NCBI GenBank assembly: GCA_964415355.1
Contig: CAYPYS010000003.1
Span: forward strand, 4,156 to 68,155
Direction of reading: 5' to 3'
Source: an uncultured Planctomycetia bacterium
Lineage (GTDB): Bacteria > Omnitrophota > Gorgyraeia > Gorgyraeales > Gorgyraeaceae
Length of the DNA stretch: 64,000 nt
The translations under genes were made by a program, and so were the position numbers. Shown here in pieces: positions 1 to 64,000 of the stretch. Numbering within the stretch: the stretch's first letter is position 1; the number at the start of each line of letters is the position of its first letter. The notes under the pieces are model-generated. The model saw only the letters and a program-made list of their open reading frames with translations, had not been told where the DNA came from and ran no database searches.

Positions 1-1262
1 CAGGCGTCTTTTACTCTTGTCATTTCTACTGAGGCCTTTGTGCCAGGTGCGGATTTAGGTTTAGCAGCAGGCATGGGTCGCGCTGTTTGCTGCACTGGCC
101 TGTGCGCGGTTTGTTGTGGGCTTGATTTTGTGATCTCTGGCAATTTTGAGATTATCTCTTCTATCGAAGAAATAGAATCTCTCGACGTCAATCTCACCAT
201 ACAAAGCTCAAGGACAATCCTCTCAGGCAAAAGCTGTTTTATGAGCCTTAGGCTGTTCGAGATCACATTTATTACGTAAAATATATCTCCCTGGGAAAGT
301 GCAGCAGACTGTTTTCTTACCTGCTCTATTGCCTCTTTAGGCAGGTCTATCAGATCATCTCCTGAAATTCCGACCTTCGCGATCATGATGTTTCTGAAAT
401 GCTCCAAAAGCTCAAAAAGAAACTGCTTCGCGTCCTTTCCGGAATCCAATATCCCGCCTACCAGCTGAATGGCCCCTTTTGTATCCTTGTTTATTATTAT
501 GTCGGCTGCGTGAAAAAGGGTATCCTGCTCTATCAGGCCGAGGGATTCAACCACGTCCTGCAGTTTTATTTTACCCTTGGAAAAAGAAGAGACCTGGTCG
601 AGGACGCTCTCTGCGTCACGCATGCTGCCGCTGGCTGCCTTTGCGATATATAAAAATACGTTTTCTTCGATATTTAATTTCTCTTTCTTGGCGATTTCGC
701 TGAGCTTCGCAATGATCTCTTTATTAGGTATGCGCCTGAAATCGAATCTCTGACAGCGTGAAAGTATGGTCGCAGGAAGCTTGTGCGGCTCAGTGGTCGC
801 GAATATAAACTTTACGTGCGCCGGCGGCTCTTCCAGGGTCTTCAGAAGCGCGTTAAAGGCCTCTGTGGTGAGCATGTGCACTTCGTCTATTATGTAGATC
901 TTGAAGCGGCCCCTGGACGGGGAAAACTTTACTGCCTCGCGCAGGTTACGGATTTCGTCTATGCCGCGGTTCGAAGCGCCGTCGATTTCCATCACGTCCA
1001 TGCTCGAAGAATTATTTATCTCCTGGCACGAAGCGCATTTATTGCACGACGTCGGAGTTGGCCCTTTTTCGCAATTCAAGGCCTTGCTTAATATGCGCGC
1101 GGTGGAGGTCTTCCCTATGCCTCGCGGCCCTGTAAACAGGTAGGCGTGATGCACGCGTTCCATTGAAATCGCGTTCTTGAGCGTGGTCGTAATATGTTCC
1201 TGGCCAATCACGTCGTCAAAATTCTGCGGTCGCCACTTACGGGCAAACGGTAAATACGTCAT
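1..1262 (-). CDS. dnaX: DNA polymerase III subunit gamma/tau, N-terminal part (gene runs off the left edge of the window)
   Basis: Reverse-complement translation from the ATG at 1262 gives MTYLPFARKWRPQNFDDVIGQEHITTTLKNAI...HAYLFTGPRGIGKTSTARILSKALNCE, i.e. a Walker A motif and a Zn-finger CxxC region. No stop is reached before position 1, and the plus-strand ORFs in the track over this region are antisense artefacts. Confidence 0.85.
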   Translation of the reverse strand, partial: MTYLPFARKWRPQNFDDVIGQEHITTTLKNAISMERVHHAYLFTGPRGIGKTSTARILSKALNCEKGPTPTSCNKCASCQEINNSSSMDVMEIDGASNRGIDEIRNLREAVKFSPSRGRFKIYIIDEVHMLTTEAFNALLKTLEEPPAHVKFIFATTEPHKLPATILSRCQRFDFRRIPNKEIIAKLSEIAKKEKLNIEENVFLYIAKAASGSMRDAESVLDQVSSFSKGKIKLQDVVESLGLIEQDTLFHAADIIINKDTKGAIQLVGGILDSGKDAKQFLFELLEHFRNIMIAKVGISGDDLIDLPKEAIEQVRKQSAALSQGDIFYVINVISNSLRLIKQLLPERIVLELCMVRLTSRDSISSIEEIISKLPEITKSSPQQTAHRPVQQTARPMPAAKPKSAPGTKASVEMTRVKDA

Positions 1263-1273
1263 CTCTATCCCTT

Positions 1274-1308
1274 AACTTTATATTTCAACAACGTTAAAGT
1301 GTAAACTT
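1274..1308. repeat. 35-bp imperfect palindromic intergenic repeat, copy 1 (form A, 2 substitutions)
   Basis: aactttatatttcaacaacgttaaagtgtaaactt sits between the dnaX start and tRNA-Ser. Confidence 0.9.
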
Positions 1309-1310
1309 AC

Positions 1311-1406
1311 TGGCGGAGAGGGAGGGATTTGAACCCTCGGTACGGACTTTCATCCGTACAACGGTTTAGCAAACCGCCGCATTAAGCCGGACTATGCAAC
1401 CTCTCC
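1311..1406 (-). tRNA. tRNA-Ser (anticodon GCU), class II with long variable arm, CCA encoded
   Basis: The reverse complement folds by hand as GGAGAGG-TT-GCAT/ATGC D-arm, anticodon stem GCGGT/ACCGT with loop TTGCTAA, 7-bp variable-arm helix GTACGGA/TCCGTAC, T-arm GAGGG-TTCAAAT-CCCTC, acceptor CCTCTCC, G, CCA. Confidence 0.8.
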
Positions 1407-1852
1407 CGCTTCTTTCTAAAAAATCCCTTTAATAAAGCAGCTGCCTCGTGCTCTAAGATTCCTTTTCTGACTTCTATTCTATGATTCAATTTCTTGTGAT
1501 TGACCAGATTTGTGACTGAACCACAGGCGCCGCTCTTGGGGTCATCTGCAGCGTAAAAAAGCTCTTTTATGCGCGCTAAAACCATTGCGCCAGAACACAT
1601 GCTGCAAGGTTCAATTGTAACATACATGACACAATCTATCAATCTTTCATTTTGAAGTTGACTGGCTGCTTGGGTAATAGCTATCATCTCTGCATGAGCA
1701 GTCGGATCTTTTAGCATCTTTATCTGGTTATGCGCACGGCCTATTATAGTACCTTTATGCACTATAACCGCTCCCACAGGCACCTCGTTTCTATCAAAGG
1801 CCTTTCTTGCCTCCAACAACGCCTGTTTCATATAAAATTCATGATTTTTCAT
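1382..1852 (-). CDS. tadA: tRNA-specific adenosine deaminase
   Basis: Cytidine/deoxycytidylate deaminase zinc motifs HAEMIAI...PCSMCSGAM are present. The 3' end (1382–1406) overlaps the tRNA-Ser gene. Confidence 0.8.
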   Translation of the reverse strand: MKNHEFYMKQALLEARKAFDRNEVPVGAVIVHKGTIIGRAHNQIKMLKDPTAHAEMIAITQAASQLQNERLIDCVMYVTIEPCSMCSGAMVLARIKELFYAADDPKSGACGSVTNLVNHKKLNHRIEVRKGILEHEAAALLKGFFRKKRERLHSPA

Positions 1853-3641
1853 CCAAGACCACCTTTATCATACCACGCACTGAATTCATCATAAAGACCT
1901 CATCAGCGCTCAGGACATCCTCTCTGCGCAATACCTTTTCTTTTACAGGAATTCCTCCGGATTCGAGAAGATGCCTGCGAAATACCCCATTCAAAAGCCC
2001 GCAATGCACAGGAGGCGTGTAATAAATACTGCCTTTTTTAATCAAGATATTGGATATGGCTCCTTCCGTAACCTCTCCTTTTTTATTTGTAAAAATAATA
2101 TCAAAATATCCTTTCCTCCTCCACTTCTTATGCTCCTCATCATATAGATCTCTATTTGTGGTCTTGTGATATAAAAAGACGTTGTTATTTTGTATCTTTT
2201 TTTCAGAAAATCTGGCCCTTGTTATTTCTGCGCGGCCGTTTATCTTTGCAAAACTCGGCTGCATCCTTCCACTGCCGTCAAAAAGAAGTCTCACCCTATA
2301 ATCGAAACCTCTGTCGAACCTCTTTTCCAAGTCCCCCAGCTCTTCCAGAATACCTTTTTTGTCATATCGGACGCTAAAGTATTCTGCCGACGACAAAAGC
2401 CTGTCCAGATGTGTGTTTAAAAGAAAATACCCTTTTCCGGAACGCCACAACATCGTCTCTATAAATTTAAAATCGTTTTTTTTCTTTATTATAAAATCCG
2501 CTTTTAGTTTACACTCATCAAACTCTTTATGCGGGTCTGAATCATATACTATACCGCTGCCGATTCCTATTTCTCCTGCATTGTTCTTTCTGTCTATCAG
2601 GACCGTCCTTATCGCTACGTTAAAAACACTGTCGCCATCCGGTGCAAAAAAACCAATGCCACCCGTATATACACGCCTGGGTTCTTTCTCGAGACAATTT
2701 ATGATCTTCATGGTGCTTATCTTTGGCGCACCCGTAACAGAACCCGACGGAAAAATCGCTTTTAATAGGCTATAAATACTAACGCGTTTTTTAAGGATCG
2801 CTTTGACAATGGATATCATCTGGAATAAGGTCTCGTATCTTTCTACTTCAAAAAGTTTTTTGGTAGATACTGTGCCTGGCTTTGAGATCCTTCCAAGGTC
2901 ATTCCTCAATAGATCGACTATCATCAGGTTCTCGCTTCTATTTTTAAGGCTATGACCAAGCTCTTCGATATGCTCCCTGTCTTCACCAAGATCCTTTCCT
3001 CTGTCAATGGTACCCTTCATAGGCTTTACTTCAATGCGGTCTTTATGCTTCCTGAAAAATAACTCAGGCGAGAGCGAGGCTATTGAAAATCTATCGGTAC
3101 TTATAAAACTTGAGTAAGAAACGCTTTGTTTTTTCTTAAGCTCTTCGTAAAGGCTGTGCGCAGAACCCTTAAAATCAAATTTATATTTAAAGGTGTAATT
3201 TACCTGGTAGGTCTCTCCTCTCCGTATAAAATCCTTTATCTTTTCTATGTCGCTGATATATTTTTTCTTGGATATATTCGGCCTGAGGTTTTTTATAGAG
3301 TAAGGAGAATCTTTATGTCGCAGTAAAGTCATTTTTTCTTTATGCTCGATTATTTCCGGCTTTTTGTATATGCCGAACCATAACAATGGGAAGCCGGGAT
3401 CTGCTCTAAGCTCCTTTAAGTTCTCCTCAAAGCTAAACCCTGCCTCATAAGAAATAAATCCTGCGGCGTAATAGCCTTTCAGTATATAATCCTCGATCTC
3501 ACAAAGAGTGTTTTTTACGTCGGAAAGCTTATCACAAGAAATAATCTTGGCGGGGTTCGAAAAAAGAAAGGACCTGTGGTTATCTTTATCGAATCTATTG
3601 GTCTCAAGGAGGACAAAATTCTTTTTAGGCAAGGTGGGCAT
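1839..3641 (-). CDS. pabB: Aminodeoxychorismate synthase component I fused to an aminotransferase class IV (ADC lyase-like) domain
   Basis: The N-terminal two-thirds carries chorismate-binding-enzyme motifs (SPELFFR, GTIDRG, LMIVDLLRNDLGRI, GSVTGAPK). The C-terminal ~250 aa resembles the class IV aminotransferase / PabC fold (YHKTTNR...). Confidence 0.7.
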   Translation of the reverse strand: MPTLPKKNFVLLETNRFDKDNHRSFLFSNPAKIISCDKLSDVKNTLCEIEDYILKGYYAAGFISYEAGFSFEENLKELRADPGFPLLWFGIYKKPEIIEHKEKMTLLRHKDSPYSIKNLRPNISKKKYISDIEKIKDFIRRGETYQVNYTFKYKFDFKGSAHSLYEELKKKQSVSYSSFISTDRFSIASLSPELFFRKHKDRIEVKPMKGTIDRGKDLGEDREHIEELGHSLKNRSENLMIVDLLRNDLGRISKPGTVSTKKLFEVERYETLFQMISIVKAILKKRVSIYSLLKAIFPSGSVTGAPKISTMKIINCLEKEPRRVYTGGIGFFAPDGDSVFNVAIRTVLIDRKNNAGEIGIGSGIVYDSDPHKEFDECKLKADFIIKKKNDFKFIETMLWRSGKGYFLLNTHLDRLLSSAEYFSVRYDKKGILEELGDLEKRFDRGFDYRVRLLFDGSGRMQPSFAKINGRAEITRARFSEKKIQNNNVFLYHKTTNRDLYDEEHKKWRRKGYFDIIFTNKKGEVTEGAISNILIKKGSIYYTPPVHCGLLNGVFRRHLLESGGIPVKEKVLRREDVLSADEVFMMNSVRGMIKVVLDEKS

Positions 3642-3648
3642 TGAAAAC

Positions 3649-3722
3649 TGGCTGGAGGAGATGGATTCGAACCATCACAACAGGTTCCAGAGACCTGCGT
3701 CCTACCATTAGACGATCCTCCA
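3649..3722 (-). tRNA. tRNA-Gln (anticodon CUG), U1:A72, discriminator G, CCA encoded
   Basis: Hand-folded: TGGAGGA-TC-GTCT..GGAC, anticodon stem CAGGT/ACCTG with loop CTCTGGA, variable TTGT, T-arm GATGG-TTCGAAT-CCATC, acceptor TCCTCCA, G, CCA. Confidence 0.75.
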
Positions 3723-3740
3723 TTGGTCTTTTTAAAGCTT

Positions 3741-3775
3741 AACTTTACATTTCAACAACGTTAAAGTGTAAAGTT
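3741..3775. repeat. 35-bp palindromic intergenic repeat, copy 2 (form A)
   Basis: Exact match to the consensus aactttacatttcaacaacgttaaagtgtaaagtt. Confidence 0.95.
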
Positions 3776-3779
3776 AAGT

Positions 3780-4121
3780 CTATTGCATCTCGTTTTCGAT
3801 GTACATTTTCAGGCGTTTTTGGTCGCGCGGCTCAATATAGGTAAACGCAACACCTGCTTCAAAGGACTTTGCGTGTTCCGCGCCTACTCTTTTTATCCAG
3901 ACGACTTCGCCTCTTCCGAAGATAGGCATCGTATCAGAAGGAAAATATATCTGCACCTCGAGGATCGTGCCTTTTACAAGCCTTTCGTAGACATTAAAGC
4001 TCACGCCGCCTTCGCTTATATCCTTGCCGACTATCTGGTCACCTGTATGCGGCTCTTCCAGAGTCTTGTAACGAATTATTATAGGCCAAGCGATCCTTAC
4101 AAATTTTCTCTTCTCTTCCAT
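3780..4121 (-). CDS. PilZ domain protein (putative c-di-GMP receptor)
   Basis: Carries the RxxxR motif (RKFVR) and the D-x-S-x-G-G motif (DISEGG) diagnostic of PilZ. Confidence 0.6.
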   Translation of the reverse strand: MEEKRKFVRIAWPIIIRYKTLEEPHTGDQIVGKDISEGGVSFNVYERLVKGTILEVQIYFPSDTMPIFGRGEVVWIKRVGAEHAKSFEAGVAFTYIEPRDQKRLKMYIENEMQ

Positions 4122-5389
4122 TCTTCTATGACCCTTTTCAACCTTTTGAGAGTCTTTTCTTTCCCCAAAAGGGCAAGCACATCAAATATACCGGCAGACA
4201 CGCTTTTTCCCGTGACGGCGACCCTTAAAGGATGTATCAAGTCTCCGCCCTTTAAATCCGACTCCTTTATAAAAGCCCGCGCCTCAGTCTCTATGTTAGC
4301 CGGTGTAAAATCCTCTATTTTTTCAAGACGGGCTTTTACTAATTTTAGTATACCTAAAACTTCGTCATTTTTCAAAAACTTCTGCACTGCTTCTTTATCG
4401 TAAGATACTTCCTCTGAAGTAAATACGCCGAGCTCCTGTTTAAATTCTACCAGGGTTTTCACTCTGGGATGATAAAGTGCGGTGAATTTTTTAAACCATT
4501 CCGCTTCATAGTCTCCTTTTACGAACGCTGCGGCTATCTCTATAAACCTTTCCAGGTCCAATTTCCTTATGTGCTCGCCATTGAGCCAACGGAGTTTATC
4601 CTCGTTAAACTCTGCGCCGCGCTTATTTATGCGTTTCAGCGTGAATTTTTTTATAATATATTCTAATTCCATGAATTCCCTGTCATCGCCTGGCGCCCAA
4701 CCTAGTAGTGACAGATAATTCACCATTGCCCCGGGAAGATAGCCTTTCTCTTTATACTCTGATATCGAAGTCGCACCAAATCTCTTCGACAGGCGTGATT
4801 TGTCCGGCGCCAGTATCAATGGTATGTGCGCGAATTTAGGCGGCCTTACCTCAAGCGCCCTGTACAGCGCGACTTGCTTGTTTGTATTCGAGATATGATC
4901 GTCACCCCTTATGACATGAGTAACCTTCATATCGATGTCGTCGACAACGCACGCGAAATTATAGGCAGGGCTCTTATCAGACTTGATCAATACCAACTCG
5001 CCCACCAGCGCATTGTCCACTTCTATATCGCCATGGACAATATCGTTAAACCTTACTTTTTCCGCAGGGACTTTGAATATAACAGCTTCTCCGTCTTTGT
5101 ACGCCAGTCCCTTTTCAAGGAATTTTTCAGCGTAGGACAAATAGAGATCGCGACGCTCGCTCTGAAAATACGGCCCTTCATCCCAGTTCATGCCCAGCCA
5201 CTTTAGGCTCGAGAGTATCTCTTCCAGATAGACTCCGCTCGAACGATTTTTATCCGTGTCTTCTATCCTCAATATAAATGTACCTGATTGCGTCTTTGCG
5301 TAAAGCCAGTTAAAAAGCGCTGTCCTCGCACTGCCTATATGCAGGTTCCCGGTAGGGCTAGGCGCAAATCTAACGCGAACAGTACTCAT
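4097..5389 (-). CDS. gltX: Glutamate--tRNA ligase
   Basis: N-terminus MSTVRVRFAPSPTGNLHIGSARTALFNW carries the class I HIGH motif, and a KMSKS-like LSKR motif is present. Confidence 0.9.
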   Translation of the reverse strand: MSTVRVRFAPSPTGNLHIGSARTALFNWLYAKTQSGTFILRIEDTDKNRSSGVYLEEILSSLKWLGMNWDEGPYFQSERRDLYLSYAEKFLEKGLAYKDGEAVIFKVPAEKVRFNDIVHGDIEVDNALVGELVLIKSDKSPAYNFACVVDDIDMKVTHVIRGDDHISNTNKQVALYRALEVRPPKFAHIPLILAPDKSRLSKRFGATSISEYKEKGYLPGAMVNYLSLLGWAPGDDREFMELEYIIKKFTLKRINKRGAEFNEDKLRWLNGEHIRKLDLERFIEIAAAFVKGDYEAEWFKKFTALYHPRVKTLVEFKQELGVFTSEEVSYDKEAVQKFLKNDEVLGILKLVKARLEKIEDFTPANIETEARAFIKESDLKGGDLIHPLRVAVTGKSVSAGIFDVLALLGKEKTLKRLKRVIEEWKRRENL

Positions 5390-5912
5390 AGCCTCTCCTT
5401 ACGGCATCTTGATTTATGCGTATCATGTTTTTGCGTTTTTTCGGTATCATATACGTAAGTGAATCTATCAAAGACTCTATAGGCACGATATCACGTTTAG
5501 CCAAAAGGGCACCCAGGATAACCATGTTGCTGACGCGCGCATTGCCCAGGCTAAAAGCCATCTCTGTCGCAGGAATCTTTAAAATATCTATATCAGTCCT
5601 CTTGGCGTCGACGTCTATCAATGATTTATTTATGATCAATATGCCCTTGGGCTTGACCTTTGGCTCGAATTTTTTGAGAGACGGCCTGTTCATTACCACG
5701 CATATACTAGGCTCTTTTACGACAGGAGAAGCAACCGCGTCATCTGATATGACGACCATGGAATGCGCCGTGCCTCCCCTTACTTCAGCGCCGTACGAAG
5801 GCATCCACGTAACAAATTTCCCGTTATTCATAGCCACATGCGACAGGAGTTTTCCCATAAACATTATGCCCTGTCCGCCAAATCCCGCAAAAATCAATTC
5901 TTCCCGCATCAC
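5370..5912 (-). CDS. korG: 2-oxoacid:ferredoxin oxidoreductase, gamma subunit
   Basis: FAGFGGQGI...GAEVRGG is the POR/KOR gamma-subunit signature. Confidence 0.75.
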   Translation of the reverse strand: MMREELIFAGFGGQGIMFMGKLLSHVAMNNGKFVTWMPSYGAEVRGGTAHSMVVISDDAVASPVVKEPSICVVMNRPSLKKFEPKVKPKGILIINKSLIDVDAKRTDIDILKIPATEMAFSLGNARVSNMVILGALLAKRDIVPIESLIDSLTYMIPKKRKNMIRINQDAVRRGYEYCSR

Positions 5913-6646
5913 TCTGCCTTTTTAAAAACGCCCAATGGGTATTCCTTTGTCATGACCTCGGCCATCCACTTTATGTTATCTTCTGGCGAAAGCCCTAAAT
6001 AAGTGGGACAAGGAGAAAGCACTTCAACAAGAGAAAAACCCAAACCATTTATTTGATTCTCGAATACTTTTTTTATAGCATTTTTCGCCTTTAAGATATT
6101 TGCCGGGGCATGCACTGAAACCCTTTCGATATAAGAAGTGCCCGGCAAAACAGACAAGAGCTCGCAGACCTTAAGAGGAAAACCGTCTCTTTTCTGCTCC
6201 CTGCCGCTAGGGGTAGTGCTTGTCTTTTGATTCAATATCGTCGTCGGAGCCATCTGGCCGCCTGTCATACCGTAAACAGAGTTATTGACGAATATGATAG
6301 TAATATTTTCTCCCCTGTTCGCCGCGTGGATTATCTCAGCAGTGCCGATTGCCGCCAGGTCACCGTCACCCTGATATCCAAATACAATATTCTCTGGACT
6401 CGCCCTTTTTATGCCCGTAGCCACTGCCGGCACCCTGCCATGCGCAGCCTCTGTCACGTCAAAATCCCAGTAGTCATATGCTATCACCGCACACCCCACA
6501 GGAGCTATACCTATGACCTTCTCTCTTATCGCCAACTCATCTATCGTCTCGCAGATAAGCCTGTGTACTATACCATGGCCGCATCCCGCGCAATAGTGGG
6601 TATAAACGTCTCTTAAGCTTTCGGGTCTTTCAAATATTTTATTCAT
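5909..6646 (-). CDS. korB: 2-oxoacid:ferredoxin oxidoreductase, beta subunit (TPP-binding)
   Basis: CAGCGHG and the TPP-binding GDG...N region are present. I take the start as the internal Met (MNKIFERPE), which gives an ATGA overlap with the korA stop. Confidence 0.8.
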   Translation of the reverse strand: MNKIFERPESLRDVYTHYCAGCGHGIVHRLICETIDELAIREKVIGIAPVGCAVIAYDYWDFDVTEAAHGRVPAVATGIKRASPENIVFGYQGDGDLAAIGTAEIIHAANRGENITIIFVNNSVYGMTGGQMAPTTILNQKTSTTPSGREQKRDGFPLKVCELLSVLPGTSYIERVSVHAPANILKAKNAIKKVFENQINGLGFSLVEVLSPCPTYLGLSPEDNIKWMAEVMTKEYPLGVFKKAE

Positions 6647-7698
6647 CGTAAAGACTCTAAGTATCTTATTATTTCTTCTTCTGTAGGCACGCCGCCGCCT
6701 GTACGACCATAAAAATGAACCGGCTTCTTGCAATCTATAGCTAACCTCACGTCATCTATTAATTGGCCACAGCTCATCTCTGCCACTAAAAATTTATCAA
6801 CGCGTTTTGCCAATTTCTTTAACTCTTTTTCCGGAAACGGCCACAGGCTTATTGGCCTGAAAAGTCCTATCTTTTTACCTTCTGCTCTAAATTTTTCTAC
6901 AATATTTCTGCAGATCCTGCTTGTCGTGCCATAAGCTACCAGCATGGTTTCGCTATCATCTCCGTATAAAACTTCGTAACGCACCTCTTTTTCCTTGATC
7001 TCTTCATATCTTTTTTGAAGCTTTTGGTTTAACCTCTCCAATTCCCCTTCTCCAAGCAGAAGCGACCTGATAATCCTCGGCTTTCTGCCTTTACAACCAT
7101 TGAGTATCCAATTCTTTCCGGATTTCAGTTTTAGGATTTCAGCTTTTGGCTGTAACTCCACCGGCTCCATCATCTGCCCTAAAATTCCATCACCCAGAAT
7201 CATTGCAGGCATCCTGTATTTATCTGCCAGATCAAAAGACAGCGCGGTCAAATCCACTATTTCCTGCAGTGACGCCGGCGCCAGGACTATTTGGCGATAA
7301 TCGCCGTGACCGCCGCCTCTTGTAGCTTGAAAATAATCGCTCTGACTCGGAGCTATATTTCCAAGCCCGGGCCCGCCCCTCATTATATTCACTATTACAG
7401 CGGGAAGTTCGCAACCAGCCAGATACGATATTCCTTCCTGCTTGAGACTTACACCTGGACTCGAAGAAGAAGTCATAGCCCTGATACCTGTCAAAGAGGC
7501 ACCAAAAACCATATTTATAGCAGAAATTTCGCTTTCCGCCTGGATAAAAACTCCGCCTACCTCTGGCATACGGCGCGACATATAGGCTGGGATTTCGTTC
7601 TGCGGAGTAATAGGATACCCGGCGTAAAATCTGCAGCCTGCCATTATCGCAGCTTCTGCTAAAACCTCATTACCTGACATAAGGACTTTTTTCGCCAT
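6643..7698 (-). CDS. korA: 2-oxoacid:ferredoxin oxidoreductase, alpha subunit
   Basis: MAKKVLMSGNEVLAEAAIMAGCRFYAGYPITP is typical of the alpha-subunit N-terminus. Confidence 0.85.
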   Translation of the reverse strand: MAKKVLMSGNEVLAEAAIMAGCRFYAGYPITPQNEIPAYMSRRMPEVGGVFIQAESEISAINMVFGASLTGIRAMTSSSSPGVSLKQEGISYLAGCELPAVIVNIMRGGPGLGNIAPSQSDYFQATRGGGHGDYRQIVLAPASLQEIVDLTALSFDLADKYRMPAMILGDGILGQMMEPVELQPKAEILKLKSGKNWILNGCKGRKPRIIRSLLLGEGELERLNQKLQKRYEEIKEKEVRYEVLYGDDSETMLVAYGTTSRICRNIVEKFRAEGKKIGLFRPISLWPFPEKELKKLAKRVDKFLVAEMSCGQLIDDVRLAIDCKKPVHFYGRTGGGVPTEEEIIRYLESLR

Positions 7699-7700
7699 AG

Positions 7701-7907
7701 CTATTTATACACTTTTATGCAGACTTCGGGACAGATGATCGCGCAAAAAGAACACCCTGTGCATTTACCCTTACCCTCTGCAAACTTTACAGGGTGTATG
7801 CCTTTTTTATTTATAACAGGGTCTTGTTCAATGCATACCTTTTTGCAATATAGGATACACAGCCCGCAACCCTTACATTTTTCCTTATCGATTTCTATCT
7901 TCGCCAT
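7701..7907 (-). CDS. korD: 2-oxoacid:ferredoxin oxidoreductase delta subunit (2x[4Fe-4S] ferredoxin)
   Basis: Two CxxCxxCxxxCP motifs in 68 aa. Confidence 0.85.
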   Translation of the reverse strand: MAKIEIDKEKCKGCGLCILYCKKVCIEQDPVINKKGIHPVKFAEGKGKCTGCSFCAIICPEVCIKVYK

Positions 7908-7923
7908 TTAAACATATCTCCCT

Positions 7924-7958
7924 AACTTTACACTTTAACGTTGTTGAAATGTAAAGTT
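7924..7958. repeat. 35-bp palindromic intergenic repeat, copy 3 (form B = reverse complement of form A)
   Basis: aactttacactttaacgttgttgaaatgtaaagtt. The dxs stop codon lies inside it. Confidence 0.95.
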
Positions 7959-9847
7959 ACGGTTTGTTTTATCTTCTGAGGAGAAAGGCCGTATCTGTCT
8001 AATAAAATATCCCTGTCACCGTGCTCGATAAACTTATCAGGAAGCCCGAGCATCTTAACTCTGGTTTCCTTAGGGATTTTATCGATTATCTCTTCTAAGA
8101 CGTATGCCCCGAATCCTCCCTTAAGTGCACCCTCTTCTATTGTAATCAATTTTTTAGTCTTTGATACGGATTTTAATATTAAATCCAGATCCAAAGGTTT
8201 AATGAACCTCGCGTTTATGACTTCGCAGTCTATGCCTTCAGTCAAAAGAGACGAGGCTACGTCCATTGAAACATGAGACATATAACCTATGCTTACTATA
8301 GTAACATCTTTGCCCTCTTTTAGCACCTCTGATTTTCCTAAAATAATAGGCGTTTTTGTCACGGCTGAAGGAAAATTATAACTTTTACCTCGAGGATATC
8401 TTATGGCAATAGGGCCTTCATTATAAGAAATTGCGAATCTAAGCATGTCTTTTAATTCTGCTTCATCCTTTGGCGCCAGCACCACTATGCCGGGCAGGCT
8501 TATTAGATATGCGATGTCAAACGCGCCGTGATGAGTAGGCCCGTCTTCACCCACGAGGCCAGCCCTGTCAAGCATGAATACTATATTAAGATCCTGTAAA
8601 CACGCGTCGTGTGCTATCTGGTCATAGGCGCGCTGCAGAAAGGTAGAATAAATCGCCACGACCGGTTTCAGGCCTGCCCTCGCTAGACCTGCCGCAAAGC
8701 CCACTGCGTGCTGCTCTGCCATGCCAACATCAAAGAATCTATCCGGAAAGATCTTCGCAAATCTATCGAGGCCCGTGCCTTCTGGCATTGCAGCTGTTAT
8801 GGCAATGACCCTTTTATCTGTCTTTGCGATTTCGATAATCTCTTCGCCGAATACGCTTGTGAAACTAATTTCTGGAGACACAGTCGATGTAACCTGTCCT
8901 TTTTCTTTTTTGGCACATACCTTTTCTCCGGTCGACACGTCAAATGAACTCACGCCGTGGAATTTTTCAGGTATCTTTTCGGCATACTCATAGCCTTTGC
9001 CTTTCTTGGTAACTACATGCAAAAGTACAGGCGCATCCATGTCTACGATGTTTTTCAAAGTGCCGACCAGGGTCTTTATATCATGACCGTCGACAGGCCC
9101 GAAATACCTGAATCCCATTTCCTCAAAAAGCATGCCCGGCACCAGAAGATTCTTAAGTCCTTCTTCCAGGCGCCTAGCGGATCTTATGACCCTGAACCCA
9201 AAACGCGGGACTCGTTTCAGAAGGCCCTCTATGTCGCTTCTTATTTTATTGTAAACCGGCGCGGTCATGATGCTGTTTAGATATCTACTCAGCGCGCCAA
9301 CGCTTTTTGAGATGCTCATCTCGTTGTCGTTGAGAATAACCAATATCTTTTTTCGCAAGTGGCCTCCGTGATTGAGCGCCTCGAAAGCCATGCCCCCTCC
9401 CAATGAAGCATCCCCTATAACCGCGACCACCTTATATGCCTTTTCTTCTAAATCGCGCGCCGCTACCATGCCCAGCGCAGTAGAAATAGAGGTCGAACCA
9501 TGCCCTGTCGTAAAAACATCATATTCGCTTTCATTTTTATTCGGAAAACCACTTATGCCGTCGAGTTTACGCAAGGTATTGAATCTATCTTTCCTGCCGG
9601 TTAACAGTTTATGCGCATATGCCTGGTGGCCGACGTCCCAGATAATCTTATCCTCGGGCGCGTTCAAGCAATAGTGAATCGCTACTATCAGCTCAACCGC
9701 TCCCAGGCTGGACGCCAGATGCCCGCCGGAACAAGACACTGTATCAATGATAGCGCATCTTATTTCATGCGCCAAAAGCGTAAGCTCATCAATGCTGAAT
9801 TTTTTTAAATCCGACAGCCTGGTTATCCTATCTAATAATATACCCAT
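7928..9847 (-). CDS. dxs: 1-deoxy-D-xylulose-5-phosphate synthase
   Basis: TPP-enzyme motifs (GHLASSLGAVEL, GDGxxxxG...N) and a transketolase-like C-terminal domain are present. The last residues (...LHFNNVKV) are translated from the repeat. Confidence 0.9.
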   Translation of the reverse strand: MGILLDRITRLSDLKKFSIDELTLLAHEIRCAIIDTVSCSGGHLASSLGAVELIVAIHYCLNAPEDKIIWDVGHQAYAHKLLTGRKDRFNTLRKLDGISGFPNKNESEYDVFTTGHGSTSISTALGMVAARDLEEKAYKVVAVIGDASLGGGMAFEALNHGGHLRKKILVILNDNEMSISKSVGALSRYLNSIMTAPVYNKIRSDIEGLLKRVPRFGFRVIRSARRLEEGLKNLLVPGMLFEEMGFRYFGPVDGHDIKTLVGTLKNIVDMDAPVLLHVVTKKGKGYEYAEKIPEKFHGVSSFDVSTGEKVCAKKEKGQVTSTVSPEISFTSVFGEEIIEIAKTDKRVIAITAAMPEGTGLDRFAKIFPDRFFDVGMAEQHAVGFAAGLARAGLKPVVAIYSTFLQRAYDQIAHDACLQDLNIVFMLDRAGLVGEDGPTHHGAFDIAYLISLPGIVVLAPKDEAELKDMLRFAISYNEGPIAIRYPRGKSYNFPSAVTKTPIILGKSEVLKEGKDVTIVSIGYMSHVSMDVASSLLTEGIDCEVINARFIKPLDLDLILKSVSKTKKLITIEEGALKGGFGAYVLEEIIDKIPKETRVKMLGLPDKFIEHGDRDILLDRYGLSPQKIKQTVTLHFNNVKV

Positions 9848-9857
9848 ATCCTAAATA

Positions 9858-10670
9858 TCAAGATCTCCTGTTTAAAATAAGGTCTGCTATATCTGAAAGT
9901 ATTTTTGCCTTTTTACCGAATATGTCCAGATGGGCCTTGGCGCGCTCGGTCAAAAGCCTCGCCATCTTTCTTACGTGTTCATCTCCATAAACCCTGACAT
10001 ATCCGTCATTATCTATTAGATCATCCACGAGTTGAAATGTAAAGCCGATGCATTTTCCGAACTCAGAAAGCGCTTTTATCTTTTTTTTATTCGCACCTTT
10101 GAATATGCCGCCGGCCTTTACAGAAGCTTCTATAAGCGAGCCTGTCTTATGGCTGGTTATATAGTCTAGTTCGGATTTTGTCGTTTGTCGTTTGCCGTTC
10201 GCATTTTCTATATCCACGACCTGTCCGCCCACTGTCCCATAAGTCCCTATCGCCTTTGAGATACCTTCTATCGTTTCCAAGCAACCTGCTTCTGCGAGCA
10301 ATTGAAACCCCAGGGTCATAAGCGCATCACCTGTTAATATCGCAATGGCTTCGTTAAATTTTTTATGGCAACTCGGTTTCCCGCGCCTCGAATCGTCATT
10401 GTCCACCGCCGGCAGATCATCATGGACCAAAGTATAGGTATGTATAAGTTCTATCGCGCATGCGACAGGCATAATAGCTTTTGCTTTTCCGCCGCACGCC
10501 TCAAAAGAGGCGATCGTCAATACAGGTCTTATTCTCTTGCCGCCCGGAAACACAGAATACCTCATGGCTTTATGAAGCACCTGCGGTTTTACCTTTACAG
10601 ACGGAAGATATTTATCCAGCGCCTTGTCGATTAATTTCTTCTTCTTCGCAATATACCCTTTGATCTCCAT
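9858..10670 (-). CDS. ispA: Short-chain (E)-polyprenyl diphosphate synthase (FPP/GGPP synthase)
   Basis: FARM motif LVHDDLPAVDNDDSRRG and SARM motif FQLVDDLID. Position is the conserved xseB-ispA-dxs arrangement. Confidence 0.85.
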   Translation of the reverse strand: MEIKGYIAKKKKLIDKALDKYLPSVKVKPQVLHKAMRYSVFPGGKRIRPVLTIASFEACGGKAKAIMPVACAIELIHTYTLVHDDLPAVDNDDSRRGKPSCHKKFNEAIAILTGDALMTLGFQLLAEAGCLETIEGISKAIGTYGTVGGQVVDIENANGKRQTTKSELDYITSHKTGSLIEASVKAGGIFKGANKKKIKALSEFGKCIGFTFQLVDDLIDNDGYVRVYGDEHVRKMARLLTERAKAHLDIFGKKAKILSDIADLILNRRS

Positions 10671-10681
10671 CTCTCTCCCCT

Positions 10682-10716
10682 AACTTTACATTTCAACAAC
10701 GTTAAAGTGTAAAGTT
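10682..10716. repeat. 35-bp palindromic intergenic repeat, copy 4 (form A)
   Basis: Exact consensus; the xseB stop codon is inside the repeat. Confidence 0.95.
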
Positions 10717-10936
10717 ATTCCTCGAAAGTCTCGGTATTAAGCTTGCCGCCTTTTTTGACAAGGATCTCGACCTTACGCTTTGTCTCGTCCAGACGCTTCC
10801 TGCAAAGACGCAAAAGCTTCACACCTTCTTCGTATTTTTTCAATGACTCGCCCAGCGGCATGTCTCCGCTCTCCAAGCTGTCGACAATCTCCTCTAATTT
10901 ACCCATCATCTCTTCGAATTTCAATTCTTTTGACAT
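10715..10936 (-). CDS. xseB: Exodeoxyribonuclease VII small subunit
   Basis: 73-aa coiled-coil protein beginning FEEMMGKLEEIV. Confidence 0.8.
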   Translation of the reverse strand: MSKELKFEEMMGKLEEIVDSLESGDMPLGESLKKYEEGVKLLRLCRKRLDETKRKVEILVKKGGKLNTETFEE

Positions 10937-10949
10937 ACGACCTCCTTGA

Positions 10950-12086
10950 CTAATCGACTTTTTCTACTCTGCTTTTGAAGCTGCCTTTCGAAAGTCTCGT
11001 CTCGATCAGATCATCATTCTCAAGGGACTTTACGTCCTTAAGGATCCTGTGTTCGGGAAGCTTAAAACTAATGCTATATCCTCTGTTTAAAATGCTTAAA
11101 GGGCTCAATATATCTATTTTTTCGCAGACGCGCTTAAAACCTTCTTCTTTTAACTCAATGTAATGCTTAAATCTTAAATTAAGATCCTTTTCTATCTCAT
11201 CCAGGCGCTGTTCATATTCTTTGACGAGGTCCAAAGGAAAGGTCTTGAGCTTTTTCTCGATCTCATCCAACCTATCGGCAAGTTCACTTTTTTTCACGAT
11301 CACGACTTCAGCGGCAACAGAAGGTGTCGGCGCCCTAAGATCAGCTACAAAGTCGCTGATGGTCCAGTCTATCTCGTGGCCTACTGCGCTTATTACAGGC
11401 AGCCTGGAATTATATATTGCCCTCGCGACAACCTCTTCGTTAAAAGCCCATAGGTCCTCGAGACTGCCACCGCCCCTCCCAGTTATTATTACGTCTACGT
11501 TGTTAAGCTTGTTGAATTCTTCTATGGCGGTTGCGATTTCTTCCTTTGCGCCTTCACCCTGCACCTTTACGGGATTAATGATGATCTCGACGTTAGAAAA
11601 TCTCTTTTTTATGACGTGCAACATATCTCTGATCGCTGCGCCAGTAGGCGAGGTGACTATCCCTATTCTATCCGGCAGCTTTGGTATGACTCTCTTGCGG
11701 GATTCGTCAAAAAGTCCTTCTTTGAAAAGCCGTTCCTTCAGTTGCTCGAAAGCGAGCTGCAGCGCGCCTATGCCTTTCGGCTCCATCCTGCTTACGATCA
11801 ACTGATACTGTCCCCTTTTTTCAAATAAGCTGACCTTGCCGAAACAAATAGCGTGCATGCCGTCGTTTATTTTAAATTTTATCTTTTCGTTATAACCCTT
11901 AAAGAATGCGCACTTAAGTTCGCTCTTATCATCCTTCAGTGTAAAATAAATATGACCTGAGGAAGGCGCGCTGAAATTCGATATCTCCCCCTCCACCCAT
12001 ATCTTTGAGAAAGAATCCTCCAGGATCGTCTTTATCTGCGATGTGAGCTCTCCTACTTTATATATATATTTGCCGTCGCCAGCCAT
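10950..12086 (-). CDS. xseA: Exodeoxyribonuclease VII large subunit
   Basis: OB-fold N-terminus plus catalytic domain, immediately upstream of xseB. The true start is probably MAGDGKY; the track's MLKCKVIQVSGID extension is read from the repeat. Confidence 0.8.
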   Translation of the reverse strand: MAGDGKYIYKVGELTSQIKTILEDSFSKIWVEGEISNFSAPSSGHIYFTLKDDKSELKCAFFKGYNEKIKFKINDGMHAICFGKVSLFEKRGQYQLIVSRMEPKGIGALQLAFEQLKERLFKEGLFDESRKRVIPKLPDRIGIVTSPTGAAIRDMLHVIKKRFSNVEIIINPVKVQGEGAKEEIATAIEEFNKLNNVDVIITGRGGGSLEDLWAFNEEVVARAIYNSRLPVISAVGHEIDWTISDFVADLRAPTPSVAAEVVIVKKSELADRLDEIEKKLKTFPLDLVKEYEQRLDEIEKDLNLRFKHYIELKEEGFKRVCEKIDILSPLSILNRGYSISFKLPEHRILKDVKSLENDDLIETRLSKGSFKSRVEKVD

Positions 12087-12107
12087 ATCTATCCCAGAGA
12101 CCTGAAT

Positions 12108-12142
12108 AACTTTACATTTCAACAACGTTAAAGTGTAAAGTT
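12108..12142. repeat. 35-bp palindromic intergenic repeat, copy 5 (form A)
   Basis: Exact consensus. Confidence 0.95.
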
Positions 12143-12932
12143 AGAGATAATTCAGGATCTTCTCTCTCACTCTTTCTATGGATGATGCCTTGCCAGTCTC
12201 TTCGTCTATGTCGACCAGCGCCCCCTGCAGTTCAACATCATCCTCTGCCATCTCAAATTTTGCAGGCATACATTTCAAAAAATGCTCTATGATAATATCG
12301 GCCTTGCGGCCTATGACTGAATCCTGCGGGCCTGTCATGCCCAGGTCTGTTATGTACGCGCTCCCAAGAGGCAATATCTTCTCATCAGCTGTCTGCACAT
12401 GCGTATGCGTCCCGAATACTACGCTGACTTTACCGTCGAGAAATCTCCCGATCGCGATCTTCTCGCTCGTTGCTTCCGCATGCATATCCACCAGGATTAT
12501 CCCGGTGTCTTTTGATATCCTATTCACCTCTTCTTCCGCCCTCCTGAAAGGACAGTCGATGCCTTTCATAAAAATTCTCCCAGCGACATTTATAATACCT
12601 ATTTTTTTACCCTTATTCGATTTAAGGACAGTCGAGCCTTTGCCGGGACAACCATTTGGATAATTTGCCGGCCTTAAGATCCTGGCATCTTCGTCCAGCC
12701 TTTCATATATCTCTTTTTTCTTCCAAATATGGTCACCTGCAGTCAGGGCATCGATGCGGCTGTTAAACAGATCATCTACGGTGGCCAAGGTAAGGCCTGA
12801 ACCTCCGGCAATATTCTCGGCATTGGCAATTACAAAATCTATGTCCCTGTCCTTACGAAATTCGGGGACTATTTTTTTTATCGCCTCTCTGCCGGGTTTA
12901 CCGACTATATCGCCTATTAACAGAATTTTCAA
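12141..12932 (-). CDS. ymdB: YmdB-family metallophosphoesterase (2',3'-cyclic-nucleotide phosphodiesterase-like)
   Basis: MKILLIGDIVGKPGR...DFVIANAENIAGG; it follows rny as in Firmicutes. Confidence 0.8.
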   Translation of the reverse strand: MKILLIGDIVGKPGREAIKKIVPEFRKDRDIDFVIANAENIAGGSGLTLATVDDLFNSRIDALTAGDHIWKKKEIYERLDEDARILRPANYPNGCPGKGSTVLKSNKGKKIGIINVAGRIFMKGIDCPFRRAEEEVNRISKDTGIILVDMHAEATSEKIAIGRFLDGKVSVVFGTHTHVQTADEKILPLGSAYITDLGMTGPQDSVIGRKADIIIEHFLKCMPAKFEMAEDDVELQGALVDIDEETGKASSIERVREKILNYL

Positions 12933-12949
12933 TATATTCTCCTCCGCCT

Positions 12950-12984
12950 AACTTTACACTTTAACGTTGTTGAAATGTAAAGTT
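12950..12984. repeat. 35-bp palindromic intergenic repeat, copy 6 (form B)
   Basis: Exact form B. Confidence 0.95.
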
Positions 12985-14563
12985 ATTTGGCGTATTCTAC
13001 GGCGCGGGTCTCTCTTATGACCGTGACCTTTATCTGGCCTGGATATTCCAGGCCTTCTTCGATCTTTTTTCTTATCTCTCTCGCAAGACCTATTGCCTGC
13101 AGGTCGCTTATTTTCTCTGGCTGCAGGATCACTCTTATCTCTCTCCCTGCTTGTATTGCAAATGCCTTATCGACGCCTTTAAACGAATCAGCTATCGATT
13201 CTAATTTCTCAAGACGTTTTATGTAATTCTCCAGAGACTCTCTTCGAGCCCCGGGTCTTGACGCGCTAACTGCGTCAGCAGCCTGCACAAGCACGCCGTA
13301 TACAGACGTTGACTCCTCTTCTTCGTGATGAGATGCTATGGAATTTACGACTACATACGACTCTCCGTATTTTTTAGCTATATCTGCTCCTATCTTTGCA
13401 TGAGGTCCTTCTACTTCGTGAGTCACTGCCTTGCCTATGTCATGCAAAAGACCGATTCTTTTGGCGAGATTGATGTCCAACCCTAATTCTCCTGCCATCG
13501 CGCCCATGATAAGCGAAACTTCCTTCATGTGCTGCAATGCGTTCTGGCCGTAACTGGTCCTGTATTTCAATCTGCCGATAAGCTTGATGATCTCAGGATG
13601 CACGCGCTGCAAGCCCAATTCAAAAACCGTATGTTCACCCTCTTCTTTCAGGCTGCTATCCATTTCCTGTTTTACTTTACTGACGACTTCTTCTATGCGT
13701 CCAGGATGGATCCTTCCGTCCTGCAAAAGTTTTTCCAGACTGACCCTGGCCACTTCGCGCTTTACTGTATCGAAGCTCGAAAGTATAACAGCCTCCGGGG
13801 TATCGTCGATAATTACATCTACTCCGGTCGCTATCTCGAACGCCCTTATGTTCCTGCCTTCTCTTCCTATGATCCTTCCTTTCATCTCGTCATTGGGAAG
13901 CGCCACTACAGAGACAGTCGTATTCGTCACATGCTCTGCGGCACACCTCTGTATGGCTGTAGTGAGCACCTCTTTCGCCTTTTTGTCGGCGGATTCCTTG
14001 GATCTTTCCAATATCTTATTGAACAAGACCTGGGCCTCGCGCTGCGCGTCTTCTTCTATTCTACGGAGGAATAATTTCTTAGCCTCTTCCACGCTAAGTC
14101 CTGATATCCTTTGGAGTTTCTGCTTCTCTTCGTTAAGCAGCCTGGAGAGTTCGCTCTTGCTCTGCTCTATAGCCTTCTCTTTGCCTACCAAAAGAGATTC
14201 TCTTTTCGAGACATCTTTATCCTTTCTCTCCAATATGTCTACCTTTCGTTCTATGTTCTCCTCTTTCTGACCTAACTTTTTTTCAAGATCCGAAAGTTCT
14301 TGACGTCTATTCTTTGTCTCGCGCTCAAAATCCGAACGCATCTTGAACTTAAGGTCCTTTACCTCGAGTTCGAATTCCTTTTTACGATTATCCAATTCCC
14401 TCTTTGACTCTTCAAGGCCCTTCTTGGCCCTTTCTTCTATCTCCTTCAGGTGCTTCTCGGAAAAAAACTTTCTTATGAAATATCCCGCGAAGAACACCAA
14501 GACAAAAACCAACACCTCTATCAGCGATACTATGGTTTTCAAAGTAAAATCCATCTCCAACAC
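12983..14563 (-). CDS. rny: Ribonuclease Y
   Basis: N-terminal TM helix, long coiled coil, KH domain ([15 protein letters not shown]) and HD domain (HDIGK...H). Confidence 0.9.
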
Positions 14564-14601
14564 CTCCTCAAATGAACATTCAGCTTATATATTGCGCGAG
14601 T

Positions 14602-15162
14602 TTAGTCCGTTATGACTTTGGTAAGAGAGACGTCTCTTTTCGTGGTGGGGAGTTTGTCGACCAATTGGAATCTAAAACCAAGACCCAGCTTCTTTGTCTT
14701 TTTTGGCAATTGCTTTAAAAAACGGTCATAGTAGCCCTTGCCCCGACCCAATCGATTATTGCGTCTGTCAAAAGCCAGACCAGGCACTACTACTAGATCT
14801 ATGCATTTCGGATTTAAAGATCTATTTGATTTAGATTTAACTGGTTCGTAAATTCCGTACGGACCTTTTTCCAGGCCCGTCTTAATATCCTCCAACACCA
14901 CAGGTTTTATTCTCTTCTCTCTCGCCAGAGTGACTGGTAAAGCCACGTCCTTTCCCATTGACAAGGCCTTTCTGATCACAGGCCCTGTCTCGACTTCTCC
15001 AGTCCCTTTAGAAACATAAAGCATCACACAGTTTGACGACAAAAAGTCTTTCTCTTTAAATATCCTTTTTTGTACAAGCTTGCTCTTTTGTCTCCTTTCC
15101 GATTGCTTTTGACGAGCCAGCTTTGTCTTCATTTTTTTTCTTAACACCTCTTTCCTATCCAT
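14602..15162 (-). CDS. 5-formyltetrahydrofolate cyclo-ligase
   Basis: The C-terminal [11 protein letters not shown] motif marks the MTHFS family. Confidence 0.75.
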
Positions 15163-15574
15163 TCTGTTTTTGTTTTTTCTTCTCCTTTTTTGTCATATAA
15201 TCATCTATGGCAGACTTGAGCGCCTGCTCTGCCAGGACCGAGCAATGCATCTTTATGGGAGGAAGCCCGCCCAATGCCTCTGCCACGGCCTTGTTGGAGA
15301 TCTTCAGGGCCTCTCCAACAGTCTTTCCCTTGACTATTTCTGTAACCATGCTGCTCGTAGCTATAGCTGCACCGCACCCAAACGTTTTAAACTTAGCGTC
15401 TTTTATCTTATCGTCTTCTACTTTTATATAAAGTCTCATTATATCTCCACAGACAGGATTCCCGACATTGCCTATGCCGTCTGCATCAGGTATCTCCCCG
15501 ACGTTTTTTGGATTTTTAAAATGCTCCATTACTTTTTCGCTATACTGCGTGTTAAAACCTTCCATAATTACCAC
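15155..15574 (-). CDS. NifU/IscU-like Fe-S cluster assembly scaffold
   Basis: NPKNVG...GNPVCGD...[11 protein letters not shown]...HCS, three conserved Cys. Confidence 0.85.
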
Positions 15575-15580
15575 CTCATT

Positions 15581-16237
15581 TTACTGTTCTATTACTCTCT
15601 CCCTTGGCTTGTTGCTTTTGGAATAATCCTTTGCTGGTCTTCTGGCCTTAAGATTATCAAGCTTGCCAAGTTCTTTGAGTCGATTATATATCAATATCCA
15701 CGCGCAATCCTTTTCCTTATCTACTTCGCACTTTCCTTTATCAGATCCGCCGCAAGGCCCGTTCATAAGACCTTTTGCGCATCTCGTAACAGGGCAAATC
15801 CCTCCTGTAATATTCAATACACACTCCCCGCACATCGCGCATCTCTCAAAAAATCCAGCGCCGGTCTTATCCAAAATAGAGCCAAACAGGGTGTCGCATC
15901 CTATAACAACAGACCGCTTTGACCTGTCATTGTCCAGTACGGACTGGGCGCCCAAGCCACAGGCGAGCACCAGAAACACTTCTGCATCGTCAACCGCCTT
16001 CTTGTTCTTCGCAAAGTGCAGTTTTGTCTGGCTTGCTATGCACGGTGAATCAGGAATGGCCCAGCCAGTCACGACCTTGCCTTTCGCCTCAAGAGACTTC
16101 TTCATTTCTTTTATCTCTTCTTCGCCGCCTGTCTTGCAACTAGTAGCACAATCACCGCACCCCAGGATAAAGACCTTTTTCTTGTCACCTATGAATTTTA
16201 ATATCTCGTCAAATTCTTTTTTCTGCGTAACTATCAT
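15581..16237 (-). CDS. Cys-rich metal-binding protein with a methylene-THF reductase C-terminal (MetV-like) signature
   Basis: CxxC pairs plus LMNGPCGG near the C-terminus. Assigned by motif recall only. Confidence 0.4.
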   Translation of the reverse strand: MIVTQKKEFDEILKFIGDKKKVFILGCGDCATSCKTGGEEEIKEMKKSLEAKGKVVTGWAIPDSPCIASQTKLHFAKNKKAVDDAEVFLVLACGLGAQSVLDNDRSKRSVVIGCDTLFGSILDKTGAGFFERCAMCGECVLNITGGICPVTRCAKGLMNGPCGGSDKGKCEVDKEKDCAWILIYNRLKELGKLDNLKARRPAKDYSKSNKPRERVIEQ

Positions 16238-16250
16238 AATGTCTCCTCGA

Positions 16251-16766
16251 TTACAAAAGTCTTTTTACGGCGTTCTCAAATGTCTCTTTATCTCTGTACC
16301 CTAAGAATCTTTTGGTTATACCGCCGTTTCTGTCTATGATAAAAGTAACGGGTATAGACATGATGCCTCCGTATAGATCCGTAATCTCATTATTTCCTAA
16401 TAGCATCGTGTACTCGATGCCGTTTTCTTCGGCGAACGGGCCGACGACCCTTTCTGCATTCCAGTCCAATGATATGCCTATGATCTCGAGACCATCGTCT
16501 TTGTATTTCTCATACAGCTCTATAAAATGCGGGATTTCTATCTTGCAGGGAGGACACCAGGTGGCCCAAAAATTAAGTATCACGACCTTACCTTTAAAAT
16601 CAGATAGGGTCTTCTCTTCTCCCTGGGCGTTTAAAAGCGTAAAATCAGGCGCCGGGATAAACACCTTCTTTTTCGCTTCGCTTTTGACTTTTACAAATCG
16701 CACTACGCCGTACGTCGCTGCTAAAAAAGTTATGATTAATATGAAAACTAATGATATTTTTTTCAT
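16251..16766 (-). CDS. Thiol:disulfide oxidoreductase, TlpA/ResA family
   Basis: Signal/TM N-terminus and the WATWCPPC thioredoxin active site. Confidence 0.85.
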   Translation of the reverse strand: MKKISLVFILIITFLAATYGVVRFVKVKSEAKKKVFIPAPDFTLLNAQGEEKTLSDFKGKVVILNFWATWCPPCKIEIPHFIELYEKYKDDGLEIIGISLDWNAERVVGPFAEENGIEYTMLLGNNEITDLYGGIMSIPVTFIIDRNGGITKRFLGYRDKETFENAVKRLL

Positions 16767-16770
16767 TTTG

Positions 16771-17487
16771 CTATGATAAAAAAATGCTGCTGAGTTTTGA
16801 AAAATGCCCTAAAAACAATAATATTCCAATGAGTATTAAAAAAACACCTGTCACGACCGGCACGAATTTCATAACGGCCTTAAATCTATTGAATATAAAA
16901 AGAAACTGGTTTACCGCCAGGCTCGCCATAAAAAAAGGTATACCCAGGCCGAGCGAATAAAAGCACAGTAAGAGCGTGGCACGAGGCAAACTTTCCAGCG
17001 TAGACGCATATATCAATATGCTCGAAAGTATAGGGCCCACACACGGCGTCCATCCTACGCTAAACGCCATTCCTATCAAGAAAGAACCAAAATAACTGAT
17101 ATTCTTCTTGTGGTAAATTATCTTTTTTTCTCTATTCAGTATCCCTATGTTGAGCACTCCCAGCATATGGACACCGAATAAGACTATTAATATGCCGCCT
17201 GTCCTCTCCAGCCATAGCCTTTTTATCCCAAAGAAACTCCCCAGGCTCGCGAATGTTATCCCGAATAGAATAAATATGACCGAAAATCCGAGTATAAAAC
17301 ATAACGAATGTATGGCGGTCAATCTCCTGATACTCGACCTTTCTTCCGAAGACTTCAGGTCTTCGAAGGATTTACCGGTTATATACGTTATATATGAAGG
17401 GAATAGGGGTAAGACACAGGGAGAAAGAAATGTCAAAAGACCAGCTACAAAAGACATAATGATCGAGACTTCGCTTGCATTGCTCAT
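16771..17487 (-). CDS. ccdA: Cytochrome c-type biogenesis protein CcdA (DsbD-like transmembrane electron transfer)
   Basis: Polytopic membrane protein with LSPCVLP and WTPCVGP Cys motifs. Confidence 0.8.
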   Translation of the reverse strand: MSNASEVSIIMSFVAGLLTFLSPCVLPLFPSYITYITGKSFEDLKSSEERSSIRRLTAIHSLCFILGFSVIFILFGITFASLGSFFGIKRLWLERTGGILIVLFGVHMLGVLNIGILNREKKIIYHKKNISYFGSFLIGMAFSVGWTPCVGPILSSILIYASTLESLPRATLLLCFYSLGLGIPFFMASLAVNQFLFIFNRFKAVMKFVPVVTGVFLILIGILLFLGHFSKLSSIFLS

Positions 17488-17505
17488 ATTAAATCCTCCG
17501 GATCT

Positions 17506-17793
17506 TTATCGCGAAGCCCGAACCCTTATTATATCCTGTTGTTTTCTTATATCTTCAAGGCGCTCTATTATGTCCTGCTGATTTTTTAAAACTTCTTCTA
17601 TTTTCTCTGAGACTATTCGCGAATCATCGCCTCTTGCGAGTTTCTGGCTTTTACCAAAGCCTTTAAGAGTGAGGATCCCCAGAGAAATAGCTCCTACTAT
17701 AAAAAGCGTCAAAGCTGCCTTTCTCGCCATATCCAACCTCTTTCTATATATGCGCTTATTATAACAAATCCCGTTCGCCCAGTCAATACCCAC
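17506..17793 (-). CDS. Hypothetical small membrane/coiled-coil protein
   Basis: ORF with one TM helix; no recognisable motif. The real start may be the internal MARKAAL. Confidence 0.35.
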   Translation of the reverse strand: MGIDWANGICYNKRIYRKRLDMARKAALTLFIVGAISLGILTLKGFGKSQKLARGDDSRIVSEKIEEVLKNQQDIIERLEDIRKQQDIIRVRASR

Positions 17794-17795
17794 CT

Positions 17796-17830
17796 AACTT
17801 TACATTTCAACAACGTTAAAGTGTAAAGTT
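17796..17830. repeat. 35-bp palindromic intergenic repeat, copy 7 (form A)
   Basis: Exact consensus. Confidence 0.95.
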
Positions 17831-17837
17831 AGGCGGG

Positions 17838-19538
17838 TCACTTGCATTTCAGTCTGGCGCAAGACAGAGTATTTAATACGTCTCCTTTCTCTATCCATCC
17901 CCGACGGGCAACAGCTACGCCAAATTTCATAAGCCCCAGCTGCTCTGCTATATGCGCGTCTGTATTTATTGCCAATTTCACACCAAAATCCCTGGCCATA
18001 CGGCAATGTATATCATTTAGATCAAGCCTTTGAGGAAAACTATTGACTTCCAGGGCCGTACCTTCATCTCTTGCCACCTTAAAGATATCTTCGAAATCTA
18101 TTTCGTACTCCTCTCTTGCACCCCACAGCTTCCCAGTGGGATGGGCGATAATCCGGACATATTTATTCTGACACGCCTTTATGATGCGCCTGGTCAATTT
18201 CTCCTTTGGCTGCTTAAAGCCGGAGTGGATGGCACCGATTACAATGTCCATTTCTTTTAATATGTCGTCGGGATAATCCAAATTTCCATCCGAATCAATA
18301 TCCACCTCTGCCCCGTACAAGATATCTATACCTTTATATTTCTTCCTAAGCTGCTCTATTTCCTTTCTTTTCTCTTTAAGTGCATTTTTATCAAGGCCGC
18401 CGGCTATCTTCAAACCCTGAGAATGATCTGTTATAGCGATATACTCATACCCTAATTTCTTTGCCTTAACCACGACCTTTTCTATAGAGCTGCCGCCGTC
18501 AGACCAATTCGAGTGAACATGAAGATCACCTTTTATATCATCTAATTTCACAAGGTCAGGCAAATTGCCTTCTGAGGCAGCCTCGATTTCACCCCTGTCT
18601 TCTCTTAACTCAGGGTCAATATAAAAAAGCCCCAGGGCCTTATATATCTCCTTTTCACTCTTGCCGGCGATCCTCTTCTTATTTTTAAAAAGGCCGTATT
18701 CGTTTAGTTTGAGACCATCTTTTATGGCGAGCTGCCGCAGTCTTATGTTGTGCGCCTTTGAGCCCGTGAAATACATAAGCGCGGATCCATATGAAGCGCT
18801 TTCTATGACCCTTACGTCAACCTGTATCCCGTCATGCGTGATCACACTAGACTTTGTAGGACCTTTCGTAAGCACATCTTTTACCTCGGGCAATTTTATA
18901 AATACATCCATTACTCTTTTGGGCTCCCTGGAAGAAACCAGGATATCAACATCTTTCACCGTATCCCTCATGCGTCTAAGGCTGCCTGCCGGATTTACCT
19001 TAGTCGCTACTTTTGGTTTTTTGAGCTGCGAAATAATAGAGTCAGCGACGTCAACAGCTGTTTTTATGTCCATCCTGTCACGGCCCCTTTTAAAAAGTTC
19101 GATACCGCGTAAAATATTCTCCTCTGTCTTTTCCTTTATGCCGGGAAGTTTTTTGATCCTTCCGGCGTGAGCCATTCTTTCAAGCATCACGACGTCGCGT
19201 ATACCCAGTTTTTCGTATAGTAATTTCGCGGTCTTTGGCCCGACACCTGGTATATCCAGCATATCGAGTAGCCCGGGCGGGATTTCTTTTTTTAAATCTT
19301 CTAAAAATCTAAGGCTGCCCGTGGAAACCAGCTCTTTTATCTTGTCTTCGAGATCCTTACCTACCCCAGGAATACTTGTAAGCCTGTTCTCTTTTACAAA
19401 TACCTCTATGTCTTCCGGGATCGACTCTATGTTCTGCGCTGCCCGTTCATACGCCCGTATCCTGAAGACATTTTCTCCCTTTATCTCCAGGATTTCGGCT
19501 ATCTGCTTAAAGGCATTTGCAATCTCTTGATTTTTCAT
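17838..19538 (-). CDS. polX: DNA polymerase X family protein with C-terminal PHP phosphoesterase domain
   Basis: HhH motifs (IPGVGKD, IPGVGPKTA) with Pol beta-like palm, and a PHP domain HVHSNWSDG...H. Confidence 0.85.
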   Translation of the reverse strand: MKNQEIANAFKQIAEILEIKGENVFRIRAYERAAQNIESIPEDIEVFVKENRLTSIPGVGKDLEDKIKELVSTGSLRFLEDLKKEIPPGLLDMLDIPGVGPKTAKLLYEKLGIRDVVMLERMAHAGRIKKLPGIKEKTEENILRGIELFKRGRDRMDIKTAVDVADSIISQLKKPKVATKVNPAGSLRRMRDTVKDVDILVSSREPKRVMDVFIKLPEVKDVLTKGPTKSSVITHDGIQVDVRVIESASYGSALMYFTGSKAHNIRLRQLAIKDGLKLNEYGLFKNKKRIAGKSEKEIYKALGLFYIDPELREDRGEIEAASEGNLPDLVKLDDIKGDLHVHSNWSDGGSSIEKVVVKAKKLGYEYIAITDHSQGLKIAGGLDKNALKEKRKEIEQLRKKYKGIDILYGAEVDIDSDGNLDYPDDILKEMDIVIGAIHSGFKQPKEKLTRRIIKACQNKYVRIIAHPTGKLWGAREEYEIDFEDIFKVARDEGTALEVNSFPQRLDLNDIHCRMARDFGVKLAINTDAHIAEQLGLMKFGVAVARRGWIEKGDVLNTLSCARLKCK

Positions 19539-19599
19539 AGTAATATTATTTTAGCATAGATTTTTTGCCGCATAAAGGATATAATACCGGACATAGCCT

Positions 19600-19634
19600 A
19601 ACTTTACATTTTAACATTGTTGAAATGTAAAGTT
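19600..19634. repeat. 35-bp palindromic intergenic repeat, copy 8 (form B variant, 2 substitutions)
   Basis: aactttacattttaacattgttgaaatgtaaagtt lies in the divergent polX/ppiD spacer. Confidence 0.9.
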
Positions 19635-19650
19635 AGAGGGGAGATGAGAT

Positions 19651-21219
19651 ATGCTGCTGAAATTCTTGCGCAAGAAGAAGAACATGAAGAAAATAATCTG
19701 GGGACTCGCCATATTGATCATACCTGCATTTGTAATATGGGGAGCTGGTTCGTCCGGCAGAAAAAAAGGCAAAGGGCCGAATCATGCCGGGAAAATATAC
19801 AATAAAAAAATATCTTTTGACGAATATCTGAATATGTGGCAAGTTACAAGGGACTACGCCACAAGGACGTTCGGCTATAACATCCCGCCCGAATTTATAG
19901 ACCAGATGACATGGAACCGAATAATACTACTGGAAGAGGCAAGAAGGCAAAAGATCCCTGCCAGGGATTCCGAGGTCGTGGATAAGATCGTCTCATTCCC
20001 TATTTTCCAAAGAGATGGGGCCTTTGACAAAAAACTCTATAAATCAATGCTTGGCACTTCCGCAAAAGCATTTGAAGAAAAATTAAGAGACGACATACGT
20101 ATTAGCAAACTAAGGGAAATAATCATCTCGTCTGTCTCTATAAGCGACGAAGAAGTCAGGGAAGAGTACAAAAAGAAGCACGAAAAAATCAAGGCTTCTT
20201 ATGTCGCCGTGCCGTTTTCTGACTTTGAAAAGGACTCACATTTTGAAGAAGGGGACATTGTCAACCACTACGAAGTAAATAAAGAAAAATTCAGGAAGCC
20301 CGAACAAATAAATGTCAGTTACATAGAGATCCTTATCTCAAGCTTTGATGACCAGGTGTACATAGAAAAAGAATCCGTTAAAAGATATTTCGAAGAGCAT
20401 GTTTCCGAATATAAAAAGCCGGATTCCGAGGAAATCCCTGAGCTAAATGAGGAGATAAAAAAAGACATAACCGAGAAGCTCTCCCTGGAAAGGAAAAAAT
20501 CTCTCGCAGAAGAACTTTCTTACAAGGTGCTGGACGCGGCAATAGACAAGAAGGATCTTGAAAACGCCTCGCGGTCATTTGACCTGGACATAAAAGAGAC
20601 TGGATTTTTTAACATGCAGCAAGAGATTCCGGACGTAGGATGGTCTTACGAATTTGCAAAGAAAGGCTTTGAGCTGAGTGAAGGGGAAATCTCAAACATC
20701 CTTATAAAAACAGCTGAGGGATTTTACATCATAAGATTGAAAGAAAAAAAATCCTCCTATATACCTGATTTTGAAGAGACCAGAGAAATCGTGGCCGAGT
20801 CTTTCACAAAAGACCTGTCGATAAAACTCTCCGGGAAAAAGATAAAAAAAATCTACAGGTCCGTTTCTATCGACAACGAAAACAGACTGGAAGCGATCGC
20901 AGGCAAGACCAAAAAAAAGATTAAAACTACGGATGCCATAACGAGAGACAGTTACATACCCACGTTGGGGCCTGCCCGGGAATTTGTCGACAAATGCGCT
21001 TCTCTAAATATCGGGGACATAGCGCCTCCGATAAAAATGCTTGAGGTGTGGACCATTGCCAGGCTCGATGAATATCAAGGCATAGATGAAAGTAAATTTA
21101 TAGAGGAAGAAATAAATTTTAAAGAATCCCTGCTTTCTAAAAAAAGGGAATCTGAATTTAACAAGTGGTTTGAAGGATTAAAAATAAGGGCTGGTTTTGT
21201 AAATTATATCGCGGAGTAA
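19651..21219 (+). CDS. Periplasmic chaperone / peptidyl-prolyl isomerase PpiD-SurA-like
   Basis: N-terminal TM anchor followed by a SurA-N-like domain. The likely start is MKKIIWG at 19684, because the first 11 codons are read from the repeat. Confidence 0.55.
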   Translation: MLLKFLRKKKNMKKIIWGLAILIIPAFVIWGAGSSGRKKGKGPNHAGKIYNKKISFDEYLNMWQVTRDYATRTFGYNIPPEFIDQMTWNRIILLEEARRQKIPARDSEVVDKIVSFPIFQRDGAFDKKLYKSMLGTSAKAFEEKLRDDIRISKLREIIISSVSISDEEVREEYKKKHEKIKASYVAVPFSDFEKDSHFEEGDIVNHYEVNKEKFRKPEQINVSYIEILISSFDDQVYIEKESVKRYFEEHVSEYKKPDSEEIPELNEEIKKDITEKLSLERKKSLAEELSYKVLDAAIDKKDLENASRSFDLDIKETGFFNMQQEIPDVGWSYEFAKKGFELSEGEISNILIKTAEGFYIIRLKEKKSSYIPDFEETREIVAESFTKDLSIKLSGKKIKKIYRSVSIDNENRLEAIAGKTKKKIKTTDAITRDSYIPTLGPAREFVDKCASLNIGDIAPPIKMLEVWTIARLDEYQGIDESKFIEEEINFKESLLSKKRESEFNKWFEGLKIRAGFVNYIAE

Positions 21220-21225
21220 CAATGG

Positions 21226-21270
21226 TAGCTAAGTATACAATTCAACAATGTTAAAATGTATACTTAGCTA
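21226..21270. repeat. Divergent copy (9) of the palindromic repeat with a different but fully complementary 14-bp stem
   Basis: tagctaagtataca-ATTCAACAATGTTAAAA-tgtatacttagcta. The central core matches the consensus, and the stem arms differ from aactttaca/tgtaaagtt but remain perfectly complementary. Confidence 0.8.
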
Positions 21271-21726
21271 CCTGTTCTGGTTCAGAAGAGTCTTTAATTC
21301 TTTCATGAATTGATTTATATCTTTAAACTGCCTGTAAACAGAAGCAAATCTGACATAAGCTACCTCATCCAGATCATACAGAAGCTCCATGATCAATTCA
21401 CCTACCTGGCTCGCGTCTACTTCTTTCTCGAATTTGCTCTGAAGCGTATATTCTATTTTACTCGCAAGCTCTTCAAGCTTTTGCGTACTTATAGGTCTTT
21501 TCTCGCACGCCTTTTTTATTCCGGCCAAGATCTTTTTGCGATCGAATGGTTCCCGCCGGCCATCCTTCTTTATAACCATTAAAGACGCCTCTTCTATATT
21601 TTCATATGTCGTGAAGCGTCTATTGCAATTCAGGCATTCTCTGCGTCTGCGTATCGAGCGACCTTCTTCGGAAGAACGTGAATCGATTACTTTATCTTCG
21701 TCATGACCACAAAATGGACATTTCAT
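21268..21726 (-). CDS. nrdR: Transcriptional repressor NrdR
   Basis: [17 protein letters not shown]...[12 protein letters not shown] zinc ribbon followed by an ATP-cone. Confidence 0.9.
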
Positions 21727-21750
21727 GTCAGCTCTCCTTTAAATGAGCAC

Positions 21751-21783
21751 ATAACTTACGCGACTGTAAGAAGCGTAAGTTAT
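21751..21783. terminator. 11-bp-stem hairpin between glyA and nrdR
   Basis: ataacttacgc-gactgtaagaa-gcgtaagttat. Function (terminator or operator) is unknown. Confidence 0.3.
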
Positions 21784-21838
21784 TAAGTGCGAATTTATCC
21801 TGGGAATGCGATCAATAAGAGCATTCTCAGGGTCCCCT

Positions 21839-23071
21839 CTAATAAAGAGGGAATTTTTTTACAAGATCCTTTACGCTGTCAGAGCATTTCTTCAGCGCTA
21901 AATCGTTTCCTTTTTCACTCAGTGCGCTATTTATTATCTCGCCTATCTTTTGCATCTCGGATTCCCTCATGCCTCTCGTCGTAACAGCCGGCGTACCCAG
22001 TCTTATGCCGCTGGTCAATCTTGGGCCCTTCTTATCAAATGGTATAAGGTTCTTATTGACTGTTACATGGACGCTGTCAAGGATATCCGCGGCATCCTTG
22101 CCTGTAATACCCTTAGGACTTAGGTCTATTAATGAAAGGTGATTGTCTGTCCCGTCTGAAACCACTCTGAACCCTGCATTCTTAAGAGAGCCTGCAAGCG
22201 CCTTGGAATTTTTTATTATCTGAGCTTGGTATTCTTTAAAAGCAGGCGAGGCTGCTTCTTTAAGTGCCACTGCCTTAGCCGCTATCACATGCATTAATGG
22301 TCCGCCCTGGATGCCAGGAAAAATCTCCGCGTCTATCTTTTTTGCAAATTCCCTGCGACAGAATATCATGCCACCTCTTGGACCACGCAGTGTCTTATGC
22401 GTGGTGGTGCTTACTACCTCTGCATAAACCATAGGGCTGGGATGAAGCCCTGCTGCGACAAGGCCTGCTATGTGAGCCATGTCCACAAAAAGATACGCAC
22501 CTACGCTATCTGCTATTTCCCTGAACCTCTTAAAATCTATAATGCGAGAATATGCGCACGCCCCTGCGAGAATCATTTTGGGCTTATGCTTTTTGGCCAG
22601 CGCCGATATCTCGCCGTAATCAAGTTTTTCGTCATTTCTGCTAACGCCGTACGGCACTACATTAAAGAATCTTCCTGAAAAATTATGGACGTGGCCGTGC
22701 GAAAGGTGTCCGCCGCACGCAAGGTCCATTGCCAGAACAGTATCGCCTGGCTTGAGCAGGGCAAAATACACAGCCATATTCGCCTGCGTGCCTGAATGCG
22801 GCTGCACGTTCGCATGCTCTGCTCCAAAAAGCTTCTTTGCCCTCTCGACTGCAAGGCGCTCTGCCTCGTCTACATATTCGCATCCGCCATACCATCGTTT
22901 TGCCGGGTATCCTTCGGCATACTTATTGGTAAGCACAGAACCCTGCGCCTCAAGGACAGCATTCGACGCAAAGTTCTCGCTCGCTATAAGCTCAATGTTA
23001 TTCTCCTGCCTCTTTAATTCTTCTTGTATTACTTTATAGATCTCTGAATCAACTTTTTTTAATGAACTCAT
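21839..23071 (-). CDS. glyA: Serine hydroxymethyltransferase
   Basis: PLP-lysine region ...[13 protein letters not shown]. The true start is MSSLKKVD; the [12 protein letters not shown] extension comes from the repeat. Confidence 0.9.
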
Positions 23072-23089
23072 CTCCCTCTCCTTAACCCT

Positions 23090-23124
23090 AACTTTACATT
23101 TCAACAACGTTAAAATGTAAAGTT
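23090..23124. repeat. 35-bp palindromic intergenic repeat, copy 10 (form A, 1 substitution)
   Basis: ...gttaaaatgtaaagtt. Confidence 0.95.
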
Positions 23125-23566
23125 AGCGCATCTTGTCTATCTTTTTTATCTGACTGACCCTTCTCCCGTGCCTACTGCCTAATGCGCGGGTCGAAAGCCA
23201 GACATCTGTAATCTGTTTTGCCTTGGCGTCTGACACGATTTTTGCCGCTAAAACTAAAATATTGGTATCGTTATGCTGCCTGCTTGAACGTGCTATGTCA
23301 ATTCTATCGCAGAGCGCTGCGCGCACGCCTTTAGCTTTATTTGCGACCACTGACATGCCAACGCCTGTTTTGCATATAAGTATCCCGCGCGCGAATTTCT
23401 TTCTTCCTACGGCCTTGCTGACATTGTAACCAATGACAGGGTAATCGCAGCTCTCTTCGGAAAATGTACCAAAATCCTTAACCCTATGTCCCTTTTTTCT
23501 CAAAAAGTCCGCTAGACGTTCTTTTAGCTTATATCCTCCGTGATCTGCTCCTATCGCAATTCTCAT
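23123..23566 (-). CDS. rpiB: Ribose-5-phosphate isomerase B
   Basis: MRIAIGADHGGYKLKE is the RpiB/LacAB N-terminus. Confidence 0.85.
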   Translation of the reverse strand: MRIAIGADHGGYKLKERLADFLRKKGHRVKDFGTFSEESCDYPVIGYNVSKAVGRKKFARGILICKTGVGMSVVANKAKGVRAALCDRIDIARSSRQHNDTNILVLAAKIVSDAKAKQITDVWLSTRALGSRHGRRVSQIKKIDKMR

Positions 23567-23581
23567 TTCTTGTCTCCTTGG

Positions 23582-24628
23582 TTATTTATATCTTTTGAAG
23601 AGCCCTAAAAATACATCCCCTATTTGATCTTTTATTATACCCAAAACTCTTCGATATTCTTCAATAGACTTCCCGATTGGATCGGGAATGTCCTGCTTTT
23701 CTTTTAAAAGCCTGACTTTGGATTCCGCCGCCGGCCACATGTTTAAGATAATATCTCTTTGCGAGCGCTCCATTACGTAAATAACATCTGACTTCTGCAA
23801 TAGGGGCATAGTAACAGACTTTCCTCTATGCATTGATACGTCCACTCCTTCTTCCTGCATGACCTGTATAGTGTTAGGCGCTGCAGGGATGTTCAGATAA
23901 GAAAGCGTGCCTGCAGAATCTACTTTGACTTTTTCTGAAAGCCCTGCTTCTTTTAAAAGTTTCTCCAGAATCCCTTCCGACATAACACTTCTGCAGCTAT
24001 TTCCAGTACATACAAAAAGCACATAGTGATCAACCAGAAGGTCCTCTTTTGGTATCGCACCTTCTCTCACTACCTTAAATGGATCTACGCTGACGTCCAG
24101 TATGGTGGATTCCGTTCCTATCTCCGCACGGCCTCCATCTAATATTATATCAACAGATCCTTTCATGTCAGAAATGGCCTCTTCTGCTGAAACCGGAGGC
24201 TTCCTGCCCGAAATATTCGCGCTTGGAGCGACTACCGGATCGACTGTTTCATTTATAAGTGCCAGGGCGACCTCATTTCTGGGCATACGGATACCTATTT
24301 TCTTTTTCTCTTTATTTTCTGCCAAGATCGTCAATGGACCAGGCCAAAACTTATGCACTATCTTTAAGGCCCTGTCGTTTAAATCAACTCCTAATTCTTT
24401 CAGTGTCTCAAACCTCGCGATGTGAAACGTAAAAGGTTTGTTTTTTGGCCTCTTTTTTATCTTATACAGTTTATCTATAGTCTTTTTATTCAAAGCATTC
24501 GCACCAATGCCATAAACGGTCTCTGTGGGAAAAACAACAAGGCCGCCTTTTCGCAAGACATCAGCCGCCTCTTTTATTAATCCCTCCTCTTTAGCATTGG
24601 GGCTTATCTTTATAATCCTAGTCTGCAT
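23582..24628 (-). CDS. L-threonylcarbamoyladenylate synthase (Sua5/TsaC/YwlC) fused to a low-molecular-weight protein tyrosine/arginine phosphatase domain
   Basis: YrdC domain (VVFPTETVYGIGANA ... KKRPKNKPFTFHIA) followed by the LMW-PTP P-loop VLFVCTGNSCRS. Start taken at MQTRIIK. Confidence 0.75.
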   Translation of the reverse strand: MQTRIIKISPNAKEEGLIKEAADVLRKGGLVVFPTETVYGIGANALNKKTIDKLYKIKKRPKNKPFTFHIARFETLKELGVDLNDRALKIVHKFWPGPLTILAENKEKKKIGIRMPRNEVALALINETVDPVVAPSANISGRKPPVSAEEAISDMKGSVDIILDGGRAEIGTESTILDVSVDPFKVVREGAIPKEDLLVDHYVLFVCTGNSCRSVMSEGILEKLLKEAGLSEKVKVDSAGTLSYLNIPAAPNTIQVMQEEGVDVSMHRGKSVTMPLLQKSDVIYVMERSQRDIILNMWPAAESKVRLLKEKQDIPDPIGKSIEEYRRVLGIIKDQIGDVFLGLFKRYK

Positions 24629-24632
24629 AATT

Positions 24633-25064
24633 TTATAATAAATCCAATATCCTTTTCGCGAAGATCGCCGCATTCTTAGCGCCTGATTTTCCTATGGCCA
24701 TACTGGCAACAGGGACACCTGCCGGCATCTGCACCGTCGACAAAAGCGAATCCAGGCCTTTTAATGCCTTTGTATGCATTGGAACGCCTATAACAGGTAA
24801 TTCCGTATACGCGCTAACTACCCCTGCCAGGGCCGCGGACATACCTGCTCCGCATATTAAAACCTTAATCCCTTTTTTCTTGGCAGACCTTGCATATTTT
24901 CGCACGGCATCCGGCGTCCTATGAGCTGAAAGCACATTCAGTTCATAAGGCACCTTGAAATCCTTGAGTATCTTTTCTGTCTCATGTATGGTTTCCGTGT
25001 CAGATTTACTCCCTATCAGTATACCAACCAGGGGTTTCTTTTTAGCTACCATCTTCTCCTCCAT
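24633..25064 (-). CDS. purE: N5-carboxyaminoimidazole ribonucleotide mutase
   Basis: LVGILIGSKSD ... the PurE fold. Confidence 0.9.
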   Translation of the reverse strand: MEEKMVAKKKPLVGILIGSKSDTETIHETEKILKDFKVPYELNVLSAHRTPDAVRKYARSAKKKGIKVLICGAGMSAALAGVVSAYTELPVIGVPMHTKALKGLDSLLSTVQMPAGVPVASMAIGKSGAKNAAIFAKRILDLL

Positions 25065-25069
25065 TTCCT

Positions 25070-25104
25070 AACTTTACACTTTAACGTTGTTGAAATGTAA
25101 ACTT
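25070..25104. repeat. 35-bp palindromic intergenic repeat, copy 11 (form B, 1 substitution)
   Basis: ...gaaatgtaaactt. Confidence 0.95.
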
Positions 25105-27397
25105 AGTGTCTGTTAATGGCCTTGTCTCCTATGTCGCTCCTGTATTGCATGCCTTCGAAATCGATTTTCTTTACTGCGTTGTATGCATTTTTTTTAGCGG
25201 ATTTGATGTCATCCCCCATGGCCGTCACGCCCAATACCCTACCGCCACTTGTAAATATTTTTCCATCTTCAAGGATGGTGCCTGCATGAAACACCTCGGC
25301 GTCTTTTAATTTCTTAGCTTCTCCCAGTCCTCGTATTTCTTTATGCTTTTCGTAAAAGCCGGGATATCCTTTAGACGCACAGACAATGCACAAACACGGC
25401 CTGTCATCCCATTTAAGATCCGCTTTATCGAGATTACCGTCTATGCACGCTGTTATCGCATCCACCAGGTCTGATTTTAATCTAGGCAAAATAGCCTGGG
25501 TTTCAGGATCTCCGAATCTTACGTTAAACTCTAAGACCATCGGACCCTTTTTAGTGATCATAATGCCGCCGTATAATACGCCTCTATAGAATTTACCTTC
25601 TTTTGAAAATCCGTAAATAATGGGCCTAAAAACCTTCTCGATGATCTCATCGAATATTTTTCCTGACACGACAGGCGCCGGTGAATAAGCACCCATGCCG
25701 CCCGTATTGCCCGAAACCACTACTCTATTATTTCTCCTTATTACTACGAATCCTGTTGATACTGTAACACATCCTATATTCCCTTTGTAATCAACTAATT
25801 CTATATTGTATTTTCTAATAGATGTCTTATTCTTTTTTTTCATCTCTATTGAATAAACAGGCCTTGCTTTATATTTCTTTTTGTTCAAAGGATTAATCAT
25901 TGTTTTTCTTTTATCGACAGTTATTATTCCAGAACAGCCTAGCTTAACTATCATCTCTTGTATATCGTCGATTAACCTTCGAGAACCACTACAGAATCTC
26001 ATCTTACCCCGATGTATATCTCCATCTCCGAAATTAAAAGCTTTGAGAAATTCTAATAATACTTCTTTTCTTGACTGTTTTATATAATTTGGGATGTATT
26101 TTGAATAAGAAATCCCAAATCTTGATAAATATATAGCCAATTGTGTCGAGTTTATTCTAAATTTATGACTCTTCTCTTCATAAATAAATCTAAAAGGGAG
26201 CTTACTAATAATCTTTTTAATATTATTAAAATTTTTTGATTTTCTCATCTGCGAGATATAAACCCTTTTAGAGCCTTCACCTTTTGTAACATAGCCCTCT
26301 GATAAATAAATAGCGAGAAATTTAGCCCAATTGATAAAATTAATTTTTAATTTCTTAAATTTACGATTAAACTTATAATCATATTCTGGCAAAATAAAAT
26401 ATCTAGGATTTCTCCCTGTCCACGAGCCTGACTGATAGATATAATTTTCTCCCTTGTAATCCCTTGCTTCTACTACATACAATCTCTCTTTTCCTCTCCT
26501 TTGCTGAACTAACATTCTATGATTAGGCGTTACAGTTAAATCTATATTTCTATTTCTGAAATTGATCATATTACCTTTATATCTCATCCAATATTTTTTT
26601 AACGGCTTTTCAAAGAAAATTTTTCTAGAATACGGATCGAATACTGCCACTTCAACTTCTCTCTCTAATTTATTAAACCGCTTCCATCCATTATTGGTTA
26701 ATATTTCAGTATCTTCAGAATAACAATTAGGTCCCTTGTCGCCATCAAAAATCCTCTTGTGGTCCTGCGAAGACACAAGAGGCACTATGTTTCTTCCGTC
26801 GCTAAAAACCAATATAGACGCCTCTTCTCCGTCAAGACACTCCTCTATAATAATCCTCTCCCCTGAAGAGCCAAAGATCTTCTTGACCAGCATAGAGTCT
26901 ATTGCCTCTTCTGCCTCTTCAATGGTTTTTGCCACTATAACGCCCTTGCCAGCTGCAAGCCCATCCGCCTTCACGACTACAGGCGCGCATTTTTCTTTTA
27001 AATATTTTTTTGCATCCTTGGCATCGCTGAAGACCCTGAAATCTGCCGTAGGCACGTTAAACCTCTTCATGGTCTCTTTTGCAAAAATCTTACTCCCCTC
27101 AAGCATTGCAAGTTCTTTAGAAGGTCCAAATACCTTCAGGCCTTCTCTTGAAAATATATCTACTACGCCCTTCACCAGCGGCACCTCAGGCCCTACTAAA
27201 GTCAGGTCAACTTTATTCTGTTTTGCAAAATTCAAGAGGCCATCGATATCGTCTGCTTTTATCGGGACTACCTCTGCGATTTGTTTCATGCCGCCATTTC
27301 CAGGCGCGCAGAATATTTTATCGACCTTCCTGCTCTGCGCAATTTTCCAGACCAGGGCATGCTCTCTGCCGCCCGAGCCGATTACTAAAACTTTCAT
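25103..27397 (-). CDS. purD: Phosphoribosylamine--glycine ligase interrupted by an in-frame intein (764 aa precursor; ~424 aa after splicing)
   Basis: The N-extein ends ...KRIFDGDKGPN and the C-extein starts TGGMGAYSPAPVV, which together restore the conserved PurD motif GPNTGGMGAY. The 340 aa in between are intein-like. Confidence 0.85.
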   Translation of the reverse strand: MKVLVIGSGGREHALVWKIAQSRKVDKIFCAPGNGGMKQIAEVVPIKADDIDGLLNFAKQNKVDLTLVGPEVPLVKGVVDIFSREGLKVFGPSKELAMLEGSKIFAKETMKRFNVPTADFRVFSDAKDAKKYLKEKCAPVVVKADGLAAGKGVIVAKTIEEAEEAIDSMLVKKIFGSSGERIIIEECLDGEEASILVFSDGRNIVPLVSSQDHKRIFDGDKGPNCYSEDTEILTNNGWKRFNKLEREVEVAVFDPYSRKIFFEKPLKKYWMRYKGNMINFRNRNIDLTVTPNHRMLVQQRRGKERLYVVEARDYKGENYIYQSGSWTGRNPRYFILPEYDYKFNRKFKKLKINFINWAKFLAIYLSEGYVTKGEGSKRVYISQMRKSKNFNNIKKIISKLPFRFIYEEKSHKFRINSTQLAIYLSRFGISYSKYIPNYIKQSRKEVLLEFLKAFNFGDGDIHRGKMRFCSGSRRLIDDIQEMIVKLGCSGIITVDKRKTMINPLNKKKYKARPVYSIEMKKKNKTSIRKYNIELVDYKGNIGCVTVSTGFVVIRRNNRVVVSGNTGGMGAYSPAPVVSGKIFDEIIEKVFRPIIYGFSKEGKFYRGVLYGGIMITKKGPMVLEFNVRFGDPETQAILPRLKSDLVDAITACIDGNLDKADLKWDDRPCLCIVCASKGYPGFYEKHKEIRGLGEAKKLKDAEVFHAGTILEDGKIFTSGGRVLGVTAMGDDIKSAKKNAYNAVKKIDFEGMQYRSDIGDKAINRH
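25706..26725 (-). mobile_element. Intein with LAGLIDADG-type homing endonuclease domain inserted in purD (precursor aa 225–564)
   Basis: N-terminal splicing block CYSEDTEIL (Cys1), block B TPNHRML (TxxH), two LAGLIDADG-like blocks (LAIYLSEGYV, FLKAFNFGDGDI), C-terminal ...VVVSGN followed by Thr+1. The intein DNA is visibly more AT-rich than the flanking purD. Confidence 0.75.
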
Positions 27398-28383
27398 ATT
27401 ACGACCTCATCTTTTCCCTTAATAACAGTCCCTATTGTCCAGGATTTTAACCCTGATTTTTTTATGATACCATGCGCCTTATTGACATCGCGCTTATCCA
27501 CAACTGCGACCATGCCGATTCCCATATTGAATGTACGATACATTTTTTTATCATCGAGATTTGCCTTTTTTTGGATTGTTTTAAAAATACCCGGAACAGG
27601 CCAGGCACCTTTATATATCAATGCGGATTTTCCCTGCGGCAGGACGCGCGGTATATTGTCATAAAATCCCCCGCCTGTTACATGCGCCATTGACTTTACA
27701 TTGATTTTCTGTATCAATTTTAAAACAGGCTTGACATAGACTATCGTAGGCGTCAAAACGCTTTTACCTACCTTGTCCTTTAGCTCGCTCTTGCTAAAAA
27801 TCTTTCTTATAAGGCTAAAACCATTCGAATGAGCGCCGCTAGACTCTATGCCTATGATCTTATCGCCTACTTTTACGCTACGCCCGTCTATGATCCTGCT
27901 TCTCTCGACTACTCCTACGCAAAAACCAGCGAGGTCATATTGTCCGCCCTTGTACATACCCGGCATCTCTGCTGTCTCCCCTCCGACAAGCGCGCAACCA
28001 GCCTGCTTGCAACCATGGACAATGCCTTTAATAACATCCTTTGCCTTTTTATTATTCAATCTTCCCGTAGCAAAATAATCTAAAAAGAAAAGAGGCTCTG
28101 CGCCCGTCACTATGAGATCATTTACGCACATCGCGACAAGGTCAATGCCAACAGTTGTGTGTTTCCCCAAATAATCAGCGATCATGAGTTTTGTGCCTAC
28201 GCCATCCGTAGAAGAAACTAATACAGGATTTCTGTATTTTTTGGGGATCTTTACAAAGCTACTGAATCCTCCGATATTTCCCATGACCTCTGGCCGCCTA
28301 GTCCCGGAAACAAGCTTGGTTATATCTTTGACAAATCTATTCGATCTATCTATGTCTACCCCAGCCTTTTTGTAATCTATCAT
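27394..28383 (-). CDS. purM: Phosphoribosylformylglycinamidine cyclo-ligase (AIR synthetase)
   Basis: PurM N- and C-domains. Start taken at MIDYKKAGVDID, which overlaps the purQ stop as ATGA. Confidence 0.85.
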   Translation of the reverse strand: MIDYKKAGVDIDRSNRFVKDITKLVSGTRRPEVMGNIGGFSSFVKIPKKYRNPVLVSSTDGVGTKLMIADYLGKHTTVGIDLVAMCVNDLIVTGAEPLFFLDYFATGRLNNKKAKDVIKGIVHGCKQAGCALVGGETAEMPGMYKGGQYDLAGFCVGVVERSRIIDGRSVKVGDKIIGIESSGAHSNGFSLIRKIFSKSELKDKVGKSVLTPTIVYVKPVLKLIQKINVKSMAHVTGGGFYDNIPRVLPQGKSALIYKGAWPVPGIFKTIQKKANLDDKKMYRTFNMGIGMVAVVDKRDVNKAHGIIKKSGLKSWTIGTVIKGKDEVVI

Positions 28384-29156
28384 CACATGCTCCTTACGTA
28401 TTTTACGGCGTTCTTGAAGATCGCGAGGCCGTCGCCGAATCTCTGTAATCCCTCGCGCGTCCATCGAGGATGTTGCGTGCCCACCACATGTCTTTCCGGA
28501 TGAGGCATCATACCCAAGACCCTGCCTGTCGGGTCACATATGCCGGCGATACTCTCGATAGAGCCGTTAGGATTAGAAGGATAACCGGCTATTTTACCTT
28601 TTTCGTCGACATACTGAAACACGATTTGTTTGTTTTTCTTTAAAGAACGCAATACGTCTTTGTCTTTAGGAATAAACTTGCCTTCTCCATGTGCAACAGG
28701 CAGATAAATATTTTTTTTGATCCCTTTTGTCCAAACGCATTTTGCTGTCCTCAAATATGTCCATCGGTCTTCGAACTTACCTGAGTCATTGAAACTTAAA
28801 GAAGCATCCAAGTCATTATATCTCAAACCAGGCAAAATACCGGCTTTTACCAGCACCTGAAAACCATTACATATCCCTATTATGAGTTTTTTCGCCTCTA
28901 TGAAATGCCTGAGCTCTTCTTTGAGCGAGTATTTTATTTCGTTCGCAAGGATTTTTCCCGAAGCAATGTCATCTCCGTATGTAAAACCTCCCGGGATCGC
29001 TAAAATCCTGTAATCCTCCAGGTGTTTTTCGCGCCTGGCAAGCTCATTTATATGCACCAGTTCACACAGAGCACCACACATACTGAATGCAAACGCAGTC
29101 TCTACGTCGCAATTTGTCCCCGCTGTCCTTAAAACTATAACTTTCGGATTTTTCAT
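28383..29156 (-). CDS. purQ: Phosphoribosylformylglycinamidine synthase, glutaminase subunit
   Basis: Class I GATase: GICNGFQ (Cys nucleophile), H..E near the C-terminus. Confidence 0.85.
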   Translation of the reverse strand: MKNPKVIVLRTAGTNCDVETAFAFSMCGALCELVHINELARREKHLEDYRILAIPGGFTYGDDIASGKILANEIKYSLKEELRHFIEAKKLIIGICNGFQVLVKAGILPGLRYNDLDASLSFNDSGKFEDRWTYLRTAKCVWTKGIKKNIYLPVAHGEGKFIPKDKDVLRSLKKNKQIVFQYVDEKGKIAGYPSNPNGSIESIAGICDPTGRVLGMMPHPERHVVGTQHPRWTREGLQRFGDGLAIFKNAVKYVRSM

Positions 29157-29165
29157 ATATCGCCT

Positions 29166-29200
29166 AAGTTTACATTTTAACGTTGTTGAAATGTAAAGTT
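29166..29200. repeat. 35-bp palindromic intergenic repeat, copy 12 (form B variant)
   Basis: aagtttacattttaacgttgttgaaatgtaaagtt. Confidence 0.9.
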
Positions 29201-32105
29201 ACCAGCGTAACGGTTTCTGCCACGCTTCTTTTAATCTGTCCACATTCGCGTCTACGACCTTTTTGCCGTCTATACCATAGACCTTAAGATCCTTTTTATC
29301 TGAAACGCAACCCACGAGGCCCATAGGCACACCTTTCATGATAGATTCAAACTTCTTTTTGTCCTTCTTTTTTACTTCAACGATGAATCTTGTATTTGAT
29401 TCCGAGAATAAAATAACATCGCTCGGGCCTTTAGTCTGAATTGGCACTTCTCCTAAAAACACTTCTGCTCCAAGCCCGCCTGCAAATGCCATCTCAGCCA
29501 GGCTCACCCCAATACCGCCCTCAGAACAGTCGTGGCATGCCCTCGCTATACCGGCGCCTGTTGCTCTGCTGAGCGAATTAAATACCTTTAGGCCATATTT
29601 TGTATCGACCTTTGGGACGCTGTTTCCTATAACTCCCTTTATCATATTGTAATGTGAACCGCCTAATTCATCCCATGTCATGCCGACCACATATATTAAA
29701 TTCCCGCTCTCCTTAAAATCCATTGAAACCGCTTTTGTCACATCGTCCATAACGCACATCGCTGAAATCAGAAGCGTGGGAGGGATGGAAATGGATTTTC
29801 CGTGCACTGAATATTCATTGTTAAGACTGTCCTTTCCCGAAATAAAAGGCGTGCCATAACCCCTGGCAATATCAAGGCACCCGAAACTCGCCCTTACCAG
29901 ATCTCCGAGCCTGTCAGGCTTATCAGTATTGCCCCAGCAAAAGTTGTCTAGAAGCGCTGTTCTCTTCAAGTTCCCGCCCACTGATATGACCTGGCGTAAC
30001 GCTTCATCAATGCAGGAAGCAGCCATCCAATACGGGTCAATAAGACCGTAGCGCGGATTTATTCCATTTGAGACAATAATGCCTTTTTTAGAATTAAACT
30101 TTGGACGTATTATTGCAGCGTCGCCCGGACCATCATTCTTTATCCCGACAAGCGGTTTTAAAACACTCTGACCCTGCACCTCGTGGTCGTATTGCCTTAT
30201 AACCCATTCCTTACTTGAGACATTCCAGGAAGATAGGATCTTCAATAAATCTCCCGTAAGATTTTTGGGGGGGATTTTTTTTGATTCTCTGTGCTTCGGC
30301 ATTTTCCATACGGCCTTGCGCTCAAACCTGGGTATACCACCGTGCAGAAATCTCATATCCAGGTCACACACAAGGTTCCCTTTATACCTCAATCGCAATC
30401 TTTTGTCTTTAGTAAAACGACCTATTGCAACCGCCTCGACATCTTCTTTTCTGAAAACCTCTAATAACTCATCCAGATGTTTCCCGGGAACAGATAATAC
30501 CATTCTCTCCTGCGCCTCGGATATCCATATCTCTGTATAACTTAATCCATGATATTTTAAAGGTGCCTTTTCTAAATCGACTTCTGCTCCCAGGTCTTCT
30601 CCCATCTCGCCCACAGCGCTCGAAAATCCTCCTGCCCCGCAATCAGTAATAGCATTGTATAAATCTCTATCGCGCGCCTTTAAAAGCGTGTCGGTAACCT
30701 TTTTCTCTGTGATGGGATTCCCTATCTGCACTGCGCCGCCCGAAAGGTCCTCGGATTCATGCGTAAGTTCGCCGGAGGAAAAAGTAGCGCCGTGGATGCC
30801 GTCTCTCCCGGTGCGGCCCCCGACAGCTACTATAAAATCTCCTGTCTTTGCGGACTTGAACGATTTATCTTTAGGCATAATACCTACGGTGCCGCAATAC
30901 ACCAAAGGATTCCCTGTGTAGCGCTCGTCGAAAAGCACTGCGCCGTTGGCGGTCGGGATACCCATGCGATTACCATAATCCCTAACGCCGCTGACAACGC
31001 CTTTCATGATCCTTTTTGGATGCAACATGCCTTTTGGGACACGATTTTGAGGCGTGTCAGGAAGCCCAAAACAAAAAATATCAGTATTTATTATCGGTTT
31101 CGCAGCCATGCCCACGCCCAATATGTCGCGTATCACGCCTCCTATACCGGTGCCCGCTCCTCCATAAGGCTCAAGGGCAGAAGGATGATTATGAGTTTCC
31201 ACCTTGAAACATATATTGTCATCGTCGTCAAATCTGATAATCCCGGCATTGTCTTTAAAAACCGAAACGCACCATGGTTTATCCAGGTCTTTTGTAACCT
31301 TTATCACTGTATTCTTTAATAAATTATTTATCTTTCTGTTCCCCAATGCCCTGACGCCTGAGGCACGGCTCTCGAGGTTTTCTTTGTAATCTATAACGCC
31401 TTTGAACGTTTTATGCGCGCAATGCTCTGACCACGTCTGCGCAATAGTCTCTAATTCGCAATCAGTCGGGTTCCTCTTTATCCTTCTGAAATATTTCCTT
31501 ATCTCCTTCATCTCTTTAAGATTTAAAAAGAGCTGTCCGTCTTTACTGATCTTCATGAGCTTCTTATCGCTCGCTCCTAAGATATCAACTATTATTAATT
31601 TGAATTTATAATCTGCCACGTGCCCAGCACCCTGCGTACTGTGTCCCGTGACAACATGCTGTATTACTTTATTATAGAGAAGCTTTTCGCATATAGCATT
31701 AAACTGGGATTCTGAAATCCTGCCCTGCAGAAAATATTTTCTTTCGGTCTTTACGGAATCTACTCCGCTGACACCCAGATCCCTTATCGCCTTTTTTGTG
31801 CTCTCCTCGACAGGGTCCATCACGCCAGGATTATAGGCTATCTCCACTACGCGTGTCCGTGAATCGCGAGTCGTGAGTCGCGAATCGTTATAGATTTCAT
31901 ATTGCTGAGTTATAGGGTCTACCAACAATTCCTCGGCGATCTTCAATATATTATTTCTCGATACACTCCCGGAAATAATAAAGACCTGGGCAGTTGCAAC
32001 TTTCTTGATTGCAACTATACCCAGGTCTTTTATATCTTTTTTGATCCCGCTTCCCAGAGGATCAAAAATACCTTTTTTGTTCCTTATCTCAACCTTCCAC
32101 TCCAC
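29199..32105 (-). CDS. purL: Phosphoribosylformylglycinamidine synthase, PurS-PurL fusion
   Basis: ~80-aa PurS-like N-terminus (MEWKVEIRNKKGIFDPLG...) followed by PurL AIRS-like repeats. Confidence 0.85.
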   Translation of the reverse strand: MEWKVEIRNKKGIFDPLGSGIKKDIKDLGIVAIKKVATAQVFIISGSVSRNNILKIAEELLVDPITQQYEIYNDSRLTTRDSRTRVVEIAYNPGVMDPVEESTKKAIRDLGVSGVDSVKTERKYFLQGRISESQFNAICEKLLYNKVIQHVVTGHSTQGAGHVADYKFKLIIVDILGASDKKLMKISKDGQLFLNLKEMKEIRKYFRRIKRNPTDCELETIAQTWSEHCAHKTFKGVIDYKENLESRASGVRALGNRKINNLLKNTVIKVTKDLDKPWCVSVFKDNAGIIRFDDDDNICFKVETHNHPSALEPYGGAGTGIGGVIRDILGVGMAAKPIINTDIFCFGLPDTPQNRVPKGMLHPKRIMKGVVSGVRDYGNRMGIPTANGAVLFDERYTGNPLVYCGTVGIMPKDKSFKSAKTGDFIVAVGGRTGRDGIHGATFSSGELTHESEDLSGGAVQIGNPITEKKVTDTLLKARDRDLYNAITDCGAGGFSSAVGEMGEDLGAEVDLEKAPLKYHGLSYTEIWISEAQERMVLSVPGKHLDELLEVFRKEDVEAVAIGRFTKDKRLRLRYKGNLVCDLDMRFLHGGIPRFERKAVWKMPKHRESKKIPPKNLTGDLLKILSSWNVSSKEWVIRQYDHEVQGQSVLKPLVGIKNDGPGDAAIIRPKFNSKKGIIVSNGINPRYGLIDPYWMAASCIDEALRQVISVGGNLKRTALLDNFCWGNTDKPDRLGDLVRASFGCLDIARGYGTPFISGKDSLNNEYSVHGKSISIPPTLLISAMCVMDDVTKAVSMDFKESGNLIYVVGMTWDELGGSHYNMIKGVIGNSVPKVDTKYGLKVFNSLSRATGAGIARACHDCSEGGIGVSLAEMAFAGGLGAEVFLGEVPIQTKGPSDVILFSESNTRFIVEVKKKDKKKFESIMKGVPMGLVGCVSDKKDLKVYGIDGKKVVDANVDRLKEAWQKPLRW

Positions 32106-32122
32106 GCTACTCCAGTCCCTTA

Positions 32123-32827
32123 TTAAGCTTTTATTCTCTTGAGAACTTCCTGGTATGCCTCTTCTATCTTTCCTAAATCACGCCTGAAACGGTCCTTGTC
32201 CAGCTTTTCATTGGTCTTCTTATCCCAGAGCCTGCACGTGTCCGGCGATATTTCGTCTCCCAAAAGTACCTTGCCCTGATGCCTTCCGAACTCCAGTTTA
32301 AAATCAACGAGTTTTAGATCGACCTTATCGAAAAAATCTTTTAATAGGTCATTTATCTTAAACGAATAATCTTTTATCTCCTGCATCTCTTTTTTTGTAG
32401 CAAGCCCGAGCATCTCTATGTGGTCATCGTTTATCAATGGATCATGGAGCGCGTCCTCCTTGTAATGATATTCCAGGAGAGGCGCCTTTAAAACTATGCC
32501 TTCTTCTATGCCGAGAAGCTTGGAAAGACCGCCCGCGGAGATATTTCTCATAGTGACCTCCACCAGCACTATTTTAAGCCTCTTTACAAGCATCTCTCTT
32601 TCGTTCAGCTTCTTCACAAAGTGCGTTGGTATACCTTTTGACTCAAGAAGCTGAAATATAGCCGAAGAAATCTCATTATTCATGACTCCCTTTTGCTGTA
32701 TAGTGCCCCTCTTTGTGGCGTCAAAAGCCGTAGCGTCGTCCTTGAATTCCTGTATGACTAAATTAGGGTCATCTGTCTCATACAGTTTTTTTGCCTTGCC
32801 CTCGTAAATCTTTTTACCTTTCTTCAT
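32123..32827 (-). CDS. purC: Phosphoribosylaminoimidazole-succinocarboxamide synthase
   Basis: SAICAR synthetase fold (YEGKAKKLY...). True start MKKGKKIYEG with AAGGAG 6 nt upstream; the MLKCKVRRRR extension comes from the repeat. Confidence 0.9.
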   Translation of the reverse strand: MKKGKKIYEGKAKKLYETDDPNLVIQEFKDDATAFDATKRGTIQQKGVMNNEISSAIFQLLESKGIPTHFVKKLNEREMLVKRLKIVLVEVTMRNISAGGLSKLLGIEEGIVLKAPLLEYHYKEDALHDPLINDDHIEMLGLATKKEMQEIKDYSFKINDLLKDFFDKVDLKLVDFKLEFGRHQGKVLLGDEISPDTCRLWDKKTNEKLDKDRFRRDLGKIEEAYQEVLKRIKA

Positions 32828-32839
32828 TCTTCTCCTTCT

Positions 32840-32874
32840 AACTTTACATTTCAACAACGTTAAAATGTAAAGTT
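32840..32874. repeat. 35-bp palindromic intergenic repeat, copy 13 (form A, 1 substitution)
   Basis: ...gttaaaatgtaaagtt. Confidence 0.95.
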
Positions 32875-32879
32875 ACTTT

Positions 32880-34172
32880 TTATATACCGACTTTTTTGAA
32901 GATCCTGTCTACGTGTTTTGTATAATAAGAGAGATCAAAAAATTTCTCAAGCTCTCTGGGTTTGACCACTTTCATGAAATCCTTGTCTTTCCACAGCGCC
33001 TCTTTAAAATTTATATTTCTAGCCCAGACCTGCATGGCGCATCTCTGGATAATGTCATACGCCCTTCGTCTTTCTACGCCTCTTTTTTCCAGCTCTACAA
33101 GTATCCTTGCTGAAAATATAAGGCCTCTCGTCTTTGCCAGGTTATTCCTCATGTTCCCGGGATAGACATGAAGCTTTTTAATGATAAAGATCATGTCATT
33201 CAGCATATAATCCAAAAGTATAGTGCTGTCAGGTATGATAATCCTTTCTGCTGACGAATGGCTTATATCCCGCTCGTGCCAAAGAGCAACGTTTTCCAGA
33301 GAAACCATTGCATTCGCGCGCAAAACCCTGGCAAGACCCGTAATCCTCTCGCACATAACCGGATTTCGCTTATGCGGCATGGCGCTCGAGCCTTTCTGAC
33401 CCTTAGAAAAAGGTTCTTCGGTCTCTCTTACCTCTGTCTTCTGCAAGTTTCTGATTTCCACTGCTATTTTTTCGAGCGTGGCTCCGACAAGGGCAATCTG
33501 TGAAAGATAATCCGCGTGGCGGTCTCGCTGCAAGACCTGCGTGGATATATTGGCTGACCTCAGGCCCAACTTCTTACATACATAGTTTTCGACATAAGGC
33601 GCCACATTGGAATAAGTCCCGACCGGACCTGAAATCTTACCGACACTGATTATATACTTTGCCTGTTCGAGACGATCAATGCATCTATTTATCTCGTCAA
33701 AATAAAGGCTCATCTTTAGCCCAAATGTTGTGGGTTCAGCGTGCACGCCATGACTCCTGCCGACCATTATTGTGTTTTTATATTTCTTTGCCTTCTTGCG
33801 CAATTCCTGTTTTAGTTTATTCAGGTTTACAATAAGCATATCAGCTGCTTCTTTCATTACCACTGACAAGGCAGTATCCAATACATCGCTTGAAGTAAGA
33901 CCCTGATGCACAAACCTGGAAGCTGGTCCTACGTGTTCTGCTATATTGTGTAGAAAGGCGATTACATCGTGGCGGGTTTTTTGCTCTATTTTCTCTATAC
34001 GCTTTACGCTAAATCTTGCTTTTGACTTTATCTTCTTGAGCTCTTTCCTGGGCACCTTGCCAAGATTGGCCATTGCTTCGCAGGCAAGGATCTCTATATC
34101 CAGCATCTTCTGAAACTTATTCTGCTCGTCCCAGATAGCTGACATCTTTGGAAGTGAATATCTAGGTATCAT
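32880..34172 (-). CDS. purB: Adenylosuccinate lyase
   Basis: Fumarate lyase superfamily signature GSSAMPHKRNP. Confidence 0.9.
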   Translation of the reverse strand: MIPRYSLPKMSAIWDEQNKFQKMLDIEILACEAMANLGKVPRKELKKIKSKARFSVKRIEKIEQKTRHDVIAFLHNIAEHVGPASRFVHQGLTSSDVLDTALSVVMKEAADMLIVNLNKLKQELRKKAKKYKNTIMVGRSHGVHAEPTTFGLKMSLYFDEINRCIDRLEQAKYIISVGKISGPVGTYSNVAPYVENYVCKKLGLRSANISTQVLQRDRHADYLSQIALVGATLEKIAVEIRNLQKTEVRETEEPFSKGQKGSSAMPHKRNPVMCERITGLARVLRANAMVSLENVALWHERDISHSSAERIIIPDSTILLDYMLNDMIFIIKKLHVYPGNMRNNLAKTRGLIFSARILVELEKRGVERRRAYDIIQRCAMQVWARNINFKEALWKDKDFMKVVKPRELEKFFDLSYYTKHVDRIFKKVGI

Positions 34173-34181
34173 AGCAAAGTT

Positions 34182-34211
34182 ACTATACCATATATAGATT
34201 TAAATAGTCAA
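34182..34211 (-). promoter_or_regulatory. Putative sigma70-type promoter of purB (TTGACT-18-TATAGT) with a very short leader
   Basis: On the minus strand the sequence reads TTGACTatttaaatctatatatggTATAGTaactttgctATG. No obvious SD is present. Confidence 0.35.
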
Positions 34212-34241
34212 CAAAAAATCACTATATATACCAAAATATGT

Positions 34242-34305
34242 GTCATTCCCGCGCAAGCGGGAATCTAAGAGAACATTACGTCATTCCCGTGAAAGCGGGA
34301 ATGAC
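34242..34305. repeat. Two GC-rich hairpins with GNRA tetraloops (attcccgc-GCAA-gcgggaat and gtcattcccgt-GAAA-gcgggaatgac)
   Basis: Read directly; both are the same family (gtcattcccg..cgggaatgac). Confidence 0.7.
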
Positions 34306-34380
34306 ACCATTTAAATAATCTCATAATACAAATCCCTCCAATCACTGTTAACTTTCTCTATAAATTCTATCTTCCATTGT

Positions 34381-34560
34381 CTATTTCATTTCTTTATACG
34401 TTTCTCTATATACAAGCTTATGGACATTGTATTTTTGAGCAAACCCTTTGATAATATTATTCTTGTGCTCGTATATCCTTTTTACTAGATCGCTTGTTAT
34501 GCCTATATACAATACACCATTCCTTTTGCTAGCTAATATGTAAACATAATAACGTTTCAT
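34381..34560 (-). CDS. 59-aa GIY-YIG nuclease-domain protein (UPF0213/YhbQ-like), below the ORF-track size cutoff
   Basis: Reverse-complement translation gives MKRYYVYILASKRNGVLYIGITSDLVKRIYEHKNNIIKGFAQKYNVHKLVYRETYKEMK*. YVYIL...GxLYIG(I/V)T...R..EH is the GIY-YIG catalytic core. Confidence 0.6.
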   Translation of the reverse strand: MKRYYVYILASKRNGVLYIGITSDLVKRIYEHKNNIIKGFAQKYNVHKLVYRETYKEMK

Positions 34561-34572
34561 GATAATTCATGG

Positions 34573-34633
34573 ATTCCCGCTTTCGCGGGAATGACATGTC
34601 AGAATTTGTTATTCCCGCGCAAATTAGGAATCC
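34573..34633. repeat. Third hairpin of the same family in inverted orientation (attcccgc-TTTC-gcgggaat) plus a decayed fourth copy
   Basis: Together with 34242–34305 these bracket the GIY-YIG ORF. Confidence 0.6.
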
Positions 34634-34696
34634 ATTCTTTATATATTATATTAGACACAGAATAAGGTTGTTTTCTTTCAAAAATTTTAAAATAAA

Positions 34697-34732
34697 AAAC
34701 CGGTTTTTCTAATTAAAGAAAAACCGGTTTAA
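34697..34732. terminator. Two copies of the self-complementary motif aaaaaccggttttt just downstream of the tRNA-fMet 3' end
   Basis: Each copy forms a short hairpin followed by T/A runs on either strand. Plausible bidirectional terminator but weak. Confidence 0.3.
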
Positions 34733-34734
34733 TA

Positions 34735-35016
<282 letters not shown>

Positions 35017-35036
35017 ATCTTTAAAGTGTATCGTAT

Positions 35037-35065
35037 ATTATAAAGGGCTGCGCGTTGGCTGTCAA
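35037..35065 (-). promoter_or_regulatory. Consensus sigma70 promoter for tRNA-fMet (TTGACA-17-TATAAT)
   Basis: On the minus strand the sequence reads TTGACAgccaacgcgcagcccttTATAATatacgatacactttaaagat followed by tRNA +1. Confidence 0.6.
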
Positions 35066-35083
35066 TGCTTTTATGGCAGGTCT

Positions 35084-35116
35084 AACTTTACACTTTAACG
35101 TTGTTGAAATGTAAAG

Positions 35117-35118
<2 letters not shown>
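35084..35118. repeat. 35-bp palindromic intergenic repeat, copy 14 (form B)
   Basis: Exact form B, between the ftsB stop and the tRNA-fMet promoter. Confidence 0.95.
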
Positions 35119-36699
<1,581 letters not shown>

Positions 36700-38142
36700 C
36701 TATAGCTTCCCGCGGGTCGCATAATATTCCGGAATAAGCACTTTATCTAAAAGTCTGGGATTCCTTGCGGCTATATCAGAGATCATGCCCATCATGAGTT
36801 TGGTCTTGTAACGAAATAACTCGCAATAATAAGGATCCGGCTGCCCCAGATTCTTGCTTGAGAAATAATTTAGATTATAGCAAGAACCGCAACCTCTGCA
36901 TATGCGCTTCGCCCAGCATTTATTGCAGGCATCGCTTGAAGAAATCTTGTTATCAAAAAATTTTCTAACCTTATCCTCATTTATTCCTTTTCCGACCGTC
37001 CCTATCCTGAATTTTGGCAGGCCTACAAATGCGGTGCAGGGATATATGCTGCCGTCCATATCTACTGCCATCAGAGTAAACCCCGCCGAACAGGTGCCGA
37101 CGATCGACTGAATATGATACAGCCGGCTCAGCTGTTTGAAGAAGCGATTAAAATACGTATTGGCATACGTCAATCTTCCGCCAAGGATCTCTTTGGTGTA
37201 AAAAAGGGCCAGATCATCATATAAAGATTTAAGGCGGGATAATCCCCTGGGCCCTGAAAAGAAAAATTGGTTATTCGGCTCTAATCCATATCCGGCCTTC
37301 TCGCTCTCGCAGACCTCTATGCGATCAAACTCAAGATCACGTAAAAACTTAAATGTCTTCACTATTTCGTCAGAATAAGGTGTAAAGGTAGCTCTCCCTA
37401 CTATGCGTCTTCTATGTTTTTTACTAAGCGATTTTATATTATTTACCACTATATCATATGAACCCGCGCCATCAGGGAAGGGCCGCTGTCTATCCTGGAT
37501 CTTGCGCGGCCCGTCGAGACTTACGGCGACATCCACGCCATTAGATATTAAGTATTCCCCTCTTTCCTTATCCAGCAATACGCCATTGGTAGCAAGCAGA
37601 AAACGGAATTTAATTCCCTTCTTATCTTGTATCTTCCGGCAATATCCGATAACATTTTTTATAAGTTCGAAATTCAAAAGAGGTTCCCCTCCATAAAAAT
37701 CTACAACCAGATCCTTTACCCCCCTCGATTCTCTGACCAATAGATCTATTGCCTTAAATGCTACCTTTTCTCCCATCTTTTTATTATCTCTGGTTAAATT
37801 ACCGTAGCTCCCGGCTTCGTTCCAACAATAACGACAACGCAGATTACAGCTATTTACGATATTTAACGTAAGGTCTGTTATCCTTCTTTTTATATACGAA
37901 TCCGCTGGCTTTGGCTGGCAGAAAATAACCTTGTCCCTCTTTAATCTGGACAGATTATCAATGGTCGCCTTGGCGGGTTTATGCCCATACTTTCGACAGA
38001 TCTTCTCTTCGGCTTCTTTTGCGGTGCAGTGCTGCATCAGGCTTATAGCCTCTGAAGCCATGTCATCTGCTTCAAAGAAATTAGCGCTTTCGACATCGAC
38101 AACAAAGTTTTTATCGCGTATCTTAAATTGATATACTCTCAT
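36700..38142 (-). CDS. Radical SAM enzyme with C-terminal SPASM domain (peptide/cofactor-modifying maturase type)
   Basis: CNLRCRYC (CX3CX2C) plus a C-terminal Cys cluster CTAFVG...CNKCWAKRICRGCGSC. Confidence 0.75.
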   Translation of the reverse strand: MRVYQFKIRDKNFVVDVESANFFEADDMASEAISLMQHCTAKEAEEKICRKYGHKPAKATIDNLSRLKRDKVIFCQPKPADSYIKRRITDLTLNIVNSCNLRCRYCWNEAGSYGNLTRDNKKMGEKVAFKAIDLLVRESRGVKDLVVDFYGGEPLLNFELIKNVIGYCRKIQDKKGIKFRFLLATNGVLLDKERGEYLISNGVDVAVSLDGPRKIQDRQRPFPDGAGSYDIVVNNIKSLSKKHRRRIVGRATFTPYSDEIVKTFKFLRDLEFDRIEVCESEKAGYGLEPNNQFFFSGPRGLSRLKSLYDDLALFYTKEILGGRLTYANTYFNRFFKQLSRLYHIQSIVGTCSAGFTLMAVDMDGSIYPCTAFVGLPKFRIGTVGKGINEDKVRKFFDNKISSSDACNKCWAKRICRGCGSCYNLNYFSSKNLGQPDPYYCELFRYKTKLMMGMISDIAARNPRLLDKVLIPEYYATRGKL

Positions 38143-38189
38143 AAAATCTACTCTTTTTTATTTTCTATCTGATTATGCCGCAACGTAAG

Positions 38190-38205
38190 AAAGGGGAGCC
38201 CCTTT
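38190..38205. terminator. GC-stem hairpin (aaagggg-ag-ccccttt) between the small peptide ORF and the SPASM radical SAM gene
   Basis: Read directly. This is the usual position of an attenuator between a precursor gene and its maturase. Confidence 0.4.
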
Positions 38206-38242
38206 ATGAAAACCTAAAGCAAGCTCCCCTGGAAGGAAATGC

Positions 38243-38323
38243 CTACCACAACACCCTACCGCAACGACAGAATGCCGAAGGATAGCGCCGCTTATTCTTG
38301 CGACGATTAAGCAAGTAAATCAT
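38243..38323 (-). CDS. 26-aa basic, Cys-containing peptide MIYLLNRRKNKRRYPSAFCRCGRVLW (candidate RiPP precursor/leaderless core)
   Basis: ORF found by hand; AAGAAGGGGGG lies 6 nt upstream of the ATG. Same strand as, and immediately upstream of, the SPASM radical SAM gene. Not in the ORF track because of its size. Confidence 0.35.
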   Translation of the reverse strand: MIYLLNRRKNKRRYPSAFCRCGRVLW

Positions 38324-38465
38324 GTGCACCCCCTTCTTCTTTGCTTCTATAGTTTATTATGATATACCCTCTCCTGGCACAAGGCAAGGAAAAAATAAGT
38401 TTACACCTTGTGACACTGTTCGAAAACATCTGGTTATTCTATCCTACCCGATAACATTGAAGATA

Positions 38466-39173
38466 TTACAAAAACACTGCCTTGAGAAACTCCATATAAA
38501 TCCTGTTGTTCAACTTTGACGCGCCGGTCTTTCTCTCTCCGAATACATAATGGATATTCTTTACAGCTATATTCCCGGGCGAGGCCTTTAAAAAATCAAA
38601 GAGTATCTTATAGCCCTTTGGCCTGAAATCGACCAAGCCATTCTTATCAAAAACCCACTCTTTCCAAAAACTTGTGTCTGCGCCAAAAAAACCTGTCAGC
38701 ACATCATAGCTGAAATATTTCTTACCTCTTATCAATAAAGAAAATCTGCCTAAAAAATTTCCAAGATAGGATATGCTTTTTCTTAAGACAGGCCAGCGGC
38801 CTTCTACTATTTTACGAGAAGCCGCAACCAACCTCGACCCCTCTGCCAGGCCGTCCATAATATCCCTTACCCTTTCCCAAGGATGCTGGTTATCCGCATC
38901 CATCACGATAAAATATTTGGTCTTGACCAATCTGGTCGCGTCTAAAATGCTCGCTGTCAGCCCATGGACCCTTTCGTTCTTCCTGTCTAAAAAAAATATC
39001 CTCCTGTCTTGAAAAGATAAAACCAGATCCCTTGTATTATCAGCCGACCCGTCATCCGTTACTATAATAAATATATCGCGGTATAATTCGAATAATTTAT
39101 TTATCAACACACCCACGTTGCCTGCTTCATTTAATGTCGGGAGTATGATAGTGTATTTATTCTCTGGTATCAT
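38466..39173 (-). CDS. GT2-family glycosyltransferase (polyprenyl-phosphate sugar transferase, DPM1/ArnC-like)
   Basis: IILPTLNEAGNV...IIVTDDGSADNT...VMDADNQHP, i.e. the DxD and GT-A motifs. Confidence 0.75.
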   Translation of the reverse strand: MIPENKYTIILPTLNEAGNVGVLINKLFELYRDIFIIVTDDGSADNTRDLVLSFQDRRIFFLDRKNERVHGLTASILDATRLVKTKYFIVMDADNQHPWERVRDIMDGLAEGSRLVAASRKIVEGRWPVLRKSISYLGNFLGRFSLLIRGKKYFSYDVLTGFFGADTSFWKEWVFDKNGLVDFRPKGYKILFDFLKASPGNIAVKNIHYVFGERKTGASKLNNRIYMEFLKAVFL

Positions 39174-40522
39174 TTTAGGACTAGGGGAAGTCTCGATATT
39201 ATCCTGCCTTTAAGGCAGTGGGGATTGCCGGCATAAAGATCTCCTGTTGTTGAAAAAACCTCTGCCCTGCAACTACCCCTGCATCTCTTTCTGAAAAAAC
39301 ACGCCTTGCACGGAAAGTCAAATCTATCCACGTCCATAAGGCTGAGCATCTGCGGAGAATTCCAGATCTCCCCTATATTTTCTTCCAATATGTTTCCAAG
39401 CGGATGATGTAACAGCTCGCAGAAAAATATAGACCCTTCATGGTCTATATTAGTCTCTATATGTCCGCCGTAACAGGAAGTGATTATCGTGACCATGGGC
39501 CTTCCGATCCCATCCCTATTAAGATAGCCCAGGCACTTAAGAAATCCGAATTCCAATTTATTGAGCGCCAGTGTATCGCTATGTTCGCGGCCGCGGCCGG
39601 CCCTGATAAATGTATTGACAATAATCCTTGATACATTGAAATCTTTAAAAAATCTCCTGAGCCTGAATATATCAGAAAAGTTTCTGTGTGTCGCTGTAAA
39701 GTTTATATAGGTATCTATGCCTTCTTTGGAGAGTTTTTCTAAAATTGCGATGGCCTTTTTAAAATGCCCTTCCCCTCTTATGAGGTCATTAGACCTGGAA
39801 GATACTCCGTCCATGCCCATAGACAACGTTATATCTTTTCTCTTGCCGAGTTCTTTTATTTCCTTATCTTTCAGAAGCATGCCATTTGTATTTATCCTGA
39901 CCTTCATGTCCCTGGATAAAATGCAGTCTATTATATCAAATATATGAGGATTTAAAAATGATTCTCCGCCCGTTAAAATAACCTCGAAGACCCCTGCCGC
40001 TTTTATCCTGTCCACTATCTTCCTGATCCTGTGTAAATCTATCCCGCGATCGTCGCCTTTTTCAGGGAGATTATAGCAATGAGCGCATTTCAGATTGCAC
40101 TCATGCGTAATCGTAAAAAATACCCTGAGAGGATATCTGGGCCTGGCGAATCTTGAATAATCCATGTATCCCAGATCAAAAGACTTTATGTCTGGTTTTA
40201 TAAATTTAGGAAGATTATATCGAGGGGCGATATTGTCGCCAAAACCGACCTTGTCGCCATTGAATCGAGAGGTAATAATCTCTTTTTTAAGCAGGTCGTT
40301 CAAAAACTTCTTTACAATAAACCTGGTATGATTATTATTTAAATCAGCGCATTTAAAAGATCCGACAAGCTGTGACAGGTCTACGCCATTGCAATAATAG
40401 AATATAATGGACGCTGTTTCGTTTAGCGTCCAGTATCTATCATTGCGATAGATGATTATCTTGGAACCGTCTTCCCATCGCCATCTTATACTATCATTTT
40501 TATAAAATAATGGGCTCTTCAT
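39170..40522 (-). CDS. Radical SAM/SPASM maturase with N-terminal PqqD-like RiPP-recognition element
   Basis: N-terminal WTLNETASIIFYYCNGVDLSQLV resembles PqqD/RRE. CNLKCAHC core; SPASM Cys cluster FFCELLHHPLGN...FPCKACFFRKRCRGSCRAE. Confidence 0.7.
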   Translation of the reverse strand: MKSPLFYKNDSIRWRWEDGSKIIIYRNDRYWTLNETASIIFYYCNGVDLSQLVGSFKCADLNNNHTRFIVKKFLNDLLKKEIITSRFNGDKVGFGDNIAPRYNLPKFIKPDIKSFDLGYMDYSRFARPRYPLRVFFTITHECNLKCAHCYNLPEKGDDRGIDLHRIRKIVDRIKAAGVFEVILTGGESFLNPHIFDIIDCILSRDMKVRINTNGMLLKDKEIKELGKRKDITLSMGMDGVSSRSNDLIRGEGHFKKAIAILEKLSKEGIDTYINFTATHRNFSDIFRLRRFFKDFNVSRIIVNTFIRAGRGREHSDTLALNKLEFGFLKCLGYLNRDGIGRPMVTIITSCYGGHIETNIDHEGSIFFCELLHHPLGNILEENIGEIWNSPQMLSLMDVDRFDFPCKACFFRKRCRGSCRAEVFSTTGDLYAGNPHCLKGRIISRLPLVLK

Positions 40523-40523
40523 A

Positions 40524-41582
40524 TCATATATTAATATTTTTGTAAGATATATCCAGCTTTGCAGGCAGGATATATCTCGCGCGAAAATCAGGATTATTCA
40601 TAAGGCACCCTTTGTATCCCGAATTAAAAATAGGGTGTGCCCACATAGACTCTAATATTTTATTCAGGGGTCTAGTGCGCATATCCCCGAAACTTACAGG
40701 CACAAAAGGACAAGGCTGCACCTCTCCATAACAGGAGACATAAAAAAAATCTTTTTTTAAGGCTGCGCAAAACCTCTCATCATTTTTACAAAAAGCTTCG
40801 CTGGATTCCAGATACACGAAACCAGGATCAGCGAGCTTCCTGACCTCATTCTCTTCTTCACTGGTCAGTCTCTCTTCTTCTCTGTCCACCCATCTGCCGG
40901 CCAATGTCGCAAATATAACCCGCACAGAGTTGACCTTTAATCTCCTGCCGATATCTATGATCTTCTTCAGCCGTCCACTCTTTATCTTATCTCTATGGGC
41001 GTTCATAAATATGCTGCAGGAAAGGCCTTCCTTAACGCAGGCCTTTATGCCATCAATGGCATTTTCAAAACATCCCTCTGCCTTTGATACTAAATCATGG
41101 CTCTCTCTATCAGGGCCTTCGATCCTCACAAAAATATGATTCAGCCCGGACTTTTTTAATTTCAAAACTACATCCCTGGAAAGATCTACTCCATTAGTTT
41201 CCATTTCAGTAAATAAACCTCTACTGACAGCATAGTCGATCAGCTCATATATATCTTTTCTGAGAAGAGGTTCCCCTCCTATAAAAGAAACAGCAGTGCA
41301 CATGGACGGGTATTCCGCGATCTCGTCCAGTATCTTTTTGACCTCAAAAGAGGAAAGTTCTTTTTCAGGATGCCTGTCATAACTCCCGCACCAGCAATAG
41401 TCACACTTACAATGGCACTCATATGTGAGATTGACCATTGCCTTTAAAACGCCTCCCCTTATGCTCTTGAGAGGATGAACGCAAAGCGTCCTGATCGAAC
41501 GCGCCAGCTGGCAGGACAATCGATTGCTGAATTTTTCCCTGAATTTCAATCTATAATTCTTTAACCTGGCTATGAAATCCAC
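40524..41582 (-). CDS. Radical SAM protein (~350 aa) with SPASM-like C-terminal Cys motifs
   Basis: YECHCKCDYCWC; C-terminal CKNDERFC...VSCYGEVQPCPFVP...GC. Paralog of 45858–46925. Confidence 0.7.
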   Translation of the reverse strand: MDFIARLKNYRLKFREKFSNRLSCQLARSIRTLCVHPLKSIRGGVLKAMVNLTYECHCKCDYCWCGSYDRHPEKELSSFEVKKILDEIAEYPSMCTAVSFIGGEPLLRKDIYELIDYAVSRGLFTEMETNGVDLSRDVVLKLKKSGLNHIFVRIEGPDRESHDLVSKAEGCFENAIDGIKACVKEGLSCSIFMNAHRDKIKSGRLKKIIDIGRRLKVNSVRVIFATLAGRWVDREEERLTSEEENEVRKLADPGFVYLESSEAFCKNDERFCAALKKDFFYVSCYGEVQPCPFVPVSFGDMRTRPLNKILESMWAHPIFNSGYKGCLMNNPDFRARYILPAKLDISYKNINI

Positions 41583-41599
41583 ACAAATCTCCTGCGCAG

Positions 41600-43009
41600 C
41601 TAAAAAATAGTCTTAAAAAAATTAACCACCCTGCCTGTTAATTCATTGATCTCGGAATATCCAAAAATTTCTCTAAGGAGATACGCCGGTCTTAAATAAA
41701 AATCACGGTAACATCTTTTGCGATATTTTATCAACGTATCCATGTCCAGTCCGTATGTTGTATGCGCCAACTTTTTGGGAGAAGAATATTTGTGATAGTG
41801 CCGGTATTCCACGTCCTTTTTGATCTCTCCTCTGGCCAATGCCGTTTTATATAATTTTGATCCGGGGAATGGCTGTGTAATAAAAAACACAGCTCTGTCC
41901 AGAGGTAATTTTTTTGCAAATTTTAAAGTATCTCTAATGCTCTTATCATTATCACCCGGCAGGCCTATCATGAAAAACGCCACTGTCTTTATGCCTGCCT
42001 TCCTGGTCTCGTGAATAGTTTTCTCAATGCATTCTAACTTTATGCCTTTATTTATATTGTCCAGGACCCTCTGATTGCCGGATTCGACGCCATACCCTAT
42101 CTGCCAGCAACCTGATGCCTTCATGGCCTTGAGCGTCTCCGGCGTTACCCGATCGACCCTGCCCATACATGACCAGTCAATCTTTAAGTTCCTGGATATA
42201 AGCTTACGGCATAATTCCATAACCCTTTCCGGACTAAAAGTAAACAGATCATCTACGATACTTACTTCACTGACACCGTACTTATCAACCAGTACCTGTA
42301 TTTCATCCAATATATGTCCTGCACTGCGCGTCCTGAATTGATTGCCGAAAACTGCCTGGTCGCAGAAAACACATTTATACGGGCAGCCGCGGCTAGTGAT
42401 AATGATTGCGTTCGGCAGAGACTTGTAATAGCAATATCTGTATTTATCAACCGGTGGCAACAGGTGCCGTGCAGGAAGAGGTATTGTATCCAGGTCCTCT
42501 ATGTACGGCCTCTTCGTAGTACGGACAGGTTTTTTGCCATTATTGAAGATTATGCCTTTTATATCAGGGATCTTGTCTTTTCTGCGCGCGGAGATGGCAT
42601 CTGCAAGTTCTACTATAGTGCGCTCTCCTTCTCCGAGAACACCGTAATCAAAGCACCCTGTTTCCATTGTCTCTTCAGGAAGTGCGCTAACATGGGGCCC
42701 TCCTATGACTACGGTATAGTCGCCAAGTGATTTTATCTTTTCCGCCAATAATCTTGTTATGCAGAAATCAGGCGTGGAAGAGCCAAGGCCAACAATGCCT
42801 GGATTAAATCCTGAAACATGCTCCAGGATACTGTCTATAGAGAACCTCTCTGCCTTGGCATCTATTATCTTCACATCATAACCTGCGTTTTCTAATGCCG
42901 CGGCTATATAGGCCAGGCCAAGGGGCTGCGACCTGTCATAGACATGCCCAAAGCTCCTGACGCCGGATTCCAAATCACTCGGAGGATGGATCAAAAGTAT
43001 CTTCAGCAA
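41600..43009 (-). CDS. Cobalamin-binding (class B) radical SAM enzyme, paralog A
   Basis: N-terminal B12-binding Rossmann domain (LGLAYIAAALENAGYDVKIIDA...VVIGGPHVSALPEE) plus ITSRGCPYKCVFCDQ. Confidence 0.8.
   Translation of the reverse strand: MLKILLIHPPSDLESGVRSFGHVYDRSQPLGLAYIAAALENAGYDVKIIDAKAERFSIDSILEHVSGFNPGIVGLGSSTPDFCITRLLAEKIKSLGDYTVVIGGPHVSALPEETMETGCFDYGVLGEGERTIVELADAISARRKDKIPDIKGIIFNNGKKPVRTTKRPYIEDLDTIPLPARHLLPPVDKYRYCYYKSLPNAIIITSRGCPYKCVFCDQAVFGNQFRTRSAGHILDEIQVLVDKYGVSEVSIVDDLFTFSPERVMELCRKLISRNLKIDWSCMGRVDRVTPETLKAMKASGCWQIGYGVESGNQRVLDNINKGIKLECIEKTIHETRKAGIKTVAFFMIGLPGDNDKSIRDTLKFAKKLPLDRAVFFITQPFPGSKLYKTALARGEIKKDVEYRHYHKYSSPKKLAHTTYGLDMDTLIKYRKRCYRDFYLRPAYLLREIFGYSEINELTGRVVNFFKTIF
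42467..42928. repeat. 462-nt segment 100% identical to 43873–44334 (B12-domain-coding part of adjacent paralogs)
   Basis: Verified line by line; the copies are offset by exactly 1406 nt. Confidence 0.95.
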
Positions 43010-44421
43010 AACATTGCCCTCAAAATATTCGACATCCTTAGAAACAGGACTTTAAATCCGCGATATCTGATAATCTGTTTCAAAAGATACAGTGGCCGCA
43101 TATAAAATTCGCGGTAAAATTTATTTCTGTATCTTACCAGTGTCTCTGCGGTAAGATCCTTTGCCACATAAGCAAAGCGGTTATGGGCAGCCATGTTGTG
43201 ATAATAACGGTATTCTATGTCTTTAAATATCTCTTTTCTGGCAACGGCATTTTTGTATAGCTCTGATCCGGGAAAAGGCTGAGTGATGCGAAAACCGAGC
43301 TTATCCAGGCCGAGCCTTTTTACAAAACTCAAACTGTCCCTGATATTTTGTTCATTGTCTCCCGGCAATCCTATCATGAGAAAGGCCGCTGCCTCAATGC
43401 CTGCCGTTCTGGTCTGGAAAATAGTCTCTTTGATGCCAGACAGGTTGATATTTTTATTTATCCTGTCCAATGTATCCTGACTACCGGACTCGATCCCGTA
43501 TATGATCTGCCAGCATCCTGCTGACTTCATGGCCTTGAGCGTTTCCGGGGTTACGTGATCTGTCCTGCTCAAGCATGACCAAACCACGTTCATCTTTCTG
43601 GATATTAGCTCGCGGCAAAACTTCAGGATCCTTTCGCGGTCTACGGTAAAAAGATCATCTACGATATCTATGCCTTTTACACCATGTCTTTTTACCAGCA
43701 TCTCTATCTCATCTACTATATTAGGAACGCTCCGCCTTCTGAGATGGTTGCCAAAGACTGCCTGGTCGCAGAAAACACATTTATACGGGCAGCCGCGTGT
43801 GGTTATTATTGTAGCTGTAGGCAAATATCTATACCAGCTGTAACTATATCTCCTTATATCAGGCAGTAATCTCCGTGCAGGAAGAGGTATTGTATCCAGG
43901 TCCTCTATGTACGGCCTCTTCGTAGTACGGACAGGTTTTTTGCCATTATTGAAGATTATGCCTTTTATATCAGGGATCTTGTCTTTTCTGCGCGCGGAGA
44001 TGGCATCTGCAAGTTCTACTATAGTGCGCTCTCCTTCTCCGAGAACACCGTAATCAAAGCACCCTGTTTCCATTGTCTCTTCAGGAAGTGCGCTAACATG
44101 GGGCCCTCCTATGACTACGGTATAGTCGCCAAGTGATTTTATCTTTTCCGCCAATAATCTTGTTATGCAGAAATCAGGCGTGGAAGAGCCAAGGCCAACA
44201 ATGCCTGGATTAAATCCTGAAACATGCTCCAGGATACTGTCTATAGAGAACCTCTCTGCCTTGGCATCTATTATCTTCACATCATAACCTGCGTTTTCTA
44301 ATGCCGCGGCTATATAGGCCAGGCCAAGGGGCTGATATATATCAATGACGGGATTTAGCCTCCCTCCCATGCCTAAATAATCGACCGGCGGATAAACTAA
44401 AAGTATTTTATTTTTTTTCAT
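43003..44421 (-). CDS. Cobalamin-binding (class B) radical SAM enzyme, paralog B
   Basis: N-terminal ~190 aa are identical to paralog A; TTRGCPYKCVFCDQ; the C-terminal half diverges. Confidence 0.8.
   Translation of the reverse strand: MKKNKILLVYPPVDYLGMGGRLNPVIDIYQPLGLAYIAAALENAGYDVKIIDAKAERFSIDSILEHVSGFNPGIVGLGSSTPDFCITRLLAEKIKSLGDYTVVIGGPHVSALPEETMETGCFDYGVLGEGERTIVELADAISARRKDKIPDIKGIIFNNGKKPVRTTKRPYIEDLDTIPLPARRLLPDIRRYSYSWYRYLPTATIITTRGCPYKCVFCDQAVFGNHLRRRSVPNIVDEIEMLVKRHGVKGIDIVDDLFTVDRERILKFCRELISRKMNVVWSCLSRTDHVTPETLKAMKSAGCWQIIYGIESGSQDTLDRINKNINLSGIKETIFQTRTAGIEAAAFLMIGLPGDNEQNIRDSLSFVKRLGLDKLGFRITQPFPGSELYKNAVARKEIFKDIEYRYYHNMAAHNRFAYVAKDLTAETLVRYRNKFYREFYMRPLYLLKQIIRYRGFKVLFLRMSNILRAMFC
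43873..44334. repeat. Second copy of the 462-nt perfect direct repeat
   Basis: Identical to 42467–42928. Confidence 0.95.
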
Positions 44422-44422
44422 T

Positions 44423-45850
44423 TTAAAAAATTGATTTCATAAAAGCCCTGATTCGCCTCGGAAAAGCCCGAAATTCTCTATAACTAAAAATCTGGTTGAT
44501 AACAAACGACGGCCGCATATAAAATTCGCGGTAAAACCTATTCCTGCATTTCACCAGGGTCTCTGCGGTAAGGCCGCGCGGGACATAGGGCAACTCTTTA
44601 TGAAAATTATCATTGTCGTAATAATGATATCCTACGTCTTTCCTGATCTCTCCTCTAGCAAGGGCTGTCTTGTATAACTCTGATCCTGGAAAAGGCTGCG
44701 TGATGCAAAACGCTACTCTATCCAGTGAAAGCCTCTTGGAAAAATCAATGGTCTCGCGCATGCTTTTTTCATCATCACCTGGCAGCCCCACTAGAAAAAA
44801 GCCCTGCGTCCTTATCTTCACCCTTTTAGTCCAGCTAACAGCCTTCTCTGCAACCTCCAACGTGATATCTTTCTTGATCGAGTCCAGGATCTTTTGATTG
44901 CCTGACTCAATCCCATAATTTATGTGCCAGCAACCAGCTTTTTTCATGATCCTAAGCATCTCCGGCGTAACACAATTAACCCTTCCCATGCAGAGCCATG
45001 CTATCTTTAATCTCCTAGACATCAACTTACTACAAAATTCCATGACCCTTTCGCGGTTTACAGTAAACAAATCATCCACTATCTCTATCTCGCGAACGCC
45101 GTAATCTTTCACTAGCATCTCTACTTCGTCCAATATATTCCCTATGCTTCTCATCCTTACCTTGCTGCCGAATACAGAGCGATCGCAAAACGTACATTGA
45201 TAAGGACAACCACGACTGGTAATAATAGGGGCTTTTGGTAAATATTTATAAAACTTATACTCGTATCTGCTTATATCCGACAATAATCTCCACGCCGGAA
45301 ATGGTATGGTATCCAAGTCTTTTATATATGGACGGCGCGGTGTCTTCACAATTCGAGAACCTTCTCTGAAAACCACACCCATGATATTACATGTTCCTGC
45401 TTCTTTACCATCGCATATTGCATCGACGAGCTCTAATATTGTATCCTCTCCCTCATCAATAAGGCCGTAATCAAAGCATCCTGTTTCCATTGTCTCTTCA
45501 GGAAGTGCGCTTACATGGGGCCCTCCTATGACTACGGTATAGTCGCCAAGTGATTTTATGGCCTTTGCCAGGGACTTCGTTATAAAGAAATCAGGGGTAG
45601 AGGAGCTTATGCCTATAATGCGGGGATTAAATCCTGAGACCTTTTTTAAAATATCATCTATAGAAAGCCTTTCCAACTTGGCATCTATTATCTCAACCTC
45701 GTATCCGGCTCTATCCAGCACTGCGGCTATATAAGCAAGGCCCAGAGGAGGATTCATGCAATAGAAATGCCCGGTCTTCCCGTTTTCTAAAAACGTGATA
45801 GGCGGATAGATTAAAAGGATTTTTTCTTTTTTATGATTTTCTAAAGGCAT
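44423..45850 (-). CDS. Cobalamin-binding (class B) radical SAM enzyme, paralog C
   Basis: Same architecture; ITSRGCPYQCTFCDR. Shares an ~80-nt patch with paralogs A/B at 45481–45560 (1 mismatch). Confidence 0.8.
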   Translation of the reverse strand: MPLENHKKEKILLIYPPITFLENGKTGHFYCMNPPLGLAYIAAVLDRAGYEVEIIDAKLERLSIDDILKKVSGFNPRIIGISSSTPDFFITKSLAKAIKSLGDYTVVIGGPHVSALPEETMETGCFDYGLIDEGEDTILELVDAICDGKEAGTCNIMGVVFREGSRIVKTPRRPYIKDLDTIPFPAWRLLSDISRYEYKFYKYLPKAPIITSRGCPYQCTFCDRSVFGSKVRMRSIGNILDEVEMLVKDYGVREIEIVDDLFTVNRERVMEFCSKLMSRRLKIAWLCMGRVNCVTPEMLRIMKKAGCWHINYGIESGNQKILDSIKKDITLEVAEKAVSWTKRVKIRTQGFFLVGLPGDDEKSMRETIDFSKRLSLDRVAFCITQPFPGSELYKTALARGEIRKDVGYHYYDNDNFHKELPYVPRGLTAETLVKCRNRFYREFYMRPSFVINQIFSYREFRAFPRRIRAFMKSIF

Positions 45851-45857
45851 ATTAAAA

Positions 45858-46925
45858 TCAACCGCGTTCTATATCTTCAGCAAATAAAATGTCTGGCCCG
45901 GCATGCCTGACATATTTATCATGAAATCTTCTATTATTCATCAGACATCCCCTATAATTCTCATTACCAAAGATGGATTTCTTCCACATGTTGTCTAATA
46001 TTTCATTCAGCCCCTTTTCTCTGATATTTCCGAAATTAATGGGCACAAAAGGACACGGTTGTACCTCTCCATAACATGAAACATAAAACATTTTCTTATC
46101 CTTAGACGGGCATATCCTGTCCATTTCCCTGGCGCATACATAGCTGGATTCGAGATATACAAAATCCGGGGTCAAGAATTCCTTTACTGCGTTCTCTTCG
46201 GTCTCTGTTAAGACCTCATGTTCATTTTTTATCCATCTGCCGGCGCATGTAGGATAAAGAATTCTTACAGAACTTACCCTTAATTCTTTTCCTAATTTTA
46301 TTATTTCTTTGATCTGGCCATTATATATTTTTTCCTTGGTAGCTATAGTTGAAATACTGCACGATAATCCTTCTTCTACGCAATGTCCTATCCCATACAC
46401 GGCATGGCTGAAACATCCTTTAAAATCCGATATCCTGTCATGAGACTCAGGTTCGGTATTTTCTATTCTCAGGAAGACATGGTGCAGGCCGGCCTTTTTA
46501 AGTCTTTTTACATTATCTAAAGAAAGAAGGATCCCGTTTGTCTCTATCTCTGCGAACAATCCTCTTCTATTTGTGTATTTGACCAGCTCAAAGATGTCGT
46601 TCCTCATCAAGGCCTCTCCGCCGAAAAAAGTAACCACAATGCCCGAAAAAGGTAACCGGCCAATATCATCGAGCAATCTCTTGACTTCCGAAGTGCTGAT
46701 TTCTTTTTCTTTATTTTTTATATATAATCCTGAACAACAATATTCGCAGTTACACTGACATTCGTAAGTCAACCCTATTATTACCTTTAAAAAGCCATTT
46801 CTTATACCTTGATAGGGTGATCTTATCAAAAGACCGCCCCATCTCAATAACTGGGCAGAATATGAGTTGCTGAATTTTTCTCTGAATCTAAGCCTGTGAT
46901 TTTTTAATTTGCTTATTATATTCAT
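45858..46925 (-). CDS. Radical SAM protein (~355 aa) with SPASM-like C-terminus, paralog of 40524–41582
   Basis: YECQCNCEYCCSG; C-terminal CAREMDRICPS...VSCYGEVQPCPFVP...GC. Confidence 0.7.
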   Translation of the reverse strand: MNIISKLKNHRLRFREKFSNSYSAQLLRWGGLLIRSPYQGIRNGFLKVIIGLTYECQCNCEYCCSGLYIKNKEKEISTSEVKRLLDDIGRLPFSGIVVTFFGGEALMRNDIFELVKYTNRRGLFAEIETNGILLSLDNVKRLKKAGLHHVFLRIENTEPESHDRISDFKGCFSHAVYGIGHCVEEGLSCSISTIATKEKIYNGQIKEIIKLGKELRVSSVRILYPTCAGRWIKNEHEVLTETEENAVKEFLTPDFVYLESSYVCAREMDRICPSKDKKMFYVSCYGEVQPCPFVPINFGNIREKGLNEILDNMWKKSIFGNENYRGCLMNNRRFHDKYVRHAGPDILFAEDIERG

Positions 46926-46949
46926 TTTATGAAACAGGTGTCGTATATT

Positions 46950-48173
46950 TCAATCCACAAGACAGGCGATCCTGTGCTTACGGAAAAATCTTACGGCTTT
47001 TTTCAGCCTCTCTCTAATGATCTCATCGGGTATCTCTGGTTTAATATATCCGGCCGGCGTCGCTATATTCTTACAGAAAGGAAATATCTGTACTGACTCG
47101 AATCCTATCTCTTTAATAATATTAAGTGTATCTTCGAATTCCCCCTCTGTCTCTGAGGGAAACCCAGCGATTATATGGGCATAAAATCTCAGGCCACTGT
47201 GCGCCCTTTTTAATTCGCGCAAAACCTCTTTTAACTCCTGGGCACCGTAACCTCTGTTCATCAGCTTAAGTATCCTTGTGCTGCCTGACTGCACCATGCA
47301 GCTGACCACTTCTATTTTTCTTGATTTAAAAACAGTGATCAGTTCTTTCCTGTATTTAACCATCCATTTCGGGTTAAGGTAATCTATCTGGATCTTAAAA
47401 TCCTTGTCTATCTCTACAATTCTCTTAAGTAAATCCGGCAATGTATGACCCGTATCCAGGCCATATGCCCCGACATTATCCCCGACCAGTATAATCCTTT
47501 TGTGACCACTGCTTAATGCCCTGCGAAACTCTTCGATACAGACCTCTATGGGTTTACTGCGCAGTTCCCCGACCGCGCGCCATATAACGCAATAGGAACA
47601 ATGGCTGTCCACGCAGCCATCGCATATCCTGATGTAATACGTTTTAAAAAGAGCGGTCTTTTCTTTTATGTATATCCATGTCCGCTTTAAAAGTCCCGGA
47701 CATAATTTTATATTTATACCCGAGCTAGAAACCCTCTTTAATTTTCGGGAGATCGATTCAGGATACAGGAGATTTGCATCCGGCAGATCCTTGAACTTCA
47801 CTTTAAAATCCGGGAATAGACCATCTATGCGTTCATTGTCCGATGTCGCAAAGCTCTCGCCCTTAAAGCTTTTCTTTAATTCTTCCTCGTTAACGGCCTT
47901 TAAGCAGCCGCCGATTATCAGGTCGCTGTTGTAATTATTTAATTCCCTTATCCTTTTAAACGCGAGCTCTTCTATATTTTTCTTATATGCGCAGGTGATA
48001 AATAATATTTTATCTGTTTTTTTCGGGCTGGTGCTGATATTGAACCCATTGGACAAAAAATATTTTTCAAATTTTCTGGCGTCCAGGGTCCTGGCTGGAC
48101 AGCTTCCCATATGTTCTATGTAAATAGACTTGGTGGCGGTCTCAGGTTTCATGTTTCCCCTTGTTATAAACAT
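46950..48173 (-). CDS. Methylthiotransferase-like (MiaB/RimO family) radical SAM protein with non-canonical Cys spacing
   Basis: MTTase N-terminal domain with three Cys (CPAR.., ITCAYK, GGCL), then ICDGCVDSHCSYC (CX2CX4CX2C rather than CX3CX2C). Confidence 0.5.
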   Translation of the reverse strand: MFITRGNMKPETATKSIYIEHMGSCPARTLDARKFEKYFLSNGFNISTSPKKTDKILFITCAYKKNIEELAFKRIRELNNYNSDLIIGGCLKAVNEEELKKSFKGESFATSDNERIDGLFPDFKVKFKDLPDANLLYPESISRKLKRVSSSGINIKLCPGLLKRTWIYIKEKTALFKTYYIRICDGCVDSHCSYCVIWRAVGELRSKPIEVCIEEFRRALSSGHKRIILVGDNVGAYGLDTGHTLPDLLKRIVEIDKDFKIQIDYLNPKWMVKYRKELITVFKSRKIEVVSCMVQSGSTRILKLMNRGYGAQELKEVLRELKRAHSGLRFYAHIIAGFPSETEGEFEDTLNIIKEIGFESVQIFPFCKNIATPAGYIKPEIPDEIIRERLKKAVRFFRKHRIACLVD

Positions 48174-49129
48174 TTATGAAGCGTATGCTTTGCCCTGATA
48201 AAATCCAAATTAAATCTTTGAAAAAGACGTATCGCTTCGCGGTTGGAAAGCCTGGTAGGGCATTCTACGCAATCATAATTCAAGGTCACATCCTCGAGCA
48301 TAGATTTCATCAGGCCTACGATGGCACCTTTTGCATAGGGCGCAACAGCCATAAGCGCTCCCTCTCCCATAATCCTGTAATCGCTAATACCCTGTAAATA
48401 TTTGCAAGGCCTATGCGTAAAAAAGCCTACAGGTTTATCTGCCTTTAGTGCCACAAACACCGTGTCTGCGCGCGAATTATTCTTAATCCACTCGCTATAT
48501 AAAGAATCTGCCCTGTCTTTTGGTATAAAGGGGTCCAGATGAAATCGGTCCTGAGAAAAAGACCTGCCTGCTATCTCCATAAGGGAAGCAAGGTCTTCGT
48601 CTTTATATCTTCTAACCTTATAAATCGTACGAAGAGAAGGTATTTTATGTTTTTTTGGTTTAAATACAAATGTAACTATCGTGTCCATTATTTTAAAACC
48701 GTTTTTTTTCAATATATGGATCCCTGATAAATCCTCCACATCGATCTTGCAGCTTAGATGCCTGAAGCGTTCTTCCCTGCATATATCTAACAGAAAAGAA
48801 AGTAATCCATCCTTTATCTCGGATTCCTTTTCATAGTTATCTGCGGAAATAATATGCCCTATCCCGCCCATCTTGATGCCGAAATGCCCTGTGTCCCATT
48901 CTAGCAAGCTAAGGGATGCGAGGGCCCTGGCCGTATCATTTACTTTAGCTAACAATATCCGATTATTTTTACAACCCGCTGGATCAGATATCTGTTTTAA
49001 TAAGCAGGCCTCCTGGTGTTCTTTATTTATCTCCCCGTAGCTTCTTAAATCATTATACCTGTATCCTGATATTAATCTTTTAATGTCGTCGGATACAGTA
49101 CCGGCCCTGGCTGAAATGATCTCTATCAT
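48164..49129 (-). CDS. Hypothetical protein, possibly tandem-GNAT acyltransferase (WecD-like)
   Basis: C-terminal half has a GNAT-like beta-bulge region (RFHLDPFIP...VGFFTHRP...GALMAVAPYAKG). Weak assignment. Confidence 0.3.
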   Translation of the reverse strand: MIEIISARAGTVSDDIKRLISGYRYNDLRSYGEINKEHQEACLLKQISDPAGCKNNRILLAKVNDTARALASLSLLEWDTGHFGIKMGGIGHIISADNYEKESEIKDGLLSFLLDICREERFRHLSCKIDVEDLSGIHILKKNGFKIMDTIVTFVFKPKKHKIPSLRTIYKVRRYKDEDLASLMEIAGRSFSQDRFHLDPFIPKDRADSLYSEWIKNNSRADTVFVALKADKPVGFFTHRPCKYLQGISDYRIMGEGALMAVAPYAKGAIVGLMKSMLEDVTLNYDCVECPTRLSNREAIRLFQRFNLDFIRAKHTLHKCL

Positions 49130-49854
49130 AAATTTACCCGGTAACCCGCCCTATAATGAATACTGCGGGGGCATCTCCTTGATATCTCTCCAAAGTTAAC
49201 CCAGAAATCCACTCCGCCTCTTATTATCTTAAATAAGTTATACTTCGAAACTCCTTTTTTTCTGGGCAGGTGCCTGACCTCGATCTCGATCACTGACTCA
49301 GTCAGCCTAGCCAATAAAGGCTTGAGAAATCTCCTGTCTGCATCCAGTCCTTTAAGTCGCTCAAGGAGTTCCCTTCTGACCGCAAACAGGCCACACCCGT
49401 AATCCTTGAGAGGCACCTTTGTCCTGTAACTTATAATATTATTGGCAAAAAGAGAACATAATTTCCTTAACGCAGGATCCTTCCTGTTTTTCCTCCAGCC
49501 ATTGACAAAGAGATAGCCTTTATTGATATATTCCAACATACGGATAATGTCTTCTGGATCATTTTGCAGATCTCCGTCCATATTTATTACGACTTCGCCC
49601 TTCGAATGTTCAAATCCAGAGAGGATTGCAGGAAGCTGGCCGCGGTTCTTTTTAAATCTTACAAGTTTTACGCGATTATTTTCTGTCTGGATGTTTCTTA
49701 TAAGATCATACGTCCTGTCATAGCTTCCATCATCTATAAATACTATCTCATGGTTTTTTTTGAGCGAAGTCAGTACGCCATTTATCCGACGATAAAGCTC
49801 GTTTATGCTATTTTCTTCATTAAACAAAGGTATAACTACGGATACCTCTATCAT
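49126..49854 (-). CDS. GT2-family glycosyltransferase (polyprenyl-phosphate glycosyltransferase-like)
   Basis: VVIPLFNEENSI...VFIDDGSYDRT...NMDGDLQNDP; start taken at MIEVSVV. Confidence 0.8.
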   Translation of the reverse strand: MIEVSVVIPLFNEENSINELYRRINGVLTSLKKNHEIVFIDDGSYDRTYDLIRNIQTENNRVKLVRFKKNRGQLPAILSGFEHSKGEVVINMDGDLQNDPEDIIRMLEYINKGYLFVNGWRKNRKDPALRKLCSLFANNIISYRTKVPLKDYGCGLFAVRRELLERLKGLDADRRFLKPLLARLTESVIEIEVRHLPRKKGVSKYNLFKIIRGGVDFWVNFGEISRRCPRSIHYRAGYRVNL

Positions 49855-49856
49855 GC

Positions 49857-51209
49857 CTATACCTTCTCCTTGCTTGTTACCGATATTTGCCGTAGGCAGG
49901 ATGAACGGCGAATTTCTCCATCCGGAAAATCCGAGTAAAGATTGCATGTATCGACAAGCTCTAAATCTATATTCAGAGCTGTGTGAAAGGTCCCCACGAT
50001 AATACTGAATACATCAAACCTGATCAAATCTGGGAACTTTTTTTTGCATAACTGTTTTAAAATAGATTTTGCGCTTCGCAGCATGAAACTCCTTAGCTTT
50101 CTTCTGGTCAGAAATTCTTTTATAAAAAAATGGTAGGGGAAATGTAGAAATAGCCTGGTTTTTTTAAAATTATTTTTTCCGTCCAAGCGGTCATTGATAT
50201 CTTTTAGATACATGTTTAACCGCCTGAGGTCTATTAACTGGCCCATAGTTACAAGGCCTCCGTTATCCGATGCAACATAAGCCCTCATTTCGCACCATGG
50301 CTGCTTGTTCTCTTTTCTTCCGGTTACCTTTCTGAGGATTTCAAACGCATAATAACTAAAAGCAGTGCTGTCAATGAAATCTCCCGTGCTAAGGCCAGAC
50401 TGCGCCTTTATCTCTCCAAAGATGTCTGACATATTCATTGGTTCATGTTCGCCCACGCGTCCCATTTCCCAAACAGGGTTAAAATTAATTATCTTTATAG
50501 ATCTGCTGTTTTCAGAGGCAAATTTAATTATATTCCCTATCTGGTCTATGTTCAAATCTTTGACCAGCATTATGAATAAATATATGGGTATCTCGACCTG
50601 CTTCAAATTTTCTACTGCAATGGATTTTACAGCCGCAAGCCTTTCCCCTCTCAGGATCTCGCACTGGCGCTCATCAAATGTGTCGAACTGCAGGATCACC
50701 AGATCAACGCCTGTTTTTTTCAATCTACGGACGAATCCGATGTCCGCAAGTCTTTTCCCATTAGTAAATAAAAAGACTCTATATCCTGACTCTTTGATTT
50801 CCCTGATAATATCAAAAAGATCCTCTCTCAGTGTAGGCTCGCCGCCTGATAAGTAAATCGTAGATCCAGTAAATCCAGAAATCCTGTTCTTTATCTCTTT
50901 AATAGAAGGCTCTTTCATTTCAATCTCATTCGCCATGGCAAAACAAAAAGGGCAGTTCATATTGCACCTGGAATTAAGATTTATAACAAGGCCCTCTGGA
51001 TGCATCTTAGGCCTGTTGTTGTCCTTAAATAGTTTCTCTGTGGAGCTGTATTGCGACAGATCCCCCAGGGGATGACGCGCTTTAAAATATCCATGCCTCT
51101 TACAGGTCTTGTCGATATACAGCTTACCCTTTTCTTCTACAACCCGGGCATTGATGATCTCCAGGCACTCAGGGCATAAACTTCTGGTTCCGGAAATAAA
51201 TCTCTCCAT
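49857..51209 (-). CDS. Radical SAM enzyme with N-terminal CxxC zinc-ribbon/rubredoxin-like motif, no SPASM Cys cluster (paralog 1 of 3)
   Basis: SLCPECLEI...DKTCKRHGYF then CNMNCPFC, GGEPTL, and D..D-rich TIM-barrel motifs. Start taken at MERFISG. Confidence 0.7.
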   Translation of the reverse strand: MERFISGTRSLCPECLEIINARVVEEKGKLYIDKTCKRHGYFKARHPLGDLSQYSSTEKLFKDNNRPKMHPEGLVINLNSRCNMNCPFCFAMANEIEMKEPSIKEIKNRISGFTGSTIYLSGGEPTLREDLFDIIREIKESGYRVFLFTNGKRLADIGFVRRLKKTGVDLVILQFDTFDERQCEILRGERLAAVKSIAVENLKQVEIPIYLFIMLVKDLNIDQIGNIIKFASENSRSIKIINFNPVWEMGRVGEHEPMNMSDIFGEIKAQSGLSTGDFIDSTAFSYYAFEILRKVTGRKENKQPWCEMRAYVASDNGGLVTMGQLIDLRRLNMYLKDINDRLDGKNNFKKTRLFLHFPYHFFIKEFLTRRKLRSFMLRSAKSILKQLCKKKFPDLIRFDVFSIIVGTFHTALNIDLELVDTCNLYSDFPDGEIRRSSCLRQISVTSKEKV

Positions 51210-51240
51210 AACTCCTTCTGCGACTCCAGTCCGTAAACTC

Positions 51241-52731
51241 TTAATACCTACATCTATACAGATCTTCCCTGATGTACCTGGATACAGTAGTCTGGTACAG
51301 CTCTCCAAAGATAGCCGGGTGATTCAAAGGCCGCCTCCTGCGTCTATCTATCGAAAGAATAAACTTCAAGATGTCTAATAAAAAATACAGCCCCTTTAAT
51401 CTTATCCCCTGTCTTAAAAATCTCAGCACCTTAGATGCCTTTGCCCTGGTCATGATCCAGGACAATTCTTTCCTGGCAAGGCCTTTTAATTCTATGGTCT
51501 TTTTTACCCAAATATAAACGATCTTCTTTTTTTTGGATTTTTTACCATATGATATTCTATTTTTTGAATCAACCTGCTTTCCCAGAGAAGTATGAGGAAA
51601 AAGCTGATAATATAAAAAATCTGTACGTATAGGGTTAAAGGTCCTGGACATTGCCAGGCTTCTCTCCGCCGTATCTCTGTTTTCTTGAGGAAAGCCCAGG
51701 ATCATGGTGAATTTATAAGGAATATTGTAGCGCTCTAAGTTGCCGACTGCTGTCCTTATATCATTATCTAAAACATCCTTTTTTAAAATATTTCTCCTTA
51801 GATTCTCGTCTCCTGATTCTATACCCAAGCACACCATGCCGCAGCCGGCTGCCCTTGCCCTCTTTGCCCAATCATCATCGATTACATCAGCCCTTGTCTG
51901 ACAGCTCCAGGTCAGTTTTCTGTTAAGGCCTGAATCTATAAATGCTGAGCAAAACTCTCTGAAATTTTCTTTATCCAATCCGAATATCTCATCGTTAAAA
52001 AATATAGTTTTAAACCAGCTGCCGTATTTTTCATAATTAATCCTTATCTCGTCTATTACATTTTTAGGTCTCCTGACCCTGTAGTATTTGCCGGGGTTGG
52101 AATTCGATATAGCCGGGTTTGTACAAAATGCACAATCGTATGGGCAGCCCCTGGAATGGGTATGTATCAGGCTATTTGGATAATAATCCCCCATGCCAGA
52201 ATACCTTTCGATGTCCCAATGATCCCAGTTCGGGAACGCCATGCTATCCAGATCATCCTGGAACGGCCTTAATCTGTTCCTGATTATTTTCTTATCCTTA
52301 TCCTTATACCACATACCGTCTATCTTAAGATCTTCCCCCATCTCCAATCTATCTAAGAGCTCTGCTGCTGTCTTTTCTCCGTCTCCTATGCAAACCGCAT
52401 CCACGCAAGGGTTGCCTATAACTGCCTCGGGATTTAAAGTGCAATGCACTCCGCCAAATACAACCATTATATCTGGATTTATCTCTTTTATAAATTCGGC
52501 TATCTCACTGGCTATTGAATAATTGGGGCTTAATACTGAGATGCCCACTACATCAGGCCTGTACTCATTGATCTCATCAATGATATATTCCCTGTAATTT
52601 TTATATCTGAATCCCAGATCCAATAATCTCACGTCATGTTTTTTCTCCACGGAAGACATGATATACGCCAGGCCTATATTAGGGACTTCCGGAAAAAATG
52701 TTGGATTTATAAATATAGCTTTCATAGTCAA
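51241..52731 (-). CDS. Cobalamin-binding (class B) radical SAM enzyme, paralog D
   Basis: NIGLAYIMSSVEKKHDVRLLD...VVFGGVHCTLNPE; HSRGCPYDCAFCTN. Confidence 0.8.
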   Translation of the reverse strand: MTMKAIFINPTFFPEVPNIGLAYIMSSVEKKHDVRLLDLGFRYKNYREYIIDEINEYRPDVVGISVLSPNYSIASEIAEFIKEINPDIMVVFGGVHCTLNPEAVIGNPCVDAVCIGDGEKTAAELLDRLEMGEDLKIDGMWYKDKDKKIIRNRLRPFQDDLDSMAFPNWDHWDIERYSGMGDYYPNSLIHTHSRGCPYDCAFCTNPAISNSNPGKYYRVRRPKNVIDEIRINYEKYGSWFKTIFFNDEIFGLDKENFREFCSAFIDSGLNRKLTWSCQTRADVIDDDWAKRARAAGCGMVCLGIESGDENLRRNILKKDVLDNDIRTAVGNLERYNIPYKFTMILGFPQENRDTAERSLAMSRTFNPIRTDFLYYQLFPHTSLGKQVDSKNRISYGKKSKKKKIVYIWVKKTIELKGLARKELSWIMTRAKASKVLRFLRQGIRLKGLYFLLDILKFILSIDRRRRRPLNHPAIFGELYQTTVSRYIREDLYRCRY

Positions 52732-52735
52732 TAAA

Positions 52736-54073
52736 TTAAGGTTGCCTGCTATCTTTAAGGATCTCGCTGAAACAATGGCAGAATAAATTTTCTCTATAAT
52801 CAGAAAAAATATTACAGTGTTTGAAAATATCTATATCGGAATTAGAGGGCTCCACAAATGAACCTACCCTGACATGAAACGAAGACCTGTATCTGTTAAC
52901 AGGGTATTGTTTGTTAAAAAAGGAGCGAGATGAAGACAGGATCGTTCGAAACATAAAAGGTAAAAGCCTTATATTAAATAATGCGGGATTTACTAGAAAA
53001 AAATAAGCTATTTTCAAGGCAATATACCACTTCGACGGAAAAGGCCTTTCATTCAATCTCTGGTATATTTTTCTTAAAAAATTATTTATTTTTTTGAGGT
53101 CTATAAGCCTGACCAAAGGAGTAATGGCCCCGTCAATAACCAGAAAATGGCAATCTACATTGCACATCGAAGAGCGATTAAAGTTCTTATTGATAAAAAA
53201 ATTGAACAACTCTGAGACATAAAAATCGAACACAGTATAAGTGACAAAGTCATCTTCACTGATGCCTGACTCTTTTTCCAGTATCTCGAGGACCTCTGTC
53301 TTGGTAAAATCTCTGTGGCCCGGATTCCTACCGAGAGACCACGCTGGTATAAAAAAAACGGTTTTAATAATATCACTGTTCTCGGCAGCGTATCTGAAAA
53401 TATTGCCGATCTGATTATCATTTACTCCTTTTACCAGCATTACCCAGAGCTGCAACAATATCTTTGTCCGTTTCAGATTATGAACTACCTTCAGTTTTAT
53501 ATCCAGCAGATCCTCCTGCCTTAAGATATTATAATGCCTGTCGTCAAGCGTATCAAACTGTAACTGAATAATATCCAGTCCTGTCTTTTCTAATCCCCTT
53601 ATATAACTTTCATCCGTCAATCTTTTGCCATTAGTCATCAGTATGACCTTAAATCTCTTTTCTTTGAGTCGGCGTATAATCTCAAACAGATCACTCCTCA
53701 GGGTCGGTTCGCCGCCGCAGAGATATATATATTGCCCCTTGAAATTACTGGTTCTATCGATAACGTCATCCACGGAGGGCTCAGGAGTATCTTTTTTATT
53801 GCCATCGGAGAAACAAAAATTACAGGACTGATTACAATCGTAATTCAGATAGATCAATAGCGCAATTGGATGACCCTTGGGCTTTCCCCTGTACAGATCC
53901 CCAATGCTCCGGTAAAGATCCAGCCGCGGCCAGAAATACAGGTTTTCGAAGCTTCCATCCCTAGGGCAATCCTTGCGAATAAATATATTTCCGTCATCCT
54001 CAAAGACGACCGCCCCGACCATCTCCCTGCATGTTGGACAGAAACCCTTTGTTTTCTTCAATATCTTTTCCAT
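52736..54073 (-). CDS. Radical SAM enzyme with N-terminal CxxC zinc-ribbon (paralog 2 of 3)
   Basis: GFCPTCREM...KDCPRDGSF; CNQSCNFC; GGEPTL. Confidence 0.7.
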   Translation of the reverse strand: MEKILKKTKGFCPTCREMVGAVVFEDDGNIFIRKDCPRDGSFENLYFWPRLDLYRSIGDLYRGKPKGHPIALLIYLNYDCNQSCNFCFSDGNKKDTPEPSVDDVIDRTSNFKGQYIYLCGGEPTLRSDLFEIIRRLKEKRFKVILMTNGKRLTDESYIRGLEKTGLDIIQLQFDTLDDRHYNILRQEDLLDIKLKVVHNLKRTKILLQLWVMLVKGVNDNQIGNIFRYAAENSDIIKTVFFIPAWSLGRNPGHRDFTKTEVLEILEKESGISEDDFVTYTVFDFYVSELFNFFINKNFNRSSMCNVDCHFLVIDGAITPLVRLIDLKKINNFLRKIYQRLNERPFPSKWYIALKIAYFFLVNPALFNIRLLPFMFRTILSSSRSFFNKQYPVNRYRSSFHVRVGSFVEPSNSDIDIFKHCNIFSDYRENLFCHCFSEILKDSRQP

Positions 54074-54096
54074 AAAGCGGTTGCGGATTCTAATCG

Positions 54097-55464
54097 TTAT
54101 CGATCGACATCGTCGTCGTAAATATGCCTGATACAGGCAGAAGCCATCCCCTTATCATCTAACAGATCAGAATATAATGTGCACCTCTTTACTATATCGA
54201 GATCAATATTATATTTATTATGAAATACCCCTACCATAATACTCAATATATTTACCGGCTTAAAGACCTCTTTTAATGAACGTCTCTTCCATAACATATT
54301 AAATATATCGGCGATGATCTTTTTATAAAATTTCCATAATTGTATATTAAATATTAATTCCCTCATCAGAAAAAAGTAAGGCAGGGTAAACGTCAGGCGT
54401 AACCAATTTTTTGCCTTACCTTTGTCTTTAAGCGAGCTTATTATAAGCTTTAAATGCCTGTTTATCCTTTCAAGATCGACTATCTTATTTAATGGCTTTA
54501 TATCCCCTTCGTTAAACTTAAAGACATAACACCTCAGGGCACAGCCAGGTTGCCTGGTCCACATTTTACCGATCAATTTTCTCTGGACTTCGAATAAAAG
54601 CAGGGCAAATTCGGTGCAGACTATAAAATCATCGACACTTAGAGATGTCTGGCTTTCCAGTTCTTCCAGTATCCTCGAATTGGATATGCGGCCAAACTCG
54701 GAATACCTGCCAAGCTGCCATATAGGCGTGAAATTGAGGATCTTTACGCTTCTTATATTCTCTAAACTAAATCTGACCAATCTACCTATCTGATCCGTAT
54801 TTACATTGTCCACTATCACGCTGAATAAAAATATCCATATCCCTGCCTTGTTTAAATTGTCCACGGCCTTCTTTTTTATACCTGTCAATCTATCTCCCCT
54901 CATCGCTTCTTGATCATCATCGTCCAGGCTGTCAAATTGTAAATCCACCAAGTCCAGGCCGGCGGCTTTTAACTTCCTCACGTAATCCATGTTCTTTAAT
55001 TTCTTTCCATTCGTCATCAGACAGACCTTGAATCCTTTCTTTTTCAGCCTGCTGATTATCTCGAACAGATCCTCCCTTAAAGTCGGTTCTCCTCCGGACA
55101 AAAGAATATACTCTCCGTGATAATCCTTAACTCTATCTAAAATCTCCTCTATCGAAGGGTCTTTTCTTCTCGCCTTCTCTTCATTAACGCGCATATAACA
55201 GATCGGGCATTTCTGATTGCACTTAAAGGTTATGTATAATATCAAATCGCGAGGATAAAAATCGCATGCGCCTTCTATATGGCTGAATATCCTGTTCATG
55301 CCGGCATAGACCTTATGGGTGTCGAAAACATGCCTGACTTCAAACATGCCGTGTCTTTTGCAGGTCTTGTTTAAATAAAGAATACCTTGTTTTTCGATCA
55401 CCCTGGCATCGATGATTTCAAGGCATTCCGGACACATGCTTTTTGTGCAATCAATGATATTCAT
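54097..55464 (-). CDS. Radical SAM enzyme with N-terminal CxxC zinc-ribbon (paralog 3 of 3)
   Basis: SMCPECLEI...KTCKRHGMF; CNQKCPICY; SGGEPTL. Start taken at MNIIDCTK. Confidence 0.7.
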   Translation of the reverse strand: MNIIDCTKSMCPECLEIIDARVIEKQGILYLNKTCKRHGMFEVRHVFDTHKVYAGMNRIFSHIEGACDFYPRDLILYITFKCNQKCPICYMRVNEEKARRKDPSIEEILDRVKDYHGEYILLSGGEPTLREDLFEIISRLKKKGFKVCLMTNGKKLKNMDYVRKLKAAGLDLVDLQFDSLDDDDQEAMRGDRLTGIKKKAVDNLNKAGIWIFLFSVIVDNVNTDQIGRLVRFSLENIRSVKILNFTPIWQLGRYSEFGRISNSRILEELESQTSLSVDDFIVCTEFALLLFEVQRKLIGKMWTRQPGCALRCYVFKFNEGDIKPLNKIVDLERINRHLKLIISSLKDKGKAKNWLRLTFTLPYFFLMRELIFNIQLWKFYKKIIADIFNMLWKRRSLKEVFKPVNILSIMVGVFHNKYNIDLDIVKRCTLYSDLLDDKGMASACIRHIYDDDVDR

Positions 55465-55465
55465 T

Positions 55466-56938
55466 TTATCCCCTGTCATACCGTTTATCAGCATCAATGA
55501 TATATTTATAGATAGTCCTGCCCTGGAGATCACGATACATATAATAAATTTTCTGGTACCATAAATCATCCTTGGTCATAAAAATAATACTATTAATTAC
55601 GTCTGTGAAAAATCTTAGGCCTTTGTACTTCAAGCCGCGCTTTAAAAATACACATAACATCCTAAATCTTATGCCCCACATAATTCTATTTAATCGCCTT
55701 TTATTCAATGCCTTCGGCTTCACAGCAAGCCTGTTCCATGATCTTTTTATTTCTTCATCTTCTATTTTAGGATTAACCTTTCTCGCTCTCTCCCCCAGTT
55801 CGGTCTTGGGAAGCGGGTAATAAAAATTAAAATACGCCATAAAAGGGTCCATTTCCTTGATAAGATTTAAACTATTCTTAATGCTCTTATTTGTCTCTTC
55901 CGGGCATCCTATTAAAAAATTCATCTTGTACTCTATCCCATTATCCCTAAGTATCGTCGCAGCATCACATATCTGTTTCCTGTTTATATTCTTTTTATAG
56001 ACACTATTTCTTATGTAATCATCACCTGACTCTATGCCAAGCGAGACCAGAAAGCACCCTGCCCTCCTGGTTTGCCTTGCCCATTCATCTGTAACAATAT
56101 CGCATCGTGTCTGACATCCCCATGGCAGCCTCTTGTTCAATCCTTCCTTTATGTATAAATCAGAAAATTCCTTCAAAAATCTCTTGTCCAACCCAAAGAT
56201 ATCATCGCACACGTAAAGAGCCTTGAGTCCTTTATCGGCATACTTATCTATATTAATTTTTATCTCCTTAATCACATTCTCAGCGCTACGGGTCCTATAA
56301 TACCTACCCTCCGCGATATTTCTAAGGGCATGACACGAACAATAACTGCAGTCATAAGGGCAGCCTCTAGAGGCAAGGACATATAGGCTCCCGGTAACTA
56401 ATACACTAGACTCCAGGTATAAATCAACATCCCAGCGATCCCAATTAGGAAATGGTATATCGTCCAGGTCTTCATTAAAAGGCCTGGGCGCATTCCTTGT
56501 TATGTTCCCCTTCCTGTCTTTGTGCCATATGCCGGGCACCATTGGTTCCTGCCCTTTTTCCAGCGCGTTAAGATATTCCAAAAAAGACCTTTCGCCCTCT
56601 CCTATACATATTGCATCAACCAAGGGATGCTGTATGGTCTCCTCTGGGACCAATGTAGGGTGAACACCTCCTAATATCAATGGCGTATCCGGATAAATCT
56701 CTTTTATAAACCTGGCCATGAAAAGGGCGTTTTGAAACGTGAAGCTCGTGACTGAAAAACCTACTATATCAGGCTTATCTTTGAGGTTTTCCCTTAAAAT
56801 CTTTAAGTAATCCTTTGAATTAAATATAAGATCTACGAGCTTCACGTCATGCCTGTGCTCGATAGAGGATACAAGATATGCGAGGCCTATATTAGGAACT
56901 TTATCCTGTAGATTACAGTTAATCAATGTTACTTTCAT
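55466..56938 (-). CDS. Cobalamin-binding (class B) radical SAM enzyme, paralog E
   Basis: NIGLAYLVSSIEHRHDVKLVD...LILGGVHPTLVPE; ASRGCPYDCSYCSCH. Paralog of D. Confidence 0.8.
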   Translation of the reverse strand: MKVTLINCNLQDKVPNIGLAYLVSSIEHRHDVKLVDLIFNSKDYLKILRENLKDKPDIVGFSVTSFTFQNALFMARFIKEIYPDTPLILGGVHPTLVPEETIQHPLVDAICIGEGERSFLEYLNALEKGQEPMVPGIWHKDRKGNITRNAPRPFNEDLDDIPFPNWDRWDVDLYLESSVLVTGSLYVLASRGCPYDCSYCSCHALRNIAEGRYYRTRSAENVIKEIKINIDKYADKGLKALYVCDDIFGLDKRFLKEFSDLYIKEGLNKRLPWGCQTRCDIVTDEWARQTRRAGCFLVSLGIESGDDYIRNSVYKKNINRKQICDAATILRDNGIEYKMNFLIGCPEETNKSIKNSLNLIKEMDPFMAYFNFYYPLPKTELGERARKVNPKIEDEEIKRSWNRLAVKPKALNKRRLNRIMWGIRFRMLCVFLKRGLKYKGLRFFTDVINSIIFMTKDDLWYQKIYYMYRDLQGRTIYKYIIDADKRYDRG

Positions 56939-58380
56939 GATTTATAAGATGTGGAAATTATTCTCATAATTACCCTGACTAATCCACGCGTTAAACGTAA
57001 AAATTCTCCGATGGTGCGGATCTTTTTGGCCCTTTTTAAAATATACCCTAATCTGAGATAAAAAGAGCGAGTACTTATCCTAATGAGGCTTTTTAATTCT
57101 TTATATGTCATGGAAAACGGCACAAATGTGACATTCGCCAGATCGAACGGGCCATCTGAAACGATCTCCCCCCACTCTGAAGCCTTTTCAGAAAGAATGG
57201 TCCTGGGAAACGGGGTCAGATTGCTGAATGAGGCGTAGTCCAGATCTAAATCGCAGGCAAGTCTTATAGTTTTCAGGGCGTCTTCATAGGTCTCTCCGGG
57301 AATGCCTATTATAAAACTGCCCAGCACCTCTATACCTTCGCTCTTTGCAATATTCACGGCTTCCTTTATTCTACCAGCGTCTATATTTTTATTTAAAAAA
57401 TCCAGGTTTCTTTGAACCGCCGACTCTATGCCATATAGAATCTTCCAGCATCCTGCCTTTTTCATTATTCTAAGTTGTTCAGGGGAAACAGCATCGACTC
57501 TCATCTCTGTGCTCCAAACAATATCCAGGCCTCTCCGCAATATCTCCTCGCATATCTCTATTATCCTGTCCCTGTAAACAGATAAAGAATTATCGAGCAG
57601 GGTAAAATCTCTCACAGAGTATTTTTTAACGCAATATTCTATCTCGTCGACTATATTCCCCGGGCTTCTTACCCTGGAATCCCTCTCTGTATCACAATAT
57701 ATGCAGCCGTATGGACAGCCTCTTGAACAGTAAATATACGTATGCGGCAATTCTTTATAAGTCCCGGAAGGAGGGATGTAATCCCTTTCGCAGACCATGT
57801 CTCTATCAGGAAAAGGTAAGATATCCAAATCCTTAATAACAGGCCTTGGAGAATTGATAATAATCTCGCCATTTTCCCTGACTATAGACCCGCATACCCC
57901 TTTCATTGTCTCCGACCTGGATATCCTTGACGCTATTTCTGAAAATGTGTATTCGCCTTCTCCGTATACTACGCCATCCAGTTCAGGCGCCTCTTCCAAT
58001 CCTTTTTCTTTTATCGCTGACGGGTATCTACCGCCAACAAATATCTTTATGCGCGGAAAAAGTTGTTTCAATAATCTCGCTGTTCTTTTGACATTTGGCC
58101 AGTTGCATATAAGGGACGTTACGCCTACGATCTCTATCGAGTTCTGTCTTATGTTCTCAGCCACCTCATGAAGTGTCCTGAAATAATGCCCCTCCATGTA
58201 AAAGACATTGTGTCCTTTTTGCCTCAGTATCCGAGATAAAGAAAGCAATGAGAAAGAAGGAAGATTTTCAAAAATCCTGTTGGGTGGAATCAACCCAAAA
58301 AACCTGATGATCTTCCTGTCAAAGAACAGATCTGTTTCCCTGCGGTTATTTGATGGAACAGTCAATAATAATATATTCAT
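56935..58380 (-). CDS. Cobalamin-binding (class B) radical SAM enzyme, paralog F
   Basis: B12-like N-domain; IYCSRGCPYGCIYCDTE. Confidence 0.75.
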   Translation of the reverse strand: MNILLLTVPSNNRRETDLFFDRKIIRFFGLIPPNRIFENLPSFSLLSLSRILRQKGHNVFYMEGHYFRTLHEVAENIRQNSIEIVGVTSLICNWPNVKRTARLLKQLFPRIKIFVGGRYPSAIKEKGLEEAPELDGVVYGEGEYTFSEIASRISRSETMKGVCGSIVRENGEIIINSPRPVIKDLDILPFPDRDMVCERDYIPPSGTYKELPHTYIYCSRGCPYGCIYCDTERDSRVRSPGNIVDEIEYCVKKYSVRDFTLLDNSLSVYRDRIIEICEEILRRGLDIVWSTEMRVDAVSPEQLRIMKKAGCWKILYGIESAVQRNLDFLNKNIDAGRIKEAVNIAKSEGIEVLGSFIIGIPGETYEDALKTIRLACDLDLDYASFSNLTPFPRTILSEKASEWGEIVSDGPFDLANVTFVPFSMTYKELKSLIRISTRSFYLRLGYILKRAKKIRTIGEFLRLTRGLVRVIMRIISTSYKS

Positions 58381-58412
58381 TTATTCATCTTGCTCGCGTC
58401 CTACATTTAAAA

Positions 58413-59951
58413 TTATTTTTCAATAAATAACCTGGGTATATTTATTTTTATAAAATAACCAACGCAGTAAGAAAGTTTTTTTTCTATCCTGGGATCGACG
58501 CGATGCACCAGTCTTGATAAATTTACAAGGGCCAGCAACGCGTTCTTATAAAGATGTCTGAGCAGCCTCATATCTGTCAATCTATTTGCATACATCCATA
58601 TATTGAATATACCTATAAGCCTGATTATTCTTTTTATCTCTCTGATCCTCGTATGCGAATGTTTGAAAAAATTCATCCTAAGTATAAAAAAATCCTTAAA
58701 AAATAATCTTTCAAATACAGGCGTAGAGGGCCTGTTATTTATATTCTTCCATGCCCACCATGCTAAGTCCAGCCTGAGCCACCATTTTTTGATATCATAT
58801 GTCTTGTTATATGCAGAATATAATGCAGTCCCGGGATAGGGAATCAATATGCCTCCATTGACCACATATGTAAGTTTTGATAGTATCCTTTTCAAAAATA
58901 AGTATGTTGAGCTTATATGTTCTGATTTCTCCCACGGAAAACCGAACATAAATGAAACATGCGGCCGGATGCCGATCCGAGCTGTCGTATTTATGCGATC
59001 TTCGACCTTATGCAGATCTATTTTCTTTTTTATCAATGTCATTGTTTCCGGACTTCCTGTCTCTATCCCGTATGTTATACTGTAACAACCAGCTTCTTTC
59101 ATCTCTTCAAGCAACTCTTCTGTAATCAGGTCGAATCTTGATATGCAGGTCCATTTTATAGGTCTTGGCAAAGTTCTAAAAAGCCTGCACAGCTCAAACA
59201 CCCTTTGCTTATCATAAGTAAATACATCATCAAGGATAAAAAAAGTATCTATGCCGTACATCTCCTGAAGCCATCTTATTTCCTTAATAACATTTTCAGC
59301 GCTCCTACACCTAAAATCCTTGCCTAATATTTTGGAAGAACAAAAAATACACCCATAAGGGCATCCCCTGCTGGTAATAATATTTCCATAGCGCATGAAT
59401 TCATAACTGGATTTAACATAATCGGAGTGCTTGAATAAATCTTTAGCCGGCAAAGGAATATTGTCTAAATTTCCTATGGGGCTGCGACAGGGATTATGCA
59501 CGATCTCATCTCTGTCATTTTTATAACTGATGCCGGTTACATCCTTTAATTTTGCCTCACCTTTCATGAACCTGAGTATATCCAGTATAATCTCTTCGCC
59601 CTCTCCCTTTATAACAATATCAGCCCCATTTTCTAAAACCTCATCCGGTAATAAAGTCGGATGGGGCCCGCCAGCTATAATTAAAGGGAAGGTCTCTGAT
59701 AAAGCCCTTTGCAGCTTATATGCAAACTTAACAAATGTCGTGGATATAGTTATGGCTATCAAATCCGGTTTAAATGATCCGCTTTCTTTTATGATATCCG
59801 ATATGGTAAATCGGGCATACGGGGCTGCCGCGTCTATGATCTTGACCAAACAACCTTTGTTTTTTAGTGCTGCCCCGATATAGCCCAAACTCAGAGGAGG
59901 GCTTCCGTTGATCACAGGAGAAGGAGGGTGTATTAACAATGCCTTTATCAT
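58413..59951 (-). CDS. Cobalamin-binding (class B) radical SAM enzyme, paralog G
   Basis: MIKALLIHPP...LSLGYIGAALKNKGCLVKIIDA; ITSRGCPYGCIFCSS. Confidence 0.75.
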   Translation of the reverse strand: MIKALLIHPPSPVINGSPPLSLGYIGAALKNKGCLVKIIDAAAPYARFTISDIIKESGSFKPDLIAITISTTFVKFAYKLQRALSETFPLIIAGGPHPTLLPDEVLENGADIVIKGEGEEIILDILRFMKGEAKLKDVTGISYKNDRDEIVHNPCRSPIGNLDNIPLPAKDLFKHSDYVKSSYEFMRYGNIITSRGCPYGCIFCSSKILGKDFRCRSAENVIKEIRWLQEMYGIDTFFILDDVFTYDKQRVFELCRLFRTLPRPIKWTCISRFDLITEELLEEMKEAGCYSITYGIETGSPETMTLIKKKIDLHKVEDRINTTARIGIRPHVSFMFGFPWEKSEHISSTYLFLKRILSKLTYVVNGGILIPYPGTALYSAYNKTYDIKKWWLRLDLAWWAWKNINNRPSTPVFERLFFKDFFILRMNFFKHSHTRIREIKRIIRLIGIFNIWMYANRLTDMRLLRHLYKNALLALVNLSRLVHRVDPRIEKKLSYCVGYFIKINIPRLFIEK

Positions 59952-60027
59952 ATTATAATCAATGCCTGATCTTAAAAGCGCGAGCTCGGAAACTCGGAAA
60001 ATGGAGAAAGGTTTATAAACGTTACTC

Positions 60028-60855
60028 TCATTGGACAAGAAAATAAATTAAAATCAATCCAAAAATGATACTTATGATCTTAAAAGTCTTTCTGATAGTT
60101 AAAATTCCATCTATTGATATCCTGCCTTTGGATCGAAACACCTGCATTATTGATACTTGAATAACAGAGAAAACCAGTGTTAAATAAAAGACGCCTGTCA
60201 TGTTTTCAAAAATAAAAAAGCATAAAAAACTCCAGATCAACCACACAAGCAGTGACAGATGCCACAGCTTGATCGAGCGGTCCATGGGTAAATTCCAATT
60301 GCCTTCGGTCCTGCCATGTCCCATTAAATGAATGATCTGCGAAGGTGCCACTCCTAACCAGATATATCCAGCCAGGTGCAGCGCGGAAAAGGATAATGAT
60401 TTATTGGCAATATAACCTATCAGGAATAATATCGCAAAACCCGTGGAATTCAAAACGATATTAAGCGCTGGTCTTTTCTTAAATCTTGTATAAGGAGAGG
60501 AATATAAAAAACTGACGGTCCCTCCCAAAATAACCAATAAAAATACCATTTTAGAGTAAAAAAAAGAAACAAGCAAATTTATTAGAATTAAAGCAACTGA
60601 GATATATAATGCTATTCTGCGATTATAGCTTTTTCCGGATTCCCTTAAAAAATTGTCTTCCCCGGACTTAAAATCGAAATAGAGATTTATGCTATATCCA
60701 TGTGCCACATATAGAGATGCGATAAAAGACAGTACAAGAAAATCAATGATTACAAGGTCTTTTATGGCAAAGAAAAATCCGAGATATGCTACGCCTATGA
60801 TATAAAACCAATCTCTTGCTCTTAAGAATCTGATATAATACAAAAAGGCAGGCAT
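60028..60855 (-). CDS. Polytopic membrane protein, possibly UbiA-family prenyltransferase-like; first gene of the radical SAM operon
   Basis: ~8 predicted TM helices and an N-terminal RARDW motif reminiscent of UbiA-type enzymes; no clear Asp-rich motif. Weak. Confidence 0.3.
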   Translation of the reverse strand: MPAFLYYIRFLRARDWFYIIGVAYLGFFFAIKDLVIIDFLVLSFIASLYVAHGYSINLYFDFKSGEDNFLRESGKSYNRRIALYISVALILINLLVSFFYSKMVFLLVILGGTVSFLYSSPYTRFKKRPALNIVLNSTGFAILFLIGYIANKSLSFSALHLAGYIWLGVAPSQIIHLMGHGRTEGNWNLPMDRSIKLWHLSLLVWLIWSFLCFFIFENMTGVFYLTLVFSVIQVSIMQVFRSKGRISIDGILTIRKTFKIISIIFGLILIYFLVQ

Positions 60856-60904
60856 CGAACTCCAGTATATCTAATATAACATTGTACAAGCATCAGGCCG
60901 TCGG

Positions 60905-60933
60905 TTGACACTCTATTATTAGTATGATATACT
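60905..60933 (+). promoter_or_regulatory. Putative sigma70 promoter for ftsH (TTGACA-17-TATACT), followed by AAGGAG RBS
   Basis: Read directly. Confidence 0.5.
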
Positions 60934-60961
60934 CTATTCCACAGTAAAACAAGGAGAAAAA

Positions 60962-62587
60962 ATGGCTAATTTAACGATGCGTAGATTCAAGATGTTCCTC
61001 ATGATGCACTGGCTAAAGTTTACGATAATAGCCGTGGTTGTGATACTTTTGATATTAGCTGTATGGGGTCTGTCGTCTCTTGAATCATTCTACCGTCATC
61101 TTACTCTAGCCCAGATGCCTATCACTCTTCTTCTATCAGGTGTACACGCAGGCATATTCGTCTTTATGTACATGGTTTTCCTGAGGGGCGGTTTTACGAA
61201 AATAAAGCAGACTACTATAAAAGGGCAAAATGTAAATGTGCATTGGAATGATGTAATAGGCATAGAAGAAGCAAAGCAAGAGGCGTGGGAAGTCGTACAA
61301 TTGATAAAAGACCGAAAGCGACTTTTGAAGATCGGCGGAAATATCCTTAGAGGTCTTCTGATGGTCGGGCCTCCTGGTTGCGGAAAGACATATCTCGCAA
61401 AAGCAATAGCAACAGAGGCAGGTATTCCATTCATATCAATGTCCGGAAGTGAATTCACCGAAATATTCGTAGGGGTTGGCGCATCGCGAGTGAGAAAGCT
61501 ATTCAAAAAAGCCAGGACACTTGCCTACGGATATGGCGCGTGTATTGTTTTTATAGACGAGCTGGATGCCATAGGAAGAGCGCGCTCATTCAGCTTTATG
61601 GGCGGCGGACAGGAGACAAACTCGACCCAGAACCAGCTCCTGGTAGATATGGACGGGCTCAAGGAAAAAGATTTTGATGTTATAGTCATAGGCGCGACAA
61701 ACGCGGCAGAAGGAGTTTTAGACCAAGCGCTTCTCAGGCCAGGTAGATTTGACAGGAAGATCTATATCGACAGGCCTAGCCTAGAAGGAAGGACCAAAAT
61801 ATTTGAATATTATCTTAAAAAATTAAAGTATGATAAGAGCATGGACATAGGACGCCTGGCAAGAAAGGCAGTATATAAGACACCTGCGGAAATAGACAAT
61901 ATAATAAAAGAAGCGGCCCTGATCTCCACTAGAAACAAAAAAGATACAGTAAGCTACAAAGAAATATCCGAGGCAATGGAACGCATTGACATGGGTATAA
62001 AACACAGACGACAGATGACAAAAGAGGAAAAGGAAATGGTTGCGTTCCACGAAACAGGGCATCTTGTCACAATGTACATATTGCACCCTACTGATGATGT
62101 ATTTAAGGCCTCTATCATCTCTCGCAAAGAAACGCTTGGTGCAGTGTATGCTCAACCAAGAGAAGAATTATATACTCGCAACAAAGAAAGGCTACTGGCA
62201 GATATAAAGGTAAAGCTTGGCGGATACGTGGCAGAAAAAACAAGATTCGGCACCACGAGCGATGGTGTAGCATCTGATTTTAAAGGCGCGATGCAGGTAG
62301 CACACGCCATGGTCTGGAAGGTAGGGATGAGCGACGCTGGATTTGTAGGAGACTACACTATGATACCAGAATCTCAGCTATCTGAAGTGATCAAGGAAAA
62401 GCTCAATAACGAGACAAATAAGATCATAAAGACCTGCCTTAAAGAAGTCGAAGAACTCCTCAAAAAAGAATGGCCGATAGTGGAAAGATTCGTAAAAGAA
62501 CTGCTTGAAAAAGAAGAGCTGGAGTACGACGAAGTAGAGACTATATTCAAAGAATACGGCAAGACTCATATATATAAGTCTGCATGA
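60962..62587 (+). CDS. ftsH: ATP-dependent zinc metalloprotease FtsH-like (AAA+ ATPase with HExxH)
   Basis: TM N-terminus; Walker A GPPGCGKT; Walker B IVFIDELD; second region of homology [22 protein letters not shown]; HETGH zinc motif. Shorter (541 aa) than typical FtsH. Confidence 0.75.
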
Positions 62588-63819
62588 ACGCCCCTCTCTT
62601 AAAAGTCCTATTACCCATTCTACTTTTAATGACACTTGCTTCCTGCGAAGGAGCAACATATTCAAAAGAAAAAGTCGAACGATCCGTAGTGGAACTCTGT
62701 AAAAATGAATATGATCTGGACGTAGAGGCAAAGATCATCGGCTCGACCCTTGGAGTATCCATACCCATAGAAGGACTTGTAGACCCTGAGCTGAAACTCG
62801 ACCAGGAGGCCGGTGAAAAAATAGAGGATGTGGCCCTATCCATACACAGGGTCATAATGAGCACGGACAAACCCTTAAAAATATACACGCTCACGGCAAG
62901 AGACACGAGCGCCATAGGCGCGGAATTTATATTGACGGGTTTTGTTTATGATGTAGTGCGCGTGCGGCTTTTGGATATCTCCAGAGGTGAATACCATAAA
63001 AGGATATTGAGGGATTTCAGGTTTAATTCGGTCGTAACGGGAGAAACAAAGATAAGAGAACTTTTTGATGCCGTAAACGCGCAGTCTCCTTCTATGCAGA
63101 AAATAAGATATCTATTTTATCCGATATTCACTATCGGCAAAGAAGGAAGCCAAAAAATAGAAATAATAGATATAGATGCAAAGGAGATATCAGAGCAGGA
63201 GGCCCTGTTTTACATAAAGACGAGAGAATATTACGAACCTTTGCCCGGCTTTGAAGTTTACAAGGCGATATTCCCTCCTGGATTCCAAAATGAATATTTG
63301 ATACTTACGAATATCTCCTTATTTCCGAATCCCGTAAAAGAAATCGTCTCAAAATATTTCTATTCGGGGACTGAGATAAGGCAGAGAAATGTAGGCGATA
63401 CTTTCGGTCAATATAAAGATACGGGTTACATCGGGATAGACGGTTTGCCTAAAAATGACCTGGATCCTGGCTGGTTTTTGAGCCAACAGATCTCAAGGAG
63501 GGTCAAAATACTCTTTTCTGAAGATAAAAGATTAAAAAAGCGATTCATGGTCCAGGACTCTCAGGGCTCACTAGACAATAAGATATTTCGGTTCACATTC
63601 TCTATCTCTTCTGAAGAACCCACGATGCAGGATGAAGTGGTCATATTCTCGCGCATCCTTAAACTCGCAGGACAGGTAACGCACAGATATGATTTTGAGG
63701 AGTTTGAAGGCATCGAACTGTTAAACACAGCGCCTGGAGGGAAACAACTCTATCTATCAAAAGATGACCTGAAAAAATTCAGACGGAATAGACTAAAAAT
63801 CAAGGACCTCTTACTCTAA
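62584..63819 (+). CDS. Hypothetical lipoprotein
   Basis: Signal peptide with lipobox LLMTLASC; no other motif recognised. Confidence 0.45.
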   Translation: MNAPLLKVLLPILLLMTLASCEGATYSKEKVERSVVELCKNEYDLDVEAKIIGSTLGVSIPIEGLVDPELKLDQEAGEKIEDVALSIHRVIMSTDKPLKIYTLTARDTSAIGAEFILTGFVYDVVRVRLLDISRGEYHKRILRDFRFNSVVTGETKIRELFDAVNAQSPSMQKIRYLFYPIFTIGKEGSQKIEIIDIDAKEISEQEALFYIKTREYYEPLPGFEVYKAIFPPGFQNEYLILTNISLFPNPVKEIVSKYFYSGTEIRQRNVGDTFGQYKDTGYIGIDGLPKNDLDPGWFLSQQISRRVKILFSEDKRLKKRFMVQDSQGSLDNKIFRFTFSISSEEPTMQDEVVIFSRILKLAGQVTHRYDFEEFEGIELLNTAPGGKQLYLSKDDLKKFRRNRLKIKDLLL

Positions 63820-63852
63820 CTTTACATTTCAACAATGTTAAAATGTAAAGTT
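63818..63852. repeat. 35-bp palindromic intergenic repeat, copy 15 (form A variant)
   Basis: aactttacatttcaacaatgttaaaatgtaaagtt; convergent gene ends on both sides. Confidence 0.9.
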
Positions 63853-64000
63853 ACTCCAAAATCACGACCTTTCTCCCCTCTATTCTCAGCTTCCCTTCTA
63901 CGAACAATCTTATTGCTTCAGGATAGATCTTGTGTTCTTCCCTGTGAACCGCATCTGCGAGCGTCTCTTCCGTATCATCTTCTTTTGTCATCACAGGCGA
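63851..64000 (-). CDS. 3' end of an unidentified gene running off the right edge
   Basis: Reverse-complement translation gives ...SPVMTKEDDTEETLADAVHREEHKIYPEAIRLFVEGKLRIEGRKVVILE*; the stop codon uses the last bases of the repeat. Confidence 0.4.
   Translation of the reverse strand, partial: SPVMTKEDDTEETLADAVHREEHKIYPEAIRLFVEGKLRIEGRKVVILE

Follow-up and report, generated by a model that had tools for sequence, protein, structure and literature searches.

What might a bacterium make with 15 radical SAM enzymes encoded in one string of genes? The 64-kb window (the whole stretch of DNA analyzed) holds such a string at 36700-60855 on the minus strand, where its ORF layout comprises 19 proteins and one 26-codon gene, flanked by housekeeping genes (Table 1). 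We take this locus, which comes from an uncultured marine Omnitrophota bacterium, to be an accessory island of biosynthetic genes that is uncharacterised. Its pathway could well serve to tailor, by radical chemistry, an envelope glycoconjugate that has an isoprenoid anchor and is perhaps joined to the peptide, a reading that we favor tentatively.

Layout and family assignments of the gene string

Pfam searches divided the 15 radical SAM enzymes among the 19 proteins into seven of B12 type (B12-binding plus Radical_SAM), four SPASM enzymes (Radical_SAM plus SPASM), three zinc-ribbon enzymes (Zn_ribbon_HMPTM plus Radical_SAM, without SPASM) and one MiaB-like enzyme (UPF0004 plus Radical_SAM, without TRAM). 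GT2 was found in two proteins and UbiA in one. A first-pass annotation had given the same radical SAM census, two GT2 proteins and a UbiA-like membrane protein, and Pfam agrees on each. The 18 genes from g19 to g2 are spaced by -29 to +32 nt with a single 76-nt gap, using the gene starts found in contigs of the same species; because this spacing fits co-transcription, g19-g2 are compatible with one operon. The tight packing described earlier is therefore real, but the count is 18 genes rather than 17. Another 323 nt separate g2 from g1. Paralogs are frequent within the string: g5, g6 and g7 are 57-69% identical to each other, g4 and g8 51%, and g16 and g13 41%.

None of the proteins reached the curated cutoff of a named NCBIfam family. 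Scores were 143-217 bits for BchE (cutoff 481), 132 bits for AhbD (cutoff 500) and 175-217 bits for Tes among the zinc-ribbon enzymes (cutoff 450). Since every enzyme fell below cutoff throughout NCBIfam, we counted none as housekeeping, an assignment that the first-pass annotation had named as one that would refute its view. Its impression that the composition matches no described cluster also held in the profile libraries and searchable literature. It had further pointed to isoprenoid genes about 25 kb away. Both ispA (9858-10670) and dxs (7928-9847) are present, but they adjoin the gene for the exonuclease VII large subunit (10950-12125) in a housekeeping neighborhood. The closest gene of the cluster is 26 kb off, and a link to the cluster is not meaningful.

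The 64-kb window contains no GGGPS, G1P dehydrogenase or geranylgeranyl reductase gene and no GT-C, flippase or lipid-phosphate-forming gene; a leader peptidase or exporter is also absent. The lack of GT-C, flippase, lipid-phosphate-forming and archaeal-lipid genes in the window counts against a lipid-glycoconjugate product.

Table 1. Modules, genes and putative regulatory sites of the string, in window coordinates.
Feature	Position	Strand	Assignment
Module A	49857-60855	-	UbiA-like, three Tes-like, four B12 enzymes
g19	60028..60855	-	divergent UbiA-superfamily membrane protein, 7 predicted TM segments; first operon gene
g18	58413..60038	-	class-B (B12-binding) radical SAM; Pfam B12-binding + Radical_SAM
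g17	56935..58380	-	class-B radical SAM; 68% ortholog in L010
g16	55466..56938	-	class-B radical SAM; 47% relatives in L176
g15	54097..55494	-	Tes/GDGT-MAS-like, N-terminal rubredoxin-type zinc ribbon; PF23545 + PF04055
g14	52736..54073	-	Tes/GDGT-MAS-like radical SAM
g13	51241..52725	-	class-B radical SAM; 61% ortholog in L010
g12	49857..51209	-	Tes/GDGT-MAS-like radical SAM; final module A gene
Module B	38466-49854	-	two GT2, WecD-like, MiaB-like, three B12, two AhbD-like, SuiB-like
g11	49126..49854	-	GT2, polyprenyl-phosphate glycosyltransferase class (ArnC/GtrB/DPMS-like), no TM helices; first module B gene
g10	48164..49129	-	two-domain acyltransferase, WecD-like (amino-sugar N-acetyltransferase)
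g9	46950..48173	-	MiaB/RimO-like methylthiotransferase-type radical SAM, no TRAM; UPF0004 + Radical_SAM
g8	45858..46925	-	small SPASM radical SAM (AhbD/NirJ-like); 58% ortholog in L179
g7	44423-45850	-	class-B radical SAM, tandem triplet with g5, g6
g6	43003-44421	-	class-B radical SAM, tandem triplet with g5, g7
g5	41600-43009	-	class-B radical SAM, tandem triplet with g6, g7
g4	40524..41582	-	small SPASM radical SAM (AhbD/NirJ-like); 55-58% orthologs in L179, L180
g3	39170..40522	-	SuiB-like radical SAM/SPASM maturase, N-terminal PqqD-like RRE
g2	38466..39173	-	GT2 resembling dolichol-phosphate mannose synthase; Pfam GT2; final gene of packed operon
Module C	36700-38323	-	26-residue peptide + CteB-like maturase
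Promoter-like site	38359..38387	-	TTGCCT-17-TATCAT, ~36 nt upstream of peptide gene; consensus match only
Peptide gene	38243..38323	-	MIYLLNRRKNKRRYPSAFCRCGRVLW, 26 codons, putative precursor peptide
Stem-loop, U-rich tract	38186..38230	-	between peptide and maturase genes; -29.3 kcal/mol, z -2.4
g1	36700..38142	-	CteB/SCIFF-maturase-like radical SAM/SPASM, N-terminal RRE region

Three separately inherited modules

The string consists of three separately inherited modules, A, B and C, lying head to tail on one strand, a division drawn because related loci carry the modules separately. Two subclusters meeting at 41.6 kb had been proposed; subclusters do exist, but the boundary lies at about 49855, and g1 with the peptide gene forms a third unit. 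The paralog co-occurrence that the first-pass annotation had suggested looking for in other genomes is thus found module by module, with gene order kept.

All loci related to module A contain Tes-like genes as well as B12 radical SAM genes; a UbiA-like gene is present in six of them (L007, L009, L010, L096, L176 and L177). In L010, g19, g18, g12, g17, g15, g14 and g13 have orthologs that are 55-68% identical, and g1-g10 have none. Elsewhere, module A loci also hold genes for GT2, PMT_2-type GT-C, Wzy_C, sulfatase, YdjC, aminotransferase or Wzm/Wzt-like ABC transporter proteins (YdjC deacetylase and class IV aminotransferase genes in L175 and L176), companions that all belong to lipid-linked glycan pathways. 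In another genome, module B reappears with its gene order kept and 45-66% identity, flanked by two very large PMT_2 GT-C genes (983 and 1106 aa), and the 21 kb examined there contained no Tes-like or UbiA-like gene. No precursor-like peptide is common to the A-only or B-only loci.

Modules A and B are rare, unlike the g1 maturase family, which has about 65 full-length homologs at 54-74% identity, the named ones mostly from Omnitrophota; the peptide-maturase pair therefore usually exists without A and B. The subfamily of Tes-like enzymes is uncommon and patchily distributed: a word-indexed search gave 17 relatives of at least 33% identity. About 60 representative clusters rank above the first true Tes, and the subfamily branches outside true Tes, which keeps a double Cys motif.

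Enzymes and peptide of the three modules

By sequence and predicted fold, the zinc-ribbon enzymes of module A are true homologs of GDGT-MAS/Tes, as the earlier comparison to tetraether synthase had anticipated. g14 matched GDGT-MAS (7TOL) with E 9.6e-46, and its AF2 model (pLDDT 90.8) aligned to 7TOL over its full length and all domains (Foldseek TM 0.83); every other structure reached TM ≤0.40, over the radical SAM core only. The predicted fold of g14 keeps the whole GDGT-MAS architecture including the C-terminal domain, whereas all three enzymes lack the N-terminal auxiliary [4Fe-4S]N cluster domain. g15 (204 bits against NCBIfam Tes, cutoff 450; 60% ortholog in L010) is missing the [4Fe-4S]N motif in alignment and keeps three C-terminal Cys, and the Tes-like enzymes do not vary at the three Cys that align with the ligands of the C-terminal cluster. 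Orthologs of g12 are 58% identical in L010 and 47-56% in L007, L175 and L176. GDGT-MAS couples C-C on lipid tails via its C-terminal cluster (PMC9433317; PMC13459092).

The UbiA-like protein g19 scored 37 bits against Pfam UbiA (cutoff 34.2). The best matches of its family profile were DGGGPS 6M31 (5e-11) and AfUbiA 4TQ3, and its NCBIfam matches were ChlG/BchG, archaeal prenyltransferases and DGGGPS, with no phosphoribosyltransferase-type member among them. Its Asp-rich motifs are degenerate: N57 and D61 alone are kept, and an invariant H176 replaces the second motif. With most canonical Asp-rich residues gone, its identity as a prenyltransferase may be in doubt. The largely lost Asp motifs of g19 and the missing [4Fe-4S]N of the Tes-like enzymes both count against a lipid glycoconjugate. 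Among the B12 enzymes, g18, which probably starts at 59951, has a 61% ortholog in L010; its best NCBIfam matches, ApyD, HpnJ and BchE, were each far under cutoff.

In module B, g11 matched ArnC (1.3e-40), GtrB (6e-27) and DPMS (4e-23) in the PDB, scored 160 bits against NCBIfam ArnC (cutoff 529) and has a 45% ortholog in L179; g2 matched DPMS 5MLZ over its full length (5.5e-18). These similarities place both in the polyprenyl-phosphate GT2 class, as first proposed, and no peptide S- or O-glycosyltransferase occurred among their PDB matches. The call of g10 as GNAT-like was weak in Pfam (E 7e-4, under cutoff) but fared better with the WecD model PRK10975 of NCBIfam (E 1.5e-10, residues 118-309, 185 residues covered); its L179 ortholog is 57% identical. 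g9 scored 218 bits against TIGR00089 (cutoff 251) over profile positions 2-354 of 429, carries the Cys motif variant CX4CX2C and has a 66% ortholog in L179. Relatives of g5-g7 at 54-58% occupy the equivalent position in L179 and L180.

The N-terminus of g3 (53% ortholog in L179) matched Pfam PqqD with E 0.002. PF05402 is found in four g3 homologs, the sequence pattern of the element is conserved in the family alignment, and the AF2 model has pLDDT 82-94 over the N-terminal 90 residues; the best fold matches were SuiB and SkfB, at full length. The PqqD-like RRE reported earlier on this SPASM enzyme is thereby borne out. Because g3 resembles SuiB down to its recognition domain, at least part of module B may act on a peptide or protein.

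The peptide gene of module C has a strong Shine-Dalgarno sequence (GAAGGGGGTG) and encodes a C-terminus CRCGRVLW. An ortholog in an Omnitrophota locus, L181, is identical at 21/26 residues; the two genes differ by 11 synonymous and 5 non-synonymous codons, and the last 10 codons by 6 synonymous and 0 non-synonymous changes. The gene is under purifying selection and hence real, so the small Cys peptide ORF of the first-pass annotation is a conserved gene. The peptide is absent from NCBIfam and from a 15-billion-protein collection. L181 has TTGACA-17-TATAAT at the orthologous promoter position and an equivalent hairpin (z -4.1). The maturase g1 matched CteB 5WGG in the PDB (4.6e-59, residues 3-444) and scored 223-250 bits against the SCIFF, Nif11, PapB and QhpD models of NCBIfam, under each cutoff. 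In L181, 18 nt separate the pair from four B12 radical SAM genes behind it, and genes for FPP synthase and UbiA lie to either side; a second maturase there is preceded by a peptide paralog ending YCRSGRVLW. This arrangement suggests that the peptide may be the true scaffold. Both the SuiB-like g3 and, lying directly downstream, the true precursor peptide and its CteB-like maturase count against a lipid glycoconjugate.

Candidate products of the locus

From gene content, homologies, predicted folds, modular inheritance and peptide conservation, we infer the following chemical steps and product. On the cytoplasmic side of the membrane, module A would build and tailor an isoprenoid lipid: g19 would move a prenyl chain, probably of about C20, to an oxygen acceptor, like DGGGPS and ChlG; the Tes-like trio may join unactivated chain carbons by C(sp3)-C(sp3) bonds, as GDGT-MAS does, via a substrate-cluster intermediate on the C-terminal [4Fe-4S] cluster; and the four B12 enzymes may methylate or cyclize chain carbons. 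Module B would supply and tailor the polar part, with g11 and g2 adding sugars to lipid phosphate, g10 N-acylating an amino sugar, and seven more radical SAM enzymes, one with a peptide-recognition domain, carrying out radical tailoring. Module C would be a separately promoted pair of precursor peptide and maturase. The likeliest product would be a cell-envelope glycoconjugate of isoprenoid type, anchored in the membrane and perhaps linked to the modified peptide. Each of the two readings offered at the outset survives in part: the lipid reading for the upstream part (Tes homology, DGGGPS/ChlG-like UbiA protein, polyprenyl-phosphate GT2s) but not its ispA/dxs link, and the RiPP reading for the 3' end (the conserved 26-aa ORF, CteB-like g1, SuiB-like g3) but not its proteusin analogy.

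That all 19 enzymes serve one peptide-centred pathway, turning the 26-aa scaffold into a lipopeptide that is cross-linked, C-methylated, glycosylated and prenylated (a very heavily tailored RiPP), is unlikely. In its favor, the peptide gene is real and conserved and adjoins that of a CteB-like maturase, g3 is SuiB-like and carries an RRE, and in L181 the pair has four B12 genes close behind it and FPP synthase, UbiA and a second pair around it. RiPP tailoring offers precedent for each module B enzyme class (B12 C-methylation, SPASM cross-linking, GNAT acylation, GT2 glycosylation), and tailoring modules need not adjoin the peptide if it is phylum-wide. However, the maturase family, with its roughly 65 homologs, is widespread in Omnitrophota and A and B are rare, A-only and B-only loci have no such peptide within 10-20 kb, and the peptide gene comes with a promoter-like site and a terminator-like hairpin of its own. 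Both GT2s resemble polyprenyl-phosphate enzymes, leader peptidase and exporter are missing, and we know of no peptide substrates for Tes-type or UbiA-type enzymes. The proteusin analogy, under which the class-B enzymes would be C-methyltransferases, was rejected: an NHLP/Nif11 leader is missing, and the scores of the B12 enzymes stay well under the RiPP C-methyltransferase cutoff.

It is rather improbable that the locus makes a lipid-linked sugar donor for three-component glycan modification, in which radical SAM enzymes remodel a polyprenyl-phosphate sugar, a GT-C encoded elsewhere transfers it to an envelope glycan or protein, and the tail stays untouched. The ArnC- and DPMS-like GT2s, the WecD-like acyltransferase, the PMT_2 GT-C or Wzy_C genes flanking related loci, and the deacetylase and aminotransferase genes of L175 and L176 all fit, as does the pairing of a UbiA-family enzyme with a GT-C, the logic of polyprenyl-phosphoribose systems (PMC11127046). 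Against it, the UbiA-like family matches DGGGPS and ChlG with no phosphoribosyltransferase-type similarity, the window lacks flippase and GT-C, and the GDGT-MAS architecture is kept whole, C-terminal domain included, which argues for a lipid-tail substrate. To our knowledge, there is no precedent for a single sugar being the target of ten or more radical SAM enzymes.

A bulk membrane-spanning core lipid, tetraether-like or macrocyclic, the bacterial counterpart of archaeal GDGT work by Tes, Grs and Hgm, is improbable. Three Tes homologs do stand beside B12 radical SAM enzymes, which in archaea form GDGT rings (GrsA/B) and methylate (Hgm) (bioRxiv 10.1101/2023.10.20.563219); a DGGGPS-like UbiA protein is adjacent, and bacterial Tes homologs are discussed as candidate tetraether synthases (PMC11868695). 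Yet the rarity and patchiness of the subfamily suit a core membrane lipid poorly, it branches outside true Tes, the surroundings are glycan and envelope rather than phospholipid genes, and no GGGPS, G1P dehydrogenase or saturase gene lies nearby.

A chance neighborhood of unrelated housekeeping radical SAM genes (BchE, HemN, MoaA, MiaB, AhbD) with no shared pathway is most improbable: the flanks are housekeeping and the top-scoring named families include BchE, HpnJ, AhbD, MoaA and MiaB, but this is contradicted by scores far under every curated cutoff and by gene order kept within modules in other organisms, the genes abut or overlap, and recent tandem duplication (g5/g6/g7, g4/g8) indicates a dedicated pathway.

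Returning to the tentatively favored glycoconjugate, the string is an undescribed one in which a module for isoprenoid-lipid tailoring would be joined to sugar- and peptide-modifying modules.

Gene string, flanking genes and named families

Every sizeable ORF detected by an ORF scan of the gene string lies on the minus strand. Adopting the starts assigned by gene callers on contigs of the same species gave 19 protein genes, numbered from g19 (upstream) to g1 (downstream). Intergenic distances from g19 to g2 range from -29 to +32 nt, with a single gap of 76 nt, and g2 and g1 are set apart by a gap of 323 nt. Pfam assigned seven B12-binding/Radical_SAM proteins (g5, g6, g7, g13, g16, g17 and g18), three Zn_ribbon_HMPTM/Radical_SAM proteins (g12, g14 and g15), four Radical_SAM/SPASM proteins (g1, g3, g4 and g8) and one UPF0004/Radical_SAM protein (g9), in agreement with the 15 radical SAM enzymes counted in the first-pass annotation. 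The string also encodes two GT2 glycosyltransferases (g2 and g11), a weak GNAT match (g10) and a UbiA match (g19). Judged by protein identity, internal paralogy is strong: g5, g6 and g7 are 57–69% identical among themselves, g12, g14 and g15 are 36–42% identical in pairs, and the g4/g8 and g13/g16 pairs share 51% and 41%, respectively.

Coordinates of the features discussed (window positions unless another locus is named)
Feature	Position	Strand
Gene string, g19–g1	36700–60855	minus
Module A, g19–g12	49857–60855	minus
Module B, g11–g2	38466–49854	minus
Module C, peptide gene and g1	36700–38323	minus
Peptide ORF	38243–38323	minus
g4	40524–41582	minus
g8	45858–46925	minus
g9	46950–48173	minus
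FtsH paralogue	60962–62587	plus
Initiator tRNA-fMet(CAU) gene	34735–35016	minus
Group I intron in tRNA-fMet gene	34776–34980	minus
59-aa ORF	34381–34560	minus
PurD	25103–27397	minus
PabB-like/PabC-like fusion	1839–3641	minus
Distant Tes-like/B12 cluster in locus L178	2158–10004	
Peptide/isoprenoid/radical SAM locus in L181	1–12819	

The string is flanked by housekeeping genes (enolase, purine biosynthesis, an FtsH paralogue, 2-oxoacid:ferredoxin oxidoreductase and others), and GC content along the window shows no break at the cluster. Promoter and terminator scans of the cluster gave counts only modestly above those of shuffled controls and carry little information in a genome this rich in AT. 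Proteins identical to those of the string also occur on marine metagenome contigs. The 90%-identity cluster of g1 includes a member named Candidatus Omnitrophota, and the nearest genome among the matches listed from a species-representative collection is an Omnitrophota MAG.

Several genes outside the string have features of their own. The FtsH paralogue (AAA plus peptidase M41, 541 aa) diverges from g19 behind a near-consensus promoter, TTGACA-17-TATACT, and has two TM helices with almost no periplasmic loop. PurD (764 aa) matches GARS_A in two separate Pfam stretches and GARS_C only from residue 669, and therefore carries a large insertion; the protein also gives a weak LAGLIDADG_3 match at residues 445–497, and the insertion is probably an intein. 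The exons of the initiator tRNA-fMet gene, read by eye, are much like E. coli tRNA-fMet; a group I intron (~205 nt; Rfam RF00028, 70.7 bits) interrupts the gene within the anticodon loop, and ARAGORN did not report this intron-split gene. Just downstream of it lies a 59-aa ORF (MKRYYVYILASKRNGVLYIGITSDL...) in which a GIY-YIG-like N-terminal motif can be recognized by eye. A 600-aa protein fuses a chorismate-binding (PabB-like) domain to a class IV aminotransferase (PabC-like) domain.

The first-pass annotation had named assignment of the radical SAM enzymes to housekeeping families such as BchE, HemN or MoaA as an outcome that would count against it. No such assignment arose, because all 19 proteins fall short of every curated NCBIfam cutoff: the BchE model gave 143–217 bits (cutoff 481), the MoaA model 90–92 bits at best (cutoff 231) and HemN-related models at most 45 bits, all below the curated equivalog cutoffs. 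Membership in housekeeping, hopanoid, ladderane, BchE, mycofactocin or proteusin systems was rejected in the same way, with every score well under the curated cutoff. For mycofactocin, g3 scored 123 bits against an MftC-type model (cutoff 265, NCBIfam), and Pfam and NCBIfam detected no homologue of the partners MftB, MftD or MftE in the locus. An analogy with proteusins such as polytheonamide, drawn in the first pass, did not hold up: scores against TIGR03975 were 74–115 bits (cutoff 282), and an ORF with an NHLP or Nif11-type leader is absent and would not fit, since the sole intergenic space is the 323-nt gap. The proposed tie to the isoprenoid genes ispA and dxs also falls away, because these genes adjoin an exonuclease VII gene, have housekeeping neighbours and are separated by 26 kb from even the closest gene of the cluster.

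Module map and the enzymes of module A

Related loci in other contigs, designated by L-numbers, divide the string into modules. The suspicion that it consists of two subclusters was correct as to the split, and the gene content of the related loci places the joint at ~49855 instead of near 41.6 kb. Locus L010/L095 carries orthologs of g19, g18, g12, g17, g15, g14 and g13 (55–68% identity), followed by genes for a PMT_2-like membrane protein (532 aa), a GT2 and a sulfatase-family protein and then by unrelated genes; none of g1–g10 is present there. Scans of genome and metagenome collections identified at least two further loci of the subfamily, L095 and L096. In more distant module A loci, genes for B12 radical SAM enzymes and for relatives of the archaeal tetraether synthase Tes (also called GDGT-MAS) occur together, and a UbiA-like gene is found in six of eight, being missing from L175 and L178. 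Module B comprises g11–g3 and probably also g2. Orthologs of g11, g10, g9, g8, at least one B12 enzyme, g4 and g3 occur in L179 with their order kept (45–66% identity), between two very large PMT_2 GT-C genes (983 and 1106 aa), and no Tes-like gene, UbiA-like gene or small ORF lies within the stretch of L179 fetched. The B12-B12-g4-g3 part of module B is repeated in L180. Among module A and module B loci, the only shared small ORFs were antisense shadows of real genes.

The neighbours of these loci firmly indicate that they are embedded in lipid-linked glycan machinery. A PMT_2 GT-C gene adjoins L007; L176 has two such copies and a class IV aminotransferase gene; and L175 has a weak PMT_2 match, YdjC, a GT2-methyltransferase fusion and a class IV aminotransferase. 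Wzy_C and further glycosyltransferase genes accompany L009 and L177, the latter also with a U32 peptidase-family gene, and L178 has a Wzm/Wzt-like ABC transporter. In L178, a distant Tes-like/B12 cluster, this transporter and a gene pair resembling 2-oxoacid:ferredoxin oxidoreductase stand between several Tes-like genes; the pair might be a dedicated source of reductant.

The three ribbon-bearing proteins of module A, g12, g14 and g15, resemble GDGT-MAS (MJ0619; PDB 7TOL and 7TOM) in having an N-terminal CxxC...CxxH ribbon, a radical SAM core and a C-terminal helical domain with three Cys. By sequence, g14 matches 7TOL with an E-value of 1e-45. An AlphaFold (AF2) model of g14 built from an 18-sequence alignment (pLDDT 90.8, pTM 0.91) superposes on 7TOL and 7TOM along the whole chain with a TM-score of 0.83 (Foldseek; E = 4e-35 over 486 columns for 7TOL), and all other PDB entries fit only its radical SAM core (TM ≤0.41). 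GDGT-MAS contains a rubredoxin-type iron, the radical SAM cluster, a cluster termed [4Fe-4S]N (C73, C77, C80 and a His) and a C-terminal cluster, [4Fe-4S]C, and a carbon-sulfur intermediate of its substrate forms on one cluster (PMC9433317), which a 2026 review places at the C-terminal cluster (PMC13459092). We aligned g12, g14 and g15 with 15 homologues and 11 reference Tes proteins (8 archaeal and 3 bacterial). Using g14 numbering, the radical SAM CX3CX2C residues C80, C84 and C87 are invariant in all 18 subfamily members, as are C12, C15 and C36 of the N-terminal rubredoxin-type CX2CX20CX2H site (motif as defined in PMC9433317); the fourth ligand of this site, a His in g12 and g15, is replaced by Asp in g14. 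C304, C420 and C434 are also invariant and align with the conserved Cys that serve as [4Fe-4S]C ligands in true Tes; no residue could be designated as the counterpart of the labile Met ligand. The [4Fe-4S]N segment, about 20 residues with the motif CPxDCGxCxxH, is deleted in 18/18 subfamily members and present in 10 of the 11 reference Tes, the exception being a divergent Aenigmarchaeota protein (L036) that lacks the Cys motif. When 1.84 billion representative proteins were searched exhaustively with a profile, the ~60 best representatives showed the same architecture, with a single CX3CX2C motif; a double motif appears only from rank 64.

On the evidence of this alignment, the Tes-like proteins form a distinct sister subfamily that is predicted to lack the N-terminal cluster. 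Scores against the Tes model NF045702 (NCBIfam) were 217, 175 and 204 bits for g12, g14 and g15, far under the cutoff of 450. Because both the [4Fe-4S]N feature and the family cutoff are missed, we regard the three proteins as candidate Tes work-alikes outside the Tes equivalog. They also differ from GDGT-MAS in occurring as three paralogues per operon, in a bacterial host and with glycan genes, not genes for archaeal phospholipids, as neighbours.

Seven hydrophobic segments occur in the UbiA-like protein g19, which resembles the DGGGPS/ChlG branch in being a membrane protein with ~7 TM segments and a full-length profile match: a six-member g19 family profile best matches M. jannaschii DGGGPS (6M31, 5e-11, full length) and then AfUbiA, and its NCBIfam matches are ChlG/BchG, archaeal prenyltransferases and DGGGPS. 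A role as a decaprenyl-phosphate phosphoribosyltransferase-type enzyme found no support, as neither the structure profile nor NCBIfam gave a match of that type. The Asp-rich motifs of the UbiA superfamily bind Mg-diphosphate. Unlike in DGGGPS and ChlG, these are eroded in g19; the first (NDxxDxxxD) is reduced to NxxxD, with only N57 and D61, and the second (DxxxD) is replaced across the family by a His-containing motif in which H176 is invariant. N57, D61, Y118 and K126 are invariant in the six-member alignment and would presumably occupy the diphosphate-binding positions of UbiA-family structures. The Pfam UbiA score is barely above threshold (37 bits versus 34.2). Despite the departure from the Asp motifs, the profile matches point to kinship of g19 with the UbiA superfamily at the level of the fold. 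Because both motifs are eroded, we can suggest only weakly that g19 might transfer a prenyl group to an oxygen acceptor.

The class-B radical SAM genes of the window adjoin a gene for a putative lipid C-C coupling enzyme, an arrangement that may be analogous to those of the archaeal B12 radical SAM enzymes that modify GDGTs, the ring synthases GrsA/B and the methylase Hgm. HpnJ is among the best-scoring named families for g5–g7 (NCBIfam), but at 119–227 bits against a cutoff of 577, which separates these proteins from hopanoid HpnJ/HpnP/HpnR. The window also differs from the Grs/Hgm and Hpn systems in having seven class-B copies in two paralogue groups, and no squalene-hopene cyclase or archaeal lipid gene occurs near the string.

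Module B and the peptide–maturase pair of module C

GT2 enzymes of the ArnC/GtrB/DPMS class load sugars onto polyprenyl phosphate. The PDB matches of g11 are ArnC (1.3e-40), GtrB (6e-27) and DPMS (4e-23), and the closest match of g2 is DPMS (5.5e-18); in both proteins the GT-A catalytic domain is most similar to polyprenyl-phosphate glycosyltransferases, a sequence match that assigns both with confidence to this class. Neither g2 nor g11 has a hydrophobic segment corresponding to the C-terminal TM helices of the ArnC/GtrB type, and the g11 match ends at ArnC residue 219. With an ArnC-like g11, a DPMS-like g2 and PMT_2/ArnT-family GT-C genes flanking L007, L176 and L179 (more weakly L010 and L175), these loci resemble the ArnC/ArnT and Gtr three-component systems, from which the window differs in having up to 15 radical SAM enzymes interposed in its string. 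A cognate GT-C or flippase gene is absent from the window, and PMT_2 or Wzy_C genes are found only at related loci. Polyprenyl-phosphoribose systems (Kelly et al. 2024, PMC11127046) differ in turn, as g19 is not of the phosphoribosyltransferase type.

Among the other module B proteins, g10 resembles WecD, an amino-sugar N-acetyltransferase (NCBIfam). The methylthiotransferase N-terminal Cys triad is kept in g9, which lacks TRAM and has CX4CX2C (C187, C192 and C195) in place of the canonical radical SAM CX3CX2C. Near the radical SAM motif, g4 and g8 each have a Cys-dense stretch (CHCKCDYCWC and CQCNCEYCC, respectively). A conserved PqqD-like domain forms the N-terminus of g3, whose predicted structure matches the peptide maturases SuiB and SkfB across all domains. 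In this model the best match over RRE, radical SAM and SPASM domains is SuiB, the maturase that forms the Lys-Trp cross-link of streptide, but g3 is only 16–17% identical to it and has no streptide-like precursor, and the g3 ortholog in L179 is followed by a GT-C gene and has no neighbouring peptide gene. The hallmarks of module B point two ways, to lipid-linked sugars and to peptide recognition.

The 323-nt gap between g2 and g1 contains, in order, a promoter-like site, a strong Shine-Dalgarno sequence, a 26-codon ORF (MIYLLNRRKNKRRYPSAFCRCGRVLW) and a stable hairpin with a U-rich tract, followed by g1. The encoded peptide has 26 residues with two Cys and no Asp or Glu; it matches no NCBIfam model, and gene callers had missed it throughout a collection of 15 billion proteins. 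Residues 3–444 of g1 align with residues 7–439 of the SCIFF maturase CteB, RRE included (4.6e-59, PDB). The alignment of g1 with TIGR03974 spans positions 1–444 of that model at 250 bits (cutoff 425), and the PapB model scores 246 bits (cutoff 340, NCBIfam). Unlike the other genes of the string, g1 has many close relatives: ~65 full-length homologues at 54–74% identity, the named ones mostly from Omnitrophota, and 1250 matches at E ≤1e-40. A scan of viral contigs with the g1 profile found nothing relevant.

The one orthologous context inspected, in an Omnitrophota MAG (L181, GCA_030649895.1), has the same order: a TTGACA-17-TATAAT promoter, a Shine-Dalgarno sequence, MIRLLNRSKGKRRYRAAFCRCGRVLW, a hairpin and a maturase gene. 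The two peptides are identical at 21/26 residues, and their codon differences are 11 synonymous and 5 non-synonymous, with 6 synonymous and 0 non-synonymous changes in the last ten codons. The locus has a second maturase, which shares 40% identity with g1 and lies behind a paralogous peptide with one Cys (...KKLSRYCRSGRVLW). In L181 the two ...GRVLW peptide-maturase pairs bracket genes for an FPP synthase, a canonical UbiA protein (ChlG/DGGGPS-like) and a variant radical SAM enzyme, and a set of four B12 radical SAM genes begins 18 nt beyond the second maturase. L181 thus looks like a second, differently equipped peptide/isoprenoid/radical SAM locus, and the association of the peptide with UbiA and B12 genes was seen in two genomes.

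The core of SCIFF/ranthipeptides has six Cys in ~45 residues, with Asp, Glu or Thr as the partners of Cys. Module C resembles the SCIFF/ranthipeptide (CteB, PapB) and QhpD systems in the full-length CteB alignment, the short Cys peptide directly upstream and the hairpin between the genes. It differs from SCIFF/ranthipeptides in that its peptide is 26 residues long, has only one or two Cys and no Asp or Glu, and ends in CR[CS]GRVLW, and from both these and QhpD in that g1, at 223–250 bits, is under every family cutoff. Unlike a typical SCIFF pair, it is conserved at 54–74% identity in many Omnitrophota; conservation of this degree fits a cofactor-like or physiological peptide better than a variable bacteriocin. 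Sequence comparison argues strongly that module C is a RiPP-like pair.

Interpretation and significance

The locus is, with confidence, real, dedicated, undescribed and modular, and homology strongly indicates that module A is built on enzymes whose sole characterized relative couples isoprenoid lipid tails. The first-pass finding stands as an observation, and its interpretation, either a heavily tailored RiPP or a lipid/polyprenyl-modifying pathway, is borne out only in part. In the literature on Tes, Mss, Grs, Gms/Hbs and Hgm, bacterial Tes homologues figure only as candidates for making branched tetraethers, as they do in the 2026 review of lipid-modifying radical SAM enzymes (PMC13459092); neither describes the UbiA-like/Tes-like/B12 cassette. 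A Cariaco Basin survey of biosynthetic clusters notes calls of RiPP, terpene and ladderane type for Omnitrophota MAGs without describing this locus in detail, and neither lipids nor this cluster are dealt with in a 2026 preprint on Omnitrophota genomes.

From homology, fold, gene order and sequence conservation only, we tentatively favour a pathway for the radical tailoring of an isoprenoid-anchored envelope glycoconjugate, in which all chemical steps are inferred. We favour it because of the modularity, the Tes kinship, the polyprenyl-phosphate GT2s, the glycan-linked loci and the RiPP-like pair. The main evidence against it is the peptide-recognition architecture of g3 and the peptide pair among UbiA and B12 genes in L181. 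A single peptide-centred lipo(glyco)peptide pathway is unlikely, as the modules differ in distribution and the peptide is absent from loci that have only module A or only module B. We consider a pure sugar-donor pathway rather doubtful. A bulk tetraether-like membrane lipid is improbable, the Tes relatives standing among glycan genes. A chance neighbourhood of housekeeping genes is scarcely credible for modules that recur at other loci.

Beside the favoured glycoconjugate, a bolder proposal, which we also rate as rather doubtful, is that the conserved ribosomal ...CR[CS]GRVLW peptide might serve as a scaffold on which lineage-specific UbiA/Tes/B12/glycosyl-transfer sets would build either a cross-linked lipo(glyco)peptide with an isoprenoid anchor or a peptide-derived cofactor that is bound to the membrane, has a head group made from Cys/Trp and is prenylated like quinones. 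If so, archaeal-type lipid C-C coupling enzymes and UbiA prenyltransferases would be seen at work in a ribosomal-peptide pathway for the first time. If the peptide and isoprenoid enzymes do belong together, their product would be a lipid-peptide conjugate of a new type.

Three results are of most use: the definition of a Tes-like subfamily that lacks the N-terminal cluster, the map of the modules and a ...GRVLW peptide that had escaped annotation. As this locus shows, modules that differ in history can make up the mosaic of a single large radical SAM operon, which matters for the labels applied in genome mining. To our knowledge, Omnitrophota is a phylum without cultured representatives, and its envelope and cofactor chemistry is undescribed; a short unannotated peptide gene with a maturase highly conserved across the phylum has now been brought to light. 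Bacterial relatives of Tes are central to working out which organisms other than Archaea make membrane-spanning lipids, and by what route, and the Tes-like, B12 radical SAM and UbiA-like genes provide a concrete set for heterologous expression.

Follow-up and report, generated by a model that had tools for sequence, protein, structure and literature searches.

A 26-codon gene on the minus strand of the window (the whole stretch of 64,000 nucleotides that was analyzed) probably encodes the precursor peptide of the adjacent radical SAM/SPASM enzyme, in what would be a self-contained two-gene module. The best-supported reading of the locus is a precursor-hairpin-maturase module of the radical SAM (rSAM)/SPASM RiPP kind, nearest to SCIFF in its logic. 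As judged by sequence comparison, the module is conserved in Candidatus Omnitrophota, and a variant peptide is found in Elusimicrobia-like and other uncultivated bacteria. The features of the locus were as follows.

38359-38387, minus strand: candidate sigma-70-type promoter, TTGCCT-17 nt-TATCAT (9/12 consensus positions)
38327-38338, minus strand: extended Shine-Dalgarno (SD) site AAGAAGGGGGTG, with 3 nt between its end and the ATG
38243-38323, minus strand: peptide gene of 81 nt (26 codons), encoding MIYLLNRRKNKRRYPSAFCRCGRVLW
38232-38242, minus strand: anti-SD element GCATTTCCTTC, immediately 3' of the stop codon and complementary to the SD region, including G-U pairs
38192-38230, minus strand: hairpin of 15 bp with one bulge and an 8-nt loop, followed by UUUCUUACGUU (38181-38191)
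36700-38142, minus strand: proposed maturase of 480 aa with RRE, radical SAM, and SPASM domains (Pfam, NCBIfam, PDB, and AlphaFold2 with Foldseek)

The peptide gene and its conservation

The ORF was present exactly as given in the initial annotation (38323→38243, minus strand), with the start ATG at 38321-38323 and the stop TAG at 38243-38245. The encoded peptide (3.3 kDa; pI 11.4) contained eight Lys and Arg residues, no acidic residues, and, as had also been noted, two cysteines in a C-x-C motif (C19 and C21) within the C-terminal end ...FCRCGRVLW. The strong SD site that had been described was found, with the letters AAGAAGGGGGTG and not AAGAAGGGGGG; it agreed with the extended consensus AAGGAGGTG at 8/9 positions, and AAGGAGGTG or a near variant occupied the equivalent place in homologous loci. 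The stretch with the candidate promoter was identical in the closest relative (locus L022), and promoter-like sites were located 5' of the peptide gene elsewhere (up to 11-12/12 in L028, L030, and L033); as a consensus match only, in AT-rich DNA, the assignment of this promoter is weak. Upstream of the module, the window contained a glycosyltransferase family-2 (GT2) gene (38466-39173) and an extended radical SAM gene island, and downstream an enolase gene. Since 140 ORFs of at least 20 aa were listed in the 11 kb around the locus, a 26-codon ORF is not significant by itself, and its significance comes from conservation.

When the 480-aa enzyme was used as a query against one genome per species, nine loci with 54-73% identity were obtained: seven were named Candidatus Omnitrophota and two were labelled Planctomycetales/Planctomycetia. 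All seven of these loci with upstream DNA carried a 26-codon ORF (consensus, M-[IVL]-[RK]-[LQ]-L-N-R...Y-R-A-[AR]-F-C-[RG]-C-[GS]-R-V-L-W-stop), with a GGAGGTG site in front of it and 69-264 nt between it and the enzyme gene. An upstream peptide was also found for 7/7 remoter homologues of the enzyme (37-45% identity; for example, MFKLLNSCKKSAKRNRIRFCRCARVLW, MHIKKLSKRSGVRKRTRFCRSGRVLW, MKAKKINKDTKSKKKLSRYCRSGRVLW, and MKAKKTIKKAKAKKVNKTTKAKKKLSRYCRSGRVLW), among them one from an Elusimicrobia assembly and one second copy in a genome that also contained the main type. Homologous small ORFs beside homologous maturases, which the initial annotation had suggested searching for, were therefore present in all 14 enzyme-anchored loci with upstream DNA (enzymes with 37-68% identity), and each of the 14 ended in [F/Y]-C-R-[C/S]-[G/A]-R-V-L-W-stop. 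A peptide-anchored search of metagenome contigs, using a degenerate DNA pattern for Y-x3-FCRCGRVLW-stop, yielded 18 matches, all of which were peptide genes with an SD site (17 complete and one cut by the contig end). Some of these matches were on the same contigs as the genome loci, and the distinct genes numbered 21 of 81 nt and 30 overall.

The pattern of substitutions was that of a protein. Among the 21 distinct 81-nt genes, Leu4 and Leu5 were invariant and yet used six and five codons, respectively, Asn6 was invariant with two codons, and both codons of Tyr14 and of Phe18 were in use; variable sites at codon positions 1, 2, and 3 numbered 13, 11, and 24, respectively. The C-terminal residues were forced by the pattern search, and the synonymous count was redone on the 11 loci found only through the enzyme: 188 synonymous and 57 non-synonymous pairwise differences in the last nine codons. 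The peptide frame was broken in none of the 30 distinct genes, and each of the other five frames was interrupted by stop codons in 15-28 of them. In L022 (94% mean column identity with the window over 342 aligned columns), the ORF differed by two substitutions, both of which were synonymous; the frame disruption in a close homolog that would have spoken against the initial annotation was, thus, not seen. An overlapping 40-codon ORF (38307-38429) lacked its ATG in the same relative. On these comparisons, the ORF is a real protein-coding gene.

In an alignment of 24 distinct peptides, M1, C19, R23, V24, L25, and W26 were invariant, R20 and G22 were nearly invariant, position 18 was Phe or Tyr, and a stop codon followed W26 in every case. 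The second cysteine (C21) was confined to Omnitrophota clades and only C19 was invariant family-wide, so that of the C-x-C motif as a family trait the first cysteine stood and the second did not. Peptides ranged from 26 to 36 aa with one or two cysteines and net charges of +7.5 to +15.5; acidic residues were absent, and the N-terminal parts were Lys/Arg-rich, of low complexity, and variable in length. A hydrophobic-Asn/Ser-Lys/Arg motif was found approximately 13 residues N-terminal of the cysteine. The earlier concern that 26 aa is short for a leader plus a core was not borne out, as two conserved modules were distinguishable: this motif and the C-terminal core.

No Pfam or NCBIfam family was found for the peptide (six distinct peptides against NCBIfam at E ≤ 10; the window peptide at E ≤ 0.01); a Pfam match to zf-CDGSH (E 0.04-0.09) was at chance level and was rejected. 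A profile of the peptide against PDB returned nothing at E ≤ 10. In an exact look-up of ten peptides in a collection of 15 billion proteins, 0/9 of the 26-28-aa forms were on record, and one 36-aa form from Elusimicrobia was, as an unnamed protein. Since gene callers do not report the 26-28-aa forms, the gene had been overlooked in annotation. A literature search (for the motif, and for Omnitrophota with ranthipeptide or SCIFF) found no description of the peptide family or the module. The peptide and enzyme constitute a new family that belongs to a known type of system, and their reaction product may also be new.

The adjacent enzyme and its linkage to the peptide

The radical SAM/SPASM gene said to start at 38142 was found there and ended at 36700. 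Pfam assigned Radical_SAM, Fer4_12, and SPASM domains to its product, the last of which was borderline (19.8 bits vs. a cutoff of 21.5). The top NCBIfam matches were the SCIFF, nif11-peptide, PapB, QhpD, and CcpM maturases, namely, thioether-forming or Cys-rich-peptide maturases, all under the curated cutoffs: 249.6 bits over the full length for the SCIFF maturase TIGR03974 (cutoff 425), 245.8 for PapB (cutoff 340), and 223.3 for QhpD (cutoff 453). The models of anSME (99.9 bits; cutoff 349) and MftC (65.9 bits; cutoff 265) were also matched. Since the enzyme was below every curated family cutoff, its reaction cannot be transferred by equivalog rules. The best solved sequence relative was CteB (5WGG; E 4.6e-59; residues 3-444; 28% identity), and the N-terminal domain of CteB was included in the alignment.

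An AlphaFold2 model based on 38 homologues had a mean pLDDT of 90.5. Residues 3-69 were modelled as three strands followed by three helices (beta-beta-beta-alpha-alpha-alpha) with pLDDT >90, and this N-terminal domain is predicted to be an RRE fold; the Pfam PqqD match was faint (E 0.15). In Foldseek, CteB ranked first (TM 0.78-0.89 over about 456 columns) and anSME, without the N-terminal domain, second. The CX3CX2C cysteines (C99, C103, and C106) and exactly seven SPASM cysteines (C351, C369, C406, C409, C415, C421, and C440) were invariant in the 38 homologues. These sequence and model comparisons identify the enzyme as a CteB-like peptide maturase and a full-length structural homologue of CteB, in agreement with the sacti/ranthipeptide-type class to which the initial annotation had assigned it. 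A proposal that Cys418 of the enzyme tracks the second cysteine of the peptide was rejected: L028-type enzymes have Ala418, and yet their peptide is of the CRC type.

The enzyme gene was located 63-121 nt downstream of the peptide gene in 15 of the 17 peptide-anchored loci that could be judged, the 18th being too short. In L010, the enzyme was reduced to a remnant by a deletion that fused approximately codon 11 to approximately codon 446, and the peptide was retained; in L018, of which only 514 nt of sequence was present, a glycosyltransferase gene was next to the peptide, with no intact adjacent enzyme. The spacing varied further: the two genes were 264 nt apart in L009, and in L034 the GTG start of the enzyme was inside the last peptide codons, resulting in an overlap of 7 nt. 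Clustering of a library at 50% identity left approximately five clusters in the enzyme family (298-635 bits), after which scores fell to ≤258 bits at 30-33% identity. The enzyme at the edge (36% identity; 298 bits) had no RVLW peptide, and an outgroup enzyme (33% identity; 251 bits) was encoded behind a different, 52-aa Cys-rich precursor, together with ABC transporter and CPBP protease genes. The peptide and enzyme, thus, appear to share a sharp family boundary.

Neighbors of the module varied, and included purine and glycolysis genes, methyltransferases, lycopene cyclase, phosphorylase, and others. No recurring protease or exporter was found near the module in the enzyme- and peptide-anchored loci, and no other candidate substrate was conserved near it in the related loci. 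Genes for B12-binding radical SAM proteins were frequent neighbors, and a conserved protein of this type (~520 aa) was encoded directly after the enzyme in L002, L006, L011, L013, L021, and L035. Neither this protein nor GT2 was accepted as an obligatory third partner: the B12-binding protein was missing in other loci, and its paralogues in the window were only 25-29% identical. The second, RRE-containing SPASM enzyme (39170-40522) that the initial annotation had considered a possible participant had no homologue in any of the related loci, and is not needed because the adjacent 480-aa enzyme has its own RRE. A phage origin was likewise set aside, the motif being unmatched in viral contigs.

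Comparison with known systems and the possible modification

The features by which rSAM/SPASM RiPP systems are recognized were all found: an adjacent precursor ORF on the same strand, CX3CX2C with SPASM, an RRE, and a core cysteine. We consider with good confidence that the peptide is the substrate of the enzyme. The closest known counterpart was SCIFF (CteA/CteB of Clostridium thermocellum; TIGR03973/TIGR03974), which is likewise a cassette of a short Cys peptide and an RRE-rSAM-SPASM enzyme, conserved lineage-wide rather than sporadically and with no dedicated exporter or protease; CteB was the best match by sequence and fold, and CX3CX2C and the seven-Cys SPASM were common to both. On the other hand, SCIFF contains six cysteines in approximately 45 residues, whereas the peptide here has 26-36 aa with one invariant cysteine (two in Omnitrophota), is unrelated in sequence, and carries its core at the extreme C-terminus, ending in Trp and without a Thr, Asp, Glu, or Asn acceptor. 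The enzymes also differed (28% identity to CteB; 249.6 bits vs. the cutoff of 425), as did the hosts: Omnitrophota and Elusimicrobia here, and Clostridia for SCIFF. Membership in SCIFF was, therefore, rejected, the peptide being unmatched to the SCIFF model and the maturase below its cutoff.

PapB and QhpD form thioethers from Cys-S to C-beta or C-gamma. Both were among the top NCBIfam matches of the enzyme, and the i to i+4 spacing of PapB (freyrasin; PapA/PapB) would equal Cys19-Arg23 here; however, both matches were under the cutoff, the acidic acceptors are absent from the present peptide, and QhpC of the QhpC/QhpD pair is an enzyme subunit and not a free peptide. MftA and PqqA are very short precursors of about 23-30 aa. 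The MftA/MftC and PqqA/PqqE systems resemble the module in the short precursor, in conserved modified residues at or near the C-terminus (MftA ends in ...CGVY, the present peptide in ...CGRVLW), and in an rSAM/SPASM enzyme with an RRE. They differed from it in that the RRE is fused here whereas MftB and PqqD are separate proteins, in the weak HMM scores (65.9 bits for MftC), in the RVLW rather than GVY end, and in that MftD-F and PqqB/C/F were not conserved beside the module. Mycofactocin membership was rejected on the same points (65.9 vs. 265 bits, the RVLW end, and no MftB/D/E/F neighbors), and anSME membership on the score (99.9 vs. 349 bits), the lack of an RRE in anSME, and the absence of a linked sulfatase gene.

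By analogy with these enzymes, a thioether from Cys19 is the modification that we favor, although not strongly. In CteB, a substrate cysteine is bound at an open iron site in one of the auxiliary clusters, and the leader is accommodated as a strand along the RRE (PMC8326336). In the proposed mechanism, the RRE of the present enzyme would bind the peptide in the same manner as CteB and CteA, probably through the hydrophobic-Asn/Ser-Lys/Arg motif; the core R-[F/Y]-C-R-x-G-R-V-L-W would then enter the active site, where Cys19 may bind the open iron site of the auxiliary cluster. On the model of CteB, PapB, and QhpD, the 5'-deoxyadenosyl radical would remove a hydrogen from a nearby residue, resulting in a C-S crosslink, and candidate acceptors are Arg23 (i+4), Val24 (i+5), or the terminal Trp26. 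The ring size of PapB is i+4 (C-x3-D), and that of CteB in vitro is reportedly i+5. To our knowledge, the acceptors in all characterized ranthipeptides are Asp, Glu, Asn, or Thr. None of these occurred in the conserved core R-[FY]-C-R-[CS]-[GA]-R-V-L-W, and the ranthipeptide hallmark of such a residue near the donor cysteine was, thus, absent; therefore, a thioether would need an acceptor type new for ranthipeptides.

The lack of a known acceptor is equally an argument that the enzyme modifies the peptide in another way. Three such options were considered. One is a crosslink of the cyclophane type, with a carbon-carbon bond from an Arg to the terminal Trp, as formed by WprB, StrB, or RrrB; rSAM enzymes that join Trp to Arg or Lys exist (PMC11851443). 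In another, Cys19 would be oxidized to formylglycine as by anSME, which was the second-best structural match of the enzyme, and C-x-x-x-R resembles the sulfatase motif C-x-P-x-R. The last is an oxidative decarboxylation or crosslinking of the C-terminal residue, as by MftC on MftA (...CGVY, compared with ...CGRVLW). The invariance of R23, V24, L25, and W26 and of the stop position also points to such chemistry, as it suggests that the free C-terminus or the Trp matters. However, HMM, sequence, and fold all place the enzyme nearest to thioether formers (249.6 bits for SCIFF/CteB vs. 99.9 for anSME and 65.9 for MftC), the only residue besides RVLW that never changes in the core is the cysteine, and no partner genes like MftB/D/E/F were conserved nearby. 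We therefore regard a modification other than a Cys thioether as unlikely, albeit worth retaining, and the Cys19 thioether as the preferred assignment.

The product would be the whole crosslinked, highly cationic peptide, probably intracellular because no protease or exporter was conserved nearby; we infer that it stays in the cell, as is suspected for SCIFF.

RNA features and alternative roles of the short ORF

A hairpin had been placed at 38190-38205 in the initial annotation. The palindrome is real, but it is merely the 3' arm of the longer 15-bp hairpin at 38192-38230, which consists of the 5' arm AGGGGAGCUU-G-CUUUA (38215-38230), the loop GGUUUUCA (38207-38214), and the 3' arm UAAAGGGGCUCCCCU (38192-38206), and begins 13 nt past the peptide stop. 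Judged from its sequence, it is terminator- or attenuator-like, or may stabilize the 3' end. Possibly owing to the bulged stem, it was not picked up by a simple terminator scan of the window. Taken in full, the 341-nt intergenic region folded no better than shuffled sequences (z = -1.39), and only the local hairpin matters, not the fold of the whole region. Within 75 nt past the stop, the Omnitrophota (CRC) clade had a stable structure (z ≤ -2; median -27.3 kcal/mol) in 22 of its 24 distinct loci, and the other clades in 3/7 loci. The hairpins of the CRC clade were at an equivalent position, 8-16 nt past the stop, with unrelated sequences, and by reading the sequences a clear U-tract followed the hairpin in about half of the related loci. 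The layout proposed earlier, with an attenuator-like hairpin between precursor and maturase, is present in the window, but its hairpin belongs to the Omnitrophota clade and not to the whole family.

The duplex between the SD region and the anti-SD element had a calculated energy of -18.6 kcal/mol in the window, and of 300 control windows taken from this DNA, not one reached this value; among 30 loci tested, 15 had at most 2% of controls as good. Most CRC-clade loci had a CTTCCTT element immediately 3' of the stop, and the distant clades did not. The SD/anti-SD helix was missed by RNAalifold with 19 mini-transcripts, since the element, at differing distances from the stop, does not line up between the aligned sequences; therefore, the claim of an anti-SD element rests on the comparison of the duplex with controls. 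From the same alignment, a weak hairpin inside the transcript was all that emerged (-9.4 kcal/mol), with unconvincing covariation (term, -0.67). Rfam over the whole window showed no riboswitch or known RNA at the locus; two tRNAs and one group I intron were matched elsewhere in the window.

From this layout, the peptide would be made in excess owing to its own promoter and near-perfect SD site. The hairpin may end or attenuate most transcripts and protect the 3' end, so that enzyme mRNA would be less abundant than peptide mRNA, and in the Omnitrophota clade the anti-SD element, complementary to the SD site, may pair with it and close the mini-mRNA. In our view, these RNA features tune expression in a clade-specific manner (by attenuation, 3'-end protection, and SD masking), and are not the cause of the conservation of the ORF.

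The same features invite the view that the ORF is a cis-regulatory leader or ribosome-arrest peptide and that the true substrate of the enzyme is encoded elsewhere: a ribosome paused at the end of the ORF would cover the anti-SD element and the 5' arm of the hairpin, and would thereby control read-through into the rSAM gene. TnaC and SpeFL are similarly short ORFs with a conserved C-terminus, a hairpin soon after the stop, and then a regulated gene, and the conserved C-terminus at the stop, the stable hairpin 8-16 nt on, and the enzyme gene behind it fit this layout; the SD/anti-SD complementarity also suggests translational control. However, the core was equally conserved in clades without the anti-SD element and without the hairpin (structure in 3/7 loci), and was kept both in L034, with its 7-nt gene overlap, and in L009, with a 264-nt gap between the genes. 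The peptide was, moreover, retained where the enzyme gene had been deleted (L010). In contrast to the TnaC and SpeFL systems, the gene downstream here encodes a peptide maturase, which has a peptide-binding RRE and no other conserved candidate substrate nearby, and an invariant cysteine beside a thioether-type maturase would be a coincidence without explanation. An arrest peptide is, therefore, improbable.

The strongly basic character of the peptide (net charge of +7.5 to +15.5), with tails like those of ribosomal or histone-like proteins, and the absence of an exporter and protease nearby would also suit a free-standing micro-protein that binds nucleic acids or ribosomes, or acts as a partner or chaperone of the enzyme, and that is linked to it yet left unmodified. 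Against this, the peptide profile was unmatched to ribosomal or other solved proteins, Pfam, and NCBIfam, and a strict two-way linkage with a shared family boundary typifies enzyme-substrate pairs, which makes such a role very improbable. The fallback offered in the initial annotation, a regulatory or ribosomal-like basic peptide, is accordingly much less likely than a precursor. That there is no gene, and that a chance ORF overlies a conserved structured RNA or regulatory region, may be dismissed: in its favor are the small size of the ORF, the absence of the 26-aa forms from gene-caller output, and the stable RNA structure in the region, but the substitution pattern was protein-like, Rfam was blank at the locus, the RNAalifold hairpin was weak, and the downstream hairpins were unrelated in sequence.

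Returning to the peptide as a precursor of the adjacent enzyme, we tentatively propose that it is a lineage-wide, housekeeping-type polycationic micro-protein with an undescribed crosslink (either a thioether joining Cys19 to the C-terminal Trp or to an Arg, Val, or Leu, or some other modification for which a free ...RVLW end is required). The micro-protein may have an intracellular site of action, with nucleic acids or ribosomes as possible targets, in contrast to a secreted bacteriocin, and would be the Omnitrophota/Elusimicrobia counterpart of SCIFF. Omnitrophota are uncultivated bacteria, in which metagenome surveys have reported biosynthetic gene clusters (PMC9902471). For one conserved radical SAM cluster of this phylum, the probable precursor has now been identified. 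The sequence [FY]CR[CS][GA]RVLW-stop provides a simple annotation rule for the peptide gene in other genomes. As the core is without every known ranthipeptide acceptor, a new crosslink is likely to emerge, and the SCIFF-like breadth of conservation of the module, with no export genes alongside, is relevant to what housekeeping radical-SAM peptides do.

Variation of the peptide module among related loci

Two paralogous modules, each consisting of a peptide gene and an enzyme gene, were found in one organism at the related loci L017 and L028 (enzymes P0045 and P0070); the records of both enzymes give the same longest contig, of 337,276 bp. In the first, the peptide ended in ...FCRCGRVLW and the enzyme was 64% identical; in the second, the corresponding values were ...FCRCARVLW and 45%. 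In L034, a locus from one distant clade, the GTG start of the enzyme gene lay inside the last codons of the peptide gene (2999-3007; TTGTGGTAA), and this 7-nt overlap left no room for a hairpin between the two genes. A natural deletion was observed in another related locus, L010, at about 5665-5760 (oriented with the peptide on the + strand): the peptide gene, SD, and hairpin were all intact, and the enzyme gene was cut to ~30 codons, in which MQVYQFKMWGK was joined to TKLMIAMIAKINEKVPNF and followed by the gene for a B12-binding radical SAM protein of ~520 amino acids (see below). One possibility is that a single population has truly lost the maturase; another is that the deletion is an artefact of assembly.

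The ~520-aa protein (N-terminus MKKILLVRPPRYLWPFINESDNFLLPLGLPCIA...) was well conserved, and neighboured the maturase in many, not all, loci: its gene was directly 3' of the enzyme gene in L002, L006, L011, L013, L021, and L035, and was also found in L010 and L024, with a spacing from the maturase gene of 20-140 nt. No orthologue was present in the window. A gene for a UbiA-like prenyltransferase was located 3' of the maturase in L001 and L024. The ~520-aa protein may be a co-maturase, or else may function in unrelated lipid chemistry.

Putative purine genes and a split initiator tRNA beside the module

A putative purine biosynthesis row (purM, purQ, purL, purC, and purB; window 27394-34172, - strand), named from the similarity of its translations, shared one strand with, in turn, a split tRNA-fMet gene, enolase, and the peptide module. 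The initiator tRNA-fMet(CAU) gene (35016-34735, - strand), between the enolase and purB genes, was missed by ARAGORN; its anticodon loop was split by a group I intron of ~205 nt, with an Rfam Intron_gpI match of 70.7 bits at 34992-34805. The exons were read by eye as follows.

Exons of the split tRNA-fMet gene
35016-34981, - strand: exon 1, CGCGGGGTGGAGCAGTCTGGTAGCTCGTCGGGCTCA
34775-34735, - strand: exon 2, TAACCCGAAGG...CCGCTACCA

A radical SAM gene island in the window

Radical SAM genes were densely clustered at 39170-51308 (- strand), and more B12-binding members were found at about 51670-59951. Two neighbouring B12-binding paralogues, 41600-43009 and 43003-44421 (- strand), were 100% identical over a stretch of at least 422 nt; in the rest of the genes, the identity was ~70%.

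Stretches with 100% identity in the two paralogues
42467-42888, - strand: paralogue 41600-43009
43873-44294, - strand: paralogue 43003-44421

Across the same stretch, the identity of a third paralogue (44423-45850) was 69-77%. Either recent gene conversion or chimeric assembly would account for the identical stretch.

The island at 39170-51308 encoded three B12-binding radical SAM proteins, the top matches of which were of the HpnJ/BchE/ladderane type (every one below the cutoff). It also encoded three SPASM proteins, and the N-terminus of one of these was faintly PqqD-like (E 0.0019). A zinc ribbon was located at the N-terminus of a further radical SAM protein, which was Tes-like (tetraether lipid synthase-like). 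Genes for a GNAT, a MiaB-like methylthiotransferase, and two GT2 proteins were present as well. This island appears to serve the modification of lipids or glycans, and not peptide chemistry.

Follow-up and report, generated by a model that had tools for sequence, protein, structure and literature searches.

Two adjacent B12-binding radical SAM genes in the window, by which we mean the whole 64,000-nt stretch analysed here, have a mosaic structure: they are old and strongly diverged paralogs over most of their length, and share an internal segment of 462 nt that is identical in the assembled sequence. We consider gene conversion between old tandem paralogs to be the best explanation of this mosaic, and put the probability of that reading, together with the mechanism and the copy-specific variants set out below, at roughly 0.88. 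The process itself, concerted evolution between paralogs, is well established, and the tract described here is a solid new example of it, whilst the recombination mechanism that we propose is read from the sequence pattern.

Two tandem radical SAM genes share a sharply bounded segment

The genes belong to a trio on the minus strand in which C comes first (44423..45850; 475 aa), followed by B (43003..44421; 472 aa) and A (41600..43009; 469 aa, TTG start), with A overlapping the end of B by 7 nt. Each is an open reading frame with matches to the B12-binding domain PF02310 (E 1e-23 to 1e-24) and to the radical SAM domain PF04055; these cover aa 23-135 and 203-365 in A, and PF02310 covers aa 29-137 in B. 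The protein of gene C is 57-59% identical to those of A and B, and the exact protein of gene A is also found in other assemblies, as P0002. We propose that the trio is transcribed as one operon of an Omnitrophota-like chromosome. On either side lies a SPASM radical SAM gene recognised by Pfam, one downstream of A (40524..41582, minus strand, 352 aa) and its paralog upstream of C (45858..46925, minus strand, 355 aa), and the locus as a whole is part of a 16-gene radical SAM island.

The shared segment occupies 42467..42928 in gene A and 43873..44334 in gene B, both on the minus strand and offset by 1406 nt. It has sharp edges on both sides and a length of 154 whole codons, corresponding to codons 28-181 of A and 30-183 of B. 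Immediately beyond these edges, identity between the two genes aligned in register is ~50-65% per 50-nt bin; nucleotide identity is ~65% in the opening 27-29 codons of A and B and likewise over the 3' 60% of each gene. At an identity of 0.65, an exact run of 462 nt would, by our own arithmetic, arise by chance with a probability of ~0.65^462, or ~1e-86; in a permutation test, 0 of 10,000 permutations gave a run as long as the real one, in which 140 variable sites match. The two copies are separated by a unique spacer of 944 nt (42929..43872, minus strand), which consists of the 3' part of gene B and codons 1-27 of gene A. Spacer and one tract copy add up to a 1406-nt unit, which assemblers either leave out or output as a loop.

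Old paralogs and a probably recent conversion

Outside the tract, A and B differ at a proportion of synonymous sites (pS) of 0.69, with dS ~1.85 and dN 0.34, whereas within it we found 0 differences at 111 synonymous sites, a contrast that protein-level selection leaves unexplained. We also rejected purifying selection at the level of the sequence itself, as identity in this region reaches only 73.5% when this genome is compared with a related species, referred to here as species X. GC-biased conversion was dropped as well, the GC3 of the tract not being elevated (0.43, against 0.47-0.48 outside).

The two parts of the genes also have different relatives. In neighbour-joining trees, which are simple distance trees without bootstrap support, aa 301-469 of A, B and C group with P0005, P0003 and P0004 of a related species, respectively; for aa 28-181, A groups with B, and P0003, P0004 and P0005 group together. 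In its C-terminal part, each of the three genes thus has a separate ortholog in another species, from which it follows that the triplication is older than the species split. The preliminary description had left open whether very recent tandem duplication or gene conversion lay behind the repeat. That the copies are adjacent, co-oriented, of equal length and perfectly repeated would suit a whole-gene duplication so recent that the remainder of the gene would have had to diverge fast thereafter, but the saturated synonymous sites outside the tract and the separate orthologs of the three C-terminal thirds refute it, and we regard such a history as extremely improbable. Gene conversion, on the other hand, is supported by the lack of synonymous differences, by the sharp edges, and by a tract that groups by genome in genes whose 3' parts group by ortholog.

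Intrachromosomal gene conversion has textbook cases in tufA/tufB of Salmonella, in rRNA operons and in the multicopy nifH genes of Rhizobium. As in these systems, old paralogs contain a sharp tract of near-zero synonymous divergence, the copies cluster by genome rather than by ortholog, and direct repeats also permit deletion and duplication; unlike in these systems, A and B are homogenised only in an internal module, comprising most of the cofactor domain and a linker. A literature search found no report of gene conversion among radical SAM paralogs, and the locus is not described in either the Omnitrophota complete-genome preprint or the Cariaco BGC paper; the paper on Mss contributed nothing on domains that bears on these genes.

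Public assemblies and the true identity of the repeat

We compared eight assemblies of this population: the window, L001, L002, L006, L028, L029, L030 and L031. The full C-B-A order is present in three short-read assemblies, namely the window and L001 and L002, which are 99.6-99.9% identical to it; in the other five of the eight, the locus is broken or collapsed at the repeat. L006 is a loop contig of 1525 nt, that is, the 1406-nt unit plus a terminal overlap of 119 nt, which implies that k = 119. L028, a contig of 140 kb, terminates inside the B copy of the tract at 44126, and L029 does so at 44280. L030 and L031, both from JGI, are B/A hybrid contigs of 3.2-3.7 kb without the 1406-nt unit, and run unbroken from the N-terminus of B through the tract into the C-terminus of A (29/29, 241/241 and 107/107 residues). 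Hybrid open reading frames and the pseudo-circular 1406-nt contig have made their way into protein sets at JGI and NCBI (P0001 and, in JACNGO010000018.1, the second gene). The suggestion that the repeat is a hotspot for assembly collapse is therefore directly demonstrated by one loop, two hybrids and two contigs that end within it.

Could the repeat itself be such a product? The scenario that the preliminary description had set against its own reading, one copy duplicated by the assembler, does not apply, because several independent assemblies (the window, L001, L002, L006, L028, L030 and L031) connect the tract to the unique N- and C-terminal flanks of both A and B. An artefact in the wider sense, with a single real copy or with the tract pasted into a diverged paralog by mis-assembly, might seem plausible given how clearly short-read assemblers mishandle the locus, with collapsed, broken and loop contigs in public data. 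However, a true sequence diverged to 65% would offer an assembler no repeat to be confused by, and the same mosaic, with different boundaries, is seen in related genomes; together with the joined flanks, this leaves the artefact with hardly any probability.

The hybrid contigs raise a separate question, namely whether they are real deletion alleles, generated by unequal crossing-over and circulating as domain-shuffled enzymes. A direct repeat of 462 nt is ample substrate for RecA-type recombination, and both JGI contigs are continuous through the N-terminus of B, the tract and the C-terminus of A. Yet these contigs are short, the complementary 1406-nt loop was assembled from a sister sample, and full-length arrays were assembled from the same population, so that we hold real deletion alleles to be unlikely, for L030 and L031 as for the second gene of JACNGO010000018.1.

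Is the repeat as perfect in the cell as it is in the window? Differences between the assemblies fall almost exclusively on four synonymous transition sites within the 462 nt (42644 G/A, 42656 C/T, 42683 T/C and 42839 A/G, with the same sites at +1406 in B). Outside the repeat, over the ~32 kb compared in the other seven assemblies, L001 has one difference and L029 three substitutions and one 23-nt gap. The window carries haplotype 1 in both copies, L001 and L002 carry haplotype 2 in both, and L006 is mixed, with A at the fourth site (42839), linked to the flank of gene A. The point at which L028 breaks off is telling: 44126 equals 44244-119+1, i.e. exactly k = 119 nt past the fourth site (44245, with G on the B path). 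The B path thus stayed separate from the A path as far as this site and slightly beyond, which implies that the copies differ there. We conclude that the A and B copies probably differ at one to four synonymous sites, giving a true identity of 458-461/462 (99.1-99.8%), an argument that pools assemblies from different samples, such that several homogenised haplotypes could mimic part of the pattern. The four transitions, which are probable copy-specific variants, would have arisen after the conversion, and bubble-popping assemblers, passing through the repeat two times, would have written one consensus into both copies; the comparison suggests that the exact identity in the window is partly of this origin. 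The 100% identity initially described is therefore accurate for the window sequence, whilst "perfect" is probably an overstatement for the real genome.

The opposite view, that the copies are truly identical in each cell and that the four sites are strain polymorphisms among several haplotypes fully homogenised by very recent or ongoing conversion, has more to recommend it than the other alternatives. It accommodates the uniform haplotypes of the full-length assemblies (haplotype 1 for both copies in the window, haplotype 2 for both in L001 and L002), and likewise the consistent phase of all three from one of the two separate variable regions to the other. It sits less well with the concentration of all four recurrent sites in 462 nt when ~32 kb outside the repeat hold only a few isolated differences, with the mixed haplotype of L006, and with the end of L028, which identical copies would have placed 119 nt into the tract. 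We therefore consider full homogenisation possible but rather less probable than copies that differ at a few sites.

Similar tracts in related genomes

The gene order SPASM-C-B-A-SPASM is kept in the relatives L010, L012 and L013, and the mosaic pattern recurs across an array of three to four genes in several uncultured Omnitrophota. In each of four related genomes, every pair of paralogs is connected by tracts that are 95% or more identical over 60 nt or longer; 0 between-genome pairs are. The tracts lie mostly within aa 28-316; their boundaries differ from those described here, but the mosaic is alike. One reservation concerns species X, whose assemblies (L012 and L013) are themselves collapsed, so that perfect identity in their tracts cannot serve as independent support. 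The idea that homogenisation is restricted to the B12 module accordingly holds for the present genome and not for its relatives: every related Omnitrophota array examined has similar tracts, which often extend into the radical SAM core and reach ~aa 284-316, through the CxxxCxxC region.

A scan of GTDB species representatives with protein B returned only relatives of 22-27% identity and no orthologous locus, and a related-locus search of metagenome contigs returned only relatives of 24-38%, of no use for phasing. An exact 40-mer from the tract had 0 matches among the JGI metagenome contigs searched, although tract-bearing JGI contigs exist elsewhere.

Architecture and possible evolution of the converted module

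By predicted domains and fold, A, B and C are BchE/HpnJ-like B12-binding radical SAM enzymes of class-B type. An AF2 model of gene B (pLDDT 91.6) places a Rossmann domain at aa 5-142, followed by a hairpin and by a radical SAM barrel from aa 202, and the cysteines of its CxxxCxxC motif (C211, C215 and C218) are invariant in 52 homologs. The best Foldseek matches of this model are AprD4, MgmA, TsrM, OxsB, CysS and TokK (E 1e-27 to 1e-19, TMq 0.64-0.75). The solved class B enzymes TsrM (6wte), TokK (7kdx), OxsB (5ul4), CysS (9n1b) and MgmA (9ccb), and AprD4 (6fd2), which bears a B12 domain, have the same architecture as A, B and C, with an N-terminal Rossmann domain of B12 type, a partial TIM barrel carrying CxxxCxxC, and C-terminal helices. 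Sequence identity to these structures is only 15-23%, and the binding of cobalamin by A, B and C is a prediction from fold; AprD4, the top structural match, carries a B12-type domain without needing cobalamin. At ~470 aa the three BchE/HpnJ-like proteins are short, whereas the antibiotic methylases are longer. Their best NCBIfam matches are nearly full length, to HpnJ (TIGR03471, 197-227 bits), BchE (TIGR02026, 208-217 bits) and TIGR04072, 'lipid biosynthesis B12-binding/radical SAM protein' (151-171 bits), but all fall far under the curated cutoffs of 577.6, 481.35 and 360, respectively, and we rejected membership of any of these equivalogs.

Mapped onto this architecture, the tract spans most of the Rossmann B12 domain and the linker, from helix alpha1 to the end of the domain and beyond, and stops ~20 residues before the radical SAM core; the unconverted first 27-29 codons include beta1 and the beta1-alpha1 loop. 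We posit that misaligned copies of A and B would recombine homologously, and that a non-reciprocal conversion recently copied ~462 nt from one into the other, with either A or B as the donor. Converted N-terminal modules may persist because they would do the same job, cofactor binding, in all copies, and selection would remove conversions that replace either the beta1-alpha1 loop, which is specific to each paralog, or the C-terminal helices and C-terminal portion of the barrel, where the substrate is presumably recognised. Selection may in this way shape where tracts survive. A homogenised tract would then recombine more readily, a self-sustaining state that would explain why all four related genomes have tracts of their own, and unequal crossing-over at the repeat could delete or duplicate the 1406-nt unit. 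Perhaps the identity is even adaptively maintained, with the three or four tandem enzymes of a lipid-type radical SAM island having to present an identical B12 and linker surface to a common partner, be it a loader or reductase for cobalamin or, in a hetero-oligomer, one another, and with module recombination yielding real hybrid enzymes (the N-terminus of B on the C-terminus of A, or vice versa) and copy-number variants that alter which substrate positions are modified; we think this quite improbable.

Gene C appears to have been drawn in too, by a shorter and earlier conversion event at the GGPHVSALPEE motif. The patch lies at 45465..45559 on the minus strand, matches 42642-42736 of A and 44048-44142 of B, and encodes IKSLGDYTVVIGGPHVSALPEETMETGCFDY; it agrees with A at 93/95 nt, and the longest unbroken match is 47 nt. 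A near-identical patch of ~80 nt had been noticed at 45481-45560, and it is real, with slightly different limits. A three-sequence, GENECONV-style permutation is unsuitable here because A equals B over the patch, and we replaced it with a test of codon choice: at identical degenerate residues, C uses the same codon in 28 of 30 cases within the patch, compared with 107 of 239 (45%) elsewhere. The flanking SPASM paralogs, which are offset by 5343 nt, have no sign of recent conversion, sharing only stretches of 58-65 nt at 74-83% identity (repeat families D6, D7 and D9).

If this reading is right, the A/B tract offers a clear case from nature of concerted evolution acting on a module, within the largest subgroup of radical SAM enzymes, in which the cofactor module would stay interchangeable among tandem paralogs, and the beta1-alpha1 loop and C-terminal part would carry paralog identity. 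The mosaic thereby hints at which parts of the protein probably determine substrate specificity in a BchE/HpnJ-like clade that is uncharacterised, and the tract edges suggest natural chimera junctions for enzyme engineering. The locus equally illustrates in detail the damage that a repeat of ~460 nt does to metagenome data, and even "good" assemblies probably carry a consensus in both copies. When radical SAM paralogs of this family are counted or placed in trees from MAGs, we would rely on long reads or exclude the N-terminal 300 residues by masking.

As to what these enzymes might act on, the surroundings offer a hint. In the window, A, B and C cluster with Tes-like and AhbD-like SPASM radical SAM genes, a UbiA gene and glycosyltransferases; the Tes-like genes reach 217 bits, where the cutoff is 450, and the best NCBIfam match of the SPASM gene downstream of A is AhbD, at 132 bits and under the cutoff of 500. 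[quoted passage not shown] By analogy with these enzymes as the literature describes them, and from gene context, several paralogs of the A/B/C type could act at different positions of one substrate class, which might be a lipid.

Old paralogs sharing a young tract

The repeat lies in two of three tandem minus-strand genes, C (44423-45850, 475 aa), B (43003-44421, 472 aa) and A (41600-43009, 469 aa), the last with a TTG start and a 7-nt overlap with the end of B; in each, Pfam recognises a B12-binding domain (PF02310) followed by a radical SAM domain (PF04055). As the preliminary description had stated, the window carries the same sequence of exactly 462 nt at 42467-42928 and, 1406 nt further on, at 43873-44334. 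Identity breaks off at both ends, and the flanking 50-nt bins in the same register reach only ~50-65% identity. A codon-level alignment of the paralogs, as had been proposed, places the tract in frame over 154 whole codons (A aa 28-181, B aa 30-183). By simple arithmetic, the chance of such an exact run at 65% background identity is ~1e-86, and permutation of the variable sites reached the observed run in 0 of 10,000 trials.

Outside the tract, the codon alignment of A and B gives a pS of 0.69, a dS of ~1.85 and a dN of 0.34, whereas inside it none of the 111 synonymous sites differs in the window sequence. The closest homologs are annotated as Candidatus Omnitrophica, and orthologs of A, B and C are all present in a related species, X (L012, L013, L014). 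In neighbour-joining trees, which are simple distance trees without bootstrap support, aa 301-469 of each window protein pairs with its species X ortholog (A with P0005, B with P0003, C with P0004), whilst over aa 28-181 window A pairs with window B and the three species X proteins fall together. This comparison with orthologous loci, which had also been suggested, thus groups the C-terminal parts by ortholog and the tract region by genome, so that the triplication is older than the split between the species, and homogenisation of the N-terminal parts took place independently in the two lineages. Between the two species the tract region is just 73.5% identical, so the sequence itself is under no unusual constraint. 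Of the two origins first put forward, recent tandem duplication is refuted by the pS outside the tract and by the separate species X ortholog of each C-terminal part; gene conversion is supported by the lack of synonymous differences in the tract, its sharp edges and the tree conflict.

The reported near-identical patch in the third paralog is present with a slightly different span, C 45465-45559 against A 42642-42736 (93 of 95 nt identical, longest exact run 47 nt). Where degenerate residues are identical, the codon is shared at 28 of 30 positions in the patch vs 107 of 239 elsewhere, and the patch is therefore a short conversion remnant, beyond what the conserved GGPHVSALPEE motif alone would give.

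How identical are the two copies?

Seven further assemblies of the same population were retrieved by exact-protein look-up. Two of them (L001 and L002; ENA, SAMN10231894 and SAMN10231904) hold the complete C-B-A array with a 462-nt exact repeat of their own. Their differences from the window are essentially confined to 42644 (G>A), 42656 (C>T), 42683 (T>C), 42839 (A>G) and the same sites +1406. All four variable sites are synonymous transitions, and across the ~6.5 kb compared outside the repeat there is one SNP in L001 and none in L002.

Two fragmentary assemblies bear on whether these alleles separate the copies. L006 (JGI 3300009105) is 1525 nt long, its two ends overlapping by 119 nt, and thus represents the 1406-nt repeat unit put out as a graph loop at k = 119; it has the window allele at the fourth site, which adjoins the A flank, and the alternative allele at each of the three clustered sites. 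L028 (JGI 3300009374; 140,375 nt) has G at 44245 and ends at 44126. Had A and B matched from the tract edge onwards, a unitig built at k = 119 should have stopped at 44216; L028 stops instead exactly one k-mer past site 44245 (44244-119+1 = 44126). The simplest reading of this end and of the A-flank link in L006 would be that the fourth site reads A in copy A and G in copy B; the three clustered sites may likewise distinguish the copies. Any assembly that pops bubbles and walks the repeat twice, the window included, would then print one consensus into both copies. We put at roughly 0.6-0.7 the probability that the copies differ at some of the four sites, with a true identity of 458-461 of 462 nt; the wording "perfectly identical", exact for the window, is then probably a slight overstatement arising from assembly. 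That the copies are truly identical and the four sites reflect strain polymorphism seems rather unlikely, as identical copies would have had L028 end at 44216. Copies differing at these few sites would still denote recent conversion, because pS is then at most 0.036 in the tract vs 0.69 outside.

The predicted hazard of assembly collapse is borne out, with five of the eight assemblies breaking or collapsing at the repeat. The ORF of L006 encodes a chimera, P0001, made of the A N-terminus, the tract and the B C-terminus. L030 and L031 (JGI 3300009332 and 3300007511) carry C followed by the opposite hybrid, in which the B N-terminus (29/29 residues) and the tract lead into the A C-terminus (241/241 and 107/107 residues). 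L029 (ENA, SAMN10231914) reaches exactly 55 nt into the tract, the end expected when a k = 55 assembly breaks at the edge of the repeat. In species X, the C' N-terminus of L012 runs into the B' body across an N-gap around 9860-9960, and in L013 (NCBI GCA_014384055.1, JACNGO010000018.1, 2387-3796) the gene after C' is a hybrid that fuses the B' N-terminus to the A' C-terminus. It is quite improbable that some of the hybrid genes are real deletion alleles. This repeat family has left chimeric proteins and scaffold gaps in public records (L006, L030, L031, L013, L012); the source of P0001 is the pseudo-circular 1406+119-nt contig Ga0117905_1071756.

Position of the tract in the protein

In an AlphaFold2 model of B (52 homologs, pLDDT 91.6, pTM 0.91), whose best Foldseek matches are AprD4, MgmA, TsrM, OxsB, CysS and TokK (E 1e-27 to 1e-19), a Rossmann domain extends from β1 (aa 5-10) through helices and strands to a helix at aa 130-142. 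A hairpin (aa 155-165) and a linker then lead to the radical SAM barrel, from aa 202, with C211, C215 and C218 invariant among the 52 homologs, and to C-terminal helices (aa 425-471). The tract starts just ahead of helix α1 and ends in the linker, leaving out β1, the β1-α1 loop, the entire barrel and the C-terminal helices. The view that the cofactor domain was homogenised whilst the catalytic part diverged is essentially right, except that the N-terminal β1 and β1-α1 loop are unconverted.

The β1-α1 loop (B aa 11-29, A aa 9-27, C aa 15-33) adjoins the tract and is the most divergent N-terminal segment among the three proteins; in B it is modelled at low confidence (pLDDT <70). In canonical B12 domains this loop holds the lower-axial-ligand motif. 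It may serve paralog-specific tuning of cofactor chemistry or substrate access.

Conversion in related genomes and its possible mechanism

Codon alignments from four genomes (the window genome, X, L008 and L010) were scanned for runs of 60 nt or more with ≥95% identity. At least one occurs in every within-genome paralog pair, and none in the between-genome pairs. Species X has tracts at aa ~29-190 (450-490 nt) and 198-316 (260-360 nt), L008 has one between genes 1 and 3 at aa 113-284, and the four genes of L010 show a mosaic of 63-179 nt around aa 88-142 and 198-291; beyond aa 316 there are just two tracts in the four genomes, both short. L010 is confirmed by a second assembly at 99.93% identity, whilst the species X assemblies carrying these tracts (L012, L013) are themselves damaged at the repeat. 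Restriction to the B12 module therefore holds for the window genome, but in relatives the tracts reach the CxxxCxxC region, and the general conversion-permissive zone comprises the N-terminal two-thirds, this region included.

Tandem paralogs are already known to convert one another; for radical SAM genes, we found no report of it in the literature. Here we infer RecA-type intrachromosomal conversion between misaligned tandem copies, in which the conserved motifs QPLGLAYIAA and DLDTIPLPAR adjoining the tract edges could supply homology to start and end the exchange. Purifying selection would remove conversions overwriting paralog-specific parts, and homogenised segments would recombine more easily, giving positive feedback. 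GC3 does not rise in the tract, so nothing points to GC-biased conversion.

The order of a SPASM radical SAM gene, C-B-A (or four paralogs) and a second SPASM gene is kept across related Omnitrophota contigs (L010, L012, L013). The flanking SPASM paralogs in the window (40524-41582 and 45858-46925, offset 5343) show no recent conversion tract, unlike the B12-type genes between them.

Gene neighbourhood

A, B and C are BchE/HpnJ-like B12-domain radical SAM proteins; their best profile scores are to HpnJ, BchE and TIGR04072, all far under the curated cutoffs. They lie in a minus-strand island of ~23 kb (36700-60855) with 16 radical SAM genes, all co-oriented: seven B12-type, three Tes-like with an HMPTM zinc ribbon (217 bits vs a cutoff of 450 for NF045702), four SPASM (including the two flanking the trio, which are AhbD-like), one MiaB-like and one with the radical SAM core only. 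Two GT2 glycosyltransferases, a GNAT-like gene and a UbiA prenyltransferase complete it; Dxs (7928-9847) and a polyprenyl synthase (9858-10670) are encoded at the other end of the window.

Tes, AhbD-like SPASM proteins (Hbs/Gms) and B12-type radical SAM proteins (GrsA/B, Hgm; PMC13459092; bioRxiv 10.1101/2023.10.20.563219) are assigned in the literature to chain coupling, bridging, cyclisation and methylation of archaeal and bacterial membrane-spanning lipids, and homologs of such enzymes have been noted in Omnitrophota. By analogy, the island resembles the clusters for synthesis and modification of these lipids in archaea and some candidate phyla. GrsA and GrsB act at different positions and make an appealing parallel to A, B and C, although position-specific roles of this kind are offered as a lead only.

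Within the island, the ORFs called mechanically for a Tes-like gene and the B12-type radical SAM gene upstream of it (54097-55569 and 55466-56938, minus strand) overlap by 104 nt, and the true start of the Tes-like gene is probably a later start codon. Elsewhere in the window, PurD (GAR synthetase; 25103-27397, minus strand) is 764 aa long, where ~425 aa is typical. Its GARS_A domain falls into two stretches, and aa 445-497 match LAGLIDADG_3, so this purine-biosynthesis gene probably carries an intein with a homing-endonuclease domain.
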